This document shows positions 1-64,000 of a DNA stretch of 64,000 bases, piece by piece. The notes below the pieces were generated by a model that did not search any database, was not told the DNA's origin, and saw nothing but the letters and a program-made list of their open reading frames with translations. The stretch lies in the sequence record NC_071039.1; one strand, given 5' to 3'. Positions within the stretch are counted from its first letter, which is position 1. The number at the start of each line of letters is the position of its first letter. The translations under genes were made by a program, and so were the position numbers.

Positions 1-1273
1 TATACAACAGAACTATCCTAGGTCTAAGTTTCAATATCTTGTAAAAATAAACTATAATACTATAGATCCGGTAAAATCGTTTGTTGATACTTATTTAAAT
101 AGAGATGAACAAGATATGATAGTTCCTCTAATAAAACGTATCGATATGCCATCTATGCAAATAGATACAGAAAAATTAAATCAATATAATAAATGGCGTA
201 TTTCTCAAACAAAGATAAAATTCCAGCCTATTACAATGGTGTTACACGATGTAGTAGATGGAAAAACATTACGTTTTTGGGAAATGTATTATGAATATTA
301 TTTTAATGATGGTGTTTACGCCAAGAAAACATCAGATTCTATAAGTAATTTTGATCCCATTAGAAATACATTAAGAAGGGGCGAGTTAAACGTATCTGAG
401 TTTTATAATGATATTATCTCTAAAGAAGGTGTTTTTAAACGAGATTTTGGATTTAGGTTAGATACTCAAGTGTTTAATACAACTTCGTTTATAGGAAAAT
501 ATAGTAGATATTTGTTTGACTCGATTGATATATATCAGGTTCACGGACAATCATATTCTAGAGCAAGATTAGTAAATCCCAGAATAACAGATTTTAGACA
601 CGATGCATTAGCATATGACAATTCTAGTGATTTAATGGAATTAACATTTACATTTGAATACGAAGATGTAGTGTATGATAACTTTGTTAGGCCATTGGCT
701 GAAACTGAACTTGAATTTTATGATAATGCTAATAATTTAGAATTAGATTATCAACCTGCCCGTCCGCCAGTTAGTGTTAGGGTAAGAAACGACAGTACTG
801 AGGGTGGTTTCGGCAGATCTTCGTCTGGATTAGGTAATGTATTGGGTGATATTACGGGGGATATATTCGGCGGAATTCGGTCTGGTGTATCTACAGTTTT
901 AGATGCAACTGGTGTAAATGGTGTGTTAGATAATATAGGAGTAGGCGCAGTATTAGGAAGCGCTGCTAATAGCGTATTAGGAAATATTGAGCGAAATGTA
1001 ACAGACTATGTTACTACTTTTCCTGAAAATGCAGCCAGGGCAGTAGGTGAAAGTATATTTACAGGAGAAGTAGAATTCCCGGTAGATCCGAAAGGTTCTA
1101 TGAGAAAAATATTAGATCAAGCAAAATCAGAAACTACTGGAACTATACGAAGAACATTTGAAACTGGTGTAAATACTGCTATAACTGGTGTTTTAAATGG
1201 CGCAGGAAAAATTATAGATAATCCTAGGGGATCTAGAAATACAAACGTATCTAACAGGAGTGTTGGATTATAA
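1..1273 (+). CDS. Tail-tube-like / baseplate tube-initiator protein, 5' partial
   Basis: Frame is open from position 2 (IQQNYPRSKFQYLVK...), so the gene starts left of the window. It has gp19/gp54-like 'LVNPRITDFRHDALAYDNSSDLMELTFTFEYE' plus a Gly-rich C-terminus. Confidence 0.6.
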   Translation, partial: IQQNYPRSKFQYLVKINYNTIDPVKSFVDTYLNRDEQDMIVPLIKRIDMPSMQIDTEKLNQYNKWRISQTKIKFQPITMVLHDVVDGKTLRFWEMYYEYYFNDGVYAKKTSDSISNFDPIRNTLRRGELNVSEFYNDIISKEGVFKRDFGFRLDTQVFNTTSFIGKYSRYLFDSIDIYQVHGQSYSRARLVNPRITDFRHDALAYDNSSDLMELTFTFEYEDVVYDNFVRPLAETELEFYDNANNLELDYQPARPPVSVRVRNDSTEGGFGRSSSGLGNVLGDITGDIFGGIRSGVSTVLDATGVNGVLDNIGVGAVLGSAANSVLGNIERNVTDYVTTFPENAARAVGESIFTGEVEFPVDPKGSMRKILDQAKSETTGTIRRTFETGVNTAITGVLNGAGKIIDNPRGSRNTNVSNRSVGL

Positions 1274-1728
1274 TGGCACTTGATAGATTTAGTATAGACA
1301 TGTTGAAGCGTAGAGGAGCTTCTAAGAAAGTAATACAAACGGGTTCGTCTTTAGTTAACACATTTGAAAATGGATCTGGTTTTGATAATGCTTTGGATGC
1401 TACTAGTCTTATTCTAGACAATTACGGAAATTCTTCAGTCGGCGCCGTTAATTCGAATATGTTTTTTGCTCTACGATCATTCTTTGTAAGTAAACATACT
1501 TCTTTACCTAACGCAGAAACCCTAGCATTGATGATGTTAGATGCAGCCAAGTTACTAAATAAACCACCGATGACATTAGCAGAAGAAGTGGCAAGTACGG
1601 GACAATTAATGTTAGGAAATGACACATATACTGTATTAAATTTTTTAAGACCTGCCGGCGAAAAGCAAAATCTATTAATAATAAACGATAATTCTGGGAA
1701 ATTCAGAGGAAGGAACGTCAAATTATAA
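1273..1728 (+). CDS. Hypothetical protein (virion cluster)
   Basis: 151-aa ORF translationally coupled to both neighbours. Confidence 0.6.
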   Translation: MALDRFSIDMLKRRGASKKVIQTGSSLVNTFENGSGFDNALDATSLILDNYGNSSVGAVNSNMFFALRSFFVSKHTSLPNAETLALMMLDAAKLLNKPPMTLAEEVASTGQLMLGNDTYTVLNFLRPAGEKQNLLIINDNSGKFRGRNVKL

Positions 1729-2156
1729 TGGGTAGTTACAAGCAAGGAACGTATATTCCGAAGAATCCTGGAAAATATATAGGAAAAAAATTACCATACT
1801 ATAGATCTGCATGGGAATATAAATTTATGCAGACAGTTGACGAAAATATGGCTGTAATTGAATGGGCCAGCGAACCCATTTCTATTCCTTATTTTAATCC
1901 AGTTACAAACAAACAATCGTTATATGTGCCAGATTTTTTAATGGTATACGTTGATAGTAAGGGCAACAAACACACCGAAATAGTCGAAATAAAACCGAGA
2001 AAAGAAACATTTTTAGAACATGCTAAAACTAAACAAGATAAATATCGGTTAGCAATGAATGCAGCAAAATGGCAAGCGGCCGCCAAGTTTTGCTCTGCAC
2101 GGGGTATAAGATTTAGAGTAATTAACGAAGACCATATTTATAGGAATCCTAAATAA
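1728..2156 (+). CDS. Head completion protein (T4 gp4-like, TnsA-type nuclease fold)
   Basis: G.Y.PKNP.KY.G, YRS.WE, WASEP..IPY, Y.PDF, EIKP motifs. Confidence 0.85.
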   Translation: MGSYKQGTYIPKNPGKYIGKKLPYYRSAWEYKFMQTVDENMAVIEWASEPISIPYFNPVTNKQSLYVPDFLMVYVDSKGNKHTEIVEIKPRKETFLEHAKTKQDKYRLAMNAAKWQAAAKFCSARGIRFRVINEDHIYRNPK

Positions 2157-2157
2157 C

Positions 2158-2664
2158 ATGACTAAAAGATTAGAAGAAGTATTTGATTTTGCTTCGTTTG
2201 ACGAAGAAGCGCCAGCAGAAATTATAGAAACTGCTAACGAAGAGGATGTTTCTGGCCAAATAGTAGACATAAATTCTCAATCGGATAAAATTGATGCAGC
2301 ATTAGTTGGTGTAACTCAATTGGATAGTCATGACAGAGATATGGATGAAATTGCAAAAACTGCAATGGATGCATACCGCGATTTGTGGGATATAAGTCAA
2401 AACATACATGATGCCCAGGTAGGTAAAGTGTTAGAAGTGGCACATAATATGCTTAAAACTGCCCAGGACGCCAAGGAAGCAAAAAATTATAGAAAATTAA
2501 AAATGGTAGAGTTACAAATTAAAAAAGCAAGATTGGATTGGGAAATGACTCATAAAAAAACGTCCACTGATGCCCCTGCCGGATCTAATGGTGTATATTT
2601 TGATAGAAATGAGCTAATCGGTCTTCTTTTAAATAAAGATAATGATAACTCTGCAGATAAATAA
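2158..2664 (+). CDS. Possible terminase small subunit
   Basis: Helical 168-aa protein with a gp16-like pattern (KVLEVAHNMLKTAQDAKEAK), near terL; weak similarity. Confidence 0.4.
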   Translation: MTKRLEEVFDFASFDEEAPAEIIETANEEDVSGQIVDINSQSDKIDAALVGVTQLDSHDRDMDEIAKTAMDAYRDLWDISQNIHDAQVGKVLEVAHNMLKTAQDAKEAKNYRKLKMVELQIKKARLDWEMTHKKTSTDAPAGSNGVYFDRNELIGLLLNKDNDNSADK

Positions 2665-2688
2665 AATAAACTATAAAGGAAGATATAA

Positions 2689-3291
2689 ATGAAATCTTTC
2701 AGAGATTATTACGATGCGTCAAAACGCAAATATTCGTTTGTAATTAAAATAGCTACAGACGAAATAAATTCTGAACAAAAATCTGTATTAGAATCTAGTT
2801 TAGTAAAATATGATATACTTTCATTTTCTAATTTTAAAGAAACTCCTTATCAATTAAATCCGTTAGATTTTCCTAATATACCTTGTTCTAAAGTATTCAT
2901 AGCAGAAATAGAGATGGTATATCCGGCTACACCGGATTTATTAAGAAATTATATATCTAAAGCACTCTGTATAAAAGAAAGCAATGTTCTGGTATTTACT
3001 TCTGAAGATCCTAGATTAGAAGACGCAAAAGAATTCGTGTACAGACAAAGTAAAGAATATAAAGATAATTATAAACCAGTATTAGGTTCGGAAGAAATAT
3101 GGAAAACTGAAGCACCATATGGCGACGAATCAGTTAAAGAAGCACTAGCGGCAGCTCCTGCAAAAGAAGATAGTTATGTAACTAACAATCTAATTCCGGC
3201 GCAAAAACTAGATAAAATAAACAATAAAGAAGTTGTAGTTCCTAATAACAATGCTGTTATAGGTACTAATGATTATAGAAATAAAAGATAA
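2689..3291 (+). CDS. Conserved late protein, unknown function
   Basis: 200 aa; ATAAATA at 2657-2663; N-terminus MKSFRDYYDA. Confidence 0.6.
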   Translation: MKSFRDYYDASKRKYSFVIKIATDEINSEQKSVLESSLVKYDILSFSNFKETPYQLNPLDFPNIPCSKVFIAEIEMVYPATPDLLRNYISKALCIKESNVLVFTSEDPRLEDAKEFVYRQSKEYKDNYKPVLGSEEIWKTEAPYGDESVKEALAAAPAKEDSYVTNNLIPAQKLDKINNKEVVVPNNNAVIGTNDYRNKR

Positions 3292-3320
3292 AGGGCCCAG
3301 GGTCCTAGATAGGAGAAATC

Positions 3321-4817
3321 ATGTTTAATATTAATGACATTCTGCGTCTAGCAGGAGTTCAGGCAGTTAAAGAATCAGAAATATGCGATGATAAAGACTG
3401 CACTGATGCCGAATGCCCTGTGCATGGCAAAGACAAAGTAGAAGAAACTGCATCTGCAGGCGCATCATCGGCAGGAGGAATAGCTTCTGTTGCAAAACCA
3501 TTTACTGAAGATGACGACGATAATTATGATTGGTTGGCAGCCCAACAACGTCGTTCTCGTCAATATCGCCCAGGCGAATTTGAATTTGATGAGGTCAGTA
3601 AATTAGATGAAGAAAAGGATGAAGATGGAAATAGAATTTTCCACACATTTAAATCTTGGGTCCGCGCATGTAAAGCATTAAAACCCGGTGTTAGATTTGA
3701 GGGTGACGAAGACATATGCCAGGCGTTCGGCTGCGGGGAATGGGACGGAGAAACCGGATATATTTCTAAAGATGCACCGTATCCTACTAAATGGGATAAT
3801 TCAGTTAATGAAGATTCAGCGTTTGATGAATTAGCAGGAACTGCAGATGATTATTCTGATGATATTTCGTTTGACATAGATGATGTTACACATTACAGAA
3901 ATAACTTTGAAGTAACTGATGTCGATGATATGATACAAGATATACTTGCATATAGTGATATATATAAGGATCAGGCAAAACTAGAAACTTTACCATATGC
4001 AGTTATAAAGCGAATTCACGATAAAGTTATGGGTGAAACATTTGAATCTACTTTAGATGAAATATCTAAATTGGCTGGAATATCTAATGTAGAAGAAAGT
4101 GTGCATGATATGGATATTCCTAAGACTGGATATGCATTTAATGATCCTAAAAAAGACCCCACATTAGATGATGATTACAAAGCTGTTTCTTTAGAAGAAT
4201 TAGAGAATGCATATAGAATTCTTAAAAACGCAGGTCTTAATGTATCTGCAGAAGAAATAAAAACAGTAATAGATAGAAGAAAAAATGTGTCAGAAGCATC
4301 GCCCAATTTAGATAAAGCAGCTAGTGATTATACTTTAAAAAATTTCGGTGACTTCGATAACGATGACGAAGACGATGAAGACGACGAAGACCTAAATGAT
4401 TTAGAAAATTCGGAAGATTTTGAAGATATACCTGTAGATTTCGATATAGATCTTGGACCCGGAACAGTCGGAAGCGAAGTTGCTAATTCGGTAGATGATA
4501 TTGCAGAAATTATAGCAGATATATTGATGACTAGTAACAAATATAATAGCGAGCAAGAATTAGTCAATATGCCAGTTCAGAGACTCCGTGCTATACATAA
4601 ATCATTAATGGACGAAGGCGCAGTCACTTCAATAAATACTAATACAGTAGATGCTAACGACTATTTCCCTAACGGATATGATGGAAATGTAGTAGGCGCT
4701 GCAGGACCGTCTAGTGCAAAATCTGGCGATAATGCTTTACAAAAAGCATTTGCATCTGAGAGTATAGATGATATAAGAGCGTCGTTGCATGAAGCCCTTA
4801 ATAAATTTAAAGGTTAA
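3321..4817 (+). CDS. Highly acidic internal-head/scaffold-like protein
   Basis: 498 aa, D/E-rich, SD GGAG, two LAG motifs, internal repeat, followed by a terminator. Confidence 0.55.
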   Translation: MFNINDILRLAGVQAVKESEICDDKDCTDAECPVHGKDKVEETASAGASSAGGIASVAKPFTEDDDDNYDWLAAQQRRSRQYRPGEFEFDEVSKLDEEKDEDGNRIFHTFKSWVRACKALKPGVRFEGDEDICQAFGCGEWDGETGYISKDAPYPTKWDNSVNEDSAFDELAGTADDYSDDISFDIDDVTHYRNNFEVTDVDDMIQDILAYSDIYKDQAKLETLPYAVIKRIHDKVMGETFESTLDEISKLAGISNVEESVHDMDIPKTGYAFNDPKKDPTLDDDYKAVSLEELENAYRILKNAGLNVSAEEIKTVIDRRKNVSEASPNLDKAASDYTLKNFGDFDNDDEDDEDDEDLNDLENSEDFEDIPVDFDIDLGPGTVGSEVANSVDDIAEIIADILMTSNKYNSEQELVNMPVQRLRAIHKSLMDEGAVTSINTNTVDANDYFPNGYDGNVVGAAGPSSAKSGDNALQKAFASESIDDIRASLHEALNKFKG

Positions 4818-4830
4818 TATTATGTTAAGG

Positions 4831-4864
4831 AAATAAAAGGGTGTTATGCACCCTTTTATTTTTT
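4831..4864 (+). terminator. Intrinsic terminator just upstream of terL
   Basis: AAATAAAAGGGTG-ttatg-CACCCTTTTATTT plus T run. Confidence 0.75.
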
Positions 4865-4872
4865 ATTTAGAT

Positions 4873-6441
4873 ATGGCAGCAGAAGATTATTTAATTAAAA
4901 AGGCTTTTAAAAAGGTCTTATACACAGACAAACAGATAGAAGAATTAAAAAAATGCATGGATCCTATAAATGGTCCTATGTATTTTATGACAAATTTTGT
5001 CTACATTCAGCATCCTACAAAAGGTCGTCTGTTATTTAAACCGTTTCCATACCAAGTAGGTTTATTAGAAGCATTTCACAATTATAGATATTCTATAGCT
5101 ATGCTAGGAAGGCAGCTAGGTAAATCTACTGTAGCTGGATCTTATTTACTATGGTACGCAATGTTCGTACCTGATAGTTTTATTTTAGTTGCATCGAAAA
5201 CAGGCGGCGACGCCAAAGAGATTATGGGTCGAATTCGGTTTGCATATGAAAGTTTGCCAGATCATATTAGGGCAGGTGCAATTACTTATAATAAACATAG
5301 TATAGAATTTGATAACGGATCTAAGATTAAATCAACTACTACTACTGAAAATACAGGTAGGGGAATGTCCATTTCGTTGGTATATTTAGATGAAATGGCA
5401 TTCGTGCCGTACAATGTGGCTATAGAAATGTGGACTTCTCTATCACCTACATTATCCACTGGCGGTAAATGTATAATAACTTCTACGCCTAATACTGATG
5501 AGGATTTGTTTGCCGATATATGGCATAATGCAAACAAATTAACTGACGAATACGGAAATGAACGAAAAATAGGTGCTAATGGATTTAAGCCGTTTAAAGC
5601 TACTTGGAAAGATCATCCTGACAGAGATGAAAATTGGGCAACAATAGAGCGTGAAAAGATAGGGGAAGAAAGATTTCGTAGAGAACACGAAGTGGAGTTT
5701 ATTTCTTTTGAAGAAACTCTTATAAATTCTATAAAATTAAATCAATTAGAATCTAAAACTCCTATAAGAAAAACAGGCCAAGTCCGTTGGTATGAAGAAA
5801 TAAAGCCGACAAATACATATGTTGTTGGATTAGATCCATCTATGGGAGCTGGCGGCGACAATGCTGCAATACAAGTGTTAGAATTACCTACAATGAAACA
5901 AGTAGCTGAGTGGCAGCACAACAGAACACCAGTCGAGGGTCAAGTTAGGTTGTTAAATGAAATACTTACAGAAATACAAAACGCAGGTGTAGTAGAATTA
6001 TATTGGTCGTTGGAATCTAATAATTTAGGAGAAGCTGCATTAGTGGTAATACGTGATACAGGAGAAGAATATTTTCCTGGAACATTTTTGCATGATCCTG
6101 TAAAGCAAGCAGGGGCGAATAGTCGTAAAAGACAAGGTTTTCTTACTACTAATCGGACAAAAATAGAAGCATGTTCTAGATTGAAATCCTTAATAGAAAA
6201 TAATAAAATAAAAATATCATCTTCTGCATTGATTAGTGAATTAAAGAACTATGTACACAGAGGAGCCACGTTTGAAGCTCGACCAGGAACTACAGACGAT
6301 TTGGTGTCTGCACTTATATTAACACTAAGGATGACTCAGTTTATTGCATTATGGGATGATAATACAAATGGTGCAATCAGTGCAAGTATAGAAGTCGTCG
6401 ATGAGGATGACGATAGTATGCCCATGCCTTTCTTATTTTAA
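4873..6441 (+). CDS. terL: Terminase large subunit (T4 gp17-like)
   Basis: Walker A GRQLGKST, Walker B VYLDEMAF, TSTP, nuclease GLDPS..GGD and DDLV; the ORF-track ATG 4846 lies in the terminator loop, so 4873 is preferred. Confidence 0.95.
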   Translation: MAAEDYLIKKAFKKVLYTDKQIEELKKCMDPINGPMYFMTNFVYIQHPTKGRLLFKPFPYQVGLLEAFHNYRYSIAMLGRQLGKSTVAGSYLLWYAMFVPDSFILVASKTGGDAKEIMGRIRFAYESLPDHIRAGAITYNKHSIEFDNGSKIKSTTTTENTGRGMSISLVYLDEMAFVPYNVAIEMWTSLSPTLSTGGKCIITSTPNTDEDLFADIWHNANKLTDEYGNERKIGANGFKPFKATWKDHPDRDENWATIEREKIGEERFRREHEVEFISFEETLINSIKLNQLESKTPIRKTGQVRWYEEIKPTNTYVVGLDPSMGAGGDNAAIQVLELPTMKQVAEWQHNRTPVEGQVRLLNEILTEIQNAGVVELYWSLESNNLGEAALVVIRDTGEEYFPGTFLHDPVKQAGANSRKRQGFLTTNRTKIEACSRLKSLIENNKIKISSSALISELKNYVHRGATFEARPGTTDDLVSALILTLRMTQFIALWDDNTNGAISASIEVVDEDDDSMPMPFLF

Positions 6442-6472
6442 ACTAAATATAGTTAAATTGGATTTAGATTTA

Positions 6473-7921
6473 ATGAAACTATTTGAAGTGTTTACTTTAT
6501 ATGAAGATAAAGCAGAACTGATTGTGAAAAATCAAGGACCCAACCTCCTTGCCGCTGCTAAAAATTATGGATCGAATATTCGTACGGCTGAAGAAATAAT
6601 GAATGTTCTTAAGAGTGCAGATCCCACATCTAATCAGAAATATTTGCAATGGATTACTAATAGATTTATTGCAGGTGAATTTAGATTAGAAGATGTTTAC
6701 AGAATTAAAAGTGAACTTACTAAGTTCGACCGAAATAAACGTTCTTTAGAAAAGAAAGACATAAACCAGTATAAGACTCTCGGTTCGTTATATGACGTAT
6801 TAGATTCGATAGGAAATGATACAACAGAACCAGTGTCTAATAAGCAAGCAAAGAAGCACGAATATAAAGCACAGCGGGACGAATTAATTTCGTCTGGGCA
6901 AGCAGATGTACTTTACAAAGGCCCAGAAGGTATGTTAGTTAATCCTAAGACTGAAGATGCCGCTAAATTCTTTGGAAAAGGAACACGCTGGTGCACCGCT
7001 GCAGACAACGATAATATGTTTGACTACTATAACGGCATGGGTCCGCTATACACTTGGTTAGGATCTGATGGAGTAAAATCCCAATTCCATCTAGAAACAG
7101 ACCAATGGATGGACGAAAGAGATGAACCACTCGATGACGAGGGCATGAAACGATTAATAAGTATCCCTGTTATTAAGAAGATGTACGACGATGGTATTAT
7201 TAAGTCTGAAAATAATATAACCTCCGGTGATTTTGACAGATCATATGACGATAGACTAACAGATGCTGGTTACGATAATTGGAGAGACAAGGAACAAAAA
7301 ATCTCCGATCATATTAGAAAGTATGGAATGTCTGAAAATCTTATCGATAAACTGGTTAGTAAGAATCCTCTCCTTCCATTATTCGTTTTGCCAACATGGA
7401 ACAAATACCCGGCAACGTCTGCCATGGACAACTATTTCCTTAAACTCTCTAAAGGCAAGCAACCGAAAGACTTCGGAGAAGGACAAGGACCGGGATTCTA
7501 TGAGGGAGACGTGCTCAATAGGCTGTGCGAATACATGGAGAGTACAAATTCTTGGAACAATACTATAGATGAAGCCTCATTTAATCTTGTTAGGAGATTA
7601 CTCGATGTCGATCCAAATTCCTATGTCCTTGGTAAGTTTATGGGCGAATCACCCGAAGATGCGAAGATAAAACAATATCTATTGTCTAACCTTCCCTATG
7701 CAGCAAAAACAATCGATGCAGGCGATTGGCCTGATCTGTTAGTGGCAGTGGGCAAGCAAGTACACAATGCTAAAACCCCCGAAGAGAAAAAACAATCTAT
7801 GGAATTAGCAAGAGAGGTTCTAACACATACCGGTAGTTCAGTTGCACACTGGTTTATTAAACTAATGAAAGAAACTGAAGCTGGCAGAGAATTTGAAGCA
7901 TCTCTGAATAAATACAAGTAA
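6473..7921 (+). CDS. Late protein with ADPT..KY..W and G.GT.WCT (PcfJ-like) region
   Basis: Start MKLFEVFTLYED after CTAAATA; motifs ADPTSNQKYLQW and FGKGTRWCTAA. Confidence 0.5.
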   Translation: MKLFEVFTLYEDKAELIVKNQGPNLLAAAKNYGSNIRTAEEIMNVLKSADPTSNQKYLQWITNRFIAGEFRLEDVYRIKSELTKFDRNKRSLEKKDINQYKTLGSLYDVLDSIGNDTTEPVSNKQAKKHEYKAQRDELISSGQADVLYKGPEGMLVNPKTEDAAKFFGKGTRWCTAADNDNMFDYYNGMGPLYTWLGSDGVKSQFHLETDQWMDERDEPLDDEGMKRLISIPVIKKMYDDGIIKSENNITSGDFDRSYDDRLTDAGYDNWRDKEQKISDHIRKYGMSENLIDKLVSKNPLLPLFVLPTWNKYPATSAMDNYFLKLSKGKQPKDFGEGQGPGFYEGDVLNRLCEYMESTNSWNNTIDEASFNLVRRLLDVDPNSYVLGKFMGESPEDAKIKQYLLSNLPYAAKTIDAGDWPDLLVAVGKQVHNAKTPEEKKQSMELAREVLTHTGSSVAHWFIKLMKETEAGREFEASLNKYK

Positions 7922-7939
7922 AATAGCAAGGTAAGAATT

Positions 7940-9430
7940 TTGATTAATTATAACAGAACTGCTAAAAAAATATTTTCTGTATTAAAAGGGCACAGCTATC
8001 GGGTTAAAATGTATGACCTAACAGGCAATGAAGTGATAGACCCAGAAAAAGCTCGTCGATTTTATGTTCAATATCCGAACATGATGATAACACTAGATGA
8101 AGACACTGGTGAAATTCGTATGAGCAAAAACAATAATATTTCTTTAACTGAATACGAAAGTACATTAGTTCAGTTAAAGAACATAGCAGTTCATTACATG
8201 CTAAATTTTACCTTGAAAGACTTCGGGAGAGAAATAACACCGAGAGATTTTGCATACCAAGCAAAAGTTAAAAAGGAAAAAGAAATGTCTAACGGATCTG
8301 TATCTGAATCTATATCTCCTCTAGTTGGTTCTAGAAAAACAAGTTATCAAACAATAGAAAATGTTAAAATACATGTAAAGCATAAGACACATGTCGACGA
8401 AGAGATTAGGGGAGCTCGTTCTAGAAATATTTCTGCAATTTTTATAGAACACTCGGGAGAAAGGTTTCGTTTTCCTCACAATAACTTAGTTGGTGCCCGC
8501 GCCATGGCAAGACATATACAGCAAGGCGGTAATCAATACGATTCGATCGGTTCTTATATAATAGAAAGCTGTGCTAACTATACTAAGTTAAGAGAATTTA
8601 TGAGATATATTCGTTCTAACAATCTTATAACAGAAGATAGCAACGATGTTATTGCTAATATTAAGGAAAGCATAGATAGTATAGCTACAGATTTAAAACG
8701 TCTATCTGGTGTAAATACCTACGGTATAGTAAAATCTAGGATCGAAGAAACGGAAGAAGCAGAATGCGATGTATCTGATGTAGATAAGTTTAAGGATATG
8801 TTTACTATTCGTAAGTTTGATGATAAGTTTACTGATGTTCTTCCTATAGTGAGTAAACTCGTTAAGGAAAAACAATCATATTTAAAGAAAATAGAAGAAG
8901 CAGTTTCTAAACAAATTTATATAGAGTCTATGCCTATTTTAGAAACTAATGCTATAATATATGAAAATCCTAATATTAAGTTAGGACATAGCTTACAAGA
9001 ACTTAGTTCTAGAATATTAGAAAATACATTATTAGCTAATTATATTTCGTCGATGGGATCTAAGCTAATAAAAGAAAATACTTTAAATAAATTCGAATGT
9101 TCTATAATTAAATCATTTTTTGAAAACGTTAGTGTTAAAAAAGCAAATACTAATCAAACTAATGGGTTATTTGCAGAATCGATTAACGAATTTGGGATAA
9201 ATATTCCTGACTTCCCGGATAATAATCCCTTTAGTAAAAATAAAGACAACAAATACAGTAATTCAGATTTAGATAAACACGCATCTGATCAAAAAGTAGA
9301 TGCAAATGACACTGTCTCTAAAATTGATTTTATTATAAGCAATAGTCGCGGAAGGTATAATGACAGAGAAAAATTACTAAAATTACCAGATGATGTTATT
9401 AACAGAATATATTCTAAAATTGCTAAATAA
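7940..9430 (+). CDS. Conserved virion-type protein, unknown function
   Basis: 496-aa ORF, TTG start. Confidence 0.55.
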   Translation: MINYNRTAKKIFSVLKGHSYRVKMYDLTGNEVIDPEKARRFYVQYPNMMITLDEDTGEIRMSKNNNISLTEYESTLVQLKNIAVHYMLNFTLKDFGREITPRDFAYQAKVKKEKEMSNGSVSESISPLVGSRKTSYQTIENVKIHVKHKTHVDEEIRGARSRNISAIFIEHSGERFRFPHNNLVGARAMARHIQQGGNQYDSIGSYIIESCANYTKLREFMRYIRSNNLITEDSNDVIANIKESIDSIATDLKRLSGVNTYGIVKSRIEETEEAECDVSDVDKFKDMFTIRKFDDKFTDVLPIVSKLVKEKQSYLKKIEEAVSKQIYIESMPILETNAIIYENPNIKLGHSLQELSSRILENTLLANYISSMGSKLIKENTLNKFECSIIKSFFENVSVKKANTNQTNGLFAESINEFGINIPDFPDNNPFSKNKDNKYSNSDLDKHASDQKVDANDTVSKIDFIISNSRGRYNDREKLLKLPDDVINRIYSKIAK

Positions 9431-9510
9431 AATTATTATAAAGATCATTGAAATGGATTCGAAATAAAATTAATTCTGTATACTTTGCATATTACACTAA
9501 AAATAAATGG

Positions 9511-9539
9511 TTGACAAATAGATAACTGCATTATATAAT
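9511..9539 (+). promoter_or_regulatory. Consensus sigma70 promoter for SSB gene
   Basis: TTGACA(9511-9516)-17 bp-TATAAT(9534-9539) with an A-rich UP region. Confidence 0.9.
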
Positions 9540-9552
9540 TACACCATAACTT

Positions 9553-9596
9553 AGTTTTGCAGCTAACCCGAGCAAAACTGTATTAAAAGGGTTTAG
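9553..9596 (+). promoter_or_regulatory. Candidate H-type pseudoknot in SSB mRNA leader
   Basis: Stem 1 AGTTTTGC 9553-9560 / GCAAAACT 9572-9579; loop AACCC 9565-9569 pairs with GGGTT 9589-9593. Confidence 0.65.
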
Positions 9597-9628
9597 GATA
9601 AAATAAAAAATATTAAGGATAATTCATT

Positions 9629-10615
9629 ATGGCTTCTCTTGCTGAACTACGTCAAAAATTAAAAGATCAAGAAACAAAACGTGGCACAAAATCATCTGGC
9701 AGTGCAGATAAAAGTAATTTCCCATTCTGGGACATGAATGAAAACGACAGTGCTACTGTAAGATTTCTTCCTGATGCAAACACTGATAATACCTTTTTCT
9801 GGGTAGAAAAACAACAAATTAAAATTCCATTTAGTGGCATTGTAGGTATGAATAGTAAACCTACAGTTGTTACTGTACCGTGTGTAGAAATGTGGGGGGA
9901 ATCTTGCCCTATTCATCAAGAAATCCGTCCGTGGTTTAAAGATCCTTCGTTAGAGAAATTAGCGCGTACTTATTGGAAGAAACGTTCTTATATTTTCCAA
10001 GGACTTGTTCGTAAGTCGCCTCTGGTAGAACAAGAACTACCAGAGAATCCTATTCGCAAATTTACATTCGGAAGTCAGATTTTTAATCTAGTTAAATCGT
10101 CTCTATTAGACCCCGAAATGGAAAACATTCCCACTGATTATTTAAATGGCACTGATTTCCAGATAACTAAATTAATGAAGGGCCAATATGCTGATTACGC
10201 TACATCTAAATGGGCAAGGAAAGAATCTTCGTTAACTGAAGAAGAATTCCAGGCAATCCAAACATATGGTCTGTATGATTTAAGTAAATTTTTACCTGCT
10301 AAACCTGATGCAGAAGCATTAGCTGCTATATTCGAGATGTTCGAAGAATCGGTAGAAGGTAAAGAATATGATCCGCAGCGTTGGGGGAAATACTATCGCC
10401 CTTACGGGGTTGAAGTTCCTACTAATACTTCCGTAAGTGTACCTGTATCTAAACCAGAACCTAAGACTACAGTATCTAGTTCTTCAGTTATAGAAGATGA
10501 TAACGATGATCTTCCTTGGGAAGATACTACTAAACCTGTAGAGCCTGTCAAATCTGCTTCTAATGCGCAAGATATAATTGCGCTCATCCGCGCCCGCCAA
10601 AACAGCGGCAACTAA
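9629..10615 (+). CDS. Single-stranded DNA-binding protein (T4 gp32-like)
   Basis: VRFLPD..., VPC.EMWGE.CP, YWKKRSY, YADY..SKW motifs; acidic C-terminal tail. Confidence 0.92.
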   Translation: MASLAELRQKLKDQETKRGTKSSGSADKSNFPFWDMNENDSATVRFLPDANTDNTFFWVEKQQIKIPFSGIVGMNSKPTVVTVPCVEMWGESCPIHQEIRPWFKDPSLEKLARTYWKKRSYIFQGLVRKSPLVEQELPENPIRKFTFGSQIFNLVKSSLLDPEMENIPTDYLNGTDFQITKLMKGQYADYATSKWARKESSLTEEEFQAIQTYGLYDLSKFLPAKPDAEALAAIFEMFEESVEGKEYDPQRWGKYYRPYGVEVPTNTSVSVPVSKPEPKTTVSSSSVIEDDNDDLPWEDTTKPVEPVKSASNAQDIIALIRARQNSGN

Positions 10616-10618
10616 ATA

Positions 10619-10648
10619 GGGAGAGGGGATCGCTGATCCCCTCTCTTT
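10619..10648 (+). terminator. Intrinsic terminator
   Basis: GAGAGGGGATC-gct-GATCCCCTCTC-TTT. Confidence 0.8.
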
Positions 10649-10721
10649 AATATAACCTAAAATAGCCAAAAAGTACAACTACAATGTTGGAAGGACGGCA
10701 GTATTATAAAAAGGACATTTT

Positions 10722-10967
10722 ATGACAAAACCATTCGATATTTCTAAATTTAGAAAAGATATTACTAAAAGTATTACAGGCATTAGTACAGGATTTAATG
10801 ACCCAACTATTTGGATTAGTACCGGCAACTATACTCTTAATTATCTCATTAGTAGCGACTTTAATAAAGGCGTACCTATGGGTAAAGTAACTATGTTTGC
10901 CGGCGAGTCGGGTTGTTTGCCTGAAACTGCTAAAGTGAAAATTAGACTATCTAAGAAGCAATCTTAA
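10722..10967 (+). CDS. uvsX: UvsX/RecA N-extein (64 aa) fused to a 17-aa split-intein N fragment
   Basis: RecA-like ISTGN..LN..IS...GVP.GKVT.FAGESG, then intein block A CLPETAKVKIRL from 10914; TAA stop. Confidence 0.9.
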   Translation: MTKPFDISKFRKDITKSITGISTGFNDPTIWISTGNYTLNYLISSDFNKGVPMGKVTMFAGESGCLPETAKVKIRLSKKQS

Positions 10968-10976
10968 CTGTCCAGT

Positions 10977-11016
10977 GTCTCCGTCGAGGATAAATACTTT
11001 TATCTAAAACGGAGAC
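10977..11016 (+). promoter_or_regulatory. SD-sequestering hairpin with internal late promoter
   Basis: GTCTCCGT 10977-10984 / ACGGAGAC 11009-11016 covers GGAG; inner GATAAA/TTTATC stem; ATAAATA at 10990-10996. Confidence 0.8.
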
Positions 11017-11019
11017 TTT

Positions 11020-12453
11020 ATGGGAAATTACAATGTTCTTTCTACAAAAAACTTTAAGAAGCTATGTAATGAGTTAAACATAGTAACGATATCAGAAAAG
11101 TACATTTCTGATATACGTAAGATAGAAGATTCTGCTAAGAGCAAAGTGGATTCTGCATCTCAGCGTATGATATTAACTATGATAACTGTGAAAGTTCCCG
11201 ACTTATATGATGCATATAACAGATACTATCAGCTCAGAACAGATGGTATTAGTACAAAAACTCAAGACAGTATTTCTTATATTTTTGGAAAAGACTTCCT
11301 CGAATCTGTTAATTTACTAATCAGTAATAGATATAAAACTGCATTCCGTAAAGGAATGACAGTGGAAGAGGCATTTATAACACGTAATAAAGACTTTTCC
11401 AATAATGGTGTGTATTATAACCAGATGACTGATAAGCAAAAGAAACGTTTATCATTATTGCTTAGTGTGTATACACCAGAAAGGTTGGAGTTTTATAAAA
11501 AGACAATTTCGTTTTTTATTAAGTTAGATTTGACTAATTATGCAGGAAGAATGAAAAGACTGATGAAACTGGGATCTAGTACGTCTTTATATGCTAGCGT
11601 ATTACGGTATGGTAAATCTGTCGGAAAAAGCACACATTCATCTGTATCTGCGGTAAAGAGAAACTATTTGCCTACTTCGATACAATATTGGATGGCAAAG
11701 GGGTTTGATGAAGATACTGCATTAGTGAAGATAAACGAACATCAACAGAAAGCAAGTGCCATGTCTTCCAAAAAACTAAAAGGCACTAGCGAATACTCTG
11801 TTCGATCAGTTGCATATTGGATTAAAAACGGGTATAGCGAAGAAGAGGCAAAAGGGAAAGTATCTAATATACAGAATACTTGGAAAAATGTATCTCAAGA
11901 AGAGCGTGATCGAAGAATAGAATCGTGGATGACTACAATGAGTCTTAAAACAGACGAGGAGAAATCTTTGATAAACCTTAAAAAAACTCACAGCCCGGAA
12001 GGGATAATGGCAAGGACAAATTGCGATTATGATATTGCATTTAAGCAAAGCGTTGATTTTTTTAAGAAACGAAATAATTCTTCTAAAGTATCTCAAGAAC
12101 TATTTTGGGGAATTGCCGAGGATATCGATACCGATGGAGTTTACTTTTCTGAACTAAACTACGAATACCCTGTTATGGGGAAAATAGTAGATTTCTATGA
12201 TTCTAAAAGCAAAACAGTAATCGAATTTTATGGAAACTTTTGGCATGCAGATAGTACATATACTGATGACACACTGATATATGGAAAAACTGCTAAAGAA
12301 ATAAGAGAATCGGACATTTACAGAGAAACGTTAATTAGATCATCTGATTTGGTTAGTGATTTTATAGTAGTTTGGGAAAAGGACTTTAGGAAGAATCCGA
12401 AAGAAACAATTAAAAATTTAGTTAATATTTTAAATAATAAAAGGAAATTTTAA
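11020..12453 (+). mobile_element. Free-standing homing endonuclease (Vsr-like/EDxHD-type) between split-intein halves
   Basis: C-terminal VDFYD...VIEFYGNFWHAD...IVVWEKDF; repeated YW..KG..E..A modules; position inside recA. Confidence 0.8.
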
Positions 12454-12456
12454 TAA

Positions 12457-13728
12457 ATGGAATACATCGAAAAGGAAGTAACAGTTAGTGAACTGAAGTC
12501 TCTCTACAGTAGTAATGAATACGAAATTGAGTTAGACACACCAGATGGCTGGCAAAAACTGGGATCTTGGTTCGATAAAGGCCCTCTTAGTATGGTGACG
12601 GTAGAAACGCAGGATGGGTTAGTTACTAGATGTGCAGTAAACCATATGATCGAAGTGGTAGACGGATCGGAAACTTTTTGGACACTTGCAAAAGACTTGT
12701 ACGAAGGCCAACAAGTGCTTACTGTAAACGGTGTCTCAACAATTAGTTCTGTAACTGAAAGTGGCATCGAAGAATGTTTCGATTTCGAAATACTCCACGA
12801 AAATCATCGTTACTATGGTGATGGATTCTCTTCTCACAATAGTGGCAAATCGTATATAGTATCAGGAAACATTGTAAAAGATGCACAAGAAAAGGGAATT
12901 TTTGTTGTATTACTTGATTCAGAAAATGCACTCGACGAATCTTGGTTACATGCACTAGGTGTGGACACCGGACCGGAAAAAATGTTACGCATCTCTGTAT
13001 CGATGATAGATGATGTAGCAAAAATTATTAGTGATTTTGTTAAAGATTACAAGACTAATTATGCCGAACTACCTAACAATGATCGACCAAAGGTGCTTTT
13101 TGTTATTGACTCGCTCGGAATGTTATTGACACCAACGGAAACTGCACAATTTCAAAATGGTGATATGAAAGGAGATATGGGCAGGAAAGCAAAACAATTA
13201 AAAGCATTGATTTCTAACTGTACAAATATGTTCGGCAACTTAGACATAGGCCTTGTTTGTACTAACCATACATATGCATCTCAAGATTTATTTCAGCCTG
13301 ACGCTGTAATTTCGGGTGGCAGCGGCGCAGTCTATGCCGCGTCAATTGTAGTGGCAATGCAAAAGTTAAAGTTAAAAGAAGACGAAGCAGGTAATAAAAT
13401 TTCTGAAGTAGCTGGTATTCGTGCAGTATGCAAAGTTGTAAAATCTCGATATGCAAAGCCGTTTGAGACAGTAAAAGTAAATATTCCATATGATACAGGT
13501 ATGAGTCCAATATCAGGTCTATTTGACTTGTTTGAAAAAACAGGTAAACTTGTAAAACAAGGCAATAGATATAAGTACATAACCAAAGATGGTACCGAAA
13601 TGCTGTATTATAGGAAAGAATGGAATGATTACGATAAACTAAAAGTAATTATGAATGAATTTACAGACGAAGACCTAGGCAATGTCGTAGAAGTGGAAGA
13701 GGGTCATTTAGAAGAGTTCGATGAATAA
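12457..13728 (+). CDS. uvsX: 128-aa split-intein C fragment fused to UvsX/RecA C-extein (295 aa)
   Basis: Block B-like CAVNH, block F CFDFEI, terminal HN|S (Asn 12838-12840), then SGKS, DSENA, VIDSLG, NHTY, SGG RecA motifs. Confidence 0.92.
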   Translation: MEYIEKEVTVSELKSLYSSNEYEIELDTPDGWQKLGSWFDKGPLSMVTVETQDGLVTRCAVNHMIEVVDGSETFWTLAKDLYEGQQVLTVNGVSTISSVTESGIEECFDFEILHENHRYYGDGFSSHNSGKSYIVSGNIVKDAQEKGIFVVLLDSENALDESWLHALGVDTGPEKMLRISVSMIDDVAKIISDFVKDYKTNYAELPNNDRPKVLFVIDSLGMLLTPTETAQFQNGDMKGDMGRKAKQLKALISNCTNMFGNLDIGLVCTNHTYASQDLFQPDAVISGGSGAVYAASIVVAMQKLKLKEDEAGNKISEVAGIRAVCKVVKSRYAKPFETVKVNIPYDTGMSPISGLFDLFEKTGKLVKQGNRYKYITKDGTEMLYYRKEWNDYDKLKVIMNEFTDEDLGNVVEVEEGHLEEFDE

Positions 13729-15556
13729 ATTATGCGAAACAGATCGTATTAATATTATCAAATTACACTTCGATGATTTAAAATCTGTATCTGAATTAAA
13801 GCAAATATACGGAGTCTCTTATGATGTCATTAAAACCATCATAAGAGATGAAACGAATCGTCTACCGTTACAAGAAACTGATATAAAAATTTTGAAATTT
13901 AAAAAACTTGTTTCAAAGGAGTTGTTATTTGAATTACATGTAATTAAAAAACAATCATTTAATGAAATAAGAAAGACTTATAAGATTAATGAACTTCATT
14001 TAAAACAAGTGTTTAATGATTACGGAATACCAATTGAAAAGTGTTTATATACTGCTACTAACAAGAAGCGTAAAACAAAAAAGCCTGAAGATTTTACTAA
14101 AGACTTTTTCGAACACTTAGTATATAACGAAAGACGAACAATTAGTTGGATAAAAAATAATTATAACTTTAATTATGAAGAACTAAAACATCATTTAACA
14201 CATTTAAAAATCGATTATACTAATTCGTTGCCACCTGCTGTAAAACATCAACAAGATAAAATATCTAGAGAAACCCTAGCAGAAGAATTAAAAATTAAAT
14301 CTATTGTTGATATAATAAATGAATACGGAATTTCGAGAACTTATGTAGAAAGCGTTATAAAAGAATACAATATACAGTATTTTACAAAACCGAAACATTC
14401 TATATTAAGTGGTAAAGAATCAGAAATTTATCGGATGTATTATGATGAATGTATGACTACATACCAAATAGCAGAAAAATTGGGAGTATGTCAATACACC
14501 ATATGGAAAATAATGGCAGATAACGGATGGAAAACACGAGAACCGATTAAAAAAATTGATTTGATTTGGAATGATATAAAAGAAGAAGTTGTTAAATTAA
14601 TAGACAACGGTTATACATTAGCTGCTTTATGTGAAAAATACGAAATAACATCTATTACTGAAAAGTTAATAGAAGAAGGTATAAAATATACAAAGGGAAA
14701 TATTTCTTCTGGTCATGCAGAAATATCTGAATATGTGCGTTCATTGGGATTTAATGTAATCGACAATGATCGTACTATTATATTTCCGCGAGAAATTGAT
14801 ATTTTTATTCCCGAACTTAACATAGGAATAGAATACAACGGATTATATTTTCATAGCACACGAACAGAAGGAAATGTAACAAAGCATAGAGAAAAATATA
14901 GCATATGTAAACAAAAAGGTATTCGTTTAATACAAATTTTTGAAGATGAATTTATTCATAAGAAAGAACTAGTAAAGAGAAAATTAGCACACATTTTAGG
15001 AAAATCTAATAATAAATGCTATGCAAGAAATTGTATAGTTAAAGAAATAACGGTAGCAGATAAACGAAATTTCTTTAAAAAATATCACATACAAGAAGAT
15101 TCTGCATCCTCATATGCATATGGACTATATTATGATAACGAATTAGTTTGTGCTATGTCTTTTCTTAAAAAGAAGAAATGTACAGAATTAGTTAGATATG
15201 CATCTTCTATGCACGTGATAGGCGGATTTTCTAAGTTGTTGAAATATTGTATTAATAATAACAAAATAGATGTTATAAACACATATGCTGATCTCAGATG
15301 GTCGAATCCGACAAATAATGTATATGTAAACAATGGGTTTGATATACTGTATGAGACTGATTTTAATTACACTTATGTGAGTAAAGAGGATTTTTCAAAA
15401 AGGCTTAATAGGCAAAAATTTATGAAACACAAGTTGAAAAACATTTTATCAGATTTCGATAAATCATTAACAGAAGAAGAGAATATGAAAAATAATGGAT
15501 TTTATCGAGTATACGATGCTGGCCATTTAAAATTGCAATATAAGGTTAATAAATGA
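13721..15556 (+). mobile_element. Free-standing Hef-like homing endonuclease with multiple HTH modules
   Basis: HTH-like repeats (MTTYQIAEKLGVCQYTI); EIDIFIPELNIGIEYNGLYFHS nuclease; C-terminal ELVRYAS...GGFSKLL...YADLRWS...YDAG. Confidence 0.7.
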
Positions 15557-15753
15557 TTACAGATGTTGAAGCAATAAATGAAATTTGGGCTGCCGTGCGA
15601 CCATATATTAAGTCATCTGAGCGCATTCATGCAGCGGATGCGTTTATAGAAGTTTTAGATGAATACGGAATGCTTGATGTAGATATTCAAATGTTTGAAA
15701 AAGAACTTAAAATAGCAGCAAAAACACATTTAGGTGAAGCAGATGACGACTAA
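15553..15753 (+). CDS. Small hypothetical protein
   Basis: 66 aa, coupled to neighbours. Confidence 0.55.
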   Translation: MITDVEAINEIWAAVRPYIKSSERIHAADAFIEVLDEYGMLDVDIQMFEKELKIAAKTHLGEADDD

Positions 15754-16069
15754 TTTAGAATTTAGTGACGAATTTCTATCAACTGTATCGTCGTTGAAAG
15801 CCAATATAACATCCAAAAATAAAGATGCTGTTATAGAACAATTAGACAAATTGTTAGATATGGTAACAAAAGATATGAATGCGGTTATATGGGTAATACA
15901 ACCCGAAAATATTAATAACCTACATATACTATGTTCTGATTCATTTAATATTCCTATTAGTCAGTTTAGACTAAAACGAAGAATACCGTCAAAATCTCAA
16001 CGAGCTCATTTATTTTTAAAAGTAATTAGGATTGCACTTGCTGGGAAAGAAAATGAACAATTGGTATAA
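15743..16069 (+). CDS. Hypothetical protein
   Basis: ~108 aa ORF; start uncertain (15734 GTG or 15743 ATG). Confidence 0.5.
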   Translation: MTTNLEFSDEFLSTVSSLKANITSKNKDAVIEQLDKLLDMVTKDMNAVIWVIQPENINNLHILCSDSFNIPISQFRLKRRIPSKSQRAHLFLKVIRIALAGKENEQLV

Positions 16070-16517
16070 CATTGTCTATGCAGATTTATCTAAGATACCT
16101 GATTTCATTTCTTTTTTTGAAAAAGAAATAGATATTTCTAAGTCTACAGAAATGTCTTTAAAGGGTAAAACTTTAGAGAAACATTGCGCAGAGTTGCCGG
16201 GCATAGTGGAGAATAGATTTGCACAGCTTCAAGAAATTGAAGCTGTACTAGAATTACTTAACATTCAGTATAAACAAGAAAAAAGCGACAGATTTAAATT
16301 TTATCTACAGCAATTTCCTAAAGCACTCTCTTCTAGGGATGCAGAGAAATATGCAGAAGGAGATCCACTTGTAGTAAACAGGGCAATATTAGTTAATGAA
16401 GTTGCATTGCTAAGAAACAAATATCTTTCGCTAATGAAGGGTTTAGATTCTAAGAATTGGATGGTAGGCCACATAGTTAAACTTCGTTGTGCAGGACTAG
16501 ACGACGCACAAATTTAA
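16053..16517 (+). CDS. uvsY: Recombination mediator UvsY
   Basis: RF.QLQEIEAVL, LSSRDAEKY..GD, KGLDSK.W motifs; lies between uvsX and uvsW. Confidence 0.8.
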   Translation: MNNWYNIVYADLSKIPDFISFFEKEIDISKSTEMSLKGKTLEKHCAELPGIVENRFAQLQEIEAVLELLNIQYKQEKSDRFKFYLQQFPKALSSRDAEKYAEGDPLVVNRAILVNEVALLRNKYLSLMKGLDSKNWMVGHIVKLRCAGLDDAQI

Positions 16518-16529
16518 ATAGGATTCGTA

Positions 16530-17981
16530 ATGGCAAAGGATTGCAAATTAGTAATAAAAGATGAAGTAAATATTGCATTTACTGGACTTGATATAAACAC
16601 TCGTAGAAAACTATCTGATTCGTTAAAATTCTTTTTACCTCATGCAAGACACCAACCTGCATACAAGTTAGGTAGATGGGATGGATGTATTAGGTATTGT
16701 GATATAGCCGGACGTTCGTATCTTAATTTTTTAGATATACTTATTCCTATTGTAGAAAATAGTGGTTATTATATAACTATAGAAGATAATAGACAACCGT
16801 TTTCGTGTAATTTTGAACCAATAGATGCTAACTCATATTCTCATCTTACTTGGCCTGTAGGACATCAATATGAAGGGCAGAATATTGTTCTACGGGATTA
16901 TCAAGTAGAGGCAGTGAATAATTACTTAGCTAATACACAGAGTATAGCAACATTGCCTACTGGTTTTGGAAAAACATTAGTTACTGCTGCATTAGCACAT
17001 AAAGTAGAAAAGTATGGAAGAACAATAACAATTGTTCCGTCTAAAGACTTAGTTACCCAAACGGAACGGGATTTTAAAAACTTCGGATTAGATACTGGCG
17101 TTTATTTCGGAGATAGAAAAGAATTAGGCAAAACTCACACTATAGTTACCTGGCAAAGTATTGAAGCTATTTATAAACAAAGTAAAGCAGACGAAAATGC
17201 ATTGACATTAGAAGAATTCATTGAAGGGGTAGTAGCAGTAGTAGTCGATGAAGCACATACCATTAAGGGTCAATCATTAAAAGAACATTTAACTTCTACA
17301 TTTGCTAATGTTCCCATTCGATGGGCTATGACAGGAACCATACCGGAAGAGGAACACGCCGCGGCTGCCCTTATTGCATGCATAGGTCCTGTTACAAAAA
17401 CTGTGAAAGCAAAAGAATTGCAAGAAGCAGGAATACTTAGTGAATTGCACATAGAAGTCCTACAATTAAACGATTATCATACTTCACATCCGAACTATGC
17501 AGCCGAATTAAAATTTCTTACTACAGACCCTACTCGTTTAAAATGGCTAGCCGAACATATAAAATCTCAAGAAGGCAATACGTTAGTGTTAGTTGATAGG
17601 CTGTCGAGCGGAGAAGAACTTCTTAAGCATATACCTAATGCTGCATTTGTTAAAGGTGATTTAAAAAGTAAGGACAGAAGAACTGAATATAAATCAGTTA
17701 CATCAGATACAGATAAAATTATTATAGCAACCTTTGGGGTTGCATCTACTGGTATTGATATACCATACATACATAATGTATATTTATTAGAACCGGGGAA
17801 GTCTTTTATTAGGGTAATTCAGTCTATCGGTCGCGGTCTACGCAAGGCACCTGGAAAAGACTATGTATCTGTATTTGATATTACTTCTGTTGCAAAATAT
17901 TCTGCAAGGCATTTAACTAAAAGGAAAAAATTCTATAAAGAAGCAGAATATCCATTTTCTGTGAAAAAAATAGATTATTAA
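16530..17981 (+). CDS. uvsW: SF2 helicase UvsW
   Basis: LRDYQ, TGFGKT, VDEAH, TGT, QSIGRGLR. Confidence 0.9.
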   Translation: MAKDCKLVIKDEVNIAFTGLDINTRRKLSDSLKFFLPHARHQPAYKLGRWDGCIRYCDIAGRSYLNFLDILIPIVENSGYYITIEDNRQPFSCNFEPIDANSYSHLTWPVGHQYEGQNIVLRDYQVEAVNNYLANTQSIATLPTGFGKTLVTAALAHKVEKYGRTITIVPSKDLVTQTERDFKNFGLDTGVYFGDRKELGKTHTIVTWQSIEAIYKQSKADENALTLEEFIEGVVAVVVDEAHTIKGQSLKEHLTSTFANVPIRWAMTGTIPEEEHAAAALIACIGPVTKTVKAKELQEAGILSELHIEVLQLNDYHTSHPNYAAELKFLTTDPTRLKWLAEHIKSQEGNTLVLVDRLSSGEELLKHIPNAAFVKGDLKSKDRRTEYKSVTSDTDKIIIATFGVASTGIDIPYIHNVYLLEPGKSFIRVIQSIGRGLRKAPGKDYVSVFDITSVAKYSARHLTKRKKFYKEAEYPFSVKKIDY

Positions 17982-17982
17982 T

Positions 17983-18234
17983 ATGAATTTTTATCAAGAC
18001 GGAATTTATATAAAATTAGATGCAGATTTAAATGAACAATCGAACTTATTTAAATTAAAATCAGAATTATATGTACATTCGTATCCTACCCCTGATTTTT
18101 ATAGATATACCAAAAATGGTAAAACCATGTTAGGAGTAGTATATATCGGTTCATTAGAAACTGTATTTCTTAATATTATTAGCGGAGACTTTGACAAAGA
18201 AAAATTTTGTGCTATAATAGAAAAATACAAATAA
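17983..18234 (+). CDS. Hypothetical protein
   Basis: 83-aa ORF in operon. Confidence 0.5.
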   Translation: MNFYQDGIYIKLDADLNEQSNLFKLKSELYVHSYPTPDFYRYTKNGKTMLGVVYIGSLETVFLNIISGDFDKEKFCAIIEKYK

Positions 18235-18244
18235 AGGTGTAATT

Positions 18245-18748
18245 TTGAAAATTTTATTAACCGAAAATGAATCATACGAATTAGATAGAGTCCCAGACGA
18301 CATAGAGGATATACGGTATTGTATATTAGATTGTAATGATAAATCTAATGTAGATTTTTACTTTTTGCCTCTTATATTTTTAGAAAGTTTTTATTCTCCC
18401 GCAGTTGTCCTTAAGATAGGAAAGTACAGTATACAAATGCCGTTAGATTGGTCTATACTAGTATGCGACGAAGAATATTCTGATCTAGAAGTAGTACCAC
18501 TTACTAGTCTAAATGATAGGGGGTTTCATACAATAGTATTTAATCCACTAAAACACATGGTGCCTGTTCCTTCTGAAATAACAATAACTAGTGTATTTAC
18601 TGAAGTAAAATGGTATTTCCCTAAATTAAAAAGTGGTGCTGTCCTAGTTATTCCTTTAGAAGACGGACCTAATCCGAATTGTGCATTGTTTGTAAAAGAA
18701 GGGAATAAAATTCCTGATCCTATAGATATAGCAGAGTTATTTAAATAA
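18245..18748 (+). CDS. Conserved beta-rich hypothetical protein
   Basis: 167 aa, TTG start after AAGG, in replication operon. Confidence 0.6.
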   Translation: MKILLTENESYELDRVPDDIEDIRYCILDCNDKSNVDFYFLPLIFLESFYSPAVVLKIGKYSIQMPLDWSILVCDEEYSDLEVVPLTSLNDRGFHTIVFNPLKHMVPVPSEITITSVFTEVKWYFPKLKSGAVLVIPLEDGPNPNCALFVKEGNKIPDPIDIAELFK

Positions 18749-19215
18749 TGGCAGAAGAAAGCATTTTACCGCTTTGGATGGAATTACAAGCATTAGATTA
18801 TAATGATAGAGATTTTTATGACAAGTTAACTGATGAACAGAAGAAAGTATTTTCATCGTGGATTATAATGAGATATTCTAGTAATATAATCGGTGATAAT
18901 GCAGATTGGGGTCTTATAATGACCAATGATATTGTAAATGTGGATTTTTCATTAATGTACAAGCATCCTAAACTGCAATGGATGCTATTGTCGTTGTGTG
19001 GAACTGGAAGAAAAGAACAACGTAAATGGATTGCCCCAAATAAAAAGAAAAAAAAGAATCCGAGGAAAGAATTTATTTTTAAAATTCATCCAAACGCAAA
19101 AGATGATGAAATTGATATGCTTGCAGATTTGTACACTGATGCAGAATTAAAAGATATTATGTTATCCTACGGATATGAAGATAAAGAAATAAAAGATATT
19201 TTAAAGAAGAAATAA
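18748..19215 (+). CDS. Clamp loader small subunit (T4 gp62-like)
   Basis: F..WIIMRY.S, N..VN, KHPKLQW.LL, KW pattern. Confidence 0.6.
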   Translation: MAEESILPLWMELQALDYNDRDFYDKLTDEQKKVFSSWIIMRYSSNIIGDNADWGLIMTNDIVNVDFSLMYKHPKLQWMLLSLCGTGRKEQRKWIAPNKKKKKNPRKEFIFKIHPNAKDDEIDMLADLYTDAELKDIMLSYGYEDKEIKDILKKK

Positions 19216-19228
19216 TTCTAGTAAGTAT

Positions 19229-19936
19229 ATGCAAGCATCTAAGAAAAATAAAAAGGCAACATCGATGGCAAAGTGCGAGTTTTGTAGTAAAGAATTTAAG
19301 TCAGAACGAACAATAGCTGCTCATTTGTGTGTTAAAAAGAAGAGGTTTGCAGAAAAAGACACAGTCGGGTCTAGACTGGGATTTAGGGTATTTCAGCGAT
19401 TCTACGAACTAACTACTTCTTCTAAAACACCTAAATCTTTTAGAGAATTTATTGATAGTAAATTTTATATAGATTTTGTTAAATTTGGAAGACACCTAAT
19501 AGATATTAATCCTATTAACACAGATGAATACATAGATTTCATAATAAAGAACGCTATACCGCTATCTGATTGGAAAAAAGACTATGTATATGTAAGATAT
19601 CTTAAAGAATATACTCAGAAAGAACCTGCACAAAAAGCACTAGAACGAACTATAATCGAGATGGGCACTTGGTGTACTGAAAATAATGTAGATATTGTAG
19701 ATTTTTTTGAAAAAGTTAATACAGTAGAGGCAGTATATCTTATTAAATCAGGAAAGCTTAGTCCGTGGGTATTATATCTGGCATCTTCTTCTGATAAATT
19801 GTGGGTTAGAATAAATGAAGAACAAGAAAAATTTATTCAAACTGCTGTAGATTTTGATTGGTGGCAAAAGAAATTTATTGCAAATAAGGATGATGTTGAC
19901 TTTATAGTGTCTGTATTGACAGAGGCTAAGTTGTAA
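19229..19936 (+). CDS. Zn-finger-containing conserved protein
   Basis: CEFCSKEFKSERTIAAHLC near N-terminus. Confidence 0.6.
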   Translation: MQASKKNKKATSMAKCEFCSKEFKSERTIAAHLCVKKKRFAEKDTVGSRLGFRVFQRFYELTTSSKTPKSFREFIDSKFYIDFVKFGRHLIDINPINTDEYIDFIIKNAIPLSDWKKDYVYVRYLKEYTQKEPAQKALERTIIEMGTWCTENNVDIVDFFEKVNTVEAVYLIKSGKLSPWVLYLASSSDKLWVRINEEQEKFIQTAVDFDWWQKKFIANKDDVDFIVSVLTEAKL

Positions 19937-19937
19937 T

Positions 19938-20540
19938 ATGGCAAAAGTGGTTACTGATGTTGATATTGACGTAGCAGATAGGTTAACAGTTTTGTCTGGA
20001 CTACAACACATATCTGCTAAATTAGACGGAGTGGGAAAGAAACATTTATCTGGTGTATATTTTCAACCTATTCCGTTTGATCCGGAACAAAATATGAGCA
20101 ACATAGATTATAAAGTTGCAGAAGAATTAGGTTACATGAAGATTGATCTTCTTAACGTGAGTATATACGAACAAGTTAGATCGGAGGAACATCTAAAGAA
20201 ATTAATAGATAAAGAACCTAACTGGTCTTATTTTGAACATAAACAGATAGTTCAAAATTTATTTCATTTAGGAAATTATGCTGATTTGGCAGTAGGAATG
20301 AAACCGAAAAGTGTAGAACAGTTAGCAATGTTGCTGGCTGTTATACGTCCGAGTAAGTATCATTTACAATATAAACCTTGGGATATTATTGCCAAAACTG
20401 TGTGGGATAAGCCCAGCGACGGGTCATATCATTTTAAAAAAGCACATGCCATTAGTTATGCACTTGCAATTGTTGTTCAGTTGAATTTATTAGAAGAAGA
20501 AGCAGAACAAGAACCCGATCCATTTAAGTTATTTTCCTGA
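19938..20540 (+). CDS. DNA polymerase III alpha (DnaE)-like catalytic fragment (C-proximal piece)
   Basis: TDVDID (PDxDxD), KHLSGV, GYMKIDLL (third Asp), IRP, YHFKKAHAISYA. Confidence 0.8.
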   Translation: MAKVVTDVDIDVADRLTVLSGLQHISAKLDGVGKKHLSGVYFQPIPFDPEQNMSNIDYKVAEELGYMKIDLLNVSIYEQVRSEEHLKKLIDKEPNWSYFEHKQIVQNLFHLGNYADLAVGMKPKSVEQLAMLLAVIRPSKYHLQYKPWDIIAKTVWDKPSDGSYHFKKAHAISYALAIVVQLNLLEEEAEQEPDPFKLFS

Positions 20541-20922
20541 TTAAAGATACTTGTCGTCTTTTTATTCTCTTTTTGAGCATATTGTTAAGAGAAGTACATG
20601 GTCCGAAAACTATTTTTATATCTTTGTTTACTAGGGTTTTTAGGCAATATCTAAATTCTGCCATTTCGTTTGGCATGAATATATTTATTGGTAATATCCT
20701 AGAAGATTCCCACCACCAACAGTCACCACATTGAAGAAATATATCTTTGTGTTGACTGTTTTTTAATGATTTAAAATCATAAAAACTTATATATTTGTCA
20801 TCCGAGTTTTGAATAATTCCTATATAAAAATTTTCTAAGTGTTGTATGCCACTTAAAAATGGAAATTTTTCAGATAATTCTGCTAACTCTTGATCTATTG
20901 TATTATTATTTGTGTTGTCCAT
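20524..20922 (-). CDS. Late hypothetical protein
   Basis: 132 aa; ATAAATA on minus strand at 20942-20948. Confidence 0.6.
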   Translation of the reverse strand: MDNTNNNTIDQELAELSEKFPFLSGIQHLENFYIGIIQNSDDKYISFYDFKSLKNSQHKDIFLQCGDCWWWESSRILPINIFMPNEMAEFRYCLKTLVNKDIKIVFGPCTSLNNMLKKRIKRRQVSLIRKIT

Positions 20923-20941
20923 GATTTTCTTCTCTCTGTAT

Positions 20942-20979
20942 TATTTATTCCTTTAACACTAACCGTTTTAATATAAATA
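20942..20979. promoter_or_regulatory. Divergent pair of late promoters
   Basis: Minus-strand ATAAATA 20942-20948; plus-strand TATAAATA 20972-20979 (T4 late consensus). Confidence 0.7.
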
Positions 20980-20984
20980 CGTGT

Positions 20985-21854
20985 ATGACATTCCATACAT
21001 TATATAAATATGATAATTTTGTAGAACTGTTATATGATAACGGTATACTTTCTTGCAATTGTAAATTATTGGATAATAGACCTATGCATTCACAAACAAT
21101 AAAACTATACAAAGGTGTAGATAATCAAGTAAAATTTAGGGTTTATAATCCTGATAGACGATTAGTAAATATTCATGGACTTTCTGTGTTTGCTAGTTTA
21201 ATTAATACAGAAAATAAAGAACGAGTGCTAGTAAAACAGTGTGATATATATGAGCAGTCTCCTGGCATTTTTATATTGTCTATATTAGAAGGAGATCTAA
21301 TAAATGTGCCTAATGGATATTACACTTTGAGTATAATAGGACAAGAAGAATTTATTCCCGGCATATCTAATATAGACGGACTCCCTGTAATTAGTACGCC
21401 GTTTTATACAAATACATCATCTGATATACAACTGTATGCAGAAGTTAGAGATAGCTTAGAAAAGGCGCCCATAGACACTATAGTTGCTACTGAATGGCGA
21501 AAAGTAATAAACACTGATTATACTTTTAATTATTACAATGCAGGTCCATTTCCATCTAATAGAGTAAAAAATTATAGATCGGGCGTGCATACTATTGCAA
21601 TATATGCAGAAAATTTCACAGGTAAATTTGAAGTATATGGTACATTAGACCAAATTCCTTCGCTAGAAGATGAATTTAGTTCTTGGTTTCCGATTAATTT
21701 AAGATCTATGTTTGATTATATTCAGTTTAATAATTTCACTGGAATAATGCCATATACTTTTCAAGCAAATGTTCTTTGGTTAAAATTCCGTTGGTATCCG
21801 GATTCGACAATCCCAAACAATGGAGAAATTTCTAAAGTAATGTTAAGAAGTTAA
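20985..21854 (+). CDS. Virion protein, BppU-like N-terminal Ig-type region
   Basis: IKLYKGVDNQVKFRV...G.Y.LSI pattern; late promoter. Confidence 0.45.
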   Translation: MTFHTLYKYDNFVELLYDNGILSCNCKLLDNRPMHSQTIKLYKGVDNQVKFRVYNPDRRLVNIHGLSVFASLINTENKERVLVKQCDIYEQSPGIFILSILEGDLINVPNGYYTLSIIGQEEFIPGISNIDGLPVISTPFYTNTSSDIQLYAEVRDSLEKAPIDTIVATEWRKVINTDYTFNYYNAGPFPSNRVKNYRSGVHTIAIYAENFTGKFEVYGTLDQIPSLEDEFSSWFPINLRSMFDYIQFNNFTGIMPYTFQANVLWLKFRWYPDSTIPNNGEISKVMLRS

Positions 21855-21883
21855 TTGACAACGAAAAACGTGCATGCTATAAT
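21855..21883 (+). promoter_or_regulatory. Consensus sigma70 promoter (extended -10) for primase
   Basis: TTGACA 21855-21860, 17 bp, TG-c-TATAAT 21878-21883. Confidence 0.85.
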
Positions 21884-21889
21884 GTGCGC

Positions 21890-22912
21890 GTGATTAGCGA
21901 ACTTTTAAAACAAGAAATAACTTCTAGACTTCCGTATTTAAAGCCAGGAAACAAAGGATGGTTAGTTTGTAATTGTCCTTTGTGTGTCGCTATGGGTACA
22001 ACTGCCGATAAGCGAAAACGGTTCGGTGTTATGTTTGAATCGGATGGAACAATAGGGGTCCATTGCTTTAACTGTACATTTGTAACAAAATGGACTCCGG
22101 GGGCTCTGATAGGAGAGAAAATAGAGTTCCTTCTACGACATATAGGTACATCCGATGATGATATTCGTAAACTCAAATTCCAGGCATTTAGAGAGAAAGA
22201 AGCAGGAGATATATTTAAAACTCCCGAACTAGAATTAAGTATTAAAACTAATTGGACTACTACTAGTCTTCCTAAAAATTCTAAACCTATATTAGAATGG
22301 TTAGAAATATCTCCCAATGATCCCAATCTTCTTAAATGTGCAATGTATGCCTTATCTAGAGGATTTCCGGATATGTCTAATATATACTGGTCCCCCTCTC
22401 AGAAATTTTTATGGAATAAACGAATAATACTTCCGTTCACATATAATGGAAAAGTTGTAGGATATTGCGGAAGATATTTTGAAGAACAACCAAATGAATT
22501 AGAAATAAGAAGATATGAAAATAGATTCCCTGAACATTTTGTGTATGGGTTAGATTCCCAAAGATCCTACAATAGAAAATATGTTATACTAACGGAAGGA
22601 GTAATAGATGCTATAATGGTAGATGGAGTATCTACTATGGGTTCTGTAAGTAAACATCAAGCAAATATAATAAACTCGCTAGGCAAAGAAATAATAGTAT
22701 TGCCTGATTTTGATAGTAACGGCAGTCATTTAGTAGATTCTGCTTTAGAATATAACTGGTATGTATCATTTCCTAATTGGGATAATAATATAAAAGATGC
22801 TAGCGAAGCATCCCAAAAATATGGAAGATTACTTACAGTTCAGAGTATTATATACGGTATCGAACGGAATTCTACTGCCATACGAATTAAAAGAAAAATA
22901 AAAGGAATATAG
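21890..22912 (+). CDS. DNA primase (gp61-like)
   Basis: Zn motif CPLC...HCFNC; TOPRIM TEGVIDA and PDFD. Confidence 0.85.
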   Translation: MISELLKQEITSRLPYLKPGNKGWLVCNCPLCVAMGTTADKRKRFGVMFESDGTIGVHCFNCTFVTKWTPGALIGEKIEFLLRHIGTSDDDIRKLKFQAFREKEAGDIFKTPELELSIKTNWTTTSLPKNSKPILEWLEISPNDPNLLKCAMYALSRGFPDMSNIYWSPSQKFLWNKRIILPFTYNGKVVGYCGRYFEEQPNELEIRRYENRFPEHFVYGLDSQRSYNRKYVILTEGVIDAIMVDGVSTMGSVSKHQANIINSLGKEIIVLPDFDSNGSHLVDSALEYNWYVSFPNWDNNIKDASEASQKYGRLLTVQSIIYGIERNSTAIRIKRKIKGI

Positions 22913-22913
22913 T

Positions 22914-24353
22914 GTGAAACAAAACAAAGACGTAGTAAAGGATTATAATACTGGCGTAGAAGATTTGTTTATAAAATTTTTCTTAACTGACCCAGAATTG
23001 TTTATTAGATGCCGATCTATAATACAACGAGACCACTATTCGGATAAGATTAACCAAAAAGTTATAGATTTTCTAAATGAACATGCAGATAAACATAGTA
23101 CTCTTCCTACTGTAGAACAAGTATCTGCCATAACAGGAAAATCATTTGAGTTATTAGATAACATACATGATAGCCACAAAAATTGGTTTTTGGAAGAATA
23201 CGAAACATTTGCTAGGCATAAACAACTAGAGAATGTAATATTAGAGTCTCCTGATTTATTAGTTACTGGTCGGTACGGAGAAGTTGAACAAAAAGTTAAG
23301 AATGCAGTTTCTATTGCATTAGTTAAAGATTTAGGTACTGATTATTTTGGAGATCCACTGTCTAGACTTAATGCCATTAAAGACAGAAAATCGTTAGTGT
23401 CGACTGGCATGAAAGATTTAGATGCAAAACTGTACGGTGGTTTTGAACGAGGCGCCCTAAATATTTTTGCAGGACAATCGGGCGCCGGCAAATCTATATT
23501 CCTACAAAATATAGGATTAAATTGGGCTATAGCAGGACTTAACGTAGTTTACCTTAGTTTAGAATTAAGCGAAAACTTATGTTCTATGCGCATAGATTCT
23601 ATGAACACAGGTATTGATACAAAAGAAGTTTTACGCAGGGTAGATGACGTAGCTATAAAAGTTATTGAATCTAAAAAGAAAACTAAAGGCTCCCTTCGAA
23701 TTAAGCAATTACCTAACGGTTGTACAGCCAACGATATACGTTCTTATATAAAAGAGTACGAAATTCAAACAGGATTAAAAGTAGATGCAATAATGTTAGA
23801 CTATTTGGATTTGTGTATGCCCATAAGTAAAAAGGTAAGTCCATCGGATCTGTTTGTCAAAGACAAATACGTTTCTGAAGAATTAAGGAACTTAGCAGTC
23901 GAGCTTCAAATTCTATTAGTCACTGCATCGCAGTTAAACAGAAATTCACACGAATCTGTAGATTTTGGACATGAACACATTTCTGGGGGTATTTCTAAGA
24001 TTAATACTGCCGATAATGTAATAGCTATTTTTACAACGCAAGCTATGAGAGAAAATGGAAGATATCAAATTCAATTTCTTAAAACACGTTCGTCGTCGGG
24101 CGTCGGGCAGAAAGTAGATCTTGCGTTTGATCAAAGAACACTAAGATTATCTGATTTAGATCCAGAACAAGCTAGCGCATTATCTGAGAATACAAGGAGT
24201 GTTATTGATAAACTCCGCGCAGATAGGTCATTAGACACACCTAATAATAAAGATACTCATGTACAAAAGACACCTGCTATTGAACAAAAACCGGTAGAAT
24301 CTATGGTAGAAAAAAGTGCCCGGCTTCGTAATCTACTTAGCGGCAACAGATAA
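22914..24353 (+). CDS. Replicative helicase (gp41/DnaB-like)
   Basis: FAGQSGAGKS, LELSE, LDYLDL, TASQLNR, SGGISK. Confidence 0.92.
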   Translation: MKQNKDVVKDYNTGVEDLFIKFFLTDPELFIRCRSIIQRDHYSDKINQKVIDFLNEHADKHSTLPTVEQVSAITGKSFELLDNIHDSHKNWFLEEYETFARHKQLENVILESPDLLVTGRYGEVEQKVKNAVSIALVKDLGTDYFGDPLSRLNAIKDRKSLVSTGMKDLDAKLYGGFERGALNIFAGQSGAGKSIFLQNIGLNWAIAGLNVVYLSLELSENLCSMRIDSMNTGIDTKEVLRRVDDVAIKVIESKKKTKGSLRIKQLPNGCTANDIRSYIKEYEIQTGLKVDAIMLDYLDLCMPISKKVSPSDLFVKDKYVSEELRNLAVELQILLVTASQLNRNSHESVDFGHEHISGGISKINTADNVIAIFTTQAMRENGRYQIQFLKTRSSSGVGQKVDLAFDQRTLRLSDLDPEQASALSENTRSVIDKLRADRSLDTPNNKDTHVQKTPAIEQKPVESMVEKSARLRNLLSGNR

Positions 24354-24393
24354 TAGTAATAGTAGATAAATATAACGAATAGGGGATACTGAT

Positions 24394-24633
24394 GTGAGTA
24401 CTAGACGTAGTATTTTAGAAGAACTTAATAATTATGTTCCTTCTAAGAGCAAAGAAGAATTGATAGAATATAGAGCAGAACATATAATACAATCTGCAAT
24501 TCATCTAATTGAGTATATCGAATCTAATTACTCTGATGCAGACGCAGAGCAATTAGAAAAAAAATTACTTAGTAGTATCAAATACAAGGATGCTAAACGA
24601 TTTAGTAAGTCAGTGAGAAAACTTAAGGAATAA
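24394..24633 (+). CDS. Late hypothetical protein
   Basis: 79 aa; ATAAATA 24366-24372, SD GGGG. Confidence 0.6.
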   Translation: MSTRRSILEELNNYVPSKSKEELIEYRAEHIIQSAIHLIEYIESNYSDADAEQLEKKLLSSIKYKDAKRFSKSVRKLKE

Positions 24634-24635
24634 TA

Positions 24636-25247
24636 ATGAAAAAAGTATTCGAAGCTAGTACATTTGACGATTTCATTGGGTTAAACAGTCCGGTAGCACA
24701 ACAGAGCAGCTATATGCATGAAGCGCCGGATGCATCTGATGCAGAATCTTCTTCTAAAAAGAAGATAGCTTCTAAACAACCTAATAAAAAAGCGCCTACT
24801 AAACGTACTACTAAAGAAGTCGTTAAACAATTTGTTAAAAAAGCAAGTGAAGACAATGCAAAAGTGGGTCCAGAAAAAAAAGAAACTGATCCAGAATATG
24901 TAAAGCAGTTTCTTATAGGTTTAGGATATCCGGAACAGCAGGTGCAAGATATAATTCAAGGTAAATTAAAAGTCCAAACAAAAATACCTGAAATTATTCC
25001 AGATACACAAAAACTAGAAACAAAACCTGAACAACCTAAACAAACACAACGACCTGCGCCCGCTCGCGCTCCTGAGCCAAGACCTGACATAGCAGGCGAA
25101 CTTAACTCCTACACTAAAGCTAATACATTTGAATTGACTCCAGAACAACAGGAAGACATGGAGCGTATTCAAAGATTTGTAACATCAGGTGTGTTAAATA
25201 AAAGACAACTTCTTACGCTAATACGAGAATTAGAAAACGATGACTAA
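24636..25247 (+). CDS. Hypothetical low-complexity protein (internal-head-like)
   Basis: 203 aa, K/E/P/Q-rich. Confidence 0.5.
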   Translation: MKKVFEASTFDDFIGLNSPVAQQSSYMHEAPDASDAESSSKKKIASKQPNKKAPTKRTTKEVVKQFVKKASEDNAKVGPEKKETDPEYVKQFLIGLGYPEQQVQDIIQGKLKVQTKIPEIIPDTQKLETKPEQPKQTQRPAPARAPEPRPDIAGELNSYTKANTFELTPEQQEDMERIQRFVTSGVLNKRQLLTLIRELENDD

Positions 25248-26439
25248 TAAAACTTTTAAAAGATTTTTATCTACAGAAAAATCTAAACAGGAATTAAAAG
25301 ATCTAAACCGTCTCTATGAATCTGTGCGTAACGATATTTCGGAGTTTACTACAATCATAGAGGCATTTATTTCGCCAGGAGAAATAGTAAATATATTCAA
25401 CATTGCTTCTAAGAAAAGAGGATCTGGTAAAGGATTTTTAGGATCCTTTACTTCTGATAACAGAAGTGCATCAAATGCTGCCAATCAAGTTAAACAGCGA
25501 ATAGAGCCTGTAATAGACCAAATATATGATCAGGCAGAACAAACTGAAATATCACATGAAGTTCAGTCAGATGATAAAGAAACTGCCGAAGAAGCTCAGC
25601 GTAAACTTAATAAACAGGCAATAAAAGATAAAGTAGATATAAAGACTGCATTATCTGGCCAAAGACGAGCAGCAGATGTTAATAAAATGGTAGATTATTT
25701 AATGAGACAGCTATCTAATTCTGCCGCCGCTGCATTTATATCATCTACTTTATCTGCCGCCGCAGAATCTGCTAAAAAAGGAACAGTAGCAAATGAAATA
25801 TTTGCTATGTTATCATTTGCATTAGATAAAGTCAATAAAGAATTAGATGATACTTCCTCTACAAATGAATCTATTATAAACGAAGGACCATTGGATTTTT
25901 TATCGAGGGCTTGGTCTAGAGTCACAGACACTATCGGCAATTCAAATGTAGGACAAAATGCATCTAATAAGATAGATGTATTAAAGGGACAATTAGGTCT
26001 AAATGGCGGTCGCGGCGAAGTTGATGCAGATATACTAAAACGAGTATGGAAGAATAAATATCACGGTTCTACTGATAGTGCAGATATAGAGCAAATTCTC
26101 AAAGATTTTAAATTTAGTGATAGAGAAATCAAAAATATATTCAAAGAAGCAGGAATTACAAAAGAAGAAGATTATAATGAAGAATTGGTTAGGGTAGCAT
26201 CTCTTATTAAGAAAGCAGGGTTGCGAGCGCCCGTACTATCGTGGCTAAAAAGAAACCAATCTAGATTGTATAAACTTCTTCCTGAAAGTATCGAATCTCC
26301 TATAATGGAAAAGTCTACTTTATCTGACAAAGATGTTTTAGATATTATTACTCAATTAACTTCTGAGACTGAACATCGAGATACCAATGAACTCGATCCA
26401 GATAATGAATCTAAACAGTTAAATAGAAAACATCGGTAA
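25240..26439 (+). CDS. Hypothetical helical protein (internal-head-like)
   Basis: 399 aa. Confidence 0.5.
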   Translation: MTNKTFKRFLSTEKSKQELKDLNRLYESVRNDISEFTTIIEAFISPGEIVNIFNIASKKRGSGKGFLGSFTSDNRSASNAANQVKQRIEPVIDQIYDQAEQTEISHEVQSDDKETAEEAQRKLNKQAIKDKVDIKTALSGQRRAADVNKMVDYLMRQLSNSAAAAFISSTLSAAAESAKKGTVANEIFAMLSFALDKVNKELDDTSSTNESIINEGPLDFLSRAWSRVTDTIGNSNVGQNASNKIDVLKGQLGLNGGRGEVDADILKRVWKNKYHGSTDSADIEQILKDFKFSDREIKNIFKEAGITKEEDYNEELVRVASLIKKAGLRAPVLSWLKRNQSRLYKLLPESIESPIMEKSTLSDKDVLDIITQLTSETEHRDTNELDPDNESKQLNRKHR

Positions 26440-26454
26440 TATTATTTTCTATAA

Positions 26455-26499
26455 AAATCCCGTTACTGCTTGACGCAATAACGGGATTTTTGCTATTAT
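26455..26499 (+). terminator. Bidirectional terminator overlapping a sigma70 promoter
   Basis: AAAATCCCGTTA...TAACGGGATTTT with TTGACG (26470-26475) in the loop and TG-c-TATTAT at 26494-26499. Confidence 0.7.
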
Positions 26500-26523
26500 A
26501 ACTTCGAATAATAAGGTAATAGT

Positions 26524-27864
26524 ATGAATATTGCAGAAATACAAAAACACAAAGGGATTAAACATTTAGATAACTTAACACTCACAGAATTAGTATCATT
26601 TGTTAATTCCATGCATGAAGCTACTATAACAGAAAAAATAGACGGTTACTATTTATGTATGGGGTTAGATAATATAGGTCTATTTACATCCAGGGAAGGT
26701 AAGGGCGGAACTAGAATTTATAATATTTCTGCATTAGAAAAGACATTTAAGAATGTATACCATATAATGGCCCACACCCTGTTAGAACAAAATAAAGACA
26801 TTTTAATTAAAAGTGGATTAACAGTTGGGGATATATATGAAATCGAAGTATTATACGGGAAGATACCTAACGTAATTGAATATGACGGCATCAATCGAAT
26901 TGTATTTTTAAGAAATTTAAACGGCAATTCGTTTGATTGTGTATCTACAGCAATGGATAACATAAGAGATTGTGTTGAGTTGTCTATACCTGTAGTAAAT
27001 GACAATGGTGTAGGTTTTACTGAAGAGACGAATATAACAGAATGGGAATTTTCTAAATTAGAAAGTATAAAACTATCTAATCTTAATCTTCAATTAGATA
27101 CAATTTTAAAAGATATAGTAGACTTTGCTAGTTCTCCTTCTAAAATAGAAGGGATGACTAATTTAAAGTCAATTGAACTTAAAGTGACCAGTAGGTTAAA
27201 TAGCGAGAAGGTTACCGAAGATAGCAAACAACTCATTAAAGATAATAGAGAGTATATTTTCAACAAAACAAAAGAGTTTTCTTCTAAGTTAAAAGAACGT
27301 ATATTAAATGATATATCTTTAAAATCTAATTTCGGTGCTACCTTTGTAGAAGGATATGTAATACGTACACCTAGTATGCAAGTAAAAATTGTAGATAAGA
27401 CTTTATTTACTGAAGTAAATGAATTTTATCATATGTACAGTAATGCACTTTGTAGATTGGCAACGAATGATATTATCTCCGGACAAACTTCTCTATTTAG
27501 TGAAACTTTTATAAAAGTAGGCAAAGTCCTCGGCAATAAAAATCTAGGCACAGTTAGGCGCAAACAAGTAAACATTGATGATAGAATTCTAAATAATATA
27601 GATAAAAATGTAATATTAGGAATACTATCTGAATCTATAAACGAGCTAGACACTTTTACTAAATCTTATTTAAACAGATATAAAGATATGGAAAAAGTGG
27701 TATATAAATCGTATATGAAATATACATTTAGATATAACGATTCTGTTCATACAAAAACATTAGAAGCAATTTCTAATCTTAGGAATAGATTGTATAATGC
27801 GAAAGAAATAGTTAGTAATTCTAGTTCTGTAAAAGAATTATTTAACAAGTTGGCGTCTATATAG
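26524..27864 (+). CDS. ATP-dependent ligase/capping-superfamily nucleotidyltransferase
   Basis: Motif I TEKIDG, EIEVL, IVFL, motif IV VEGYVIR, motif V VKIVDK. Confidence 0.65.
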   Translation: MNIAEIQKHKGIKHLDNLTLTELVSFVNSMHEATITEKIDGYYLCMGLDNIGLFTSREGKGGTRIYNISALEKTFKNVYHIMAHTLLEQNKDILIKSGLTVGDIYEIEVLYGKIPNVIEYDGINRIVFLRNLNGNSFDCVSTAMDNIRDCVELSIPVVNDNGVGFTEETNITEWEFSKLESIKLSNLNLQLDTILKDIVDFASSPSKIEGMTNLKSIELKVTSRLNSEKVTEDSKQLIKDNREYIFNKTKEFSSKLKERILNDISLKSNFGATFVEGYVIRTPSMQVKIVDKTLFTEVNEFYHMYSNALCRLATNDIISGQTSLFSETFIKVGKVLGNKNLGTVRRKQVNIDDRILNNIDKNVILGILSESINELDTFTKSYLNRYKDMEKVVYKSYMKYTFRYNDSVHTKTLEAISNLRNRLYNAKEIVSNSSSVKELFNKLASI

Positions 27865-28884
27865 ATGGCACATTTAAGTAAAACTCAACTATTAAAAAGA
27901 AATAATTGGGATATATTTCTTAATAAAATAGAAAATAGAGAGTATTTTACACTAGTAAATGGTAGTAAAATAAAATTAGGATATAAGTCTACTGTAGCTA
28001 ATTCTAAATTTGTTAAATTTTTACGTTCTTCAGGTTTAGAGAAGTCGCTAGAATCGTTAAAAGATGGGAATAAAATTGTATTCCCGTCCGGTAGCGATAC
28101 TGTAGCCCTTTCTGAAATATTAAAATCTAGTGAATTTGGCGGAAAACCCGGAAGCAAACAGTTATTAGAAAGGCAAGAGCATTCCTTTGTATCTATAATA
28201 AATAATGAAACAAGTAGTTGCCCTGTCACTATTAATGCTAATTTAAAAATAGAAAATGTTACAAATGCATATAAATATAGTGGGAGAAACAGTTTAGGAA
28301 AAGAACCGTACACCGATGTTGTTCTTAATACAGTTAACGGAGCGTGCTACAATATAAGTATGAAAGGTGTTACGTCGCCGTCTATAGCAGGCGGCGGTCT
28401 AGCAGGCATAAACGTAATAGCACCCGGATTTATGAACGAACCGTTGCAATGTGCTATAGAATACTTTAAAAACAAAGGATATAAACAAGGTCACGAATTT
28501 TCTAAAAATGACCCAGCAGATGTATTTTATAAAATTCCAGTTTCTGTTGCTACTAAGATAGTAAAAGGTACAAAAGAAATGGGAGGACCCATAGATTATC
28601 TATACATAGGTCCTATGGATGTAAAATATACTGTTACAGATGATGTAATTACATTTAATGGTAAATTTTTAACTGTTTCTGATTTAATAAATTCGGAAGA
28701 GTTATATATTAGGATCAGGCGCCGGTCAAATGACCAGACACTAACATATATTGATGTAGATACATTTGGTTATCCTAGCTTATTTACTAGTCGATCCGAG
28801 CCTAACAGACGGATAGAAGTTTATAAGAAATCCCAAATGCCAAGGAACGCAACAATAATTAATAAGGGTTTACAATGCGATTAG
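27865..28884 (+). CDS. Putative PD-(D/E)xK restriction-endonuclease-fold protein
   Basis: KSSEFGG, E, PYTDVVL, YNISMKG arrangement. Confidence 0.5.
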   Translation: MAHLSKTQLLKRNNWDIFLNKIENREYFTLVNGSKIKLGYKSTVANSKFVKFLRSSGLEKSLESLKDGNKIVFPSGSDTVALSEILKSSEFGGKPGSKQLLERQEHSFVSIINNETSSCPVTINANLKIENVTNAYKYSGRNSLGKEPYTDVVLNTVNGACYNISMKGVTSPSIAGGGLAGINVIAPGFMNEPLQCAIEYFKNKGYKQGHEFSKNDPADVFYKIPVSVATKIVKGTKEMGGPIDYLYIGPMDVKYTVTDDVITFNGKFLTVSDLINSEELYIRIRRRSNDQTLTYIDVDTFGYPSLFTSRSEPNRRIEVYKKSQMPRNATIINKGLQCD

Positions 28885-29120
28885 ATGAAATACAAAGTAA
28901 AACTCCTGTATCCGATATTACTAAGGATATAGCTTTCGATAAGAGTTTATATCAAAAGGTCATTAAAATAATCAATAAGAGAATTAAATTAGGCGACCTC
29001 GGCGCCAGCGCCGCGAAACGGTCTGTAATAAAACGCTGGAAAACAGGCGATCGCATTGCGCAAGGTTATAATGCAGATTTGAGTAAAATAAATCTATCAA
29101 TATCGGACGTATTAAAATAA
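28875..29120 (+). CDS. Small hypothetical protein
   Basis: 81 aa, N-terminus MRLDEI. Confidence 0.5.
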   Translation: MRLDEIQSKTPVSDITKDIAFDKSLYQKVIKIINKRIKLGDLGASAAKRSVIKRWKTGDRIAQGYNADLSKINLSISDVLK

Positions 29121-29833
29121 TGAGCGGAAATGCATTTGGTCAATTAGAACCGGTGAGCTTATCGGTATTACCAGATATAGTGTTGTCGTTAGAAAGTATT
29201 CTTAGTTTATCTTTATCGAATAACTATTTAGGATCTACTGGAAAATTTCCAGTAACAGGTGATATAGATTTAGCAATAGATAAAGATTATATAACGTTAT
29301 CTGATTTTAAATCTTTATTATTATCTTCGTTTGGTCAAGAAAATGTAATCCAACATGGCGGACAGCCATCTTTCTCTGTTAAATATCAGCACACTGATAC
29401 TAAATATTATCAGGTAGATTTTATGCACGGGGAAGTTAATTGGCTAAAATTATATTATTTTAGAGATGAAAACTCAGCATATAAAGGATCTCATAGAAAT
29501 TTAGCAATTTCTGGAATTTTCCAAACACAATTCTTGGATCCCACTACTGATTATGTTTCTAGATATATATGGTCGCCTGTTAGGGGTATGGTACGAATAA
29601 ATCGATATTACGATACATCTATACCTGATGTTACTATATCGCAAACTACCCATCCTACTTTAATAAAATATGTACTAGGGGCTAATATAAATTCTTTAGA
29701 GGATTTATATAATTTTATTCCGTATTATGAAGGAGATCCAGAAGCGACGTATTCTGCTATAGCAAATAATTTTAAAAATGCTAATATAGTGGACGGTTTT
29801 GTATTTCCTACAGAAATACAAAAATATATTTAG
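29120..29833 (+). CDS. Pol-beta-superfamily nucleotidyltransferase
   Basis: LGSTGK...GDIDLAID and third Asp QVDFM; YKG.HRN. Confidence 0.7.
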   Translation: MSGNAFGQLEPVSLSVLPDIVLSLESILSLSLSNNYLGSTGKFPVTGDIDLAIDKDYITLSDFKSLLLSSFGQENVIQHGGQPSFSVKYQHTDTKYYQVDFMHGEVNWLKLYYFRDENSAYKGSHRNLAISGIFQTQFLDPTTDYVSRYIWSPVRGMVRINRYYDTSIPDVTISQTTHPTLIKYVLGANINSLEDLYNFIPYYEGDPEATYSAIANNFKNANIVDGFVFPTEIQKYI

Positions 29834-29840
29834 GATTTTT

Positions 29841-30272
29841 ATGTCTAGTTATCAATCACGTTTTGACAAAATTATGTCGTCTATAGACAATACAACTAAT
29901 ATAAAAGTAGACTGGGATGACATAAAAAACAATGGAACTCAAGCAGAATTTCATAGAAAGCACAAAGGCGAAGTTATATTTGGGTACAACTTCGGCGGAA
30001 AATTTTACTATAAACACGGCAATGTAATTAAGTCACTTCCATATCCCGGTCTAGAAGAGAGTGTATCTTTGCAAGAAAGTAGACCTACTAGATTAATAGA
30101 CCTTATTTCTAGTATAGGAAAGAGTGATTTTATAAAAGATATAGTTTCTATAAAATCTACAGCTAATGGCATAGTTGCGTTAGTTAGTACAACGGATGGA
30201 AATGCATATGAAATAACTCTCATTCCGGCAGAATACTCTACAAAATTTCCGGAAAAAACTAATAAACAATAG
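29841..30272 (+). CDS. Hypothetical protein
   Basis: ATG after AGGA; ~143 aa. Confidence 0.5.
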   Translation: MSSYQSRFDKIMSSIDNTTNIKVDWDDIKNNGTQAEFHRKHKGEVIFGYNFGGKFYYKHGNVIKSLPYPGLEESVSLQESRPTRLIDLISSIGKSDFIKDIVSIKSTANGIVALVSTTDGNAYEITLIPAEYSTKFPEKTNKQ

Positions 30273-30338
30273 AAAAAGATAAATAACTATAGCTACAAAG
30301 GAAACTTTGTATAAATTAATTAATGGAGAATATTTAAC

Positions 30339-30641
30339 ATGGTACAAAAAGTACATGGCGGCATCTTAGCAGGTACTAACTTAACTGGTCATCTGCAATA
30401 TCTAAAAATCGAAGTTGCTAGCGTTGACGTAAACCCGCAATTACCTAACAGCGTAGCAGAACAAGTATATCGCACTGTTTCTTTAAAATCGACTCTAGTT
30501 ATTATAGAATTCGATGCTGGTGTAATGCATGTTGCTGTAGAAAATGCTGGCGACGGCTGGACCAAGGCAGACCTAGAAGCTGCATTAACTGCTGCTGGTT
30601 TGACTGGTACTGTTACTGTAGGTAAGTTTACTGTAGTTTAA
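30339..30641 (+). CDS. Small virion protein (paralogue A)
   Basis: ATAAATA 30279-30285, SD GGAG, terminator after; MVQKVHG. Confidence 0.6.
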   Translation: MVQKVHGGILAGTNLTGHLQYLKIEVASVDVNPQLPNSVAEQVYRTVSLKSTLVIIEFDAGVMHVAVENAGDGWTKADLEAALTAAGLTGTVTVGKFTVV

Positions 30642-30664
30642 TATAGTTAACTTAAATAAAACTT

Positions 30665-30690
30665 GAAAGGGCTTATTAAGCCCTTTCTTG
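30665..30690 (+). terminator. Intrinsic terminator
   Basis: GAAAGGGCTT-att-AAGCCCTTTC-TTG. Confidence 0.75.
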
Positions 30691-30759
30691 TTCTTAGTGT
30701 GTAGAAAAAACTTTACATATGCGATAAATACCTATATAATATGTGTATAGGTAATAGCA

Positions 30760-31224
30760 ATGACACAAAAAATTCATGGTACTAGTAGTGCCCAACAAAA
30801 TCTAACTGCCGATGTACCCTATTTTATAGTATATGCGCAATCCGATAAGGCATATACTGATCCCGAAAACGCAGAAGGGATAAACATCTTAGTAACAAAT
30901 AATATACATGATATAAGCCAAAAGAATTTCGAAATACTTCTTCAAAGTATAGGTCTCAGAGCTATGCCAGTTATAATGAATAATCCTGTTCCTGTTGCTA
31001 ATTTAGCTGCATATGGTGCCCCTACATTAATTGGTGAAGGATTTGTATGGAAATTCGCATGCGAAATGCCGGAAGTGTTTACTAATTATAACCCATACGG
31101 TACACCCGGAACAACTGGGTTATTAGTAGACGAACTAGATGGTATTATATTGCCGTCGGGTACCATTATAAGAACATATGGGTCAGGTTTAAACATAGAA
31201 TTTGTGAGATCTTCATTATTATGA
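30760..31224 (+). CDS. Small virion protein (paralogue B)
   Basis: ATAAATA 30724-30730; MTQKIHG. Confidence 0.6.
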   Translation: MTQKIHGTSSAQQNLTADVPYFIVYAQSDKAYTDPENAEGINILVTNNIHDISQKNFEILLQSIGLRAMPVIMNNPVPVANLAAYGAPTLIGEGFVWKFACEMPEVFTNYNPYGTPGTTGLLVDELDGIILPSGTIIRTYGSGLNIEFVRSSLL

Positions 31225-31847
31225 ATAAAATAAAATTAGAACAAATATTAAAAGAACAATTCGGTTTAAACGAACTAGAATTACGTTCATTTATGAAATA
31301 TATTTCATTTAAGGATTTTGTGGCATTAACTGAGAGTCAAGACCACATAGATTCTGACATTATAAAACATATAGTAGAATCGTTAGATAATAGTTATTCT
31401 GCTGTAAGGGATACTTCGATTGCACCAAATCAACAACAAAAAATTACTGCTGCTGATTTAACTAATTTAAAAGATACTCCTAATTTTAAGAAATTAAAAA
31501 CTGGTGATAAACTTACAATTGCTAATCCCGAATCCGGAAATCCTAAAGATGTAACAGTAAAAAATAAAACAATAGCAGGCAATACTATTACTATTAATAC
31601 TTCCGACGGCGGTTCAATTGTTCAATCGGGCGATAGTATAATTCCGGTTACTCCTAATATGTCTGCAGACGATGCAACAAAAGAAATCGATCGTATAAAA
31701 AAATTAGCCGGTATATCTAATGATTCGGCTGTAGATGAATCATCATTTATGTCATCTGCTGCTATAAGTGGTGTAGTAACTCCATTAGGTGAAATAAAAC
31801 GCAGACATAAGAAACCTAAAAAGCCCGGTCCCAAACCAAAAAAGTAA
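31221..31847 (+). CDS. Hypothetical late protein
   Basis: 208 aa, EIDRIKKLAGI motif, basic tail. Confidence 0.55.
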   Translation: MNKIKLEQILKEQFGLNELELRSFMKYISFKDFVALTESQDHIDSDIIKHIVESLDNSYSAVRDTSIAPNQQQKITAADLTNLKDTPNFKKLKTGDKLTIANPESGNPKDVTVKNKTIAGNTITINTSDGGSIVQSGDSIIPVTPNMSADDATKEIDRIKKLAGISNDSAVDESSFMSSAAISGVVTPLGEIKRRHKKPKKPGPKPKK

Positions 31848-31848
31848 T

Positions 31849-32304
31849 ATGCCTAAAAAAATAAACAAAAAGAAAATATTAGAGACATTTGATGAAGTAA
31901 TATCATCTACTATACTATCATTAAATGAAGATGAGTTAGAATTATTAGCAGATAAAAAGAATGAATCTGTATATGGTAGTTATGTAATTAAATATAAAAA
32001 TGATAAGTGGATAATAGTTAATTCCGATACAGCAAGAAAAGAAAACATTTCTTTTAACTTATACAGTACGGCATACTGCTATGCTATGTGTATGGAAAAG
32101 AATTTAATAAACGGAAAAAGAAAAGTTCTAAATTGGGAATCTAGTTACACAAAACATTTAAATGATATAGTTCATTATTCGTATTCTAAACGATTTGCTA
32201 ATTTAGAAGATACTTGTATGTATGATGACAGAATTTCTGTTGCTAAACACAACATAGTTAAGCTAAAGCGCGCAATTAGATCCTTTAGGTTATCTAATAA
32301 ATAA
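31849..32304 (+). CDS. Hypothetical protein
   Basis: 151 aa. Confidence 0.55.
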   Translation: MPKKINKKKILETFDEVISSTILSLNEDELELLADKKNESVYGSYVIKYKNDKWIIVNSDTARKENISFNLYSTAYCYAMCMEKNLINGKRKVLNWESSYTKHLNDIVHYSYSKRFANLEDTCMYDDRISVAKHNIVKLKRAIRSFRLSNK

Positions 32305-32340
32305 TGATAAATATATACAAAATTATAAGGTAATTTAGCT

Positions 32341-33528
32341 ATGTTTTTGAAAGACGTTAAAATTACAGAATCAAAAAAATTTAAGAAAATAAATTCGATG
32401 TTAAAATCGAGTTACGGTGTATCGTTATCTGAGTCGGCGTCTGTCGAAGAACTAGAAAAACTCAAAGAATCTGTTGTAAAATCAATTATTAATAATAGAA
32501 TCAATAATATTTCTGCATCGTCACCCGAGCATGCTAAATGCATTTTAATGAAAGAAGGTATTGACACTTTGTTAGAAATGCATAGATCGGTAGATGGCAG
32601 GGTAGATTCGGCATCGTATAATAATGTATTATCTACTCTATTTAAAGATGCAGTAAATTTATTAAAACAAGGTGATGACATAGACGATGCTATGAGATCC
32701 ACATTAAATTCGTATCGTTCTAGCTCATACAGATTTAAAGACGACGATATAGCATTAGATTTAAGAGCTAGATTGGAACATTATTTAAATTCTAACTCAG
32801 ATGATACTATGTTAACTGATTCGTATGATTGGTCAACTGTATCGCAATCTCAACGAGATGCAGCAAACGAATTATTGAAACAAAAAGGAAGTAAATTGGC
32901 TGATTTAGAATTAGAGCCATATGGCGACCGAGCAGACTTTGAACGCCATGGTCGTGAAATATACAAACATCCCAGCCTAACTAAAGGTATTTCAGTGAAA
33001 GAATCTAGAAAATTAAATGAAAACGAAGTAGAACAAGCAGAAGTAGTTATTGCTGCTAAAGGTTTCGGTCAAGAACTGCAAACTATGGTAGAAAAGTTAG
33101 GCAGACTTATGAACGAAGACTTAGGTGCAGTATCTGATCAAATGCGTCAAACTTACGGCGCCGATACAGCAAATAGATTCCAGTCAGAATTACTTGCTGA
33201 TTTCAATAGTATAGTAGACACCTTACGCAGTACAAAAGACCGCATCGATAATGCAGTAGATATGCTTTCTACTGGAAGTACATATACCGATATGGATGGA
33301 ATAGAAACTGCTGGCACTGATGTCGATATGGATGATCAACTAGAAATAGGCGACGATTTAGGACTGGGAATAGAGGATAATTTCGGTGCAGCCGACACTG
33401 AAGAACCGTTAGGTCGTTCCATGAAAGAATCTAACTTAACAAGAAGTAATAAACTAAAAAAATTATCTGAAAGTTTAGTTTCATTACAGGCATCTATAGA
33501 TAAATTGAAATCTTCTAGGAAACAATAA
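32341..33528 (+). CDS. Conserved late protein, possibly prohead core/scaffold-like
   Basis: Two ATAAATA (32297, 32307); helical/acidic 395 aa. Confidence 0.5.
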   Translation: MFLKDVKITESKKFKKINSMLKSSYGVSLSESASVEELEKLKESVVKSIINNRINNISASSPEHAKCILMKEGIDTLLEMHRSVDGRVDSASYNNVLSTLFKDAVNLLKQGDDIDDAMRSTLNSYRSSSYRFKDDDIALDLRARLEHYLNSNSDDTMLTDSYDWSTVSQSQRDAANELLKQKGSKLADLELEPYGDRADFERHGREIYKHPSLTKGISVKESRKLNENEVEQAEVVIAAKGFGQELQTMVEKLGRLMNEDLGAVSDQMRQTYGADTANRFQSELLADFNSIVDTLRSTKDRIDNAVDMLSTGSTYTDMDGIETAGTDVDMDDQLEIGDDLGLGIEDNFGAADTEEPLGRSMKESNLTRSNKLKKLSESLVSLQASIDKLKSSRKQ

Positions 33529-33843
33529 GTGAAGATTAAAGATATATTAGTCGAATCAGACGAATATGTAGATAGACTAGAAAGTTCTTTGTTTGATATT
33601 ATAACGGCAGCAAAAGCTGCCGGTTTGTCCACTATTAGTACAAAAAGGGTAACAGACAAATTAATTTCTATGGGTTATTCTGTTACACCTGATCAAGTTG
33701 TTTCTCAATTAGAAAATGTACCCGGCATTACTAGTGTAAATGGGCAAGTCATAACAATAGGTAACACAACAGATATTACTGACAAAGAAGATGATAAGTT
33801 TTCTAAAGAAGTATCTAAATTAGCTATGCAGGATCTAAAATAA
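33529..33843 (+). CDS. Hypothetical late protein
   Basis: GTG start, MKIKDILVES. Confidence 0.55.
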   Translation: MKIKDILVESDEYVDRLESSLFDIITAAKAAGLSTISTKRVTDKLISMGYSVTPDQVVSQLENVPGITSVNGQVITIGNTTDITDKEDDKFSKEVSKLAMQDLK

Positions 33844-34178
33844 TGAGTTGTGGATCTGGATTTATACGTGCTGAAGATGCAAGGATAATGAGTAGAGATA
33901 ATAAAACTATCTTTACAGAAATATGCGGAATTCAGCAAGCAATACTAACAGCAATAGACATGAAGCAACTAAGCGTCTATGTTAAATCGGGTACACCTAT
34001 AACTAATGACACACTCGATGAAGATTACTATAAAGTATTTATGAAACAAAAAACAGATAGGGCCATTACTGATCAGTTCGAATTCATAACACAATACTTT
34101 ACTGATTTGGGATATGTAATCAAACTTCAGTTAAATCCTAACACTCAATCTAGCCTTCAGTGGTATATTACTTGGTAA
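33843..34178 (+). CDS. Hypothetical protein
   Basis: 111 aa. Confidence 0.55.
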   Translation: MSCGSGFIRAEDARIMSRDNKTIFTEICGIQQAILTAIDMKQLSVYVKSGTPITNDTLDEDYYKVFMKQKTDRAITDQFEFITQYFTDLGYVIKLQLNPNTQSSLQWYITW

Positions 34179-34205
34179 TATACCACTAATTTTCATTGTC
34201 TGTTC

Positions 34206-34234
34206 TTGACATATTTATAGCCTTATATTATAAT
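34206..34234 (+). promoter_or_regulatory. Consensus sigma70 promoter
   Basis: TTGACA 34206-34211, 17 bp, TATAAT 34229-34234. Confidence 0.85.
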
Positions 34235-34241
34235 ACAGGCT

Positions 34242-34907
34242 ATGTTAATACAAAAATTCAATTATACTTTTTGCGATCGTGTAGATTCTCCGGCAGGTAG
34301 AAAATACAAAACACCAGACGGAAAATTATTGCCTTCTGTTACTACTATATTAGATTTTGTTACTGATAAGTCATTTCTAACTGATTGGCGTGAAAGGGAA
34401 GGTGAAGAAAACGCAGCTAAAATAACAGAGTCGTCTTCATACACCGGAACGCATTTGCACCAAAACTTAGAAAATTTTCTTAACGGTAGTTCCGAAATTA
34501 ACGGAAATCCTATGGCTAAAATGATGTTTGGTTTAATTAAACAGAACGGACTGAAACATCTATCAGAAGCATGGGGTACTGAAGTCCCATTATATTATCC
34601 TGAATTATATGCAGGTACTACAGACTTAGTTGGTGTATATAAGGATAGAGAATCAATAATAGATTTTAAAAATGCAAGAAATGTTAGGAAAAAAGAATGG
34701 ATTGAAAATTATTTTAAGCAATTAGTTGCATATGCAGAAGCTCACAACATCATGTATGGAACTAATATAACTACTGGTGTTATACTTATGGCAACACAAA
34801 CAGGAATGTTTCAGGAATTTATCATAGAAGCAGATGAATATTCTGAATATAAGAATATGTGGTTTGATGATGTTATGAGATATTATACTGAAGTAGTATT
34901 GGCATAA
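34242..34907 (+). CDS. PD-(D/E)xK exonuclease (T4-like phage / Cas4-related family)
   Basis: LPSVTTIL, GT.LH, E..L, AGTTD, IIDFK, QL.AYA. Confidence 0.8.
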   Translation: MLIQKFNYTFCDRVDSPAGRKYKTPDGKLLPSVTTILDFVTDKSFLTDWREREGEENAAKITESSSYTGTHLHQNLENFLNGSSEINGNPMAKMMFGLIKQNGLKHLSEAWGTEVPLYYPELYAGTTDLVGVYKDRESIIDFKNARNVRKKEWIENYFKQLVAYAEAHNIMYGTNITTGVILMATQTGMFQEFIIEADEYSEYKNMWFDDVMRYYTEVVLA

Positions 34908-34938
34908 ATATAATACAAAATAAAATGGAATTTTTAGC

Positions 34939-36138
34939 ATGGCCGATCCGTATTTAACACAAGATATAATAGTAGCACGAATAGAAAACAGAAGAGGTCG
35001 TCGTGTTAACTTGCCGCAACCACTAAGACCGGGAGAACTCGGTTGGTGTATGGATACTAAGCAATTATTTATTGGCGTGTCTGACGAAGATGCAGTAGCA
35101 GCCGTTGAATTGTTTAGGGGAGAACCTCTTGGATCCCAAGATTTAGTTAACCAAACGTTATTACACAATATTTTTACTTTTGTATCGGAGCCAACTACAT
35201 TAACTGATGCTGAAAAGCAAAATCTAGCAGAATTGGCTAAATTCCCGCAGCTATACTATGTTTCTGATACTAACAGAGAAAGCATTAATGAATACGAACG
35301 AAATATAGAGATTATTCGTAGTGTTAAGACGTCTGTACTTCAGTCAACAGGTAGCGCCTCTGATATTAGATATACATTGATGTATTCGTGGACTATTGAT
35401 TCCTCTGATCAGTATACGTTTAAATTTTTTGCAGGATGCCAACCGCCCGATTCGTTTAATCTTACAACTATAGCTAACAATTCGTATATTATAGATAATA
35501 CTGTAAACTCTGCATACAATAACGGTATAGTAATGGACGCAGGGATATTATTTACTGATACTGTATACGAATCTGCTAGTTTAAGTGTATTAATAAATGA
35601 ATATATTACTACAGACAGTGACAAAGCATATGTAACTACAAAACAAAACGTAGAAATACTAACAGAATACTTTAAAACTACTAGTAGTACAGATGTAATA
35701 GTAAATAGTCCTATAACATACGAATTAGAGCCTTCTAATTCGTTTACTTTAGTAAAAACTATAGATATAATAAACGGCGGTAACTACGAAACTAGTCCAA
35801 TGACGTTTGATGGTTCGGTATCTGATACATTTACTATAGATTATTCTATAAGTTTTGATGACATGCAAGGCCCAGTTATGGGCAGCGATGGCAGGTTTGT
35901 TCAAACCGGAACATTAAATATTATTTTATCTAAAGGATCAGAAACTGTAGTTGTTTCAGACACATCTGTTGAGCATAGATCTTCGGTGGGATACGACGCT
36001 GATGTAGATTTTAGTGGAGAATATGTAGCACCTAACACAGTAAATATAACATACAGGCATAATTTTCCGTCGAGGGTACTTCTTAAATTAACTACAAAGC
36101 GTTGGATTTCGTGGGATAACGAATCAGTTCAGAATTAA
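34939..36138 (+). CDS. Virion protein with Mtd_N/hyaluronidase-like N-terminus (tail-fibre associated)
   Basis: RRGRRVNLPQPLRPGELGWCMDTKQLFIG; ATAAATA 34904-34910. Confidence 0.55.
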   Translation: MADPYLTQDIIVARIENRRGRRVNLPQPLRPGELGWCMDTKQLFIGVSDEDAVAAVELFRGEPLGSQDLVNQTLLHNIFTFVSEPTTLTDAEKQNLAELAKFPQLYYVSDTNRESINEYERNIEIIRSVKTSVLQSTGSASDIRYTLMYSWTIDSSDQYTFKFFAGCQPPDSFNLTTIANNSYIIDNTVNSAYNNGIVMDAGILFTDTVYESASLSVLINEYITTDSDKAYVTTKQNVEILTEYFKTTSSTDVIVNSPITYELEPSNSFTLVKTIDIINGGNYETSPMTFDGSVSDTFTIDYSISFDDMQGPVMGSDGRFVQTGTLNIILSKGSETVVVSDTSVEHRSSVGYDADVDFSGEYVAPNTVNITYRHNFPSRVLLKLTTKRWISWDNESVQN

Positions 36139-36154
36139 CAAATAGAAATAATAA

Positions 36155-36589
36155 ATGACAGATTGGAATAATCTCCGGGCAGATAAACGGATTGCTGCCT
36201 GGAGACAGCATAGACTCTCCTTAAAAACTCTACCCATTAATCAAGCATTACTAGAAATTGCAAACTTTTTTGCAGATATGCCATTAGGACCTAGAACCAT
36301 TGATTTTTATAATCCTAATACTTGGCCAGATCCGTGGGACATTCTTGCTGATATTAAATTTTGTGAAAATTCTATATCATTAATGATGTACTACACTGTT
36401 ATTTCTGTATTCCCTGATGCAAATATTAAAATGTATGTTATAGATGATACAGAACAAAGATTTATGGTACCTGTTGTAGATGGTATGGTATTAAATTATT
36501 ATCCGAGAGATGTAATAGAATTAAATAATCTAACAAATATAACTGTAATAGACATTTACAGTAAAGAACACATAAGAGAACTAAACTAA
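36155..36589 (+). CDS. Conserved hypothetical protein
   Basis: 144 aa. Confidence 0.55.
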   Translation: MTDWNNLRADKRIAAWRQHRLSLKTLPINQALLEIANFFADMPLGPRTIDFYNPNTWPDPWDILADIKFCENSISLMMYYTVISVFPDANIKMYVIDDTEQRFMVPVVDGMVLNYYPRDVIELNNLTNITVIDIYSKEHIRELN

Positions 36590-36597
36590 GGAAATAT

Positions 36598-38883
36598 ATG
36601 AAAGGGATTTTTGTTATTAAACGTGACGGTACCAAAGAAGAATTTGATCCAGAAAAAATTCATAAAATTTTATATTGGGCAACCGAGGGTCTAACAGGTG
36701 TATCTGTGTCTCATTTAGAAATGAAGGCACAATTGCAATTATACCCCGGCATCACAACTGATACTATTCATGAAATTTTAATTGCTGCTGCACATGAATT
36801 AATTTCTGAAGAAAGTCCTAATTACCAATGGGTTGCAGCAAGGCTTCGACTGTTTCAAATTAGAAAAGAAGCATTAGGTCAGTATGATACCATTCCTGTT
36901 TATGATTTAGTACAAAGAAATATCAAATTAGGATATTATACAAAAGAGCTGTTAGATTGGTATACAAAGGAAGAATGGGATCATTTCGATAATGTAATAG
37001 ATCATTCGAGGGATTTTAACCATGCCTATGCAGGTATGGAACAATTTCGTGGAAAATATTTAGTTCAAGATAGAGTTACTAAGAAAGTATTTGAAACCCC
37101 TCAATACCTAAATCTTTTAGTTGCAGCAACTATGTTCCATAAATATACAGGAAAAGAACGAGTTGCTATAGTAAAAGAATGTTATGATTTATTAAGTACT
37201 GGTGTAATTTCCTTGCCAACACCTATTATGGCAGGTCTTAGAACCTCTGTAAAACAATTTAGTTCATGTGTATTAATCGAAACTGATGATAGCTTAGATT
37301 CCATAAATGCTACAACTAGTTCTATTGTTAAATATATTAGTCAAAAGGCAGGGATAGGCATACACGGCGGTCATATACGTGCATTAGGGGCAAAGATAAG
37401 AAATGGTGATACAAAACATACTGGCGTAACTCCGTTTTATAGAATGTTCCAGGCTGCTGTTAAATCTTGTTCTCAAGGCGGCGTACGAGGCGGCGCCGCT
37501 ACACTTTCTGCTCCCTACTGGCATCTAGAAATTGAAACAATTCTTAATCTTAAAAATAATAAAGGAACTGAAGAGAATTCGGTCAGACACATGGATTATT
37601 GCATACTGTTTAACAGATTTGCATATTCTAGATTGTTAGAAAATGGTAATATAACATTATTCAGTCCGAACGAAGTGCCTGATTTACAAAAAGCGTTTTA
37701 TGATGATCAAAAAGAATTTGAACGTCTTTATGTAAAATACGAAAATACTAAGGGAATTATTAAGCATACTATTAGTGCTGAAGAACTATTTGATAAGTTT
37801 ATAACAGAACGAAAAGAAACTGGCCGTATATATTTAATGAATATTGATCATGCAAATGATCATGGTGCATTTATTCCCGAATTTGCACCGATTAAAATGA
37901 CAAATTTGTGTACCGAAATTACACTTGCAACTAAACCTCTTAAACATGTATATGATGAAGAAGGTGAAATAGCGTTATGTACACTTGCAGCAATTAATTT
38001 AGGTTTAGTTAAGAAAAAAGAAGATTTGCAACGACCTGCCGAAATATTAGTGAGAGGTTTAAACGAGTTACTAGATTATCAAAATTATCCGATTCCTGCC
38101 GCAAAAAATTCTACACTTAAATATCGTCCGTTGGGAATAGGAGTTATTAATCTTGCATATTGGTTAGCTAAAAATAATTTCAAATATACTGATAACAGCG
38201 GATTAGAAGCATGGGATGAGTTAATGGAAGCATTCCAGTATTATTTAATTAAAGCTAGTTCGGATATAGCAAAAGAAAAAAATGCTACAATACCGGGATG
38301 GGATAATATAAAATATAGCAGGAATATTTTCCCTATAGATACTTATAAAACAAGTGTAGACCAATTAGTTAAAAATGTACAAAGAATGCCATGGGATGAA
38401 CTGAGAGAACAAGTAGCACAATATGGCATGTATAATAGTAATTTATCTAGTTTTATGCCATCGGAGACATCTGCGCAAATAAGTAATGCAACTAATGGCA
38501 TAGAACCGCCCAGAGCATTTATTAGTGTAAAAGGATCGGGCGAAGGTAGACTTAAGCAAGTGGTACCTGGATTCCCTAAACTAAAGAATAGATACGAACT
38601 GTTATGGGATATGAAGAGTTGTACTGGTTATTTAAATCTAGTAGCAGTTGCACAGAAATATCTAGATCAGGCAATTTCTACAAATACATTTTATAATCCA
38701 GAACACTACGAGAATGATGAAATTCCGAAATCAGTAATGATCAAAGATCTGCTATATGCATATAAAATGGGTTTAAAAACACTTTATTACCATAATACAT
38801 ACGATGGTCAAACAGACGACGTAGAGGCTGATATTTCATCTGCTATTGCTGACGAAGAAGATTGCGATTCTTGCAAAATATAA
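36598..38883 (+). CDS. nrdA: Ribonucleotide reductase class Ia alpha subunit
   Basis: ATP cone VIKRDG, PTP, SSC, QGG.RGG, TNLCTE, C-terminal CDSCKI; no intein. Confidence 0.97.
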   Translation: MKGIFVIKRDGTKEEFDPEKIHKILYWATEGLTGVSVSHLEMKAQLQLYPGITTDTIHEILIAAAHELISEESPNYQWVAARLRLFQIRKEALGQYDTIPVYDLVQRNIKLGYYTKELLDWYTKEEWDHFDNVIDHSRDFNHAYAGMEQFRGKYLVQDRVTKKVFETPQYLNLLVAATMFHKYTGKERVAIVKECYDLLSTGVISLPTPIMAGLRTSVKQFSSCVLIETDDSLDSINATTSSIVKYISQKAGIGIHGGHIRALGAKIRNGDTKHTGVTPFYRMFQAAVKSCSQGGVRGGAATLSAPYWHLEIETILNLKNNKGTEENSVRHMDYCILFNRFAYSRLLENGNITLFSPNEVPDLQKAFYDDQKEFERLYVKYENTKGIIKHTISAEELFDKFITERKETGRIYLMNIDHANDHGAFIPEFAPIKMTNLCTEITLATKPLKHVYDEEGEIALCTLAAINLGLVKKKEDLQRPAEILVRGLNELLDYQNYPIPAAKNSTLKYRPLGIGVINLAYWLAKNNFKYTDNSGLEAWDELMEAFQYYLIKASSDIAKEKNATIPGWDNIKYSRNIFPIDTYKTSVDQLVKNVQRMPWDELREQVAQYGMYNSNLSSFMPSETSAQISNATNGIEPPRAFISVKGSGEGRLKQVVPGFPKLKNRYELLWDMKSCTGYLNLVAVAQKYLDQAISTNTFYNPEHYENDEIPKSVMIKDLLYAYKMGLKTLYYHNTYDGQTDDVEADISSAIADEEDCDSCKI

Positions 38884-38936
38884 TATAAAAAGGGAACATT
38901 GTTCCCTTTATTACACACAATATAAGGATAACATAC

Positions 38937-40076
38937 ATGAAATTTAAAACATTTGAACCAGAACAGTTTGATGCTACTAAAGAAGCTATGTTCTTCGGTC
39001 GGCCAATAAACGTATCTAGGTTTGATAGACAAAAATATTCATTTTTCGAAAAGCAAACTAGAAAACAGATAGGTTTCTTCTGGGTACCAGAAGAAATAGC
39101 AATGGATCAAGATAAAGATGATTTTCATCGCAAATTAGACGCAGCCGGCAAACATATTTTTACATCAAATCTCAGTTATCAGATTTTGCTAGATTCTGTT
39201 CAGGGTAGAGCACCTAATATTGCACTTACTCCGTTTGTGTCTATTCCGGAATTAGAAGGATTTATTCTTGCATGGACTTTTATGGAAAGTATACATTCGA
39301 GAAGTTATTCTCACTTAATTAGGAATGTGTATCATGATCCAAAAGATGTGTTAGATAATGTAGTAAAAATAGAACCCATCATCGAACGTGCCAGTGCAGT
39401 TACAAAATACTATGACGAGTTTATAGAATATGGTAATTGGTACAATATGCTAGGATATGGTAATCATATTGTAAACGGTAAAGAAATAGATATAAATCCG
39501 AAAAAATTGATGACATTATTCTATAAAATGATGGTAGCCATAAACATACTAGAAGGTGTCAGATTTTATGTTTCGTTTGCATGTACATGGGCATATAGTG
39601 AATCGTTAAAATTAATGAATAAATCTGCAAAAATAATTAAAATGATTTGCAGAGACGAAAACGTACACTTGGCAGTTACTACTACTATTCTTAAAAAGTT
39701 TGCAGATGGCTCAGAAGGCGAAGCATGGAAACAAATTGCAGAAAATTGCAAAGATGAAGTTTATGCTATGTATGAAGAAGCTGTTCAACAAGAACGCGAA
39801 TGGGCAGATTATTTGTTTAAAGATGGTTCTATTGTAGGTTTATCGTCTGCCATACTAAAACAGTATGTTGAGTTTATTGCAGATAGACGTTTGCATGCAT
39901 TAGGTATGCAAAAAATATACAAACATGCTAGTAATCCACTTCCGTGGACAGAGCATTGGATTGGTTCTAAAACAACCCAAGTAGCGCCGCAAGAAGAGGA
40001 AATTACTTCGTATACTCAGGGCGGAGTAAAAAATGATATTTCTGAAATTTATAATACAGGATTTAGTTTAGACTAA
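38937..40076 (+). CDS. nrdB: Ribonucleotide reductase class Ia beta subunit
   Basis: FFW.PEE, DS.QGR, E.IHSRSY, EG.RFY.SF, DE..H. Confidence 0.95.
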   Translation: MKFKTFEPEQFDATKEAMFFGRPINVSRFDRQKYSFFEKQTRKQIGFFWVPEEIAMDQDKDDFHRKLDAAGKHIFTSNLSYQILLDSVQGRAPNIALTPFVSIPELEGFILAWTFMESIHSRSYSHLIRNVYHDPKDVLDNVVKIEPIIERASAVTKYYDEFIEYGNWYNMLGYGNHIVNGKEIDINPKKLMTLFYKMMVAINILEGVRFYVSFACTWAYSESLKLMNKSAKIIKMICRDENVHLAVTTTILKKFADGSEGEAWKQIAENCKDEVYAMYEEAVQQEREWADYLFKDGSIVGLSSAILKQYVEFIADRRLHALGMQKIYKHASNPLPWTEHWIGSKTTQVAPQEEEITSYTQGGVKNDISEIYNTGFSLD

Positions 40077-40100
40077 ATAAATTAAAATACAGGAGTTCAT

Positions 40101-41123
40101 ATGCCAGAAGCAGTAAGATTAGGGGATATATGTAGCGGTCATCAAATTGGATATCCACCGCGCCCGAATGTTCAGGGTAGTCCTAACGTATTCGTGAATA
40201 ATTTGCCAGAACACCGAGTAACAGATAAGTGGGATGTGCATTGCAGTCCCACCGGGTCCTGTCACAATAGTACGATGGCAGTAGGATCCCCTAACGTCTG
40301 GGTAAATAATCTTCCTGCTGCTAGGCTAGGCGATTTAGTCGGTTGCACTTCGTTGGCAGCTCAGGGTAGTCCCAACGTTTTTATTAATAACGGCAACACT
40401 GATCCTATAATAGTAGATGATGTAATATTACCTAAAGACCAGAATGAATATATCAACGCAGTAGGAATTCTTCCTTGCGGTCCTTTAGATTATCAGGAAG
40501 GCGATCCTATTGCAGACGAATATGAAACAAATTCAGGGGGAGGACATTATCCTCCCCTACCCCAAACAACACCACCGCCGCCCATATCTAAACCTCCTGT
40601 AGATGAAAATAATAATATTCCCCCGGCGCGACCGCCGATACCCACGGAATGTCCGGTCATAACAGGTAGCATAGATTATTCTATTAGATTAAGTCCTAAT
40701 TTTACAATAGGGGATTTATCTATAAAAGCCACATTTCCTCATGCTATAAAAGCACAACGTGGTCTAACTGTAAATGAAATAGTATGTAATCTTAAAAGTT
40801 TAGCAGAGCATTGCTTAGAACCTATTATAGCACAATATCCGGGAGCTAGAATAAATTCCGGTTTCAGGAATGTACAAAACGGTAAGTCTGATCACGAAAA
40901 GGGTTTTGCTGCCGATTTACAATGGCCAGGAAAGTCGTATGATCAATTATGGCAAATGGTTTTGTGGGTAAAAGATAATGTCCCGTACAAACAACTTATA
41001 TGGGAGCATGGCAACATGCCCTGGATACACATTGCATACGCAAGGACCGGCGAAACGTCTGCTACTAGGGTAATGACTATGTATCAGAATCAATATAGTC
41101 CTGGATTAAAGAAAATGCGTTAA
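40101..41123 (+). CDS. PAAR spike-tip protein fused to an M15A Zn peptidase
   Basis: PAAR (RLGD, PAARLGD, His/Cys), Pro-rich linker, SGFR, SDH..G.AAD, WIHI. Confidence 0.8.
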   Translation: MPEAVRLGDICSGHQIGYPPRPNVQGSPNVFVNNLPEHRVTDKWDVHCSPTGSCHNSTMAVGSPNVWVNNLPAARLGDLVGCTSLAAQGSPNVFINNGNTDPIIVDDVILPKDQNEYINAVGILPCGPLDYQEGDPIADEYETNSGGGHYPPLPQTTPPPPISKPPVDENNNIPPARPPIPTECPVITGSIDYSIRLSPNFTIGDLSIKATFPHAIKAQRGLTVNEIVCNLKSLAEHCLEPIIAQYPGARINSGFRNVQNGKSDHEKGFAADLQWPGKSYDQLWQMVLWVKDNVPYKQLIWEHGNMPWIHIAYARTGETSATRVMTMYQNQYSPGLKKMR

Positions 41124-41163
41124 CTAAATACATTAACTAGACACAAACACACAAGGAGAAAAA

Positions 41164-41388
41164 ATGTCTGCTAGTAAAACACCGTACGAAATTAGACTTA
41201 ATATTTTAGAACTTGCTTATAAAATCGTAAGAGATAAAAAACAAGCAGATTATATAAGTAAAAGCATATATTCATCTGGAAGTGTTGTCATAACAGAATG
41301 TATAGATATTTCGGCAGATGAAGTAATAGAAGTAGCAAAAAAGCTTAATTCGTTTATTTCTACGTCTGAAAAGAGACTAAATGGTTAA
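41164..41388 (+). CDS. Small conserved phage protein
   Basis: SKTPYEIRL.IL; CTAAATA 41124-41130, SD AAGGAG. Confidence 0.6.
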   Translation: MSASKTPYEIRLNILELAYKIVRDKKQADYISKSIYSSGSVVITECIDISADEVIEVAKKLNSFISTSEKRLNG

Positions 41389-41596
41389 AATCCAAATACC
41401 TATACTAGATGAAAATAAACGCGACATGATGTTGTGGTGTTCTGAGAACGTTAGTCCTGCAGATTATTATATCATGTCGTCGTATGATAGTGAAAATTAC
41501 AGAATATGTATTACTTTTGCGTTCTTTGAAGAAAGTGATGCACTTATGTTTATGTTATACTTTTCTATACCTGACAGTAATATTTATAGACATTGA
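41381..41596 (+). CDS. Small protein of the WC.EN...F.F....A..F.L family
   Basis: WCSENV...FAFFEESDALMFML. Confidence 0.55.
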   Translation: MVKIQIPILDENKRDMMLWCSENVSPADYYIMSSYDSENYRICITFAFFEESDALMFMLYFSIPDSNIYRH

Positions 41597-41621
41597 CTTG
41601 CTACTACAACAGTTGTATAAT
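41593..41621 (+). promoter_or_regulatory. Sigma70 promoter
   Basis: TTGACT-17 bp-TATAAT. Confidence 0.75.
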
Positions 41622-41653
41622 GTAACTATATTAGTACAACTGGATGAATAAAC

Positions 41654-42415
41654 ATGAACTTAGCACACTGTACTTCAGGCTATTCGAAAATGCTAGTTAT
41701 TAGTGATATTCATTCGGCAGCTGACAAACTAAAACAAGCGTTAGACTATGCAACTAAACATGACATGTTTGTTGTATTTCTCGGCGATTTAGTCGACGGT
41801 GTAGTTAATGCAAAACCTATGGAAACTCTATTAATGGTAAAATCAGTAATAGAGAGTAACTGCGGTGCATTAATTATAGGAAATCATGATGACAAATTCT
41901 ATCGCTGGGCGCAAGGTAACGAAGTTGTGTTGGGTAACCAACAGCAATCTACATTAGAAAGCATAGGCGATTATTTAATTTCTGAATTTTCCGACTGCAT
42001 AACAGACATTATAACCAATTGCAATGCATATTACTATGCATATTTAAACAATTGGTTATTTGCTCACGGTGCAGTAGCAGAATCCATGTGGGATTATCCT
42101 GTAGCAGTGTCAAAGTATGAGAGGTATATGTTACTGTACGGTCAAACCAATGGTCAACGTGATAATACAGGCTTTCCCGTTAGACTTTATAGTTGGACGG
42201 ATCATGTCCCTTCGGGCAAATGGTGTATAGTAGGACACGATAGAGCACCTTTTCACGGAAAGAAAATAACACACCCCGTAATACATGTAAACAATAATAA
42301 AGGTAGGACTATCTTTATGGACACGTCGTGCGGGAAAATACCGGAAGGTAAGCTTAGTTGTGCAATATTGGATATACAATCTGTTATTAGATTAGAGAAA
42401 TTTATAGCAATATGA
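41654..42415 (+). CDS. Calcineurin-like metallophosphoesterase (Pnkp/PrpE type)
   Basis: DIH, GDLVD, GNHD, AHG, LYGQT.G..D..GFPVR, GHD. Confidence 0.8.
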   Translation: MNLAHCTSGYSKMLVISDIHSAADKLKQALDYATKHDMFVVFLGDLVDGVVNAKPMETLLMVKSVIESNCGALIIGNHDDKFYRWAQGNEVVLGNQQQSTLESIGDYLISEFSDCITDIITNCNAYYYAYLNNWLFAHGAVAESMWDYPVAVSKYERYMLLYGQTNGQRDNTGFPVRLYSWTDHVPSGKWCIVGHDRAPFHGKKITHPVIHVNNNKGRTIFMDTSCGKIPEGKLSCAILDIQSVIRLEKFIAI

Positions 42416-42780
42416 AATACTTGGCTGTAGTTGGCAGTAGAGGGTACATAGATTCTGACTTTATATTCTTGGTATTGGATGCACTTTTTACAGAATATAT
42501 GTACGAAGGTATAGTATCGGGCGGATGTAAAAATAGTCCCGATGAAATAGCTGCTATATACGCAAACTTAAATAATATACCATTACTAGAAATAAAACCA
42601 AACTGGAAACAATACGGTAAATCTGCAGGTTTCAAAAGAAATGTAGAAATATGGGATAACGCACATTCTGGTGTTGCATTCTGGGATGGAGTCAGTAAAG
42701 GAACAAAACACAGCTTCTATATAGCTAAAAGTCAAAATAAAGATATAATAATTTTTAAAGGAAAGGAGTTGTATGAATGA
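42412..42780 (+). CDS. SLOG-family (DUF2493/YspA-like) protein
   Basis: AVVGSR, IVSGG, AGFKRN, AFWDG.SKGT. Confidence 0.75.
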   Translation: MKYLAVVGSRGYIDSDFIFLVLDALFTEYMYEGIVSGGCKNSPDEIAAIYANLNNIPLLEIKPNWKQYGKSAGFKRNVEIWDNAHSGVAFWDGVSKGTKHSFYIAKSQNKDIIIFKGKELYE

Positions 42781-43093
42781 TAGTTTTATGTTCTATGGCC
42801 AAATAATTAATTTTGTTGTTTTTGCCATAGTGGTTATTGTATCGTTTATTAAGATGATTTATATTATAGCTGACGATGAAACTGAAGACACTTTATCTGA
42901 AAAAATAAACAAACATCTGTTCGATTGGTTTTGGTTAGCAATAGGACAATTTTTATTCTGTTTTATTCCGTTATTATATACTGCATTCTGGGCAATTATT
43001 GTATTACAACACGCATTGGTTTTTATAACAAAACAAATAATAAATTCGAACTATATTCGAAAATACAGAACATTTAACAAACTTAAAAAATAA
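42773..43093 (+). CDS. Small membrane protein
   Basis: Two to three hydrophobic segments. Confidence 0.5.
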   Translation: MNDSFMFYGQIINFVVFAIVVIVSFIKMIYIIADDETEDTLSEKINKHLFDWFWLAIGQFLFCFIPLLYTAFWAIIVLQHALVFITKQIINSNYIRKYRTFNKLKK

Positions 43094-43989
43094 TGAATAA
43101 TTACGATCCGCAATATTTAAACATAATTAAAACTATTTTAGATACAGGTATAGATAGGGATGATAGGACCGGAATAGGATCCAGGGCTATTTGGGGTGCA
43201 AATATGCACATAAACTTAACAGAAGGATTTCCTATTCAAACTTCACGACGTGCATCGTTAAGAATTGCATTTGAAGAACTTATGTGGATGCTAAGAGGGC
43301 AAGTAGATTCTACAATTTTAAAAAATAAAAACATTAACATTTGGGAAGGAAATACTACTAGAGAATTTTTAGATAGTAGAAAATTAAATTATTTGCCAGT
43401 AGGCCATATCGGCAAAGGATATGGATTCCAGATGAGAAATTTTGGAGGTCATTATTCTACTGTAAACGGAATCACAGATTACAGTAAACTTGACAATACT
43501 GGCATAGATCAGATAAAAAATTTAATAGAATCTTTAACCAAGGATCCACACTCTAGAAGACATATTGTTTTACACTGGAATCCTACCCAATTAGATGATG
43601 CTGCCTTACCTAGCTGTCATTTATATCATCAGTATCAAATTCTTGATGGAAAATTAAATAGTAGTTTTGTTGCAAGAAGTCAAGATATATGCTTCGGTAC
43701 ACCTACTAATATAATGTTTTATTCTCTATTAAATCATTTTATAGCAAATGTACTCGGTATAGAACCAGGAATATTATACTATTCTGGAATGGATGTCCAC
43801 ATTTACAACAACCAAATGGACATGGCAAAAGAATTAATAACCAGGTCCTGGCATGACTTACCTAAACTTATAATTAAAAAGGATTTAAAGACTTTAGATG
43901 ATATACTATCACTTGAATTCGAAGATATAGAACTAGAAAATTACAAATGTAATCCAGATGTTTCTAATAAACCTAGGATGGCTATATAA
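43093..43989 (+). CDS. thyA: Thymidylate synthase
   Basis: DRTG.G, EEL.W, YGFQ.R, SRR, LPSCH, RSQD, Asn determinant, HIY. Confidence 0.93.
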   Translation: MNNYDPQYLNIIKTILDTGIDRDDRTGIGSRAIWGANMHINLTEGFPIQTSRRASLRIAFEELMWMLRGQVDSTILKNKNINIWEGNTTREFLDSRKLNYLPVGHIGKGYGFQMRNFGGHYSTVNGITDYSKLDNTGIDQIKNLIESLTKDPHSRRHIVLHWNPTQLDDAALPSCHLYHQYQILDGKLNSSFVARSQDICFGTPTNIMFYSLLNHFIANVLGIEPGILYYSGMDVHIYNNQMDMAKELITRSWHDLPKLIIKKDLKTLDDILSLEFEDIELENYKCNPDVSNKPRMAI

Positions 43990-44300
43990 TGAAAACTCCG
44001 ATCAATGTAACATACGATATCGTTGATGTAGTGGAAACTTTAAAAAAAGTAGAGCAATTATTATCTACGCCAGATATTATAGACATTTTAGAAAAAGAAA
44101 ATATAATGGATAAATTAAAAGGCGAAGATCATGTATATACATCTGAGTCTTTGCTAAGTATGCTAACCACTATGTGTGCCCGCATAAATGAAATTCAAAC
44201 AGACATATCATTGATAAAAAATACAGTTAATTCTATTAAAGATGCAATTGTATCAATGCCTAAAACAACCCCGTTGCCTCATATTCCGCATTTATTTTAA
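43989..44300 (+). CDS. Hypothetical protein
   Basis: 103 aa. Confidence 0.5.
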   Translation: MKTPINVTYDIVDVVETLKKVEQLLSTPDIIDILEKENIMDKLKGEDHVYTSESLLSMLTTMCARINEIQTDISLIKNTVNSIKDAIVSMPKTTPLPHIPHLF

Positions 44301-44349
44301 CTATGTAGTTAATGATGTTAAAACGTATCTAAATATCTTTGTCATTGGG

Positions 44350-44378
44350 TTGACACGGAAGAAAACGTATAGTATACT
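44350..44378 (+). promoter_or_regulatory. Sigma70 promoter for folE-queD
   Basis: TTGACA-17 bp-TATACT. Confidence 0.8.
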
Positions 44379-44448
44379 ATACAAATAATTAAAGCAAAGT
44401 GCAGGCGGCACTTTGCTTATCAAACTAAAATGATTTCAGGAGGAAATC

Positions 44449-45138
44449 GTGTCGTTAAACAAAACTAAAACTGATGCCGAACTAGGCAAAAAAGTACAGC
44501 AATATTTAATCCAACAAGGAGTAGAAACTCCTATGCAAGAGCAAACTCTAAACGTTAAAGAGCGGATAGATAAAATTGAATCTCATTTTGTTGAAATTAT
44601 GAATGCACTTGCGTTGGATCTTTCCGACGATAGTCTTGCAGAAACGCCTCGTCGAGTAGCAAAAATGTATGTATCTGAGATATTTTATGGCTTGGATTAT
44701 GAGGCATTTCCTAAATGCACCACTATTGAAAATAAATTTAATGCAAATGAAATGGTCTTAGTAAAAGATATAGATTTATATTCTCAGTGCGAACATCATA
44801 TTTTACCAATAATTTCTGGATCATCTTCCGGTCGAGGTGGAATATCGGTTGCTTATATTCCTAAAAATAAAGTAATAGGTCTCTCTAAATTAAATAGAGT
44901 GGCAGAATTTTTCTGCAAGCGACCTCAAGTTCAAGAACGACTCACATTGCAAATATTTCATGCATTACGGTATATTCTGGAAACAGACGATGTTGCTGTT
45001 TTGATTAACGGAAGGCATCTGTGTGTGGAATCTAGGGGCGTAGAAGATACAAGTTCGAGTACGATAACTTCTAAATTAAGTGGTGCATTTAGCAACGATC
45101 CTGCCACCCGTGCAGAATTTATGTCTCTTGTAAAATAA
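44449..45138 (+). CDS. folE: GTP cyclohydrolase I
   Basis: ETPRRVAKMY, CEHH, GLSKLNR, RPQVQERLT, HLCV..RGV. Confidence 0.95.
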   Translation: MSLNKTKTDAELGKKVQQYLIQQGVETPMQEQTLNVKERIDKIESHFVEIMNALALDLSDDSLAETPRRVAKMYVSEIFYGLDYEAFPKCTTIENKFNANEMVLVKDIDLYSQCEHHILPIISGSSSGRGGISVAYIPKNKVIGLSKLNRVAEFFCKRPQVQERLTLQIFHALRYILETDDVAVLINGRHLCVESRGVEDTSSSTITSKLSGAFSNDPATRAEFMSLVK

Positions 45139-45142
45139 CAAA

Positions 45143-45175
45143 AACTACTATGGATAGGTCCTATCCATAGTAGTT
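45143..45175. repeat. 33-bp near-perfect palindrome
   Basis: AACTACTATGGATAGG-t-CCTATCCATAGTAGTT. Confidence 0.9.
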
Positions 45176-45205
45176 ACACATAGCATATTAATAAGGAATA
45201 TAAAA

Positions 45206-45724
45206 TTGTGGCAGATTAATAAAAGTTTCAGTTTTGCATATGCTCACAGAGTCCATAATCAACACTTAGATGCAGATTTAGTTGAAGACACCAAATGCAA
45301 ATGCAGGCATTTACACGGACATACAGGTAAAGTAGTTATTCATTTAACTGGAACTTCTTTAGTAAACGGTATGGTAACTGATTTTAAGCATTTAGGTTTT
45401 CTTAAAAAATTTATAGATGACGTAATCGACCATAAGTTTATTATAGATGCAAACGATCCTAATTTTAGTAAGATAACCAATGCATCTAAATATTCTACTA
45501 TAAGTTTTGAGCACTATGGAATATTCGATACATCTGAAGAGACAGTAGAACACGAAAAGGAACATGCAGATAGTTTTGTAATAGTAGATTTTGTTCCTAC
45601 TGCAGAAAATTTAGCTAAATGGATCTGGGAATATGCTGAAAGCATTTTAGAACAAAAAGGTATAACTGTTTCTAAAGTAGAATGGTGGGAAACTGATAAA
45701 GCTTGTGCAACATATATTGCATAA
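45206..45724 (+). CDS. queD: QueD / 6-pyruvoyl-tetrahydropterin synthase family (copy 1)
   Basis: AHR, CRHLHGH, V.DF, DH, PTAENLA, ET. Confidence 0.85.
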   Translation: MWQINKSFSFAYAHRVHNQHLDADLVEDTKCKCRHLHGHTGKVVIHLTGTSLVNGMVTDFKHLGFLKKFIDDVIDHKFIIDANDPNFSKITNASKYSTISFEHYGIFDTSEETVEHEKEHADSFVIVDFVPTAENLAKWIWEYAESILEQKGITVSKVEWWETDKACATYIA

Positions 45725-45741
45725 TATAAAGGTAGATATAA

Positions 45742-46968
45742 ATGTCGAAAGAAACATGCTCTTATTGCAATAAAGGCAAAGATGATGTGTCTAAGTTGTT
45801 TCGTAGCCCTGCTAAATATGGATCAAATGTATATATATGTGACCAGTGTGTAACTCAGTGCAACAATTTTTTAGAAACTGCCGAAACAAATGATCAGGAA
45901 TCTAATAAATTAGAAATAAAATACACACCTGAAGAATTAAAGGAATTGCTAGATAAAGACATTGTAGGGCAAGATCACGCAAAAGAATTACTAAGTCTAG
46001 CGGTGTATAATCATTATAAACGGGTAAACTATAACACCACTGAACATGATGTAGAGTTATCTAAATCTAATATAATGCTATTGGGACCCTCAGGTAGCGG
46101 TAAGACATTTTTAATATCTAGTATATCTAAATTGTTAAACATACCTTTTGTTTCTGTAGATTCTACTTCGCTAACAGAGGCAGGATATGTCGGCGATCAT
46201 GTAGAGACTATATTTACTAGATTAATTGCAGAAGCAAATGGTGACATAGAACTAGCACAACGTGGAATCGTGTTTATAGATGAAATAGATAAGAAGCGTT
46301 CTAAAAAAGGAACAAATTCTGCAGGATCTGATGTTTCCGGCGAGGGCGTTCAACAGTCTTTACTTCGGGTGTTAGAAGGAACAACGATTAAATTAGAACT
46401 AAATTCTAACAGTATGTTTAGTCCTAGACAGGAAATTATGTTTGACACAACTAACGTTTTGTTTATAGTTGGCGGCGCATTTATAGGACTAGATGCAGTA
46501 ATAAATAAAAGACTTAGTTCTACTAAATCTCAAATGGGATTTGGTTCCGAAGCCGGTAAACCCATAGAAGGTAGTTTATTCTATGTAGAACCGGAAGATT
46601 TGTATACATACGGTTTTATAAGAGAATTTGTAGGAAGATTTCCTGTTCTTATCGCGTTTCATGATGTAACAGAGACTATGCTTCGTCGAATTCTAGTAGA
46701 GCCTAAAAGTTCTATACTTAAACAATATCAAACTATGTTTAAATTAGATAACATTGAATTAGAATTCGATGAAGATTTTATAAAATCTGTTGCTACTACA
46801 GCGTTTAATAGGAAAACAGGCGCTCGTGGTTTAAGAACTATTTTAGAAAAAGAACTATCTAGTATAGCATATAGATTGCCTTCTATAAGACGAGAAGGGT
46901 TTAGCAAGATTATTATACACGAACTAGGAAAACATAATTTCATAAAAGGGCAAAATGAAGACATTTAA
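45742..46968 (+). CDS. clpX: ClpX ATPase
   Basis: C4 Zn finger, GPSGSGKT, GYVG pore loop, DEIDK, DVSGEGVQQ, MGF loop, TGARGLR. Confidence 0.93.
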   Translation: MSKETCSYCNKGKDDVSKLFRSPAKYGSNVYICDQCVTQCNNFLETAETNDQESNKLEIKYTPEELKELLDKDIVGQDHAKELLSLAVYNHYKRVNYNTTEHDVELSKSNIMLLGPSGSGKTFLISSISKLLNIPFVSVDSTSLTEAGYVGDHVETIFTRLIAEANGDIELAQRGIVFIDEIDKKRSKKGTNSAGSDVSGEGVQQSLLRVLEGTTIKLELNSNSMFSPRQEIMFDTTNVLFIVGGAFIGLDAVINKRLSSTKSQMGFGSEAGKPIEGSLFYVEPEDLYTYGFIREFVGRFPVLIAFHDVTETMLRRILVEPKSSILKQYQTMFKLDNIELEFDEDFIKSVATTAFNRKTGARGLRTILEKELSSIAYRLPSIRREGFSKIIIHELGKHNFIKGQNEDI

Positions 46969-47161
46969 TATAATTAGTGGTCTTACTGTAGAAGTAAGAC
47001 ACGATAACTTTAACCAAGCACTTAGAACTTTTACTAAAAAGGTTCAAAATTCAGGAAAATTAAAAGAAGTTAGAGAACGCGAATTCTATGAAAAGCCTTC
47101 TGTAAAAAAGACAAAAGCTAAAAAAGCAGCAATTCAACGCCAGAAAAAGAAAAAAATATAA
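46955..47161 (+). CDS. rpsU: Ribosomal protein bS21 homologue
   Basis: ALR.F.KKV...G.L.E.R.REFYEKPS, basic tail. Confidence 0.88.
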   Translation: MKTFNIISGLTVEVRHDNFNQALRTFTKKVQNSGKLKEVREREFYEKPSVKKTKAKKAAIQRQKKKKI

Positions 47162-47163
47162 TA

Positions 47164-47499
47164 ATGGATCTTTGCAGGATTTTAAATAATGAACTTATGT
47201 TTTGCAGAAATCGTAGGAATAAACTCTATTATAGCCTACGGCAATTGGATAAAGTTGACATCCCTGTAGATCCTGCAGATTCTTTACTTATTTCCAGCAT
47301 AAAAATGGATATAGAACAGCTCCAATCGTATAAAGATGCTATATCCGAATGCAGTAGACTTGAACAACGTATAATCTGTATAGATAAAACTATGCAGTAT
47401 ATCCGTCGGTATTGCAATCATAAGTTTGTGTATCACAATACTAATTATCATACAAATACAGATGCAGAAAAATGCATTTATTGCGGATTAATAATTTAA
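47164..47499 (+). CDS. Hypothetical protein with C-terminal Zn-ribbon-like motif
   Basis: C.HK......C..CG. Confidence 0.5.
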   Translation: MDLCRILNNELMFCRNRRNKLYYSLRQLDKVDIPVDPADSLLISSIKMDIEQLQSYKDAISECSRLEQRIICIDKTMQYIRRYCNHKFVYHNTNYHTNTDAEKCIYCGLII

Positions 47500-47500
47500 T

Positions 47501-47971
47501 ATGGCATATTTTTCAACTAAGAGATTCGGACCTATTTCCACCGGCCATCGTCAATGGAAAGATACGGGTCATTGCAGCAGAATACACGGCTACGGAAGAA
47601 CAGTGAAGATTGTTTTTTCTGCTACTACATTAGATGATAAATTGTGGGTAGTAGATTTCGGCGGATTGAAAGATTTCAGGAAATGGCTGGAAGAACAATG
47701 GGATCATAATGTTTTAGTTGCATCTGACGATCCCAAGTTAAATATCCTTAAACAAATGGAACAAGAAGGTCTAGTTAAATTAAATATAATGGATGTTAAA
47801 AAAGGCCATGGTCCCGGAATAGAAGGTTCATGTAAGCATCTGTTTGACTATTTGAATCCCATTATAGAAAAACAATCTGGCGGAAGATGTTGGGTCCATA
47901 GTATAGAAATATGGGAACACGAAAACAATTCCGCTATATATGAAACATATAAGTCAACATTTAAAAGATAA
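47501..47971 (+). CDS. queD: QueD/PTPS family (copy 2)
   Basis: GHRQ, CSRIHGY, VVDFGGLK, DH, WEHENNSA. Confidence 0.8.
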   Translation: MAYFSTKRFGPISTGHRQWKDTGHCSRIHGYGRTVKIVFSATTLDDKLWVVDFGGLKDFRKWLEEQWDHNVLVASDDPKLNILKQMEQEGLVKLNIMDVKKGHGPGIEGSCKHLFDYLNPIIEKQSGGRCWVHSIEIWEHENNSAIYETYKSTFKR

Positions 47972-47978
47972 ATAACAT

Positions 47979-48057
47979 TAGTATTCCATGAGGAATACTA
48001 TACAATGAGTGCCTTATTGGGCTCACACTATATCTTGCGTAAAGGAGATTAAAAATG
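47979..48057 (+). promoter_or_regulatory. ROSE-like RNA thermometer candidate in hsp20 leader
   Basis: Three hairpins; the last pairs AUCUU(G)C with G-GAGAU across the SD, with a bulged G. Confidence 0.6.
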
Positions 48058-48486
48058 CAAAAACATGTTATAATGTCATCTAACCTAGCTAATTATAGAT
48101 ATGCACTAGGTGCAACTGATTTACTTAATACTATTACTAATGAACTTAGTAGCCAGAAGTTTCCTCCCCATAATTTGATAAAGAATGCAGACGGTAGCTA
48201 TTGTCTTGAATTAGCTCTTGCTGGATATGATAAATCTGAGCTAGACGTTTATGTAGATAGCAGAGAACGACTGTTAGTAATAGAAACAAAACCGGAACGA
48301 ATTTTTAAAACTGAAGTAGAATACGAACACAAAGGTATTTCTAGTAAAGATTTTTCTGTCAAATTCAGGCTTGTAGACGATCTTATAAATATATCTTCGT
48401 GCGGTATGAAAAATGGCATTCTAACAATAAAAATTCAACCGCCGAGTCCTGCAGAATCACAACGAAAAGTAATTGATATAGAATAA
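48055..48486 (+). CDS. Small heat shock protein (Hsp20/IbpA-like)
   Basis: FPPHNL, LELALAG, HKGIS...F, NGIL.I. Confidence 0.92.
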   Translation: MQKHVIMSSNLANYRYALGATDLLNTITNELSSQKFPPHNLIKNADGSYCLELALAGYDKSELDVYVDSRERLLVIETKPERIFKTEVEYEHKGISSKDFSVKFRLVDDLINISSCGMKNGILTIKIQPPSPAESQRKVIDIE

Positions 48487-48494
48487 TGTTTACA

Positions 48495-48527
48495 AATAAA
48501 AAGCTGGTATTCCAGCTTTTTATTTTT
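48495..48527 (+). terminator. Bidirectional terminator
   Basis: AATAAAAAGCTGG-tatt-CCAGCTTTTTATT. Confidence 0.8.
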
Positions 48528-48601
48528 GCTATATAACTTGACGACACTGTTTAAACATATATAATAATGTGTATCAATTACGATCAACTTGGGATTTAAA
48601 A

Positions 48602-48904
48602 ATGACTGTAAAGGTAGCTAATAAAGTTGAAACTTCGTCTACTGTATTTCAACCTAAGAAATATAATGTAGTTTTTCACAACGATAACAAAACCACTATG
48701 GAATTTGTTATGCAATTGTTAGTATATATATATGACTACGATGCATCTAGCGCATACAATACAATGATGGAAGTGCATGAACGCGGCGCAAAGATTGTAG
48801 GCAGCTATACAAAAGAAATTGCAGAATCGAAACAGTCTAAATCTGTTCAACTTGCTATTAACAACGGTTATCCTGATTTTAAAGTAACTGTAGAAGAATC
48901 GTAA
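48602..48904 (+). CDS. clpS: ClpS adaptor
   Basis: P..YNVVFHNDNKTTMEFV, MMEVHERG, EIAESK. Confidence 0.88.
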   Translation: MTVKVANKVETSSTVFQPKKYNVVFHNDNKTTMEFVMQLLVYIYDYDASSAYNTMMEVHERGAKIVGSYTKEIAESKQSKSVQLAINNGYPDFKVTVEES

Positions 48905-48978
48905 TACAGCAAAAACGGGGGTAGACACCTGCCCCCTTCCCTATTATAATAAATAAAGCATATAGGGATATAAGAATT

Positions 48979-49527
48979 ATGAATGATTCCATAAAGAAAT
49001 ACATATCTATTGCAGAAGCTGCATCGTCCGTAAAGAAAATTCCTATCCCGTATTCCGTAAGTAGTCTTAGTCCTACTTTCTCTAAAGATTTAGTAGAACT
49101 ACATTATGGAACATTATATTCTAATTACATATCTTCAGTAAACAAAGACCCCAGTAATAAATTTTCATTTGCAGGTGCATACTTGCATGGGATTTATTTT
49201 AGTCAATTTACTGATTCTCAAAAAAGATATTCTCCTTCCGGGATATTATTAAAAGATATAAAATCTAAATTTACTTCATTTTCTAAATTTAAAAATGAGG
49301 TTATATCTGCATGCATGGATGTTCATGGTTCTGGATGGATTTATGTTTCTAATACCCTTGTAATAAAGGAAATCCCAAATCATGAAGTAAGAGACGATAT
49401 ATTCTTACTTATTGATTGTTGGGAGCATGCATATATGCTCGATTATAAAGCAGACAAGAAGTCATACTACGAGAATATATGGAATATATTTAATTGGGAA
49501 TATCTGGAGGGTATGTATTCTCAATAA
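48979..49527 (+). CDS. sod: Fe/Mn superoxide dismutase-like protein
   Basis: ELHY, LH..YF, GSGW, DCWEHAY..DY; ATAAATA 48949-48955. Confidence 0.85.
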   Translation: MNDSIKKYISIAEAASSVKKIPIPYSVSSLSPTFSKDLVELHYGTLYSNYISSVNKDPSNKFSFAGAYLHGIYFSQFTDSQKRYSPSGILLKDIKSKFTSFSKFKNEVISACMDVHGSGWIYVSNTLVIKEIPNHEVRDDIFLLIDCWEHAYMLDYKADKKSYYENIWNIFNWEYLEGMYSQ

Positions 49528-49546
49528 ATAACTTCGGTGAATACTT

Positions 49547-49831
49547 ATGAGAACTAAAAAGCATTGGGATGAATGCCTCTTTTCTTTATCTTATGAAACT
49601 GCACAACACATGGCATTTGAATTAAAGGAATTTGCCAAGCAAGCAGGATTTAATCCAAACGGTATTAAAGTATTGTCGAAAAAACAAATTCATAAATATG
49701 TAAAAGCTGATGCAGCTATTATGTGGGGCGAAGGTCCAGAGTGTTGGGCTAATTCGTTATTGTTTAAAGATTTATTAGGAGTATACGTATCTACCTATAA
49801 GGGTAACACAATTCTATTTCATGACAGGTAA
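49547..49831 (+). CDS. Hypothetical protein
   Basis: 94 aa. Confidence 0.5.
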   Translation: MRTKKHWDECLFSLSYETAQHMAFELKEFAKQAGFNPNGIKVLSKKQIHKYVKADAAIMWGEGPECWANSLLFKDLLGVYVSTYKGNTILFHDR

Positions 49832-49840
49832 TGCAAATAA

Positions 49841-50134
49841 ATGATAGATATACACACTATTGGAAAAGATTACACAGTAATCAATAAAAGAAATGGTGTA
49901 TCTGTAACAGTTAGTGTGGTATTTTATAAAGATATTTTACGCAATATAAAACCATATTCTATAACTCAACCTATAGACCAATATGTAATTTATGTTTGTG
50001 AACAAATTAAACCAACTAAACCATATCACTGGCATACTAATTATTCGGAAACTATTAACTTAGAACATTTAATAAAAGAAACATTACAAAATAATAAACA
50101 ATTATTAATAATACAAGATTTATATACAGACTGA
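49841..50134 (+). CDS. Hypothetical protein
   Basis: 97 aa. Confidence 0.5.
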   Translation: MIDIHTIGKDYTVINKRNGVSVTVSVVFYKDILRNIKPYSITQPIDQYVIYVCEQIKPTKPYHWHTNYSETINLEHLIKETLQNNKQLLIIQDLYTD

Positions 50135-50201
50135 TATGGATAGCTTTTGCAACAAGAAGCTTGAAGATCGACACAAACGCATGACGTAATAAGGATTATA
50201 A

Positions 50202-50429
50202 ATGAAAACATTTGATTTTACTTTTGGAGTATATAGAGCTAAACAGTGTGAATGGAAAGGAAATTCTAAAACACAATGCGGAGCAAAACCTATAGAAGGA
50301 AAAGCATATTGTTTAGAACACTTTAAAAAGGCATATGTTAATATTTCTGAAGAAATGTTAGATAAACAAACAGAAGCACAGTTAAAGAAATTAGAAAAAG
50401 AAATGCCTGTGGTAATCGAAGAAGAGTAA
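50202..50429 (+). CDS. GcrA C-terminal-domain-like protein
   Basis: CEW......CGA......YCLEH...AY. Confidence 0.55.
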   Translation: MKTFDFTFGVYRAKQCEWKGNSKTQCGAKPIEGKAYCLEHFKKAYVNISEEMLDKQTEAQLKKLEKEMPVVIEEE

Positions 50430-50460
50430 AAACAATCCCCGCAATTGCGGGGATTGTTTT
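50429..50460. terminator. 32-bp perfect palindrome / bidirectional terminator
   Basis: AAAACAATCCCCGCAA|TTGCGGGGATTGTTTT. Confidence 0.8.
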
Positions 50461-50474
50461 ATAAGGAGATAAAA

Positions 50475-51119
50475 TTGGAACTTAAAACAGATGAACAGAA
50501 ATCTATAATAGGAACATTTGCAACTTTAATGTTAACTAGAATATTTGCAGCCGCCGGTGCATATTTAGCATTAACTATGCCAATTCTTAATATGAATTTA
50601 CTTGTGTGTATATTTTCATATTTTGCTATAATGTTTATTATAGATTGTATTAGAACAAATGTGTATGTGTCTATCGTAGGGAGTGTATTTTTATTATTTT
50701 GGCAAGGAATAACATTAGGGAATGGATTAACTGCGTTACTGGGTGAAGTAGCGCCATTATTAGTTTTAGTTATGTTTACTATAAGTTCGTTTTTATATAT
50801 GTTTCTTTGTGCAAACGCAATTATGTCAAAAAACATTTTTAGTTTCGCGTCGTCATTTAATGTTTCTATAGCAATGACTTTGCTTGTGACCATAGTAATG
50901 TCTATACTATTAGATCTATCAGTCAGTTATTGTATAGGCAGTATGATAATAAACGTGATTAATTGCGTGGTAATACTCAAAACATTAGAAGATTGTATAA
51001 ACGAAAAATGTGAAAATATATCTATGCAAAAACTATCTACAACTGTAGTATTATTTTGGTACGATACAATAATGGAGTCTATAGAGAAACTTTTAAAACT
51101 ATTTACATATAAGCGGTAA
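50475..51119 (+). CDS. Multi-pass membrane protein, Bax-inhibitor-1/YccA-like
   Basis: TTG after AAGGAG; ~7 hydrophobic segments; GITLG and LFWYDTI...LL.LF patterns. Confidence 0.55.
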   Translation: MELKTDEQKSIIGTFATLMLTRIFAAAGAYLALTMPILNMNLLVCIFSYFAIMFIIDCIRTNVYVSIVGSVFLLFWQGITLGNGLTALLGEVAPLLVLVMFTISSFLYMFLCANAIMSKNIFSFASSFNVSIAMTLLVTIVMSILLDLSVSYCIGSMIINVINCVVILKTLEDCINEKCENISMQKLSTTVVLFWYDTIMESIEKLLKLFTYKR

Positions 51120-51159
51120 ACAGTTATATTACACACATAACCCCTTATAGGATCAAATA

Positions 51160-52890
51160 ATGCAACATATTGTTAAGTTCATAAAAAATAACAGATTTAT
51201 TATTTTATTTCTTGTAATATGCATAACTGGATTTGCGTTAACGATTAATTACAAGCCGACTAGTGTGTCTATAAACACCTTTTTATCAGACGCATCGAGC
51301 GGTAAAATAATTAGTGTTAAATTAAAAGAAGATGGACAAACACTACAGTATGTTACTAACACATCAGACAGAAGAAAAGTAACATTCCCCGGAGATACTA
51401 GTAAATTAATAGAATCATTTCTTAAAGCAGGTGTTCCTGTAGTAACTGAAGAACCTTCTACCCCTAGTCCATTCCTTACTAGTTTGGTGTCTGGACTTAT
51501 AGTAATGTTAGTATTTTTAATTTTAATGGTATTCGTTTTGAAGCGAATGGGTCCTGGCTCTTCATTAGATGCAAAAAGTAAATCTAAACTTCGCAAGATA
51601 GAACCAAAAGACATTGAAGTAACGTTTAACGATGTAGCTGGTCATACTCACGAAATAAATGAAGTAAAAGAGTTAGTTGATTTTATTGCTCATCGATCTA
51701 AGTATTCTAGCATGGGAATAGATGTGCCTCGTGGAATTCTAATGCACGGCAGCCCTGGCGTCGGGAAAACACTCTTAGCAAAGGCAATGGCAAAAGAGGC
51801 AAATGTTAATTTTTTCTATGTTGCTGGATCTGAGTTTAATGATACATTTGTCGGTGTAGGTGCAAACCGTGTAACAGATATGTTTAAAAAAGCAAAGGAA
51901 GCTGCGCCGTGCATTATTTTCATAGACGAAATTGATGCACTTGCACAACAACGTTCTACTAAAATATCTAATGGGTCAGACCAAACACTCAATCAGTTAT
52001 TAGTAGAAATGGATGGAATGCAAGATAACGATGGTATTACAATTCTTGCAGCTACTAATAGACTAGATATATTAGACCCGGCTGTTATTCGTCCTAAACG
52101 ATTTGACAGAATTGTTCAACTAAGCTTACCTGATGTGGGGATTAGGCAGAAGATTTTAGAAATAAATGCAAATGGAAAAACATTTGAAGACAATGTAGAT
52201 TTTTCAGTAATAGCAAAAGGAACTCCTGGATTCTCTGGTGCTGAGTTAGCTAAACTAGTCAATGAGGCTGCAATCTATGCAGTAAGGTCTGGACAAACTG
52301 TAATTACCCAGGAGCATGTAGAACGAGCAAAAGATAAGGTGTTAATGGGTGAAAATTCGACAAAGAAATATACCCAAGAAGAATTGCTTCGTACTGCATA
52401 CCATGAAGCTGGTCATGCAATATCGGGTGTAATTTACAAATCCAATGATAACTTGCATAAAGTATCTATCATTCCTCGAGGTCTAGCACTAGGTGTAACT
52501 GTATTTCTTCCTAACGAAGAGCCTTCTGTTAGCAAAGAGCAACTCATGAATAAATTAGTTACTTTAATGGCAGGCCGTGCAGCAGAAGAACTCATATACG
52601 GTGAGTCTGCAATATCCACCGGCGCGAGTTCAGATATAAAGAGAGCAACCGAACTTGCAGTATACATGACTACATCGTGTGGTTTCGGTAGTATAGGTCC
52701 GGTTGCGACATCAACCCTGTCTAGTTTGCAATCTAGTGCAGAACAAGACGCAGCAATTCTAGTAAAAGATGCGTACAATAAGGCCATAACATTACTTTCG
52801 GATAAAAAGGCTGAATTAAAACTTGTAGCAGACTTGTTAATGGAAAAAGAAACAATAGATTGTGCAGAAGTAGAACAAGTTCTTGCATAA
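51160..52890 (+). CDS. ftsH: FtsH AAA+ Zn metalloprotease
   Basis: Two TMs, GSPGVGKT, FVGVGA, DEID, SRH ATNR...RPKRFDR, HEAGH. Confidence 0.93.
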   Translation: MQHIVKFIKNNRFIILFLVICITGFALTINYKPTSVSINTFLSDASSGKIISVKLKEDGQTLQYVTNTSDRRKVTFPGDTSKLIESFLKAGVPVVTEEPSTPSPFLTSLVSGLIVMLVFLILMVFVLKRMGPGSSLDAKSKSKLRKIEPKDIEVTFNDVAGHTHEINEVKELVDFIAHRSKYSSMGIDVPRGILMHGSPGVGKTLLAKAMAKEANVNFFYVAGSEFNDTFVGVGANRVTDMFKKAKEAAPCIIFIDEIDALAQQRSTKISNGSDQTLNQLLVEMDGMQDNDGITILAATNRLDILDPAVIRPKRFDRIVQLSLPDVGIRQKILEINANGKTFEDNVDFSVIAKGTPGFSGAELAKLVNEAAIYAVRSGQTVITQEHVERAKDKVLMGENSTKKYTQEELLRTAYHEAGHAISGVIYKSNDNLHKVSIIPRGLALGVTVFLPNEEPSVSKEQLMNKLVTLMAGRAAEELIYGESAISTGASSDIKRATELAVYMTTSCGFGSIGPVATSTLSSLQSSAEQDAAILVKDAYNKAITLLSDKKAELKLVADLLMEKETIDCAEVEQVLA

Positions 52891-52917
52891 TATTAAGTAA
52901 TTAAATAAGGCACTATT

Positions 52918-54288
52918 ATGATTCGTACAATTTTAGACGAAATCGGAAATACTACTAAACGAACTACTAAATTAGCTATTCTAGAAAGAAACAAGGATAA
53001 TGACATATTAAAAAAAGTAATACATTTGGCATTAAATCCATTTATTAACTTTTATATAAAGAAAATACCAGAATTCACGCGAACAGATACTATTCTTACC
53101 TTAGAACAAGCACTAACCGAATTATCTGTTCTATCTGATAGAATAAAAACAGGTAATGCTGCAATATTGCATCTAACATATATTCTTTCTAGTTTAACAG
53201 ATGACGATGCAAATGTAATTATTCGGATTATTAGAAAGGATTTACGCGCAGGGATACAAGATGCTACAGTTAATAAAATATGGAAGGATCTAGTACCTAA
53301 ATATCCGTGCTTGCTAGCAGAACCTGCAACAGAAAATCTTCTTAGTAAATGCAAGTTACCATATTATTCTCAGATAAAATCAGACGGAACTAGAATTAAT
53401 ATTCATGTTAGTAAATCCGGAATTGTTTCATTTTATGGAAGATCGGGTAAATCATACGATTTTAAAGATATTTTAGATGACGCATTTGTTTCGCTAATTA
53501 AATATTTTGACGAAGATATGGTTTTTGATGGCGAATTAATAGTTGTAGATTCTAATAATAATATACTCCCTAGACGGACAGGAAACGGTATCATAAGTAA
53601 AGCACAAAGTGATACCATTACAGATAATGAAATAAAGAATGTAAGAGCAATTCTTTGGGATTGTATTCCTCTTAGATGTTTTAATGAACATAAATGCACT
53701 ACACCCTATTCTAGTAGATTCGAAAGTTTATCGAATGCAATACATAAATTGCAAGTAGATGATGATTATATAGAAAGTAAAATATATAATACTATTTTAG
53801 GAAATATAGGGCAAATTAGGTTAGCAGAAACTCGTCTCCTTTATAGCAAAGAGGAAGTAAAAATCTTCTTCGACGAAGCAATATCTAGAAACGAAGAAGG
53901 CATAATGGTAAAATGTCCTGATAGTATATGGGAAAATAAACGAAGTAAGTTAGTATTAAAATATAAATCAGAAAAAGTATGCGAATTAATTGTAACTGGG
54001 TTTAATTACGGAACAGTAGGTACTAAAACAGAACATAAAGTTGGATCATTAATATGTGAAAGTTCAGACGGTAAGGTAATAGTCAACATATCCGGTTTAA
54101 CTGACAGCGAACGCGATGATGCAACAGCAAATTTTGAAAATAAATGGAAACATAGCATAGTGAGTGTTATGTATAATGAAAGAATTAAAAGCGTAGACCG
54201 AATGGATGTTGATTCGCTTTTTCTTCCTAGATTTTTAGAAATAAGAACAGATAAATTTGAAGCAGATTCTAGCAAAGATATAAAATAA
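52918..54288 (+). CDS. ATP-dependent DNA ligase (T4 gp30-like)
   Basis: IKSDGTR, FDGEL, EGIMVK, KYK, LFLPRF. Confidence 0.9.
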   Translation: MIRTILDEIGNTTKRTTKLAILERNKDNDILKKVIHLALNPFINFYIKKIPEFTRTDTILTLEQALTELSVLSDRIKTGNAAILHLTYILSSLTDDDANVIIRIIRKDLRAGIQDATVNKIWKDLVPKYPCLLAEPATENLLSKCKLPYYSQIKSDGTRINIHVSKSGIVSFYGRSGKSYDFKDILDDAFVSLIKYFDEDMVFDGELIVVDSNNNILPRRTGNGIISKAQSDTITDNEIKNVRAILWDCIPLRCFNEHKCTTPYSSRFESLSNAIHKLQVDDDYIESKIYNTILGNIGQIRLAETRLLYSKEEVKIFFDEAISRNEEGIMVKCPDSIWENKRSKLVLKYKSEKVCELIVTGFNYGTVGTKTEHKVGSLICESSDGKVIVNISGLTDSERDDATANFENKWKHSIVSVMYNERIKSVDRMDVDSLFLPRFLEIRTDKFEADSSKDIK

Positions 54289-54297
54289 GGATATTTT

Positions 54298-54459
54298 ATG
54301 ATAAACGTAGGCGACGATGTTATTATTAAAACCGAATTTGGCGAGACAAGCGGCATTGTTATAAAATTTATATCTAATAAAACTATTGCTATAGTAGAAT
54401 TAGAAGACGGTAACGAAATAGAAATAGGCAAAGGCGACTTAGAGTTGAGTAATAAATAA
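54298..54459 (+). CDS. Small SH3/KOW-like protein (not in ORF track)
   Basis: MINVGDDVIIKTEFGETSGIVIK..., 53 aa, SD AAGGA. Confidence 0.55.
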   Translation: MINVGDDVIIKTEFGETSGIVIKFISNKTIAIVELEDGNEIEIGKGDLELSNK

Positions 54460-54478
54460 TAAAAAAGGATATACTATT

Positions 54479-54988
54479 ATGACATTACCTTCTTCGGGTT
54501 CTCTTTCTACACAGCAAATTAACGTTGAATTAGGAAATCCACAAGATGCTCGGTTAGATGTAAACGCTGCCGAAATGAGGATATTATGTGGTGCAGCAAC
54601 TACAGGGCAAGTAAGTATTGCTGGCGCATATGGTAGAATGCCAACAGGACAATATATATTAACTTCTGCTCAGTTGCAAGCTGCACCGAATGCCCAATAT
54701 GGATATAGAGTGTTTGCAACAGGTTCTAAAATAAACAATATTGTTTTTAAAGGATACAATTTAACTATAGTTGCATGGAATGATTACGATAAAGTGCTAG
54801 GAATAGGTGTCGATCAAACCAATGCACCAACCAACTTAGTAACTAATTTCTGGAGTTCTGTAACCGGTTATTTAGGTGCGCCAACACAATATACTTCAGA
54901 TTTAGGGGGTAATACAGTATACGGATGGACCTGGAATGGCACAAATCCATTCCCTGTATCTTCGGTTCAAATGGTGCAAATTGTGTAA
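54479..54988 (+). CDS. Short tail-fibre/adhesin-like protein
   Basis: MTLPSSG.LS..QIN.ELG...G.VS....YG N-terminus; ATAAATA 54452-54458. Confidence 0.55.
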   Translation: MTLPSSGSLSTQQINVELGNPQDARLDVNAAEMRILCGAATTGQVSIAGAYGRMPTGQYILTSAQLQAAPNAQYGYRVFATGSKINNIVFKGYNLTIVAWNDYDKVLGIGVDQTNAPTNLVTNFWSSVTGYLGAPTQYTSDLGGNTVYGWTWNGTNPFPVSSVQMVQIV

Positions 54989-55017
54989 AATAAAAGGGCG
55001 CTGAGCCCTTTTATTTT
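54987..55017 (+). terminator. Terminator
   Basis: AAAATAAAAGGGC-gctga-GCCCTTTTATTTT. Confidence 0.8.
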
Positions 55018-55084
55018 ATCATAATTGTGTATATAATTTATATATTTGGTGTTATAATGTATACAATAACAAGAGAATAATATA

Positions 55085-55858
55085 ATGACACCACGTTTAA
55101 AGGAATTACTAGAATCACTTATAATTTTAGATACAGAAACTACACATTTAGATACTCGTGTGGCAGAAATAATAGAATTAGGTATAGCGTCTTATACTAA
55201 CAAATGGACTTATAGTAGTGAATTATTTAAACCCAGAGTTAATCATGCGCAAATAACTCCTAAAATAAGTTCTATAACTGGCATAACAGACCGTATGGTA
55301 GAAGGAAAACCTACTTTTGCCGATGTAGTCGACCAATACAAATCTATTACAAACTGCCAACTAATAGTTGCACACAATGCTCCGTATGATAAAAAGGTAC
55401 TAGAGAGATATAACATAGCATCTAGCACTAATTGGTTGTGTACTTTAAAACTTGCACGATATGCATATCAAACTGATCCTACTTTTGAAGAATTTAAATT
55501 ATCTTATCTAAGATATAAATTAATGTTAGATATTCCTGACGATTTCGTAGCGCATAGAGCAGGAGAAGATGCATATATGTGCGGTGTATTATTAGAACGA
55601 ATAGTAACTGATTTAGAGTCTAAGAATAAATTAGATAGTGATATACCGTATGCAGATCAACTTATAGAAATATCTAATAAGCCGTTAATGCTTTCGTCTA
55701 TGCCATTTGGCAAACATAAAGATAAACCCTTAGATGAAGTTCCGATGGACTATTGGATTTGGGCATTAAATAATTTAGATGCATTAGACGAAACAAAACC
55801 CGAATATAATAGAGACTTAGCGTATACATTAGAACAATATTTGAGCGACAAGATATAA
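55085..55858 (+). CDS. DEDDh 3'-5' exonuclease (ExoX/DnaQ-like)
   Basis: LDTETT, AHNAPYD, HRA.ED, C-terminal MPFGKHK. Confidence 0.88.
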   Translation: MTPRLKELLESLIILDTETTHLDTRVAEIIELGIASYTNKWTYSSELFKPRVNHAQITPKISSITGITDRMVEGKPTFADVVDQYKSITNCQLIVAHNAPYDKKVLERYNIASSTNWLCTLKLARYAYQTDPTFEEFKLSYLRYKLMLDIPDDFVAHRAGEDAYMCGVLLERIVTDLESKNKLDSDIPYADQLIEISNKPLMLSSMPFGKHKDKPLDEVPMDYWIWALNNLDALDETKPEYNRDLAYTLEQYLSDKI

Positions 55859-55884
55859 AAATGCCCCGTACGGGGCATTTTTAT
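55855..55884. terminator. Bidirectional terminator between convergent genes
   Basis: ATAAAAATGCCCCGT|ACGGGGCATTTTTAT. Confidence 0.85.
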
Positions 55885-56252
55885 CTATCCATAATATTTC
55901 CGGGACCATATGGAATATCGTTGTATTGTTTATAACTAGGATCTATTTTTTGGTAAGGCTCAAACGGTAATCCTGCACGTTCTTTTGCCATTTGTAAACC
56001 TCTAAAACCAGGAGATTGTGTATCGTCGTTTTTTGGATGATTATTAAATGGTTTGTTGGCAGGATTTTTCGGAATAGTTTTAAATACAGGAGTCGGTCCG
56101 TCACCTGTCATACCCAAAACAGCATATCTCTTAATCTGTTTTTGATTATTAGTATATAATTCTGGATTGTAAAATGCATCAATGTTAGTGTTTGCAGCAC
56201 CGTACAATTCTATATGTGTTTTATTTTCTAGTATTATTTCTTTTATTTTCAT
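55881..56252 (-). CDS. Late hypothetical protein with MKIKEIILE leader
   Basis: Minus-strand ATAAATA at 56258-56264 immediately upstream. Confidence 0.6.
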   Translation of the reverse strand: MKIKEIILENKTHIELYGAANTNIDAFYNPELYTNNQKQIKRYAVLGMTGDGPTPVFKTIPKNPANKPFNNHPKNDDTQSPGFRGLQMAKERAGLPFEPYQKIDPSYKQYNDIPYGPGNIMDR

Positions 56253-56348
56253 AACAATATTTATCATACTAAACTTTAATTATAACTAGACGATGTATAA
56301 TAACATTGCTATTATATACACAACGTAAACAAACACAGGACTTATTAT

Positions 56349-57020
56349 ATGAGCTACAATTATACAGCACAAGGACAATATCCTACCGAAGCTGGGTTGA
56401 TCCCCATGGTTGTCGAAAATAACGGCAACGGCGAACGTAGTTGGGATATTTATTCCCGTCTTCTAAAAGAGCGCATTGTTTTTCTTAATGGTCCAGTTCG
56501 CGACGAAATGGCATCCGTAATTGTTGCCCAGCTTCTTTTCCTCGAATCGGAATCGGCAGAACAGCCCGTTTCGATGTATATTAACTCTCCGGGCGGCAGC
56601 GTTACTGCCGGTTTGTCTATTTATAACACGATGGAATATATTTCGTGTCCCGTTAATACCATCGTGTTAGGCCAAGCATGCAGTATGGGGTCTTTCCTAG
56701 CACAAGCAGGTACTCCGGGGCATCGTTATGTGTCTAGCGAATCCCGCACTATGATTCATCGAGCCAGCGGCGGCTTCGGGGGATTCGGCGGCACAACTCA
56801 ACAAGTTGAGTTAGGAATCGAAGATGCTGTCCGCCATGCAGCAGAACTATCTAAAATTAACAAGCGTCTCACTGAGCTGTATGTCCATCATAACACTGCC
56901 GGCAAGACGTTCGACGAATTTATCGAAATTATGAAATTCGACACATTCCTCTCTGCTCAAGAAGCAGTTGAGTTCGGGTTGGCAGACAAAGTATTCCGCA
57001 CTAAAGCTGACCTGAAGTAA
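56349..57020 (+). CDS. clpP: ClpP protease
   Basis: [27 protein letters not shown] (Ser), MIH (His), DTFLSA.EA..FGL.D (Asp). Confidence 0.95.
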
Positions 57021-57046
57021 CTATTCACTGTAGCTGGTGATAATTT

Positions 57047-57071
57047 AAGGGGACTTCGGTCCCCTTTTTTT
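57047..57071 (+). terminator. UUCG-loop terminator
   Basis: AAGGGGAC-TTCG-GTCCCCTT-TTTTT. Confidence 0.9.
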
Positions 57072-57143
57072 GTGTGAGCATTATTTGTTTAAGGTAATTT
57101 AAATAACACTATATAAATGTCGTGTGTAGTGTTTTAAATGCAT

Positions 57144-57172
57144 TAAAAACCCCGCATAATGCGGGGTTTTTA
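57144..57172. terminator. Bidirectional terminator
   Basis: TAAAAACCCCGCAT-a-ATGCGGGGTTTTTA. Confidence 0.85.
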
Positions 57173-57229
57173 GTAATTGTGTTACAGCGCAAACACATAA
57201 ACATTATACGCTAAATTGTGTTAAAAATG

Positions 57230-57460
57230 CTACTCGTTTATGTAATATTTAATGCGTTGAAATACCAACTCATCATATTCTTTAAATCTTACACGGGTTC
57301 CTAGCCTAACACATTTGTTTATTCCGAGCTCTGCTACTACATCTATAGCATCTTTTATATTTTTAAACTGTAATTGGTTGTTTTCCCAAGAATTCCAGTT
57401 TGTAATATATGTTTTTGCATGCATATAAGATTCGCCGTATGTTTTTTGCTCTTCAGACAT
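57230..57460 (-). CDS. Hypothetical protein
   Basis: 76 aa, SD AGGA, divergent from 57548. Confidence 0.55.
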   Translation of the reverse strand: MSEEQKTYGESYMHAKTYITNWNSWENNQLQFKNIKDAIDVVAELGINKCVRLGTRVRFKEYDELVFQRIKYYINE

Positions 57461-57547
57461 TGTATTTTCCTATATATTAAACGAAAACAACTTGCTTTTG
57501 TATAAAATTATGTTATAATTCTAGCATAATAAAAAGGAGTAAGTCAA

Positions 57548-57805
57548 ATGGATTTTAGTAATCTTCCTAAGAAACAATACACCACTACAGGAAACTATGT
57601 ACAGGCTACTACTATTTTTAAAAATAAAAATACAGAATGGACTTTTGTAGATCTAGAACTAGATTTATCTGATATTGTAAATAAATCTTTGGTAATTTGG
57701 TGTGATGAAAACGTAGAATCTAAATGGACCATGCTCGGCGGATCTAAATTTGGGTTCGAAGATGGCTCGGAAGCGCTAATGTTCAAATTACAGTTTGGAC
57801 TTTAA
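57548..57805 (+). CDS. Small protein, WC.EN family
   Basis: WCDENV..KW...FGFEDGSEALMFKL; SD AAGGAG. Confidence 0.6.
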   Translation: MDFSNLPKKQYTTTGNYVQATTIFKNKNTEWTFVDLELDLSDIVNKSLVIWCDENVESKWTMLGGSKFGFEDGSEALMFKLQFGL

Positions 57806-57820
57806 TAGGAGCTAATAACA

Positions 57821-58021
57821 ATGATGAGCCTAGATGATAAATTGCAAATTATAAATTCTTCTAGTTTAGAAGATTTGTATATTTTCCAAGAAACTTACAG
57901 TAAGCTATTAGAAGATAATAGGTATTGTTATGATAAAGATGTTGAAATACTTTGTTCAACAACTAATGAGCGTATTAGGCAAATCTCACGAGAATTCATC
58001 AACAATACGCATAGATCCTAA
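57821..58021 (+). CDS. Hypothetical protein
   Basis: 66 aa, SD AGGAG. Confidence 0.5.
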   Translation: MMSLDDKLQIINSSSLEDLYIFQETYSKLLEDNRYCYDKDVEILCSTTNERIRQISREFINNTHRS

Positions 58022-58187
58022 TCCCCACACTGCAGAAACATTACACAAACTTATACTCTGGTGTAATGAAAATTGTAGATATAAATGGGAACTAGATGTA
58101 GAACATAATTCAGGTAAAATTACTAGATATATATTTACTTTTAGAAATAAAGAAGAAGCAGTAACATTTGGATTAATACATAAATGA
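57966..58187 (+). CDS. Small protein, WC.EN family
   Basis: WCNENC..KW...FTFRNKEEAVTFGL. Confidence 0.55.
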   Translation: MSVLGKSHENSSTIRIDPNPHTAETLHKLILWCNENCRYKWELDVEHNSGKITRYIFTFRNKEEAVTFGLIHK

Positions 58188-59218
58188 TTAGAATACCGGA
58201 AGAAATTTTTGTAGGAACTAGAATTCCCAATACATCAGGAACACAAAAAACTAACCAAATTCCTGCAGGTGGAATGTGTCCTTACGAAAAAACAAGACAC
58301 CAGAAAATGGAGTCTATAAATAGATATTATAAAAATAGCACTACTGTATACGCAAACCAGCCCTTGCCGGGATTTACTATAATTAAATCATCAACTTGGC
58401 GAGGAAATACTAGTCTGTGGACTGTATGTGATCCTAGAGGATTTACAATAGAGATAAGCTCAAACAACATTACTTCTATTCTAAGTTGTGGCAGCATCTC
58501 AGAAGGATTAATCCAAGACAAATGTGTGTGGGGATATGATTCTGGCGAAAACGTGTTAATACCAGAATCGTCTAGTCTATATAAATCTGCCAGAGAAAAT
58601 ACTAAACTATTAGAGTCGAAAATTAAATTATCCGAAGTTCCTATAGGATCTTGGGTGAAATTAAAATCTAAAGTAGAGTGCGTATATCTAGGATCATTTA
58701 ATTTTATAGAACTTTGCGGACAATATTATTATCAAACTAAGAGTCATTCATATGAATTACTATCTACTGCAAAGAAAAAATTGCTCTTTGCAAAAATAGA
58801 TAATATTAATAATACATTAACATATTTTATAGAATCTACAAATAAGATTGCAACTGTAGGTAATGTATTAGATGAGTTTAGTGACAAAGATGTAAATAGG
58901 GATAATTTTAATAAAATTGCATCAGATCAATACACTAAACTAGACAAATACGATTGCATTGTGCCTTTTAATATCTTTGGTGCATTTAACAAAAAAGTAG
59001 AAATAGAAAATGTAAATGTATCTAGTGATATAGACGAACATGCATATTCTATAAAAATAATGTACCACGTAATGGGACATTTTACACTTGGTAGACGCAA
59101 TTATAATTATTATATATTTGTACCGGATGGCACGCATAAGTTATCTATAGAATGGAATTCTAGAAATTCATTGCCGAGTACAACAGAACACGGATATTTG
59201 AATATTAAATTTAAATAA
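58184..59218 (+). CDS. Conserved phage hypothetical protein
   Basis: DPRGF.IEI..N...IL...CVWG motif; 344 aa. Confidence 0.55.
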   Translation: MIRIPEEIFVGTRIPNTSGTQKTNQIPAGGMCPYEKTRHQKMESINRYYKNSTTVYANQPLPGFTIIKSSTWRGNTSLWTVCDPRGFTIEISSNNITSILSCGSISEGLIQDKCVWGYDSGENVLIPESSSLYKSARENTKLLESKIKLSEVPIGSWVKLKSKVECVYLGSFNFIELCGQYYYQTKSHSYELLSTAKKKLLFAKIDNINNTLTYFIESTNKIATVGNVLDEFSDKDVNRDNFNKIASDQYTKLDKYDCIVPFNIFGAFNKKVEIENVNVSSDIDEHAYSIKIMYHVMGHFTLGRRNYNYYIFVPDGTHKLSIEWNSRNSLPSTTEHGYLNIKFK

Positions 59219-59694
59219 TGAACATATTAGATAAAAAATGGAAAATTAGGCTATTAGAATTAACTAAATTAATAGCGTCTTGGTCTAAAGATCCATCTAC
59301 TAAAACGGGTGCATTAATTGTAACTAAAACCGGAGAACCTGTTAGTTTTGGGTTTAATGGGTTTCCGAAGGGAGTAGATGACGACGAATCTCTTTATAAT
59401 AATAGAGAGTTTAAGTTATTAGCGTGCGAGCACGCAGAACGAAATGCAATATATCAAGCCACTGTATCATTAAAAGGATGTGTTTTATATACAACTCATC
59501 ATCCGTGTGCATCTTGTGCAAGGGCTATTATTCAGTCCGGTATAACACATGTTATAATAGACGAATCTATATTAATACAAGACACTGGATATAATGACCG
59601 ATGGACAGAAGAATTAAAAGTATCTAAATGGCTATTTAATCAAGCAAACGTAACAGTATTAACGTCAGGGGATGACAATGAGCACAAACAATAA
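59218..59694 (+). CDS. dCMP deaminase
   Basis: SKDPST..GA, GFNGFP.G, HAE.NAI, PC..CA. Confidence 0.9.
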   Translation: MNILDKKWKIRLLELTKLIASWSKDPSTKTGALIVTKTGEPVSFGFNGFPKGVDDDESLYNNREFKLLACEHAERNAIYQATVSLKGCVLYTTHHPCASCARAIIQSGITHVIIDESILIQDTGYNDRWTEELKVSKWLFNQANVTVLTSGDDNEHKQ

Positions 59695-60079
59695 TTATAC
59701 TAAATTTGTACAGAAACTACTTAGTGAACCGAGTTCTAATTTCGATGCATATATTGATGCACTAAAAAAGCTCAAAGCAAATGGCTGTAAGATAGAAACA
59801 TTAGATACTGCAAGCCAAGGTATGCTAGCAGAATCGGGTGAATTTGGGGAAATTGTTAAGAAACTTAAATATCAAGGAAAAGAATATACAGATGATGTAG
59901 TATATCATCTAAAACGAGAATTAGGCGACGTAATGTTCTATGTTGTTTCGGCTTGTATTGCACTCGATATTTCCCTAGATGAAATAATTGGCATGAACGT
60001 GGAAAAACTAGAGGCACGGTATCCGGGAGGAAAATTTAATGTCTATGAATCCGAAGTTCGGAAAGAATCCGATATATAA
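59678..60079 (+). CDS. MazG-like NTP pyrophosphohydrolase
   Basis: E.GE..E.VKK, ELGDV.FY, N.EKL..RY. Confidence 0.85.
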   Translation: MSTNNNYTKFVQKLLSEPSSNFDAYIDALKKLKANGCKIETLDTASQGMLAESGEFGEIVKKLKYQGKEYTDDVVYHLKRELGDVMFYVVSACIALDISLDEIIGMNVEKLEARYPGGKFNVYESEVRKESDI

Positions 60080-60476
60080 CAATATTTATAAAGATATAAG
60101 TGGTCAAAGAGACGTATCTAGTGATCCATTTAAATTATATAATAATCCGTTAATGACTCATTTTGATGTAGCAGAACACATATGTTTTGTCAAAACAGTA
60201 TGCGGAAGGATTGTACCGTTATGCAATATATTAGAACTTTCTGAAAAAGTTACGGTCGATTGCGACGTAGGAATTGTGGATATAATCTCAGATAACCAAG
60301 CGCAGCTTTATATAAATTGCAAAACACAGGGAGGAACTGCATGGTATGGGGTTGATGTGTCACCCGATAATTATAGAGAATGTTTAGGTGAGGAATTCTA
60401 TTTTCAAAATTATGCTATAGTGAAACATGCAATTATCTTGGCTTGGACAAAATATATGTTGCAACATGCGCAGTAA
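60039..60476 (+). CDS. Hypothetical protein
   Basis: 145-aa ORF; start uncertain. Confidence 0.45.
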   Translation: MSMNPKFGKNPIYNNIYKDISGQRDVSSDPFKLYNNPLMTHFDVAEHICFVKTVCGRIVPLCNILELSEKVTVDCDVGIVDIISDNQAQLYINCKTQGGTAWYGVDVSPDNYRECLGEEFYFQNYAIVKHAIILAWTKYMLQHAQ

Positions 60477-60523
60477 TAATATATTATAAGTACAAATCAA
60501 CATAACTACCGGGTATCAACGCA

Positions 60524-60793
60524 ATGTCTACGAACAGCAACGCAAAGGATGTTAAGTTCGAAATCGACTTCGACGACGTTGAGCAGTTTAATAAATTTGT
60601 TTCTTTTATGAACAGTCAGTTTGGTCATGGTAGAAAAAATTGGTCGGCAGGATCGCCGCGGTATTCTATTAAACGGATTCTCTCGCAGCGTTCTGCCCGG
60701 TTTGTTAGAACTAAAAAGCCGTTTCCGGTTCGTGTGTACAATACCGACATGGATGCTGAACATATTCTTGTTCTAATAAAACTTTGTTTATAA
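60524..60793 (+). CDS. Hypothetical protein
   Basis: 89 aa. Confidence 0.5.
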   Translation: MSTNSNAKDVKFEIDFDDVEQFNKFVSFMNSQFGHGRKNWSAGSPRYSIKRILSQRSARFVRTKKPFPVRVYNTDMDAEHILVLIKLCL

Positions 60794-60807
60794 TAAAAGG
60801 TAAAGGA

Positions 60808-61068
60808 ATGAAAGTATTAGTCACGGAAGACTCAACAATAATACCACTAAACACAATTGCCGAAGTTAAGTACCAGAAATCCACAGAAGAGTATGTAGTT
60901 TCTTTTATATCTGGAAAAATTAGAATAGAAATTCTAACAAAATATGGGCGTACTCATATAGTAAATTTAAGGGATCAATCAAATATAGATGCATCATTTG
61001 CTACTGCTAGTGATGAAATTATTTATAAAAAATTTCTAGATTCGTGGATTTTGTCACTGAAACCTTAG
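60808..61068 (+). CDS. Hypothetical protein
   Basis: ATG after AAGG. Confidence 0.5.
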   Translation: MKVLVTEDSTIIPLNTIAEVKYQKSTEEYVVSFISGKIRIEILTKYGRTHIVNLRDQSNIDASFATASDEIIYKKFLDSWILSLKP

Positions 61069-61088
61069 GCAACTTTTTGAAAAGAAAG

Positions 61089-61301
61089 ATGCTAAAAATT
61101 ACAATTAAATCTGATTATAATAATACAAGAAAAATTAGAAAATGGTTATTTACTGAATTTAGAAATGATATAGGGTGGCACGACACGTTTAAAGACGGAG
61201 AACGATACGAAGTATTTTATTTTAATTCACCCGAATCTGAAATAATAGCTAGGATAAAATACCCATATATATTTATTAATGGAATATCAGAAAGAACATG
61301 A
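61089..61301 (+). CDS. Small hypothetical protein
   Basis: KWL...GW...FYF; distant WC.EN-family resemblance. Confidence 0.45.
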   Translation: MLKITIKSDYNNTRKIRKWLFTEFRNDIGWHDTFKDGERYEVFYFNSPESEIIARIKYPYIFINGISERT

Positions 61302-61633
61302 AACAATTATATTCCGATTACTTAGTATCTGAAGATAATCCCTTGATGTACATGAGCACTAAACCTGTTTATTATAGTAGATGGTCGCCTGCTTGTAAGG
61401 ATTATTCTAATGACGAAATAGATTCATATAGAAGAAAAATAGATAATATAATAAAAGAAATGCGCCGGACTTCTGAATTTGTTGGAGTAGCTGTAGACGC
61501 CCATGACTTCAAATATATTGCTTTTAAGAATCACGACGATGCTGTGTATTTTACACTAAGTGTTGGGTCTGAATTTACTAGAGTATATGCATGGCGCACT
61601 GGTTTACTTTTTCATATAACGACAAATGACTAA
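61298..61633 (+). CDS. Hypothetical protein
   Basis: IAFKNHDDAVYFTL motif. Confidence 0.5.
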   Translation: MKQLYSDYLVSEDNPLMYMSTKPVYYSRWSPACKDYSNDEIDSYRRKIDNIIKEMRRTSEFVGVAVDAHDFKYIAFKNHDDAVYFTLSVGSEFTRVYAWRTGLLFHITTND

Positions 61634-61928
61634 ACACTGGGACCTATCAAAGTATTCTGTAGATATAGGCGGCGAAGACGGAAATGTATTTTTCCTTGTG
61701 GCAAAAATAAAACGAATAATACAAGAATTATATTCTACAGAAGATTCTATAATTTTTACTAAAATGGCTTGGTTTAAAGATTATGAAGCCATTGGGATCG
61801 ATGCGAAACCGACATACTCAGACATACTAAACAGAATTATAGAACTTACAAATATTACCTACATTAGTACATATAAATTACCACTAGACGACGTACATTA
61901 TACGCTTTATACTACGCATATACTTTAA
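61626..61928 (+). CDS. Hypothetical protein
   Basis: DIGGEDGNVFFL, 100 aa. Confidence 0.5.
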   Translation: MTKHWDLSKYSVDIGGEDGNVFFLVAKIKRIIQELYSTEDSIIFTKMAWFKDYEAIGIDAKPTYSDILNRIIELTNITYISTYKLPLDDVHYTLYTTHIL

Positions 61929-61951
61929 TAACCCGCCGCTGGAGACATGCA

Positions 61952-62452
61952 ATGGCAACTGTGAACCAAAAAAATACTTCTGTAAATGCCCAAAATACCG
62001 ATGCAAATGCAGATCCACTAGCGCACCGCAAGGTAATCGGGGAAAAAGAGAAAAAAGCTATTGCTCGTAAAATGCGAGTATTGCGACTGAAATATTTTTT
62101 CGCCGAATTAAAGGAAAAAATTTGCAGTATTCGTTTTACTAAACATCATCTAATTCATTGGCGAAATACTATGTGGCTCAACGCTGCATTTTTCCTCCGC
62201 GGCTTGATAGGGATTATGACCTTCGGCCTAGTTGAGCTAGAACTAACTGGCAAACCGTCTACTTACCGAGCTGTTTCTGCTGCTGTGCTCCGAGAGAACC
62301 TAGAGCGACAGCTAGCAGAGACAGAAGCATATAAGTCCGGAGAACAAGTCCTAGTAGGTACTAGTAGTTCGGATTCAAAACGGCAAACAGTTGCCGATGC
62401 GAGCGAAGATGAGTTGGACGACTGGCTTAAGCACTTTTCCGGACGCAGCTAA
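61952..62452 (+). CDS. Hypothetical protein, GC-elevated
   Basis: SD GGAG, 166 aa, one hydrophobic segment, terminator after. Confidence 0.55.
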   Translation: MATVNQKNTSVNAQNTDANADPLAHRKVIGEKEKKAIARKMRVLRLKYFFAELKEKICSIRFTKHHLIHWRNTMWLNAAFFLRGLIGIMTFGLVELELTGKPSTYRAVSAAVLRENLERQLAETEAYKSGEQVLVGTSSSDSKRQTVADASEDELDDWLKHFSGRS

Positions 62453-62467
62453 GACCTGCATAGTTGT

Positions 62468-62507
62468 AAAAGGGCACTTGACAAGTGCCCTTTTTTTGCC
62501 ATATAAT
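62468..62507 (+). terminator. Terminator with embedded -35 of next promoter
   Basis: AAAAGGGCACTTG-a-CAAGTGCCCTTTT; TTGACA 62478-62483, 18 bp, TATAAT 62502-62507. Confidence 0.8.
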
Positions 62508-62527
62508 ATAGGAAAAGGAATTTCTAT

Positions 62528-62824
62528 ATGATTAACGGCGATTGGTCTAAATTAACAGATGAAGAATTACAGTCTAGATTGATGAAAGCAAGGGAATATT
62601 TAAATCAAGCACATATGGCTGGCCATCATACCTTAATACACAGTGTAGAAATAACACTGGCACAACTAGAAGAAGAATACGAATACAGGATGACCAAGGC
62701 ACGTAATGAGCAATTAACAAAAGAAAATATGGCAAAAGGTATAGATCCCCTCGCTCCTATTAATTTAGGTAAAGTATCGGGTGACCCAACTGCATTAGAC
62801 CGTATAACAAAAAGGAACAAATAA
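62528..62824 (+). CDS. Conserved hypothetical protein
   Basis: 98 aa, DWSKLTDEELQ.RL. Confidence 0.55.
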   Translation: MINGDWSKLTDEELQSRLMKAREYLNQAHMAGHHTLIHSVEITLAQLEEEYEYRMTKARNEQLTKENMAKGIDPLAPINLGKVSGDPTALDRITKRNK

Positions 62825-63532
62825 ATGTTTGCTGACGTACAAGGGTTTTATTCTTTTAAAAGAAAATTTAAAACACACGTTCTTACTTCTGTATTGAAAG
62901 AAACTGAATGGGAAATTATAATTGGATTCGTTCCTGCAAAGGATGCAAGCAACGGAGAAGATTTAATTGATTTTGAAGTTCAAAAAAATATAATAGATTA
63001 CTGGATTTCTAATTACGTAGAAGGCAGTATTATCGTTGATATGAGCGATACTAGAATTTCTATGTTGTATGATATAGCAGAAAATAACATAATAGGTGTT
63101 CCTAGTTTTCCTAAAGATTTAAAAACGCTAGCAATGGTTTTTCATTCTAAGATTTCATCTATAACAGATGGCAAACTATCTATAGGTGACATTATTATAT
63201 CAGACGATAGTAATTTTAGTTACACATTTGGAAAACATATAGATGAAATATACGATCTTCCTACAATAGACGATATGTTTCCTAATGAAGATGAAAAACC
63301 CATATGGGACGTGCCGTGGTGGGATAGGGTTGATGTAGATACATTTGATTATGTTCCTGATTTAGAAAATCGTACATTAGAAGAAGTACAAATGTCTGTT
63401 TGTACAAGACATGTGTTAAATGATATTAACGATAAATTCGAAGCTGCAATAAAAGAAGAATTGGGAATAAATGTAGAAACTGAAGACAATGTTGTAGACA
63501 TAGTTGATGTTTTAAATGAACGACAAATATAA
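62825..63532 (+). CDS. Conserved hypothetical protein
   Basis: 235 aa, upstream of the DnaE-like N piece. Confidence 0.55.
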   Translation: MFADVQGFYSFKRKFKTHVLTSVLKETEWEIIIGFVPAKDASNGEDLIDFEVQKNIIDYWISNYVEGSIIVDMSDTRISMLYDIAENNIIGVPSFPKDLKTLAMVFHSKISSITDGKLSIGDIIISDDSNFSYTFGKHIDEIYDLPTIDDMFPNEDEKPIWDVPWWDRVDVDTFDYVPDLENRTLEEVQMSVCTRHVLNDINDKFEAAIKEELGINVETEDNVVDIVDVLNERQI

Positions 63533-64000
63533 TAGAAAAGAAATAACTATATCAACAGGCATAAATATCCTTTTGCAAGGGAACCAGCTGGGAGATCCAC
63601 TCTTTGTTGACAACGAAGACATAAACAAGTATAATATGCACGTAGAACAAGTATTAGGGTTGCATAAACTTAATACGACGAAACACTTAACTTGTTCTGT
63701 TGATGAATTTCATGAAAAAATGTCTTCAGAATGGTTTATGCCACCGGAATTTAAAAATATAGATATAGATTCTTTTATATTAAATTTATGTGACACTGAT
63801 GCACAAAAAGAAAGAGTATTAATGGAACTGAAACTCTTTCAAGAACGCGGTTTATACAATATGCTAAGATTTATGATATATTTTGTATCATATATGAGGG
63901 AAAATTGCCTTATCTGGGGTGTGGGTCGCGGGTCTAGTGTTGCATCTTATGTATTATTTTTAATAGGCGTGCATAAAGTAGATTCACTAAAATATAATTT
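63516..64000 (+). CDS. DNA polymerase III alpha (DnaE)-like N-proximal fragment, 3' partial (not in ORF track)
   Basis: Translated by hand: MNDKYNRKEI...RV.MEL.LF...I...MREN..IWGVGRGSSVASYVLFLIGVHKVDSLKYN, matching DnaE GxGRGS...DPL. Confidence 0.8.
   Translation, partial: MNDKYNRKEITISTGINILLQGNQLGDPLFVDNEDINKYNMHVEQVLGLHKLNTTKHLTCSVDEFHEKMSSEWFMPPEFKNIDIDSFILNLCDTDAQKERVLMELKLFQERGLYNMLRFMIYFVSYMRENCLIWGVGRGSSVASYVLFLIGVHKVDSLKYN

Follow-up and report, generated by a model that had tools for sequence, protein, structure and literature searches.

A predicted 5' hairpin and an open A/U-rich tract lead the highly expressed gp32-type single-strand DNA-binding protein gene of Pseudomonas jumbo phage PA5oct

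The single-strand DNA-binding protein (SSB) gene of the Pseudomonas jumbo phage vB_PaeM_PA5oct (MK797984; Arenbergviridae, Wroclawvirus) is a self-contained and very highly expressed unit, which is made of its own promoter (9511-9539), a leader of 83 nt, the coding sequence and a terminator (10621-10645). Based on fold predictions and on the analogy with T4-type phages, the leader would be capped by a hairpin and otherwise unfolded, and we give an even chance to the reading in which this arrangement stabilizes a very abundant message and surplus SSB can probably stop its own translation. As judged from sequence comparison, the structured element kept in the clade is the hairpin, not a pseudoknot. 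All positions are those of the window, i.e. the whole stretch of 64,000 nt that was analysed, in which a coordinate equals the MK797984 record coordinate minus 124000. The features of the locus are:

9511 to 9539, + strand: sigma70-type promoter TTGACA-17-TATAAT with a predicted +1 near A9546 (perfect 12/12 match, depth step)
9552 to 9580, + strand: predicted 5'-proximal RNA hairpin, 9 bp including one G-U, closing an A/C-rich loop of 11 nt (MFE and centroid fold)
9563 to 9596, + strand: putative stem 2, 9565-9569/9589-9593, optionally 9563-9564/9595-9596 with a bulged U9594 (complementarity)
9581 to 9628, + strand: unstructured A/U-rich tract that reaches the start codon and holds two copies of AGGATAA (MFE, z)
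9605 to 9610, + strand: A-run of 6, 7 or 8 A, the sole polymorphic site of the leader (alignment A1, 10 genomes)
9629 to 10615, + strand: gp32-family single-strand DNA-binding protein, 328 aa (Pfam, AlphaFold/Foldseek, sister annotation)
10621 to 10645, + strand: GC-rich terminator hairpin of 11 bp (terminator scan, depth fall)

The ORF 9629-10615 (EST35_0207), whose ATG is at 9629, is listed merely as a 'structural protein' in the PA5oct annotation, and its counterparts in sister phages carry an SSB annotation. That its product is an SSB, as had been read from the sequence alone, and one of the gp32 type is supported by a match to the Pfam family PF08804 (gp32; 38.4 bits for a cutoff of 26.8, E = 1.7e-9) and by an AlphaFold model built with 34 clade sequences as input (mean pLDDT 74.6). 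With Foldseek, this model retrieved RB69 gp32 (2a1k, E = 7.5e-8) and T4 gp32 (1gpc, E = 9.5e-8), both with a probability of 1.00, and these two gp32 cores are its sole significant matches in the PDB. A phmmer search of the PA5oct SSB against PDB sequences did not match gp32; the kinship is visible only via the Pfam profile and the fold, the latter being shared with the gene 32 products of T4, T2 and RB69. At the N-terminus, the model predicts a helix followed by a basic segment of low confidence, and the C-terminal part would comprise a disordered acidic region (265-312) and a conserved C-terminal helix. In T4 gp32, the terminal segments mediate cooperativity and regulation. The gene stands in a conserved neighbourhood, since the order virion protein, gap of about 200 nt, SSB and UvsX/RecA is found in PA5oct and also in RaK2, 121Q, CBB, XbC2, fHe-Yen9-04, Atu_ph07 and Phosso.

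The promoter is composed of a -35 box TTGACA (9511-9516), a 17-nt spacer and a -10 box TATAAT (9534-9539). The window contains six such perfect promoters, each of them on the + strand, for an expectation of 0.18; PA5oct needs the RNA polymerase of its host, and 32 TTGAC/TATAATA promoters have been listed for this phage (PMC7318152). To assess expression, Logan contigs from a single transcriptome study of 2020 (four RNA-seq runs) were mapped onto 7900-11100. In runs X1 and X2, the summed contig word depth was about 1e2 to 7e2 upstream of the promoter, 1e5 in the bin 9505-9611 and 3e5 to 6e5 over the SSB coding sequence. Depth steps up more than 1000-fold at the promoter, low-depth contigs coming from upstream stop at 9543 and 9559, and a 10- to 40-fold drop is seen past 10575 and the terminator. 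The terminator scan lists the latter for the - strand; read on the + strand, the palindrome is identical and TTTAATAT comes after it. These depth steps agree with a promoter that is active and very strong, and with an SSB mRNA that is mostly monocistronic. They bear out the consensus promoter of the sequence-only reading, of which the start site near 9546 is a prediction, as Logan contigs give a coarse depth step and cannot fix transcript ends. The other five perfect promoters of the window have leaders of about 0 to 25 nt and carry no comparable 5' hairpin, which makes the 83-nt leader special to the SSB gene in this window. Its 5' end comes from a dedicated sigma70 promoter, unlike the RNase E-processed end of T4 gene 32. 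An upstream ORF within the leader was ruled out, as 9546-9628 holds no ATG, and a scan of 9000-11000 against Rfam with E-values up to 10 gave no relevant match. In the PA5oct paper (PMC7318152), nothing was found on control through the SSB leader.

The 8-bp stem proposed earlier (9553-9560/9572-9579) is present and is extended to 9 bp by U9552-G9580, leaving an 11-nt loop (9561-9571). MFE and centroid predictions both give the resulting hairpin, a z of -2.7 is obtained for the transcript's first 40 nt, and the element is unique in the window. Bacterial and phage mRNAs are known to be stabilized by 5'-terminal stem-loops, for instance those in the leaders of ompA and of T4 gene 32. In a similar way to ompA-type stabilizers, the PA5oct leader has a stable predicted hairpin a few nucleotides from where this very abundant mRNA is predicted to begin, and across relatives the position of the hairpin stays coupled to the 5' end. 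Unlike minimal stabilizers, it has 3 to 6 unpaired 5' nucleotides and a large loop. The hairpin begins 6 nt past the predicted +1, and six unpaired nucleotides are at the upper edge for 5' stabilizers of enterobacterial mRNAs. Standing 3 to 6 nt from the 5' end, it would most likely shield the mRNA from 5'-end-dependent decay and would also set the 5' boundary of the regulatory tract. Whether the hairpin does stabilize the SSB mRNA is a point on which we are evenly divided. In T4, gene 32 mRNA is the most stable message (PMC3014915). There too, structure lies near the mRNA 5' end, as the pseudoknot region, 67 nt ahead of the start codon, is close to an RNase E cleavage listed at -71 (PMC535899, PMC3014915).

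Downstream of the hairpin, the 48 nt of the tract comprise 24 A, 16 U, 7 G and 1 C (83% A+U, 40/48). The unstructured A/U stretch up to the ATG that had been noticed at first reading is confirmed by folding: segment 9581-9640 (78% A+U) has an MFE of -0.2 kcal/mol and a z of +2.36 against dinucleotide shuffles, and this unusual lack of structure accounts for the z of +1.47 of the entire leader. The two AGGATAA copies stand at 9595-9601 and 9616-9622, the second being the Shine-Dalgarno sequence. Through this structure-free tract and its duplicated AGGAUAA, ribosomes would have open access to the message. By analogy with the gp32 of T4 and RB69, the same tract might serve as a lattice for the cooperative binding of surplus SSB, which, once ssDNA is saturated, would cover the ribosome site.

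The model for such a feedback is the T4 gene 32 operator, where a pseudoknot of about 28 nt nucleates cooperative gp32 binding and is followed, over the ribosome site, by more than 40 nt of unstructured RNA that carries UUAAA/UAAA units (PMC535899, PMC3014915). The leader of PA5oct resembles it in part: the succession of a 5' structure, about 35 to 48 open A/U-rich nucleotides including the ribosome site and the AUG is supported, and the pseudoknot itself is not. The tract also contains a few units like those of T4 (three UAAA and two UUAA), with no enrichment given the composition (P = 0.18). In sequence, the PA5oct leader has no similarity to the operators of T4, T2 or RB69 gene 32; the RB69 operator is itself a diverged version of that of T4 (PMC535899, PMC3014915). 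Based on these analogies, repression by SSB of its own translation through the leader is a serious possibility, toward which we nevertheless lean slightly less than against it.

A competing explanation is that the leader is an expression element only: the hairpin would stabilize the mRNA, and ribosome loading would be maximized by an open A-rich leader and its two SD-like AGGAUAA boxes, with no feedback by SSB. The extreme abundance of the SSB transcript and the unstructured ribosome site agree with it. However, autogenous control by a gp32-type SSB has been demonstrated experimentally in T4 and RB69 (PMC535899, PMC3014915). In addition, the leader of 83 nt far exceeds the needs of translation, compared with the about 0 to 25 nt of other PA5oct early genes, and the PA5oct SSB retains the terminal segments that in T4 gp32 mediate cooperativity and regulation. 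All in all, an element devoid of feedback appears rather unlikely, although it deserves serious consideration.

The sequence-only reading had gone further and proposed a gene 32-style H-type pseudoknot, in which stem 1 (in its extended form, 9552-9560/9572-9580) and stem 2 (9565-9569/9589-9593) would nucleate SSB before its spreading over the A/U tract. The complementarity that it invoked does exist at these positions, since the loop AACCC (9565-9569) is complementary to GGGUU (9589-9593) and the duplex can be extended by U9564-A9595 and C9563-G9596 around the bulged U9594 (-8.0 kcal/mol). A crude Dirks-Pierce-style sum also favours the pseudoknot (-12.1 versus -8.5 kcal/mol for the hairpin alone), by our own estimate its loop lengths (4, 2 and 8 nt) are sterically adequate, and at about -77 to -36 relative to the AUG it occupies a place comparable with that of the T4 pseudoknot region. 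Besides, an 11-nt loop on a 9-bp stem costs +5.1 kcal/mol, suggesting that the loop probably has some partner. The pairing nevertheless stays at chance level. With dinucleotide-preserving shuffles of the downstream tract, at least five Watson-Crick pairs with the loop were obtained with P = 0.22 and an equal or better duplex energy with P = 0.12; with both parts shuffled, these values were 0.05 and 0.04, respectively. Because the pairing was found by inspection, precisely by looking for it, and the shuffle P is 0.12 to 0.22, the complementarity is no evidence for a pseudoknot. The AACCC/GGGUU pairing may form in PA5oct, and no evidence requires it. The absence of a recognisable pseudoknot in RB49 indicates that such an element is not universal even in T4-type phages (PMC535899, PMC3014915).

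Related genomes were compared at two distances. The nine further Wroclawvirus genomes are 98.5 to 99% identical to PA5oct over 2 kb, and from the -35 box to the ATG the 10 genomes, hairpin included, differ by no substitution, with A-run length as the sole difference and four variable positions directly upstream of the promoter. Sister leaders are consequently uninformative on pairing and covariation, and bring no covariation support to the pseudoknot; the 6, 7 or 8 residues of the A-run imply that spacing within the open tract is free to vary. Wastewater and other sequencing runs (X5-X8, X15-X20) contain 24 to 69% of the sampled words and would be a source of Wroclawvirus variants. In IMG/VR and the JGI metagenomes, the best SSB identity was at most 60%, with no closer relative, and an IMG/VR scan for the PA5oct stem with a free 11-nt loop returned 25 loci, all unrelated. 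The distant set was made of 160 metagenomic loci (SSBs 50 to 60% identical) and eight cultured jumbo phages. Their SSB leaders, once made non-redundant and restricted to promoters that match at 10 or more of 12 positions, number 108 (median UTR 63 nt). Predicted structure begins at most 8 nt from the predicted +1 in 97 of these 108 leaders, and their first 40 nt have a median z of -1.6, with 39/108 below -2. By contrast with this 5' structure, the tract behind the hairpin is not generally unstructured among the relatives (median z -0.36, above 0 in only 45/108), which shows that a T4-like open lattice is not clade-wide.

Covariation was sought in the distant leaders anchored on the word CAUGGC. 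In this subgroup, a hairpin is predicted in 38 of the 40 distinct leaders and ends 4 to 6 nt ahead of CAUGGC in 36 of the 38. An alignment by MAFFT and RNAalifold yielded no pairs, as stems were misaligned, and a covariance-model alignment was used instead; for 26 hairpins, it gives 98.4% of paired cells, compensatory changes in 7 of 8 pairs and a covariation score of 0.63 versus 0.21 for shuffles (0/500) and at most 0.12 for slid-partner controls, bearing in mind that an alignment fitted to a covariance model favours the structure. Covariation across SSB leaders, on which the pseudoknot proposal had counted, is found for the hairpin of this subgroup, and stem 2 has no counterpart in any of the distant leaders. 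Indeed, terminal loops are of 3 to 4 nt in 22/38 subgroup hairpins, and among the roughly 26 relatives with loops of at least 5 nt, none has a loop-to-downstream complement at P < 0.1. Loops of 12 to 15 nt with AACACAGA or AACCCAGA do resemble the PA5oct loop CUAACCCGA; the leaders that carry them contain no complementary word, and two isolated matches lie deep in the coding region. Similarly, L168 and L175, two relatives with large AACCC loops, show no GGGUU within 400 nt downstream. As such AACCC loops lack a partner, a shared loop motif would indicate a trans factor and not stem 2. Altogether, a plain hairpin would be what the PA5oct clade keeps, unlike T4, with stem 2 unsupported in PA5oct; a functional stem 2 in this leader is doubtful, and SSB nucleation on a pseudoknot appears improbable to the same degree. 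A covariance model of the relatives' hairpins (R1) does not match that of PA5oct, and for this reason a shared layout is claimed here, and homology of the hairpins is not.

These comparisons also bear on the proposal that the inverted repeat (+7 to +35) works at the DNA level, as the operator of a dimeric repressor that would be a transcriptional roadblock. In favour of a DNA site, the PA5oct palindrome folds equally well on both strands (-7.9 versus -8.3), and in another subgroup of relatives the promoter is overlapped by ACACAG-N5-CTGTGT, an inverted repeat of DNA-like character. In the CAUGGC subgroup, however, sense is more stable than antisense (23 versus 7, Wilcoxon P = 0.004) and 20 of the 40 hairpins hold G-U pairs, from which selection on RNA rather than DNA can be deduced for this subgroup. 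The hairpin position in relatives is moreover tied to the transcript 5' end, and we regard a DNA operator as scarcely credible. For an RNA hairpin, another precedent is the operator of T4 gene 43 (DNA polymerase), where a replication protein reads a hairpin with a specific loop ahead of its own ribosome site, as could happen here. One relatives' subgroup with an invariant 12-nt loop and a covarying stem recalls this operator. The gene 43 hairpin abuts the ribosome site (PMC3014915), unlike that of PA5oct, which is predicted 48 nt upstream.

The last 100 nt ahead of SSB starts have a second recurrent property, as GG-containing direct repeats crowd there across the relatives. A GG-containing repeat of at least 7 nt is present in 93 of 138 SSB leaders, and the words AGGCAAC (78), TAGGCA (77) and CATGGCA (40) are concentrated in the bin -100 to -1, for at most 10 in any other 100-nt bin. 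These words are strand-specific and, in some lineages, the repeated word itself occupies the Shine-Dalgarno position. They may be standby or SD-like ribosome sites, which would argue for the expression-only reading; alternatively, by analogy with the UUAAA/UAAA units of T4, they may be lineage-specific recognition words. On the latter premise, SSB genes throughout the PA5oct/RaK2/Atu_ph07-like clade would carry a dedicated translational operator, read by the cognate SSB, that combines a host-type promoter with a 5' hairpin that covaries and with two to four copies of a lineage-specific GG-word (AUAGGCAAC, CAUGGCA or UAGGCUAAUA, and AGGAUAA in PA5oct), the last copy being at or beside the ribosome site. 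Operator and SSB would then co-diverge, as between T4 and RB69, and PA5oct alone would have added a pseudoknot stem. We consider this extension to the whole clade unlikely.

The duplicated AGGATAA of PA5oct (21 nt apart; P = 0.07 for a GG-containing repeat of at least 7 nt) could point to yet another partner, a dimeric GGA-binding translational repressor on the AGGAU boxes 9595-9599 and 9616-9620, candidates being RsmA/RsmN of the host, which belong to the CsrA family, and a factor from the phage itself. The 21-nt spacing of the boxes and the overlap with the Shine-Dalgarno sequence would fit the known binding geometry of CsrA/RsmA, and the RaK2-like phages XbC2, CBB and fHe-Yen9-04 exhibit AGGAAG or AAGGAG between the arms of the first hairpin. 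However, AGGA is the plain Shine-Dalgarno core and AGGATAA is found 14 times in the window for 16.8 expected. Neither PA5oct box is in a predicted hairpin loop, the usual setting of GGA motifs in CsrA/RsmA targets, and in most relatives the repeats are of the GGC and not the GGA type. A repressor of this kind is accordingly very improbable.

The preferred reading, a hairpin-capped open leader that stabilizes the mRNA and probably mediates feedback, has consequences that depend on its second half. If stabilization alone is true, the finding is ordinary. If autoregulation is true, it would be a hairpin-based form of the known gene 32-type control. Should the jumbo phages of this distant clade, cultured or not, keep a structure followed by an open tract ahead of a gp32-fold SSB, self-titration against ssDNA would appear as an old and general solution, and the difference between hairpin and pseudoknot would then reveal what a nucleation element must provide. 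As PA5oct is a cultured and transcriptome-mapped phage of a genetically tractable host, the question is directly testable.

Finally, a late promoter inside the SSB leader was considered and rejected, as the leader carries only GATAAAATA compared with the late box GATAAATA. The latter, which is the likely late promoter box of PA5oct, is found ahead of the starts at 2656, 10989, 24365, 30278, 30723, 32306 and 47967.

The leader of the PA5oct gene for the gp32-family single-strand DNA-binding protein (SSB) is probably not carried only by transcripts that start at its own promoter. Since no terminator was predicted in the interval 9431-9510, between the stop codon of the upstream virion-protein gene at 9430 and the SSB promoter, and since contigs from two RNA-seq runs of a 2020 PA5oct transcriptome study (X3 and X4) span this junction, read-through transcripts probably also include the SSB leader at some stages, as in T4, where it is likewise embedded in such transcripts. 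In RNA-seq contigs from two runs, Illumina adapter sequence was found immediately upstream of 9561, 9567 and 9578 (one contig each), which are positions within the loop and 3' arm of the leader hairpin. They may mark fragment ends left where the loop was cleaved, or they may be artefacts.

Elsewhere in the PA5oct window, GATAAATA is present 25-60 nt upstream of the plus-strand start codons at 2656, 10989, 24365, 30278, 30723, 32306 and 47967. Nine of its ten occurrences are on the plus strand, and this word is probably the late-promoter box of PA5oct; the SSB leader contains only GATAAAATA, at 9597-9605. Five further perfect TTGACA-N16-18-TATAAT promoters, each with a very short leader, are the following:

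18191-18218, plus strand, perfect promoter with a very short leader
21855-21883, plus strand, perfect promoter with a very short leader
34206-34234, plus strand, perfect promoter with a very short leader
62478-62507, plus strand, perfect promoter with a very short leader
63607-63635, plus strand, perfect promoter with a very short leader

The mRNAs from the promoters ending at 21883 and 34234 may be leaderless or near-leaderless.

Among the 160 metagenomic loci of relatives (L002-L081 and L099-L178), the last 100 nt upstream of the SSB start contain GG-containing words (ATAGGCAAC, CATGGCA, TAGGCTAATA) as lineage-specific direct repeats, with two to four copies per leader. These repeats are strand-specific and nearly restricted to the SSB leader, with a small second peak near the uvsX start, and in some lineages the repeated word is the Shine-Dalgarno sequence itself. 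An ACACAG-N5/6-CTGTGT inverted repeat is found at about -95 from the SSB ATG in a number of leaders (L016, L020, L029, L036, L108, L110 and L120, among others), where it immediately adjoins a TATAAT/TAAAAT box and resembles either a DNA operator or a hairpin overlapping the promoter. Between about -130 and -85 relative to the ATG, a terminator-like hairpin encloses a sigma70-like promoter (L027, L035, L037, L041, L043, L052, L056, L058 and L068-L076), with an AAGCGCA 5' arm in the spacer, a TATACT -10 box in the loop and a TGCGCTT 3' arm followed by a T-run, an arrangement that recalls the cassettes of promoter and stem-loop in T4-type phages.

In the cultured jumbo-phage relatives XbC2, CBB and fHe-Yen9-04 (L096-L098), the 225 nt upstream of the SSB start contain two extended -10 promoters, TGTGGTATAAT, in tandem. 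AGGAAG or AAGGAG lies between the arms of the first leader hairpin, and the true Shine-Dalgarno sequence, AAGGAA, occupies the loop of a 4-5-bp hairpin immediately upstream of the AUG.

At the protein level, within residues 85-96 of the SSB (encoded at 9629-10615), C85 and C93 of the CxxxxxxxCP segment are invariant in 34 clade SSBs and H96 is not. Also conserved among these 34 proteins is a C-terminal helix (residues 313-326, consensus DILAMIRARQ), which follows the acidic disordered region.

What the first reader, a model, noticed from the sequence alone, without database searches (positions are those of the whole stretch)
10722..13728. RecA/UvsX fractured in its P-loop by an atypically split intein with a 17-aa N fragment
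Seen: gene 1 encodes 64 RecA residues ending FAGESG, then CLPETAKVKIRLSKKQS-stop. Gene 2 encodes a 128-aa intein body ending HN, then SGKS and the rest of RecA. Trans-splicing would rebuild Walker A GESG|SGKS in a 359-aa recombinase, and neither half can be active alone. Known: most natural split inteins have a long IntN and short IntC, so a very short IntN is rare and valued for protein semisynthesis. From memory both fragments and the ESG/SGK flanks closely resemble the metagenomic VidaL intein, so this may be a new VidaL-family member seen in its native jumbo-phage context. Inference: recombinase activity depends on post-translational assembly of two separately translated proteins.
Basis: partly seen in the sequence, partly recalled or inferred. 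Interest (0 to 1): 0.9.

Follow-up and report, generated by a model that had tools for sequence, protein, structure and literature searches.

The report
Split-intein UvsX recombinase with homing endonuclease
The recombinase gene of Pseudomonas jumbo phage PA5oct is broken in its ATP-binding loop by a VidaL-type split intein with a 17-residue N piece and a homing-endonuclease gene between the halves; this is a known kind of element, but here it sits in a cultured phage where it can be studied in vivo.

Summary
Gene 1 (10722-10967) encodes 64 UvsX residues ending FAGESG, then the 17-aa piece CLPETAKVKIRLSKKQS and a stop. Gene 2 (12457-13728) encodes a 128-aa intein body ending HN, then SGKS and 295 further UvsX residues.

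The window is Pseudomonas phage PA5oct (286.8 kb). The large intein piece matches the VidaL crystal structure, PDB 6vgv (E 4e-37, 53% identity). A profile of the short pieces hits only the N-terminus of 6vgv. Uninterrupted relatives read GESG(S/A)GKS, so splicing would rebuild Walker A in a 359-aa, 39.8-kDa protein.

It has a Vsr-like nuclease domain, and a hairpin covers its ribosome-binding site. This is the "fractured gene" layout of Dassa et al. 2009.

The same intein occurs at the same site as a contiguous form and as a split form in dozens of metagenomic lineages.

Across eight Wroclawvirus genomes, the intein plus endonuclease cassette (10902-12945) has one variable site where about 44 are expected. 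That suggests recent spread.

Verdict: a new member of a known kind. Splicing was not tested here.

The parts
9629..10615 (+). gp32-like single-strand DNA-binding protein gene (context). A perfect sigma-70 consensus promoter lies upstream at 9511-9539, and a terminator-like hairpin lies downstream at 10621-10645.
   Evidence: Pfam gp32 E 1.7e-9. Promoter TTGACA-17-TATAAT, 12/12 matches, and the hairpin. An SSB-like gene of about 340 aa precedes the split uvsX in all related loci.
10722..10913 (+). UvsX N-extein, 64 aa, ending in the first half of Walker A (FAGESG). Shine-Dalgarno AAGGA at 10711-10715.
   Evidence: phrog_97 UvsX-like recombinase E 3.3e-13. Collinear with PDB 9gbg UvsX residues 26-63. 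150 homologues found.
10914..10967 (+). IntN: 17 aa, CLPETAKVKIRLSKKQS, net charge +4, followed by the TAA stop at 10965-10967.
   Evidence: Conserved CLPxxAKVxIRxKxK tail in 59 split N-fragments. The profile of these tails hits only PDB 6vgv_A VidaL residues 1-18, E 1.4e-3.
10971..11024 (+). RNA hairpin in the 52-nt spacer. Its 3' arm pairs the GGAG Shine-Dalgarno (11011-11014) and the UG of the endonuclease AUG. Probably a translational brake on the endonuclease.
   Evidence: MFE -22.8 kcal/mol, z -4.1, 0 of 200 shuffles fold as well. Analogous hairpins of different sequence occur in L003 and L005. It is identical in six Wroclawvirus genomes. Dassa 2009 reports the same feature in 15 of 16 fractured genes.
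11020..12453 (+). Free-standing 477-aa ORF: a helical N-terminal region with two YWxxxG(Y/F)SEEEA repeats, plus a C-terminal Vsr-like PD-(D/E)xK nuclease domain (about residues 356-477, 12085-12450). Putative homing endonuclease. It ends in TAA TAA, immediately before the ATG of gene 2.
   Evidence: 22 homologues besides the window's own protein; sources name two of them 'very short patch repair' endonuclease/protein. Invariant D391, E402, G405, H409 and near-invariant D432, R435, W452, E453. 8 of 19 family members hit Pfam MTES_1575 and 3 hit DUF559. The domain model has pLDDT 96.5 and matches Vsr 1cw0/1vsr at prob 0.91/0.87, TM about 0.5, E 0.13-0.15.
12457..12840 (+). IntC: 128 aa, MEYIEKEVTV...GFSSHN, net charge -17. 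Shine-Dalgarno AAGGA at 12441-12445.
   Evidence: PDB 6vgv_A VidaL E 4.4e-37, 63/120 identical. 103 homologues carry the same intein.
12841..13728 (+). UvsX C-extein, 295 aa, starting at Ser+1 with SGKS, the second half of Walker A.
   Evidence: Pfam RecA E 2.2e-10. phrog_97 E 1.7e-46. PDB matches: 7z3m recombinase E 2e-25, 9gbg UvsX E 6.9e-22, T4 UvsX 3io5 E 7.6e-21.
10902..12945 (.). Low-diversity zone covering IntN, spacer, endonuclease gene and IntC, plus 12 nt of flanking extein upstream and 105 nt downstream. It has one variable site among eight Wroclawvirus genomes.
   Evidence: Background outside a hypervariable gene is about 22 variable sites per kb, so about 44 are expected and 1 is observed. 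The two longest invariant stretches in 30 kb are 10901-11924 and 11924-12946.
13721..15556 (+). Second free-standing homing-endonuclease gene (611 aa, 'Hef-like'). It overlaps the last 8 nt of uvsX (context).
   Evidence: phrog_3339 homing endonuclease E 1.3e-94; HTH domains plus a weak MTES_1575 hit. GenBank annotation.

Best explanation
The uvsX recombinase gene of phage PA5oct is a 'fractured gene'. A mini-intein of the VidaL family sits between Gly64 and Ser65 of the Walker A loop (GESG|SGKS). That intein has been broken after its second beta-strand (the S1 site) by a free-standing gene for a Vsr-like homing endonuclease.

Three proteins are translated separately:
- gp276: N-extein plus the 17-aa IntN.
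- gp275: the endonuclease.
- gp274: the 128-aa IntC plus C-extein.

Inferred mechanism. The basic IntN (+4) binds the acidic IntC (-17) and completes the HINT fold. Cys1, the block-B His, the terminal His-Asn and Ser+1 then carry out class-1 protein trans-splicing. The product is an intact 359-aa, 39.8-kDa UvsX with Walker A GESGSGKS, and the two intein pieces are released. UvsX then works with the neighbouring gp32-like SSB and the UvsY- and UvsW-like proteins in recombination-dependent replication and repair.

The endonuclease is probably kept low by a hairpin that hides its ribosome-binding site. It probably drives copying of the whole IntN-endonuclease-IntC cassette into uvsX alleles that lack it.

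Shown here: the anatomy, homology to an experimentally trans-splicing intein, collinearity of the exteins, conservation of the catalytic residues, conservation of the layout, and absence of a known intron. Inferred: splicing itself, endonuclease activity, and homing.
For: Anatomy and context:
- Anatomy read directly from the sequence.
- Window identified as PA5oct; the layout is present in all 11 Wroclawvirus records at 99.2% identity or more.

Homology to VidaL:
- IntC matches VidaL structure 6vgv at E 4e-37.
- The IntN profile hits only 6vgv residues 1-18, ESGALPKEAVVQIRLTKK.
- VidaL is a natural S1-split, Cys-dependent intein with a 16-aa IntN that trans-splices with a half-time of about 1 min at 37 C (PMC13014065).

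Exteins:
- Collinear with UvsX 9gbg at residues 63 and 65.
- Intein-free homologues read GESG(S/A)GKS.

Family distribution:
- 33 contiguous inteins of 133-158 aa sit at the same site; Salicola phage SCTP-2 carries one too.
- 59 split N-fragments were found.
- Two loci that lost the endonuclease gene keep both intein halves intact.

Selection and complementarity:
- Among six genomes, gene 1 has 11 synonymous and 0 nonsynonymous variable codons; gene 2 has 18 and 0.
- Charges are complementary across the family: IntN mean +3.6, first 40 aa of IntC mean -4.8.

RNA level: no Rfam family, and so no group I intron, at E of 1 or less.

Expression: gp274 was detected by ESI-MS/MS, per the record note and PMC7318152.

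Endonuclease and mobility:
- Vsr-like motif, Pfam hits in relatives, fold matches.
- Hairpin.
- Match to the fractured-gene description of Dassa 2009.
- Cassette-wide lack of polymorphism.
Against: - No experiment on the PA5oct proteins. The spliced product and junction peptide have not been shown.
- The record's MS note marks gp274 only, not gp276.
- Fold matches of the nuclease domain to Vsr have weak E-values (0.13-0.15), and the PA5oct protein itself hits no Pfam or PHROG family.
- No Wroclawvirus genome with an empty or endonuclease-free site was found, so no homing target is known.
- The low-diversity zone could reflect a sweep by ordinary recombination.
- The intein tree is poorly resolved.
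Confidence: 0.85

Rival explanations
1. Dead gene. An endonuclease insertion destroyed uvsX, the intein remnants no longer splice, and the phage relies on the host RecA or another recombinase.
For: No direct evidence of splicing. The MS note covers gp274 only.
Against: - All catalytic positions shared with active VidaL are kept: Cys1, NH in block B, HN, Ser+1.
- Both exteins show only synonymous variation among six genomes: 29 synonymous, 0 nonsynonymous.
- The split layout persists in dozens of diverged lineages, including two that lost the endonuclease.
- No frameshifts or internal stops.
Confidence: 0.04
2. Non-covalent complementation. The intein pieces only hold the two UvsX fragments together, as in the intein-less split NrdA of phage Aeh1 that Dassa 2009 cites, and no peptide bond is formed.
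For: Split enzymes can work without ligation (Dassa 2009 discussion).
Against: A 145-aa intein lodged inside the P-loop would probably block ATP binding. The splicing residues are conserved across the family, although mere association would not require them.
Confidence: 0.05
3. RNA-level joining or translational fusion. Either a group I intron carrying the endonuclease ORF is spliced out, or read-through or frameshifting yields one polypeptide.
For: [quoted passage not shown]
Against: - No Rfam hit at E of 1 or less in 10400-14000, nor at gathering threshold in four related loci.
- Both intein halves would be pointless under this model.
- Gene 1 is in a different frame from the endonuclease ORF and gene 2.
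- The endonuclease ORF ends in a double stop, TAA TAA.
- Each gene has its own Shine-Dalgarno and ATG.
Confidence: 0.02

Closest known systems
VidaL split intein (metagenomic; PDB 6vgv/6vgw; used for protein semisynthesis and live-cell editing)
   Same: - Same family: IntC E 4e-37, 63/120 identical; IntN 9/15 identical.
- Same S1 split after beta-strand 2.
- Cys1 and Ser+1.
- Same ESG / SGK flanks.
   Different: - About 47% of residues differ.
- IntN is 17 aa rather than 16.
- IntC carries small insertions.
- The two sit in different subclades: VidaL's nearest relative is P0151 (70%), PA5oct's is P0121 (64%).
- The PA5oct intein comes from a cultured mesophilic phage and is seen in its full genomic context, with the endonuclease gene.
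Fractured genes with split inteins and Vsr-like or GIY-YIG homing endonucleases (Dassa et al. 2009, PMC2677866)
   Same: - Same order and strand: N-part + IntN, short spacer with hairpin, endonuclease gene, IntC + C-part.
- Vsr-like endonuclease.
- The endonuclease stop abuts the downstream start.
   Different: - Those inteins, except the one in terminase, break at the canonical endonuclease-insertion site (long IntN). Here the break is at S1.
- The host gene there was not UvsX.
- Those loci were metagenomic fragments, not a cultured phage.
AceL-TerL, GOS-TerL and PolB16 OarG atypically split inteins
   Same: Natural split inteins with short N pieces of 15-37 aa (PMC13014065).
   Different: The TerL inteins break after helix 1 (S2) and sit in terminase. 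PolB16 is cysteine-less and sits in PolB. Neither was found related at the sequence level: IntC hits to terminase inteins are about 31% identical.
Contiguous VidaL-like mini-intein in UvsX of Salicola phage SCTP-2 (gp204) and about 33 metagenomic UvsX proteins
   Same: Same insertion site (G[ED]SG|C...HN|SGK) and the same intein family, 52% identical.
   Different: These are one polypeptide and splice in cis, with no endonuclease gene. SCTP-2 also has a second intein at ISGG|C...HN|SGQ.

Membership tests
Class-1 intein (HINT domain) | Cys/Ser/Thr at intein position 1 | tested here: met
   Cys65 of gene 1 (TGT, 10914-10916). Invariant in the 27 aligned IntN tails.
Class-1 intein (HINT domain) | Block B histidine; C-terminal His-Asn; Ser/Cys/Thr at +1 | tested here: met
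   VNHM aligns with VidaL FNHM. IntC ends SSHN (H127, N128). S129 is the +1 residue.
Class-1 intein (HINT domain) | Removing the insert restores a collinear host protein | tested here: met
   The N part ends at 9gbg residue 63-64 and the C part resumes at residue 65. Intein-free homologues read GESG(S/A)GKS.
Class-1 intein (HINT domain) | Protein-splicing activity | not testable with these tools
   Requires expression and mass spectrometry.
VidaL family of atypically (S1) split inteins | Significant sequence similarity of both pieces to VidaL | tested here: met
   IntC E 4.4e-37. The IntN profile hits only 6vgv residues 1-18, E 1.4e-3.
VidaL family of atypically (S1) split inteins | Break shortly after the second beta-strand, giving an IntN of about 15-17 aa, encoded as two genes | tested here: met
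   IntN is 17 aa and followed by TAA. Contiguous relatives run straight on from ...IRLTKK into ...ITVxELKxLY. Family IntN lengths are mostly 15-19 aa.
VidaL family of atypically (S1) split inteins | Same insertion site and flanks (ESG / SGK of a RecA-type Walker A) | tested here: met
   The 6vgv construct starts ESG and ends SGK. PA5oct has GESG / SGKS.
Fractured gene (Dassa 2009) | N-part+IntN, spacer, free-standing endonuclease gene and IntC+C-part, in order on one strand | tested here: met
   The same layout is seen in five distinct related layouts: L003/L004, L005-L007, L009, L011 and the P0005/P0225/P0125 contig, inferred from a shared contig length only.
Fractured gene (Dassa 2009) | Short non-coding spacer with a hairpin before the endonuclease start | tested here: met
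   52-nt spacer; hairpin -22.8 kcal/mol, z -4.1, covering the SD and AUG. The paper reports spacers of 27-51 nt.
Fractured gene (Dassa 2009) | Break at the canonical endonuclease-domain insertion site of the intein | tested here: not met
   The break is at S1, 17 residues into the intein. The paper notes one such exception, in terminase. This is a usual feature of the family, not a strict requirement.
Vsr-like (PD-(D/E)xK) homing endonuclease | Vsr-type catalytic motif and fold | tested here: inconclusive
   - Motif D391...E402-F-x-G405-x-F-W-H409...D432..R435...W452-E453 is conserved.
- Relatives hit MTES_1575 (8 of 19, best E 2.4e-5) and DUF559.
- Foldseek matches 1cw0/1vsr at prob 0.91/0.87, TM 0.5, but E 0.13-0.15.
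- The PA5oct protein itself hits no Pfam or PHROG family.
Vsr-like (PD-(D/E)xK) homing endonuclease | Site-specific cleavage of the cassette-free allele, and homing | not testable with these tools
   Indirect evidence only: one variable site in the 2,044-nt cassette against about 44 expected.
UvsX/RecA recombinase | RecA-fold ATPase with Walker A GxxxxGK[ST] | tested here: met
   Pfam RecA E 2.2e-10; phrog_97 E 1.7e-46; PDB UvsX matches. Walker A is complete (GESGSGKS) only after joining, which is an inference.
Group I intron carrying an endonuclease ORF | Recognisable intron RNA structure at the interruption | tested here: not met
   No Rfam match at E of 1 or less in 10400-14000. None at gathering threshold in L003, L005, L010 or L012.

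The most novel reading that the evidence does not exclude
The IntN-endonuclease-IntC cassette is an actively homing composite element in present-day Pseudomonas aeruginosa jumbo phages. It swept through isolates from Europe and Asia so recently that it carries one polymorphism in 2 kb. Repeated invasions of this kind have converted the contiguous UvsX intein into a split one more than once. PA5oct with PAO1 would then be the first culturable system in which the 'fractured gene' model can be tested. The same system could show whether recombinase activity is timed by the assembly of two separately made halves.
Probability: 0.35. Interest if true: 0.7.

Novelty: new member of a known kind. Interest (0 to 1): 0.55.

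Why it matters
Natural split inteins with an N piece short enough for peptide synthesis are few, and they are prized for protein semisynthesis and live-cell protein editing. According to the papers I could read, VidaL is the only fast one.

PA5oct supplies a 53%-identical relative from a phage that grows at 37 C on a laboratory strain. It comes with dozens of natural variants, both split and contiguous, for engineering and for studying how such an intein tolerates breakage.

Biologically, it places a textbook 'fractured gene' in a cultured, genetically accessible phage. Until now these were known mostly from ocean metagenome fragments. That allows direct tests of three things: trans-splicing in vivo, homing of a split-intein and endonuclease cassette, and whether an essential recombinase is regulated by post-translational assembly.

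It also corrects the annotation. The PA5oct RefSeq record lists gp276 and gp275 as hypothetical proteins. No record or paper that I read mentions this intein.

Tried and rejected
- A phmmer search of the 28-aa tail of gene 1 against the PDB found nothing. A profile of 27 family tails was needed.
- The VidaL primary papers (Burton et al. 2020; Neugebauer et al. 2017) are not held. VidaL properties are therefore cited from PMC13014065, and its sequence from the PDB alignments. That VidaL's native host gene is UvsX is my recollection plus the ESG/SGK flanks; I did not read it in a paper.
- Pfam and PHROGs on the 477-aa ORF found no family. BLASTP against the neighbouring 611-aa endonuclease was not significant. 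A profile against PDB sequences gave only E of about 1-3 to 3hrl and Vsr. Foldseek with the whole 477-aa model was swamped by helical hits, so I remodelled the C-terminal domain alone.
- The PA5oct omics paper has no mention of intein, UvsX or endonuclease, and no supplement is held. The MS peptides could not be checked.
- I looked for the split PolB intein reported in MIJ3. Its motifs are not in this window.
- TerL, which is fractured in related metagenomic loci, is intact in PA5oct.
- The tree of 100 inteins is too poorly resolved to count cis-to-split transitions. Well-supported branches force only 2 or more.
Full report
**What is there.** The window is part of Pseudomonas phage vB_PaeM_PA5oct, a 286,783-bp jumbo phage of genus Wroclawvirus. 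Region 9600-15600 is 100% identical to NC_071039 positions 133600-139600, and 99.2-99.6% identical to nine other Wroclawvirus isolates.

On the + strand:
- Gene 1, 10722-10967, 81 aa (gp276, annotated 'hypothetical').
- A 52-nt spacer.
- An ORF of 477 aa, 11020-12453 (gp275, 'hypothetical').
- Three bases further on, gene 2, 12457-13728, 423 aa (gp274, 'UvsX-like recombinase').

Gene 1 reads ...KVTMFAGESG, then CLPETAKVKIRLSKKQS, then TAA. Gene 2 reads MEYIEKEVTV...GDGFSSHN, then SGKSYIVSGN... The joined exteins would weigh 39.8 kDa.

**Is it an intein, and which one?** Residues 1-131 of gene 2 match one PDB entry far above all others: 6vgv/6vgw, 'VidaL', at E 4.4e-37. Other inteins (DnaX, DnaE) follow at E 3e-3 and worse. 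Identity over the aligned IntC is 63/120.

The 17-aa tail of gene 1 was too short for a single-sequence search. A profile built from 27 homologous tails hit exactly one PDB chain, again 6vgv, at residues 1-18: ESGALPKEAVVQIRLTKK, E 1.4e-3. That is 9 of 15 identities to the PA5oct tail, with Ala in the crystal construct where PA5oct has Cys1. The construct starts with ESG and ends with SGK, the same flanks as here.

VidaL is described as a natural, cysteine-dependent intein split just after beta-strand 2 (the S1 position). Its IntN is 16 aa, and it trans-splices with a half-time of about 1 min at 37 C (PMC13014065). PA5oct keeps Cys1, the NH of block B, the terminal His-Asn and Ser+1. IntN is basic (+4) and IntC acidic (-17; -7 in its first 40 residues). 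This polarity holds across the family: IntN mean +3.6 (n=59), IntC head mean -4.8 (n=62).

**Is the host protein restored?** The N part is UvsX-like (phrog_97, E 3e-13) and aligns with phage UvsX 9gbg up to residue 63. The C part (phrog_97 E 1.7e-46; Pfam RecA 2e-10; PDB 7z3m, 9gbg and T4 UvsX 3io5 at E 2e-25 to 8e-21) resumes at 9gbg residue 65. Close uninterrupted homologues read FAGESG(S/A)GKS(Y/F)IxSGNxV across the junction. Excision would therefore rebuild Walker A exactly, with nothing missing or duplicated.

The neighbours are a gp32-like SSB upstream and UvsY-like and UvsW-like genes downstream. This is a recombination module.

The 477-aa ORF between the halves has 22 homologues besides itself. 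Sources name two of them 'very short patch repair' endonuclease/protein. At least one sits between a split UvsX pair on the same contig, judging by the P0005/P0225/P0125 set, which shares a 15,320-bp contig length.

The family alignment shows a C-terminal motif: VDFYD...IEFYGxFWH...D..R...IVWE, with D391, E402, G405 and H409 invariant. Eight of 19 members hit Pfam MTES_1575 and three hit DUF559, both Vsr-like nuclease families.

A model of residues 351-477 (pLDDT 96.5) matches E. coli Vsr (1cw0 prob 0.91, 1vsr prob 0.87, TM about 0.5) and other Vsr-fold nucleases such as PvuRts1I and AbaSI. The E-values are weak, at 0.1-0.6. I rate 'Vsr-like homing endonuclease' as probable, not proven.

The spacer folds into a hairpin (10971-11024; -22.8 kcal/mol; z -4.1) whose 3' arm pairs the GGAG and the start codon of this ORF. 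Two diverged relatives have hairpins of different sequence in the same place.

This is point for point the 'fractured gene' arrangement of Dassa et al. 2009: one strand, a 27-51-nt spacer, a hairpin in 15 of 16 cases, and Vsr-like or GIY-YIG endonucleases. The one difference is that the intein is broken at S1 rather than at the canonical site.

**Family context.** The N-fragment search returned 150 proteins. Of the 120 retrieved and examined, 59 are short proteins ending in a 15-21-aa CLPxxAKVxIRxKxK tail; most of the rest are fragments of uninterrupted UvsX.

The IntC search returned 103 proteins, in two classes:
- About 63 start with the intein body (split form).
- About 34-37 are full-length UvsX of 450-520 aa with a contiguous 133-158-aa intein at the same site.

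Among 50,697 phage records, close relatives occur only in the 11 Wroclawvirus records (split) and in Salicola phage SCTP-2. There, gp204 carries the contiguous form plus a second intein further on.

Related loci come in two kinds:
- L003-L007, L009 and L011 have N-fragment, a 363-472-aa ORF, then C-fragment.
- L010 and L012 have only about 360 nt without a gene between intact halves.

So the split state outlives the endonuclease, which argues that trans-splicing is what keeps UvsX functional.

In a tree of 100 inteins, split and contiguous forms are interspersed. Supported branches force at least two changes, but resolution is poor.

**Rivals.** There is no Rfam match in or around the interruption. 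Gene 1 is in a different frame from the other two ORFs, and the endonuclease ORF ends in TAA TAA. This excludes intron and read-through models for practical purposes.

A dead gene is contradicted by the variation among six genomes: 11 synonymous / 0 nonsynonymous variable codons in gene 1, and 18 / 0 in gene 2. Non-covalent complementation cannot be excluded without an experiment, but it would not explain conservation of the splicing residues.

**An unexpected population signal.** Eight Wroclawvirus genomes from Europe and Asia show about 22 variable sites per kb over 30 kb, outside one hypervariable gene. The stretch 10902-12945 has a single variable site (11924). The two longest invariant runs in the 30 kb are 10901-11924 and 11924-12946.

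The zone covers IntN, spacer, endonuclease gene and IntC, plus 12 nt of extein upstream and 105 nt downstream. Immediately upstream, 10766-10901 is unusually polymorphic: 11 sites in 136 nt, all synonymous.

With about 44 sites expected and 1 seen, the simplest reading is that the whole cassette spread recently through this phage population with short co-conversion tracts. That is what homing predicts. A sweep by ordinary recombination is the alternative. No cassette-free allele is known in the genus.

**Prior knowledge.**
- The PA5oct omics paper does not mention intein, UvsX or endonuclease.
- The MIJ3 paper reports a split PolB intein but says nothing about RecA/UvsX.
- Some GenBank records label both halves 'UvsX-like' or 'RecA-like' without noting an intein.

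Within the open literature I could search, this instance is unreported. The kind is well known.

**Verdict.** This is a new member of a known kind. Confidence that the two products trans-splice into UvsX is 0.85. Confidence that the middle gene is an active or recently active homing endonuclease is about 0.6.

Noticed in passing
window 10902-12945 (flanks 10766-10901 and 12946-13089): Among eight Wroclawvirus genomes the intein plus endonuclease cassette has one variable site in 2,044 nt, against a background of about 22 per kb. The 136 nt just upstream are hyper-polymorphic (11 synonymous sites). This looks like a recent homing or co-conversion sweep.
   Followed up: partly
window 13721-15556: A second free-standing homing-endonuclease gene (611 aa, Hef-like, HTH domains plus a weak MTES_1575 nuclease hit) overlaps the last 8 nt of uvsX. 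It holds the third and fourth longest invariant stretches in 30 kb (14335-14989, 15220-15639), yet also shows 8 nonsynonymous changes among six genomes. Locus L010 has a 641-aa DUF7487 gene at the same position.
   Followed up: partly
window 6001-8000 (ORF 6401-7921): A hypervariable gene: 120 and 405 variable sites per kb in two successive kilobases among six otherwise ~98%-identical genomes. The 506-aa product has no Pfam hit. It is possibly an allelic replacement, or a host-interaction protein under diversifying selection.
   Followed up: no
window 9511-9539 and 10621-10645: A perfect sigma-70 consensus promoter (TTGACA-17-TATAAT) lies upstream of the gp32-like gene, and an 11-bp GC-rich hairpin right after it. 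This fits the report that PA5oct uses the host RNA polymerase.
   Followed up: no
L003 1-1513; L005-L007 1-2421: In related metagenomic phages the large terminase is also fractured. In L003 the pieces are a GIY-YIG-like ORF and an intein-bearing Terminase_6C piece; L005-L007 have separate Terminase_6N and 6C genes. PA5oct TerL (4846-6441) is intact.
   Followed up: partly
L008 3243-5213 (Salicola phage SCTP-2 gp204): This 657-aa 'hypothetical protein' is a UvsX with two contiguous inteins: a VidaL-like one at GDSG|C...HN|SGKS and a second at ISGG|CLVADTD...VVSHN|SGQ. Neither is annotated.
   Followed up: partly
L010 4287-4514: In one locus that lost the endonuclease gene, the gap between the split halves holds a 75-aa ORF with a CxCGH...RDLNAARNI motif. 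It is reminiscent of the C-terminal zinc-ribbon end of TnpB/IS605-family proteins, and may be a remnant of a different mobile element.
   Followed up: no
window 11660-11900 (ORF residues about 215-290): The endonuclease has two tandem helical repeats, YWxxxG(F/Y)xE(D/E)xAxxK(I/V)xxxQ, conserved in its family. A similar motif occurs in the 611-aa endonuclease. Probably a DNA-binding module.
   Followed up: no

Follow-up and report, generated by a model that had tools for sequence, protein, structure and literature searches.

Does the endonuclease gene that interrupts uvsX in the jumbo phage vB_PaeM_PA5oct of Pseudomonas have its own timing, so that read-through messenger could supply both parts of the interrupted protein while the nuclease is held back until late in infection? 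A first-pass annotation of this DNA had proposed such a delay, brought about by a hairpin over the ribosome-binding site of the endonuclease and by a late promoter inside the hairpin. The window analysed here is a stretch of 64,000 nucleotides from NC_071039.1 / MK797984.1, whose position 1 is position 124001 of the genome. Coordinates are those of the window, on the plus strand, unless given as genome positions, and genome-wide counts refer to the whole genome of 286,783 bp. Over the 6 kb around the hairpin the window is 100% identical to this phage, and the region occurs at 99.2-100% identity in 10 other records, one of which is a second PA5oct accession.

The genes flanking the endonuclease are consecutive parts of one protein. 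Upstream, gp276 (10722..10967) contains UvsX residues 1-64, ending in the start of the Walker A motif (...FAGESG; phrog_97 profile positions 14-84, E = 3e-13), and closes with a 17-aa N-intein fragment, CLPETAKVKIRLSKKQS (10914-10964), followed by the stop codon at 10965-10967. Downstream, the first 128 aa of gp274 (12457..13728) form a C-intein fragment (12457-12840) that ends ...SSHN, and the UvsX C-extein runs from Ser129 (SGKSY...; phrog_97 positions 83-445, E = 2e-46; Pfam RecA, E = 2e-10). Walker A is continuous across the break (GESG/SGKS), and the intein termini, ...GESG/CLPET... and ...SSHN/SGKS, carry Cys1 as well as the terminal HN and the following Ser. Residues 5-131 of gp274 align to the VidaL intein (PDB 6VGV, E = 5e-37), with shared residues that include ...NHRYYGDG..SH and SGK. 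From the profile matches on both sides and the VidaL match, it follows that uvsX is fractured at its P-loop by an atypically split intein, which by sequence is of the VidaL type (17-aa N and 128-aa C fragments) and is predicted to splice. The proposal that an endonuclease lies between the halves of a split-intein uvsX/recA-like gene is therefore borne out by the profile, VidaL and Vsr matches; the two intein halves are present as it supposed, with the correction that the split is atypical and leaves an N fragment of 17 aa. Since gp274 possesses its own Shine-Dalgarno sequence (AAGGA, 12442-12446), it is independent of gp275 translation.

VidaL, an atypically split intein, is a protein-engineering tool in wide use. 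Its structures are PDB 6VGV/6VGW; it is closely homologous to the intein of PA5oct, and the likeness concerns the protein-splicing part, not the hairpin. Unlike VidaL, the PA5oct intein, whose splicing is predicted from sequence, occurs naturally as an allele of a cultured phage.

The interrupting gene, gp275 (11020..12453), codes for a free-standing homing endonuclease of 477 aa that is Vsr-like on the basis of tblastn, source names and a fold search; no family model matches it in Pfam, PHROG or PDB profile searches. Residues 310-468 match a 'putative VSR endonuclease' of Aeromonas T4-like phages (tblastn, E = 2e-8), and metagenomic homologues carry the source name very-short-patch-repair endonuclease. 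In the AlphaFold model (mean pLDDT 78.7, and above 85 across most of residues 361-477), the C-terminal part folds into an alpha/beta domain, for which the best domain-level Foldseek matches are the E. coli Vsr structures 1cw0 (probability 0.91) and 1vsr (0.82), with target TM-scores of 0.50-0.52. The nuclease domain is placed at ~350-477, with conserved D391, E402, H409 and D432. gp275 is not among the proteins detected by mass spectrometry, a data set that covers the virion and is uninformative either way.

Transcripts probably reach this region from upstream. A sigma-70 consensus promoter (TTGACA-17-TATAAT, 12/12 match, 9511..9539) lies upstream of the gp32-like gene and is the likely source of early/middle transcripts reading towards uvsX. 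On the 3' side of the gp32-like gene, a GC-rich hairpin (10620..10646) is likely a partial terminator, and RNA word depth falls ~10-fold at roughly 10520-10540, just 5' of it.

The junction between gp276 and gp275 is occupied by a stable stem-loop (10971..11024, from folding) that holds the Shine-Dalgarno sequence and part of the start codon in its 3' side. The core stem is GC-rich and pairs GTCTCCGT (10977-10984) with its perfect 8-bp complement ACGGAGAC (11009-11016), which includes the GGAG of gp275 (11011..11014), 5 nt before the ATG at 11020. An inner stem joins GGAUAAA (10988-10994) to UUUAUCU (10999-11005) over 7 bp with one G-U, and in the minimum free energy fold an outer extension pairs UCCA (10971-10974) with UGGG (11021-11024), which draws the UG of the start codon into the structure. 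The fold of positions 10960-11040 (81 nt) reaches -22.8 kcal/mol, whereas the mean of dinucleotide shuffles is -12.4 ± 2.6 (z = -4.0); none of 200 shuffles matches it, and the hairpin is retained in contexts of 200 nt and 400 nt. Opening 11006-11024 costs 16.9 kcal/mol. The unpaired probability of GGAG is 0.000 in read-through RNAs, against ~0.45 in RNAs starting at 11001-11004, in which the whole 3' arm is unpaired with a probability of 0.63. The first-pass annotation had described the 8-bp stem burying GGAG with exact coordinates and had correctly noted ATAAATA (10990-10996) between the arms; its second stem exists too, with 7 bp instead of the 6 bp that it gave.

The ATAAATA between the arms is preceded by G10989, which gives GATAAATA (10989..10996), lying partly in the inner stem and partly in the loop. 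Its meaning depends on the late transcription of the phage. By sequence, PA5oct encodes a gp55-like late sigma factor, gp346: annotated as 'sigma factor for late transcription', the protein matches phrog_234 (T4 gp55-type, E = 1e-17) and phrog_12791 (E = 8e-82), and the annotations of the genes beside its own are SbcD-like endonuclease subunit and recombination endonuclease subunit. The phage depends on host RNA polymerase, and its published transcriptome reported only sigma-70-like promoters (TATAATA/TTGAC) and few regions separating middle from late transcription (Lood et al. 2020, PMC7318152).

Plain counting in the 64-kb window reveals no enrichment of T4-like late motifs relative to shuffles (ATAAATA 43 vs 63.7 expected; TATAAATA 12 vs 20.9), and a naive late-promoter argument by analogy with T4 is unsupported by such counts until position and the leading G are considered. 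When the 62-nt stretches that precede 449 ORF-called genes were scanned for enriched 7-mers, ATAAATA (35 vs 6.3 expected) and GATAAAT (25 vs 5.0 expected) were among the most enriched. Across the genome, of which 12% is non-coding, GATAAATA is non-coding in 24 of its 32 copies (binomial p = 4e-16); 20 of the 32 lie 10-60 nt upstream of a start on the same strand, and most copies are found 16-53 nt upstream of structural genes. By comparison, TATAAATA has 38 genome copies, 7 of them non-coding and 1 upstream of a gene, and gene-upstream position separates GATAAATA from the other three NATAAATA words (Fisher p = 1.6e-11). The genes 3' of GATAAATA code mostly for virion proteins detected by mass spectrometry, including the tail sheath gp289 and the tail tube gp287; further ones are the baseplate hub gp336, the tail fibre gp324, gp250, gp247, gp189 and gp185, together with gp179, gp136 and gp135. 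Given this position bias and the structural genes downstream, GATAAATA, and not TATAAATA, is taken as the late-promoter core of PA5oct, a reading that sequence statistics suggest.

All seven genome copies of GATAAATAC are non-coding and upstream of genes. The copy in the gp275 loop stands 23 nt before the ATG, within the usual range of 16-53 nt, so that a transcript started there late in infection would be without the 5' arm. The gp55-type sigma factor and the spacing of the motif thus support the late promoter that had been postulated in the loop, as a putative gp55-type -10 element identified from genome motif statistics; the consensus is GATAAATA and not the TATAAATA of T4. In T4 late promoters, transcription starts ~6-7 nt after the box, and by the same spacing late RNA of gp275 would begin at ~11002-11004.

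These elements can be assembled into a mechanism in which the hairpin serves as a translational lock on a mobile Vsr-like endonuclease gene that fractures uvsX, and in which a late promoter undoes the lock. Transcripts of the upstream unit (gp32/uvsX-N) would carry both arms, with GGAG and part of the AUG paired and the start of gp275 blocked. The uvsX/intein halves, which use their own ribosome-binding sites, would still be made and be able to trans-splice, and early messenger would yield both intein halves without the nuclease. Late in infection, host RNA polymerase with gp346 would start ~6-7 nt downstream of the GATAAATA in the loop, and the resulting RNA would be without the 5' arms of both stems, leaving the Shine-Dalgarno sequence open and the endonuclease translated. 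We consider this mechanism probable, and place it no higher because we infer promoter activity and timing, as we do the exact start site and the effect on translation at gp275.

The lock can be followed beyond PA5oct. Within the genus there is no co-variation, since the 11 sequenced PA5oct-like phages do not differ at any position within 10940-11060. Related loci were therefore drawn from metagenomes and IMG/VR: 24 were fetched, which gave 19 distinct intergenic sequences counting PA5oct (18 further). Their endonucleases are 29-42% identical to gp275, and they share a layout made of a uvsX-N ORF of 77-85 aa, the endonuclease, and a RecA_N-containing ORF of 422-434 aa. Spacers measure 34-78 nt; the 5' arm starts a few nt after the uvsX-N stop in many loci, and for most of the 19 the Shine-Dalgarno sequence or the AUG falls within the 3' arm. 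Examples are the arm pairs CCAGTCTCTCCTGCTA / TAGCAGGAGAGACTGG of L013, directly before the ATG, CCGCATTCTCC / GGAGAATGCGG of L024, GATTCTCCTGAAA / TTTCAGGAGAATC of L026, ACCCCTTATAAT / ATTATAGGGGT of L021 and CCCTGTTTCA / TGAAACAGGG of L022. The arms are weak or unclear in three of the 19 loci (L015, L016 and L023).

Arm sequences diverge among these loci yet remain complementary. Duplex energies were computed for two segments of each locus, one lying upstream of the motif and one running from motif+6 to ATG+17; cognate arms averaged -17.2 kcal/mol against -10.2 kcal/mol for non-cognate ones, and none of 20,000 permutations reached the cognate mean (p = 5e-5). RNAalifold, run on the 19 intergenic regions as aligned with MAFFT, predicted no pairs, since sequence alone does not bring the 3' arms into register. 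No other block of the spacer is as well conserved in this alignment as the motif, which 17 of the 19 loci possess, as (N)ATAAATA in 14 and as GCTAAATA in 3. By type, GATAAATA accounts for 5 loci (counting PA5oct), TATAAATA for 8, AATAAATA for 1 and GCTAAATA for 3, with 2 degenerate. It precedes the start by 8-30 nt; without L023 the range is 16-30 nt. The proposed arrangement of hairpin plus motif thus recurs in distant relatives, in which the layout is conserved and the arms co-vary.

The alternative that survives best, although we judge it unlikely, is a constitutive attenuator, in which the hairpin would keep endonuclease translation low at all times, limiting toxicity, and the GATAAATA of the loop would be a relic or a structural element. 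Such a hairpin could suffice by itself to repress translation, given its opening cost, and the motif doubles as the 5' half of the inner stem. The RNA data can be read this way too, although they are compatible both with a late start site and with its absence. Four RNA-seq runs cover the region as Logan contigs, which carry no strand, end or time labels. In the deepest of them, word depth is ~10,000-15,000 over the gp32-like gene, 1384 over uvsX-N, 826-861 over the endonuclease and 975-1150 over uvsX-C, and no step or rise is seen downstream of the loop in these unlabelled contigs, so that a strong internal promoter is not evident. A relic or a purely structural element, however, would leave unexplained why the motif is the best-conserved intergenic block, kept in nearly all loci while arms and loops have diverged, and why it is exchanged between GATAAATA, TATAAATA and GCTAAATA at a maintained distance to the start. 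The PA5oct loop motif also matches the gene-upstream motif of its own genome at the usual spacing, which again argues for the late-promoter lock.

Translational coupling is a less probable rival. Ribosomes terminating at the uvsX-N stop (10965-10967) would melt the stem, and endonuclease synthesis would be tied to translation of the N fragment. The geometry is suitable, since the 5' arm begins 3-9 nt after the stop, within the footprint of a terminating ribosome, as it does in many related loci; in L009, however, the arm is ~27 nt from the stop, and melting of this kind would leave 3-4 outer pairs and the inner stem intact. Coupling also leaves the conserved promoter-like motif of the loop without explanation. 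It is possible as an added layer beside the late-promoter mechanism.

It is very improbable that the hairpin divides uvsX-N from the endonuclease gene as an intrinsic terminator, an RNA-processing site or an RNA-stability element. The GC-rich stem directly after the stop codon could suggest it, as could the modest fall in depth from 1384 to 1110 to about 840. No U tract follows the stem, however (CUUUAUGGG comes after it), and the terminator scan has no entry for the hairpin; in relatives, the 3' arm tracks the Shine-Dalgarno sequence or the AUG and not a U tract. One contig (10901-11328, depth 1110) spans the hairpin, and this bridging together with the similar depths on either side suggests that gp275 is co-transcribed and that any control would be post-transcriptional. 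The RNA depths fit co-transcription and argue against a terminator. A chance palindrome has nothing in its favour except the AT-rich intergenic context and can practically be dismissed in view of the shuffles (z = -4.0, 0/200 as good), the conserved layout and the co-varying arms (p = 5e-5).

The proposed late-promoter lock is not confined to gp275 within the genome. Upstream segments pair with the ribosome-binding sites of the tail sheath gene (genome 118615), the tail tube gene (genome 123070), gp247 (genome 156306) and gp282 (genome 126656). Over 23 putative PA5oct late-promoter sites, cognate arms average -7.9 kcal/mol vs -6.7 kcal/mol (p = 0.014), and the gp275 site is the strongest of the 23 (-18.0 kcal/mol, z = -4.3). 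No comparable hairpin was found at the other PA5oct endonuclease genes gp288, gp328, gp273, gp172, gp145 and gp144. Sigma-70-like upstream elements of the TTGAC type are present instead at gp288 and gp328.

Comparable switches have been described in several systems. In the case of T4 I-TevI, a hairpin that is locked early and open late has been demonstrated experimentally, and similar arrangements are reported for I-TevII, I-TevIII, segB and Aeh1 mobE (PMC2988022, a review that cites Gott et al. 1988 and Gibb & Edgell 2010). The precedent invoked by the first-pass annotation is accurate by this account. Like I-TevI in the td intron, gp275 is an endonuclease gene that probably lies inside an earlier transcription unit, with a stem that buries its Shine-Dalgarno sequence on read-through RNA and a putative gp55-type late promoter positioned so that late RNA is without the inhibitory arm, the start being predicted in PA5oct. 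The host element differs, as it is a split intein in uvsX and not a group I intron, and protection of intron splicing therefore cannot be the rationale in PA5oct. The enzyme is Vsr-like and not GIY-YIG or HNH as in the T4 set, and the promoter core is GATAAATA. PA5oct also differs from I-TevI in having no operator-like similarity to the homing site: the best local alignment of the extein junction with 10960-11030 scores 12, against a shuffle mean of 13.7, and 89% of shuffles score as high. An I-TevI-like operator at the gp275 promoter is thus not supported by this alignment.

A further case is Aeromonas phage Aeh1, in which, according to PMC2988022 and PMC2677866 (citing Gibb & Edgell 2007, 2009), mobE lies in a split nrdA and a hairpin with TATAAATA sequesters its ribosome-binding site. 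As described there, mobE resembles gp275 in being a free-standing endonuclease that fractures an essential gene and in having a hairpin that hides the ribosome-binding site and holds a late-promoter element; unlike gp275, it is an HNH enzyme, the nrdA halves reassemble without an intein, and the phage lineage and host are others. In marine metagenome data, Dassa et al. 2009 (PMC2677866) found 'fractured genes' in which a split intein is accompanied by a free-standing Vsr-like endonuclease. Of the 16 endonuclease 5' UTRs that they examined, 15 contain a hairpin, which in 10 cases includes TATAAATA; they also reported two conserved motifs pairing in the stem and one atypically split intein, in a terminase, with a C part of 122 aa. 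PA5oct shares the gene layout and the endonuclease family of that set. It differs in that uvsX is not among the fractured hosts described there, in being cultured and sequenced, and in its variant GATAAATA. Structures that sequester ribosome-binding sites on early transcripts are also known for T4 e (lysozyme), soc and genes 25, 26 and 39 (PMC2988022). As with e and soc, PA5oct appears to apply the lock to late genes, those of the tail sheath gp289 and the tail tube gp287; the T4 genes of this class are structural or lysis genes and, unlike gp275, not mobile elements.

The logic of the switch has thus already been described in T4 I-TevI, in Aeh1 mobE and by Dassa et al. 2009, and no new regulatory principle is involved. 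The additions made here are modest, and consist of a case in a cultured Pseudomonas jumbo phage, the putative late consensus GATAAATA, and many relatives whose uvsX is fractured as well and whose arms co-vary.

In the wider endonuclease family, NATAAATA or GCTAAATA stands 15-40 nt before the start in 16 of 54 distinct loci, in several of which the arms sequester the Shine-Dalgarno sequence. Members of this wider family are found in other host genes, and the ORF after them often resembles only the intein part of gp274. It is conceivable, and put forward tentatively, that hairpin and promoter travel as a module with the Vsr-like endonuclease family in a mobile cassette, and that the -10 box is adjusted to whichever late sigma factor the resident phage has. 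The variants observed would then sort the phages into PA5oct-like and some other ones with GATAAATA, a second set with TATAAATA and a third with GCTAAATA, and in uncultured phages the loop motif would indicate the specificity of the late promoters. For PA5oct this would mean a G-first late consensus unlike that of T4, with hairpin locking extended to the tail sheath and tail tube genes.

For the phage itself, the analysis corrects three 'hypothetical/structural' annotations and provides a testable late consensus, GATAAATA, where the published transcriptome gave only sigma-70-like promoters. PA5oct, a therapy-candidate phage with P. aeruginosa as host, offers a culturable and genetically tractable case of two systems so far found mainly in metagenomic fragments, namely a uvsX fractured by a Vsr-like endonuclease gene and presumably rejoined by an ultra-short split intein of the VidaL type, and the probable switch of hairpin and late promoter by which such endonucleases are controlled.

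Upstream of PA5oct virion-protein genes, the motif that recurs genome-wide at a distance of 16-53 nt is GATAAATA, not TATAAATA. Most genomic copies of GATAAATA are non-coding (24 of 32, p = 4e-16). The motif occurs at window positions 2656, 10989, 24365, 30278, 30723 and 32306, and elsewhere in the genome. The promoters listed in the PA5oct transcriptome paper (PMC7318152) are sigma-70-like only. The copy at 10989 occupies the loop of the hairpin that buries the ribosome-binding site of gp275, the Vsr-like homing endonuclease gene. Arms pairing with ribosome-binding sites also flank the proposed late promoters of gp289 (tail sheath, genome 118615) and gp287 (tail tube, genome 123070), both 1-5 kb upstream of the window start, and those of gp282 and gp247 (window 2656 and 32306, respectively); the lock is therefore not limited to the mobile element. 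For gp289 and gp287, an inner hairpin also encloses the promoter box, with GATAAA..TTTATC as its arms at gp287.

Judged from its sequence, the PA5oct uvsX gene is fractured by a VidaL-type intein with an atypical split: an N-intein fragment of 17 aa in gp276 (window 10914-10964) and a C-intein fragment of 128 aa in gp274 (window 12457-12840), the latter matching VidaL (PDB 6VGV, E = 5e-37). In public records, gp276 and gp275 carry the label 'hypothetical protein'. The gp275 protein is 100% identical in 9 of 11 such records and 99.8% identical in Ettore and PAC2. RNA-seq run X4 contains a phage variant: over 5.2 kb (window 9810-15000) it shows 26 differences, and none of the 25 listed falls within 10902-11691, a segment covering the hairpin and the opening 670 nt of the endonuclease gene.

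Upstream of uvsX lies a gp32-like ssDNA-binding gene (within window 9511-10646; Pfam gp32, E = 2e-9) that is annotated as 'structural protein'. Its promoter (9511-9539) is a perfect match to TTGACA-17-TATAAT, and a GC-rich hairpin (10620-10646) follows the stop codon. RNA word depth over this gene is ~10-fold higher than over uvsX. The phage also encodes an annotated ribosomal protein S21 (window 46955-47161), and an S21-like gene likewise lies near a fractured uvsX in a related metagenomic locus (L012).

PA5oct carries further endonuclease genes. A second mobile gene (window 13721-15556) codes for a Hef-like endonuclease of 611 aa (PHROG 3339, E = 1e-94); it shares 8 nt with the 3′ end of uvsX-C and has neither a hairpin nor a late motif. 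Beyond the window, DNA polymerase is likewise encoded in two parts, gp173 and gp171 (genome 216595-221821; L004:28595-33821), which flank another Hef-like endonuclease gene, gp172. An HNH endonuclease gene on the minus strand (genome 241663-242289, in L005, also outside the window) may be a second mobile nuclease gene with late expression, since GATAAATA precedes its start at 16 nt.

Many relatives of the gp275 endonuclease are housed in other host genes (L033-L096), where the ORF that follows them matches gp274 only at residues ~20-130, the intein part. This arrangement suggests that the long-C-fragment split intein and the gp275 endonuclease family travel together.

Follow-up and report, generated by a model that had tools for sequence, protein, structure and literature searches.

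Two distant genes of Pseudomonas jumbo phage PA5oct encode homologues of adjacent parts of the C-family DNA polymerase core

Gene arrangement in PA5oct

The window analysed here is a 64,000-nucleotide stretch (124001-188000) of the 286,783-bp genome of the jumbo phage Pseudomonas phage PA5oct (MK797984.1). It contains two genes, each a single copy in the genome, that match adjacent parts of C-family DNA polymerases and are referred to here as the N piece and the C piece (Table 1). On the same strand, the C piece lies 43.0 kb upstream of the N piece. A first-pass annotation had placed DVDID, KIDLL, and FKKAHA in one of the two ORFs and a GxGRGS...D(P/S)L.Y segment in the other, and its coordinates and motifs proved exact; in PA5oct the segment reads GVGRGS and DSLKY. 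In the full record, the N-piece ORF runs only 25 nt past the window, that is, 8 codons and a stop; thus, it has no palm of its own, which the annotation had left open as an argument against a split enzyme.

Table 1. Positions of the genes, motifs, and promoter-like site in the window.
Feature	Position	Strand	Description
Sigma-70 consensus promoter-like site	18191..18218	+	TTGACA, 16 nt, TG, TATAAT; 12/12 matches, extended -10
phrog_11279 gene	18245-18748	+	upstream of Zn-finger gene
phrog_11758 gene	18748-19215	+	upstream of Zn-finger gene
C2H2 Zn-finger protein, phrog_11058	19229..19936	+	235 aa; 9e-61 and weak zf-C2H2 match
C piece	19938..20540	+	200 aa
C piece, DVDID	19956-19970
C piece, KIDLL	20139-20153
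C piece, IRPSK	20343-20357
C piece, FKKAHA	20433-20450
phrog_11637 gene	20524..20922	-	132 aa; 9.1e-35; convergent with C-piece gene
Stand-alone DnaQ-like 3'-5' exonuclease	55085..55858	+	257 aa; PF00929 1.4e-17; phrog_192 'DNA polymerase exonuclease subunit' 2e-51
N piece	63516..64000, on to record position 188025	+	169 aa
N piece, GVGRGS	63918-63935
N piece, DSLKY	63981-63995

The C piece is the last gene of a tightly packed string of four, in which the stop codon of the Zn-finger gene lies 1 nt before the C-piece start. At the other end, the last 17 nt of the C-piece gene are shared with the phrog_11637 gene. PA5oct relies on the RNA polymerase of its host (PMC7318152), and a promoter-like site precedes the string; because such sites are overall no commoner than in shuffles, this one is a lead only. 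Members of the Zn-finger family are found in 94 phage records, and their distribution over genera is that of the C piece. The Zn-finger gene lies 0-1.1 kb upstream of the C piece in PA5oct, 121Q, RaK2, GAP32, Atu_ph07, Phosso, and Vibrio 2.275.O, directly upstream or one ORF away in three metagenomic relatives (L015, L019, L020), and 3.6-11 kb away in SCTP-2, XacN1, Xoo-sp13, and CM1. Additionally, the convergent phrog_11637 gene follows the C piece in Turkey3 and L019/L020 and a fused N-C gene in L016. Collectively, the Zn-finger gene, the C piece, and the convergent small gene form a conserved cassette. In Turkey3 and L020, too, the phrog_11758 gene comes before the Zn-finger gene; one depositor's label for phrog_11758, 'sliding-clamp-loader small subunit', has no Pfam support. 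Relatives of the Zn-finger protein in the ESM Atlas are phage 'hypothetical' proteins only.

The C piece has uvsW/uvsY on one side and the primase and helicase genes on the other, and the N piece precedes the clamp-loader large subunit by 3-4 genes in PA5oct, Turkey5, Atu_ph07, Xoo-sp13, and SCTP-2. In Turkey3 and XacN1, a homologue of the DnaQ-like exonuclease is encoded within a few genes of the C piece, and this exonuclease is a possible proofreading partner of the split polymerase. In these largely collinear genomes, gene neighbourhoods are weak functional evidence. Four RNA-seq libraries of a single study yielded contigs with both gene regions; the material consists of assembled contigs only, for which DNA carry-over is possible. 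Furthermore, the family-B polymerase that the annotation had suggested looking for is encoded elsewhere in PA5oct: PF00136 matches at record positions 217618-221395 mark a T4-like enzyme (cf. PMC6892783).

Folds, split point, and conservation

The N piece consists of a lineage-variable N-terminal region of ~70 aa, the first half of a Pol-beta-like palm, and a terminal helix equivalent to FERFL. Pfam PF07733 matches residues 95-161 with 30.2 bits (cut-off 23.9; 4.6e-7), phrog_11127 matches at 1e-41, and the C-terminal residues align with Taq Pol III alpha 382-454 up to the FERFL-equivalent helix. In the family alignment, W134, G135, G137, R138, G139, and S140 of the W-G-x-G-R-G-S motif are invariant. 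The AF2 model was built from a sister-phage variant (P0121) with one residue different; its pLDDT is 84, falling to about 70 in the palm-loop region of this isolated piece. Residues 70-169 of the model superpose on E. coli Pol III alpha 278-393 with Z 8.2 and an rmsd of 2.5 A, and VIA Z values against DnaE structures are 8.2-8.6. Collectively, PF07733, the invariant G137-R138-G139-S140, and the fold indicate that the N piece carries a Pol-beta-like palm with a G-[GS] nucleotide-binding loop. The position of Taq alpha R452, an arginine in contact with the triphosphate in the ternary complex, is occupied in the alignment by a conserved glutamate, E166.

The C piece comprises the second palm half and reduced fingers with IRPSK and FKKAHA, and the thumb-sized insert is absent. 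It matches phrog_11778 'DNA polymerase' at 1.7e-63; a Pfam search of the ORF returned no match. Its profile aligns the DxDxD, KxD, and FNKSH motifs with DnaE of M. tuberculosis and E. coli, pairing DVDID with PDIDID and KIDLL with KMDFL of M. tuberculosis DnaE1. Since the local alignment with E. coli is offset by two residues inside the repeated Dx pattern, it is the M. tuberculosis alignment that supports the residue-level match to D401/D403. As judged from these alignments, the catalytic Asp triad (E. coli D401, D403, and D555) and the neighbouring Lys (K553) are present in the C piece. The AF2 model (pLDDT 90.5) superposes through residues 8-191 on E. coli Pol III alpha 403-781 with Z 8.2. 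Its top 16 structural matches are all C-family polymerases (Z 4.9-8.5; the top seven, 7.5-8.5), and the first unrelated match appears at Z 3.5. Among 101 diverse representatives drawn from 50%-identity clusters, D7/D9/D11 are conserved at 96-98%, K68 and D70 at 100%, R137 at 97%, P138 at 99%, and H170 at 95%. The fingers span ~125 residues. PF17657 (fingers) has no match genome-wide, yet the alignment of the model extends as far as E. coli residue 781, and a conserved FNKSH-type motif is present; the fingers domain thus appears strongly reduced, not absent.

In DnaE coordinates, the predicted folds of the two pieces are contiguous (E. coli 278-393, then 403-781), and the break lies between adjacent DnaE elements, as the annotation had proposed. 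Beyond the FERFL-equivalent, the N piece has just 1 residue, and ahead of DxDxD the C piece has just 6; these termini are fixed across the family. Intein fragments cannot fit into such junctions, in agreement with the earlier observation that neither visible junction has intein motifs; the identity of a split-intein DnaE is rejected, because no intein N- or C-fragments flank the break. A Pfam search in all six frames across the 286,783-bp genome gave no match to PHP, DNA_pol3_finger, or HHH_6, which extends the reported absence of PHP and HhH from the window to the genome. With no PHP/HHH_6 match and two ORFs of 169 and 200 aa, identity with full-length DnaE/PolC is rejected as well, and DnaE orthologue is the wrong label for the split enzyme.

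Each of the group 2.2 lineages checked has both pieces (Wroclawvirus, RaK2, 121Q, GAP32, Vibrio 2.275.O, Atu_ph07, Phosso, Xoo-sp13, SCTP-2, and CM1), and the C piece was found in 96 records. The PA5oct pieces belong to PHROG families 11778 and 11127, which are common to RaK2, 121Q, GAP32, Atu_ph07, and XacN1 proteins. Across relatives, lengths are fixed at about 170 aa (N) and about 190 aa (C), and active-site residues of both pieces are 90-100% conserved. The reversed order noted for PA5oct holds there; among relatives, order and distance vary, the extremes being 14 kb in Xoo-sp13, where N comes first, and 116-224 kb in SCTP-2, Atu_ph07, and Phosso. Moreover, the two pieces are naturally fused in rare proteins of 375-376 aa (P0311, P0391, and P0392; three samples, two sources), which are nested among the split forms. 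Their halves are homologues of the N piece (44% identity) and the C piece (40%), joined by a ~9-residue linker that falls precisely on the split point. For P0391, the ESM Atlas model (pTM 0.82) superposes in its entirety on models of full Pol III alpha, with TM 0.77-0.78 over 360-362 residues.

Assembly and possible role of the pair

We consider it probable that the two genes encode halves of one minimal C-family polymerase core that assemble non-covalently into an accessory polymerase. The earlier proposal of an intein-free two-gene C-family core beside a separate replicase has good indirect support from the contiguous fold mapping, co-presence, conserved active site, and fusion. In such an assembly, the N piece would supply the first palm elements and the G-R-G-S loop holding the triphosphate of the incoming nucleotide, and the C piece would supply the strand with D7 and D9, the strand with D70 next to K68, and the shortened fingers. 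H170 of the FNKSH-type motif corresponds to E. coli alpha H760, the proposed sugar gate. Together, the pieces might carry out two-metal, templated dNTP addition. Given the apparent lack of PHP, thumb, clamp-binding, HhH, and OB parts and the presence of a complete T4-like family-B replicase, we infer a distributive accessory polymerase, which might serve the phage replication-recombination machinery in short-patch synthesis such as gap filling and D-loop or primer extension. The Zn-finger protein possibly works with it. The link suggested earlier is strengthened by conserved adjacency across very distant relatives, and on this gene-neighbourhood argument the protein is a candidate partner of the C piece.

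Because the core lacks the thumb and most of the fingers, its DNA grip may be insufficient for templated synthesis. In a larger, multi-part machine, the DNA grip or recruitment for which DnaE has its thumb and clamp-binding parts would come from the Zn-finger protein (phrog_11058), perhaps together with phrog_11758 and phrog_11637, and a dedicated primer- or D-loop-extending polymerase would hand over to the family-B replicase, much as DnaE does for PolC in Bacillus. We regard this elaboration as unlikely; if true, it would be new both as a C-family polymerase architecture and in the way labour is divided within a T4-like replisome. The same losses (thumb, clamp-binding, HhH, and OB parts absent, fingers cut to ~125 residues) would also suit an active nucleotidyltransferase that is not a templated DNA polymerase, such as a terminal transferase, an NTP-using enzyme for primer or RNA synthesis, or an enzyme that makes a nucleotide-derived product. 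Many chemistries are built on the Pol-beta-like fold, and the replacement of the triphosphate-contacting Arg of Taq alpha by Glu points in this direction too. However, the most conserved residues are DnaE-specific, including the FNKSH-type His matched to E. coli H760, the fused relative superposes as a unit on the Pol III alpha palm and fingers, and other Pol-beta-fold families never exceed Z 3.5 in the structural matches, which makes such an activity improbable.

The genes are always far apart and in different conserved neighbourhoods, as would be expected if the pieces formed no mutual complex and each had other partners (the C piece the Zn-finger protein, the N piece clamp-loader-linked proteins), or if one alone were catalytically relevant. 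We think this quite improbable, since one protein has the GS loop and the other the catalytic aspartates, neither piece is a complete Pol-beta-like core, both occur together in all lineages checked, and the natural fusion joins them exactly at the split point. Finally, phages often carry fragments of host-like proteins, and PA5oct has a complete replicase of its own; the pieces could then be non-catalytic mimics of host Pol III alpha that disturb the host replisome, or decaying remnants of an acquired dnaE. In alpha, contacts with epsilon, beta, and tau are made by the PHP domain, clamp-binding region, and C-terminal domain, and it is just these domains that the phage pieces lack. Moreover, catalytic residues conserved at 96-100% over hundreds of 50%-identity clusters, together with fixed lengths, are incompatible with decay and unneeded for mimicry. 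We therefore attach very little weight to mimics or remnants.

Relation to known polymerases

The split enzyme is already known. Iyer et al. 2021 (Viruses 13:63, PMC7824862) described from sequence a phage-specific split minimal Pol III alpha in group 2.2 jumbo phages, in which distant genes encode an N-terminal NTP-binding and a C-terminal Mg2+/template-binding protein beside a family-B polymerase, and proposed that this minimal form models the ancestral enzyme. PMC10761892 counts the Paride/PA5oct lineage among group 2.2. PA5oct has both features, separate N and C proteins from distant genes and a T4-like family-B polymerase beside them, and its pair is the same entity with nothing essential different; the first-pass remark on similar pieces in related jumbo phages was therefore right. 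The literature searched contained no experimental work on this split enzyme, and a search of PMC7824862 showed no mention of the Zn-finger neighbour. The present analysis adds to that paper the natural fusion clade, the conserved cassette, the conservation figures, and the position of the N piece near the clamp-loader gene.

The phage pair shares with bacterial DnaE/PolC (E. coli 2HNH, Taq 2HPI/3E0D, M. tuberculosis 5LEW, and G. kaustophilus PolC 3F2B) the Pol-beta-like palm with the GS loop, the DxD and third-Asp triad with its neighbouring Lys, and the FNKSH-type fingers motif, with structural Z 8.2-8.6. In contrast, the phage form has 369 aa in two chains rather than about 1160 aa in one. 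Compared with M. tuberculosis DnaE1, its DxDxD-KxD spacing is shortened by about 100 residues, with no thumb-sized insert, and its fingers are about 100 residues shorter than those of DnaE up to the FNKSH motif. PHP and HhH parts are likewise absent from the phage form (Pfam search for PHP, finger, and HHH_6), and clamp-binding, OB, and tau-binding parts appear to be missing as well.

In cyanobacteria (Synechocystis and Nostoc), dnaE-n and dnaE-c encode DnaE halves that carry intein fragments and are ligated by protein trans-splicing into full-length DnaE. Similar to the phage pair, this is a C-family polymerase from two distant genes; however, the break site differs and intein fragments are present, whereas the phage pieces have no extra residues at either junction, so their halves must stay separate. 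In archaea, Methanothermobacter has a split PolB, a two-subunit family-B polymerase. Together with the PolB of PA5oct and MIJ3, it provides a precedent for a catalytic core divided between two genes, although these split PolBs, with their RRM-like palm, differ from the phage C-family pair in both polymerase family and fold. The PolB of PA5oct and MIJ3 is interrupted by an intein and an HNH gene (PMC6892783). The break in PA5oct PolB is a mobile element between adjacent genes, whereas the split in Pol III alpha is ancient and intein-free.

Homology, fold and split point of the two pieces

The two ORFs that the first-pass annotation read as parts of one DnaE-like polymerase, namely, the N piece with the first half of the palm and the C piece with the second half and reduced fingers, are both present, and every motif it quoted lies where it was placed. 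Read to its end, the N-piece ORF stops 8 codons beyond the window and contains neither catalytic aspartates nor a complete palm of its own; the window edge cuts the gene, which in full is EST35_0288 (record 187516–188025, 169 aa). By megablast, the window matches positions 124001–188000 of Pseudomonas phage vB_PaeM_PA5oct (Wroclawvirus; MK797984.1, 286,783 bp) at 100% identity, with window position 19229 at record position 143229; over the compared stretch, PA5oct shares 98.7–99.8% identity with 10 sister isolates (MIJ3, Paride, Callisto, PAC2 and others). The whole PA5oct record holds one PF07733 match, one N-piece match and one C-piece match.

In the Pfam search, PF07733 (DNA_pol3_alpha) matches residues 95–161 of the N piece above the curated cut-off. 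The N piece can be aligned to Taq Pol III alpha 382–454 and E. coli 322–392, and its end is the helix equivalent to FERFL; as a member of phrog_11127, it fills the 171-position profile to position 163 with its in-window part. The arginine aligned with Taq R452 is replaced by a conserved glutamate, E166, and the C-terminal residue is always Lys or Arg. In this feature, the N piece departs from plain DnaE chemistry. The C piece is a member of phrog_11778, "DNA polymerase" (1.7e-63), and found no match in the Pfam search. A single-sequence phmmer search with the C piece against the PDB returned chance matches only, and a profile of 36 C-piece homologues gave weak, sub-threshold DnaE matches (E 0.05–0.16), in which three blocks align to DnaE: DxDxD, G-x-x-K-x-D and the FNKSH motif at E. 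coli 752–767.

The AlphaFold2 model of the C piece has a pLDDT of 90.5. Upon re-alignment with VIA-align, the top 16 matches are all C-family polymerases, and the next entry, which is unrelated, has a Z of 3.5; M. tuberculosis DnaE1 and Taq each reach 8.5, E. coli 8.2 (over 403–781) and PolC 6.9. Foldseek ranks the same proteins first with weak E-values (2.7e-3). The fold assignment of the C piece is based on the VIA re-alignment and the ranking. The N-piece model, built from the sister-phage variant P0121, which differs from PA5oct by 1 residue, has a pLDDT of 84, and its residues 70–169 match E. coli alpha 278–393 with a Z of 8.2 and an rmsd of 2.5 Å. Collectively, both matches indicate that the N and C pieces cover adjoining stretches of the palm and fingers of Pol III alpha.

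The break falls within the loop that joins the FERFL helix to the DxD strand. In the family alignments, nearly all N pieces terminate in EFL[KR], and nearly all C pieces start 4–6 residues ahead of DxDxD. These fixed termini leave no room for an intein fragment, in agreement across the family with the earlier view that neither visible junction has intein motifs. The C piece spaces DxDxD and the third Asp 59 residues apart, against 162 in M. tuberculosis DnaE1, and the third Asp and the FNKSH histidine 100 apart, against 200; these shorter spacings agree with the thumb being lost, together with roughly half of the fingers as far as the FNKSH motif. A six-frame Pfam search of the whole PA5oct record found no PHP, DNA_pol3_finger or HHH_6 domain, so the absence of PHP and HhH claimed for the window extends to the genome. 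At the end of the PA5oct C piece (window 20520–20540), an acidic stretch precedes PFKLFS, and the two closest metagenomic relatives of this piece end in IFSLFF. These endings resemble clamp-binding peptides, but the other family members lack them, C-piece tails are short and unconserved across the family, and such a peptide was rejected as a family feature.

Distribution, conservation and natural fusion

By tblastn, 96 phage records match the C piece and 120 match the N piece, the extra genera in the N-piece list (Bacillus; Listeria or Clostridium hosts) falling outside the split-carrying clade and being counted as bare tblastn matches. Within the jumbo clade, the genus counts are the same for both pieces: Escherichia 34, Pseudomonas 11, Klebsiella 10–11, Erwinia 8, Yersinia 4, Xanthomonas 4, and others. 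The two genes are far apart in every examined record, at 31–34 kb in the 121Q, RaK2 and GAP32 types, 14 kb in Xoo-sp13 and CM1, 116 kb in SCTP-2, and 182–224 kb in Atu_ph07 and Phosso. In Xoo-sp13 and Stenotrophomonas phage CM1, where only ~14 kb separates them, N precedes C on the same strand; the Xoo-sp13 N-piece homologue (MN047793.1, 144113–144580, minus strand) is unannotated and lies in the gap between Xoosp13_234 and Xoosp13_235.

A word search of metagenomes yielded 1,050 C-piece and 5,542 N-piece clusters at 90% identity, with fixed lengths (~190 aa and ~173 aa, respectively) and on contigs of up to 328–355 kb, and an exhaustive profile search yielded 549 representatives of 50%-identity clusters. 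No cellular home for the family was found among 185,579 species genomes; the scan returned 4 loci, all on MAG contigs, and thus the family is effectively phage-only. Both of the loci inspected carry the phage cassette. Among 101 diverse representatives, the active-site positions are the most conserved ones in the C piece (D7 and D9 98%, D11 96%, K68 and D70 100%, R137 97%, P138 99%, K140 and K167 90%, H170 95%), while W134, G135, G137, R138, G139 and S140 are invariant in the N-piece family alignment. This conservation of the active site in both pieces excludes decay.

Among the best 150 of the 549 representatives, one protein, P0311 (375 aa), has both pieces fused. Its residues 80–180 are 44% identical to the N piece and end in KEFIK; after ~9 linker residues, residues 189–374 are 40% identical to the C piece and begin at DFDID. 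Two more fusions (376 aa, 78–81% identical) come from other samples and another source, so the fusion is no assembly artefact. In a quick maximum-likelihood IQ-TREE run with midpoint rooting, the three fusions group together (SH-aLRT 100), and their clade is nested several nodes down within the stand-alone C pieces, a position that indicates a rare derived event. The fused gene occupies the C-piece locus and is followed by convergent phrog_11637 and phrog_14467 genes, as in PA5oct. A shared origin of the small ORF upstream of the fused gene and the one upstream of the Zn-finger gene in the sister lineage was considered and rejected, as they are not homologous. The ESM Atlas model of P0391, another of the fusions, has a pTM of 0.82 and superposes whole on full-length Pol III alpha models (TM 0.77–0.78 by query, 360–362 residues). 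Judged from sequence and model, the fusion makes a classical Rosetta-stone case for the N and C pieces acting as one enzyme in the DnaE arrangement, and it offers a convenient single-chain construct for biochemistry.

P0391 has further shortened Pol III alpha proteins among its neighbours in the ESM Atlas. One cluster of 532 aa is half viral, and its common Pfam families include the alpha, finger and HhH domains but not PHP; several Bacillota clusters of 355–378 aa match PF07733 and PF17657. These clusters could represent a reduction series or gene fragments.

Gene neighbourhoods and transcription

The C piece lies in a cassette ordered as phrog_11758, the Zn-finger gene (phrog_11058), 0–1 variable ORF, the C piece and the convergent phrog_11637. 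This cassette recurs in PA5oct, the 121Q-like phage Turkey3 and two metagenomic contigs (L019 and L020); a further contig (L015) keeps it in part, with a 20-nt overlap between the Zn-finger and C-piece genes. In all, 94 phage records encode the Zn-finger protein, and their genera are distributed as for the C piece. Its gene is 0–1.1 kb upstream of the C piece in most lineages and 3.6–11 kb off in SCTP-2, XacN1, Xoo-sp13 and CM1; in PA5oct, 1 nt lies between its stop codon and the start of the C piece. The protein has a weak zf-C2H2 Pfam match alone, its Atlas neighbours are all phage hypotheticals, and Iyer et al. (PMC7824862) do not mention a zinc finger in the split-polymerase context. Turkey3 and two MAG-derived phage contigs share the convergent placement of phrog_11637, which also recurs downstream of the natural fusion gene. 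The total of promoter-like sites in the region, including the two listed in the table, is no higher than in shuffles.

Features of the window in and around the two polymerase genes
Feature	Window position	Strand	Length	Remarks
Promoter-like site	18191-18218	+		Perfect 12/12 sigma-70 consensus, extended -10 TG; ahead of the four-gene string ending with the C piece
Zn-finger gene (phrog_11058)	19229-19936	+		C2H2 type
C piece	19938-20540	+	200 aa	DVDID, KIDLL and FKKAHA motifs
phrog_11637 gene	20524-20922	-	132 aa	CGDCWWWE motif; convergent, 17 nt overlap with the C-piece 3' end
Promoter-like site	21855-21883	+		Perfect 12/12 sigma-70 consensus, extended -10 TG; ahead of the primase gene
Stand-alone DnaQ-like exonuclease	55085-55858	+		PF00929, 1.4e-17
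ORF before the N piece	62825-63532	+	235 aa	Overlaps the N-piece start by 17 nt
N piece	from 63516	+	169 aa	GVGRGS (GS loop)

The label "clamp-loader small subunit" for phrog_11758 in the Turkey3 and Turkey5 records was set aside as the depositor's annotation only, with no Pfam support. The gp59 helicase-loader domains PF08993 and PF08994, considered as an alternative identity of the Zn-finger protein, were found in none of the six frames of the whole PA5oct record despite its T4-like primase/helicase module, and one of the uncharacterised cassette proteins beside the C piece may be the helicase loader.

The N piece is 3–4 genes upstream of the gp44-like clamp-loader large subunit in PA5oct, Turkey5, Atu_ph07, Xoo-sp13 and SCTP-2, in a block ordered as N piece, phrog_14844, GroES-like gene, optional small ORF and clamp loader. 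Because the genomes are broadly collinear, this synteny is a lead rather than evidence of a clamp connection. The ORF overlapping the N-piece start has homologues in 11 Wroclawvirus records only and no family match; it was therefore rejected as a member of the system and is a lineage-specific insertion within an otherwise conserved block. The family-B polymerase that the first-pass annotation had suggested looking for elsewhere in the genome is present at record 217618–221395 as two ORFs; the PolB of MIJ3 has been described as interrupted by an intein with an HNH endonuclease gene (PMC6892783). The C-terminal stretch of the DnaQ-like exonuclease barely reaches the QSregVF_b Pfam cut-off (22.1 vs 22 bits), and Turkey3 and XacN1 have homologues of this exonuclease within a few genes of the C piece.

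In four RNA-seq libraries from one 2020 study, 82–97% of the sampled words of the Zn-finger/C-piece stretch are present, and contigs from these libraries span the N-piece region without differences. These contigs are compatible with transcription; they show presence only, with DNA carry-over possible, and carry no timing.

Proposed mechanism and comparison with known systems

Based on these observations, we propose that both pieces fold together to form a single Pol-beta-like palm, to which the N piece contributes the GS loop and the C piece the three metal-binding aspartates, and that the pair would perform two-metal nucleotidyl transfer. The conserved FNKSH-type motif, including its histidine, points to dNTPs as the probable substrate; in the alignment, this histidine corresponds to E. 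coli H760, the proposed sugar gate. As it lacks the thumb, clamp-binding and OB parts, the enzyme would act distributively if no partner, for example the Zn-finger protein, provides DNA binding. The neighbours of the C piece, namely, uvsY, uvsW and the primase and helicase genes, suggest a role in short-patch synthesis, be it during recombination-dependent replication, for gap filling or for primer extension.

A split minimal Pol III alpha has been described in group 2.2 jumbo phages by Iyer, Anantharaman, Krishnan, Burroughs and Aravind (Viruses 2021, 13:63; PMC7824862, section 3.4.1, Figure 3b), who suggested that it cooperates with the B-family enzyme in one-strand synthesis or repair. Paride and PA5oct have been treated as group 2.2 (PMC10761892), and Pol III alpha labels are already on the pieces in the GenBank records of PAC2, MIJ3, Phosso and others; a literature search found no experimental study of the split enzyme. 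The two-gene C-family core put forward in the first-pass annotation is thus supported by homology, fold, split point, conservation, co-inheritance and fusion, and that reading is essentially the published one. The split enzyme was already known, and the fusion clade, the Zn-finger cassette and the conservation figures are modest additions that leave the class of finding unchanged. They sharpen an experiment that is easily done in cultured phage, and PA5oct and Paride, both cultured, the former with existing RNA-seq and proteomic data, are practical systems.

No relative of the bacterial replicase core is known to be smaller than the split enzyme, whose two chains add up to 369 residues. The phage clade that carries it is large and common in the environment (hundreds of 50%-identity clusters; contigs to ~355 kb), and there it occurs alongside a eukaryote-like family-B replicase. 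The split enzyme might uncover an additional function for a polymerase in T4-like replication or repair. If active, it would define the minimal requirements of C-family catalysis, and it bears on the evolution of the bacterial replicase, as an ancestral minimal form versus a product of reduction.
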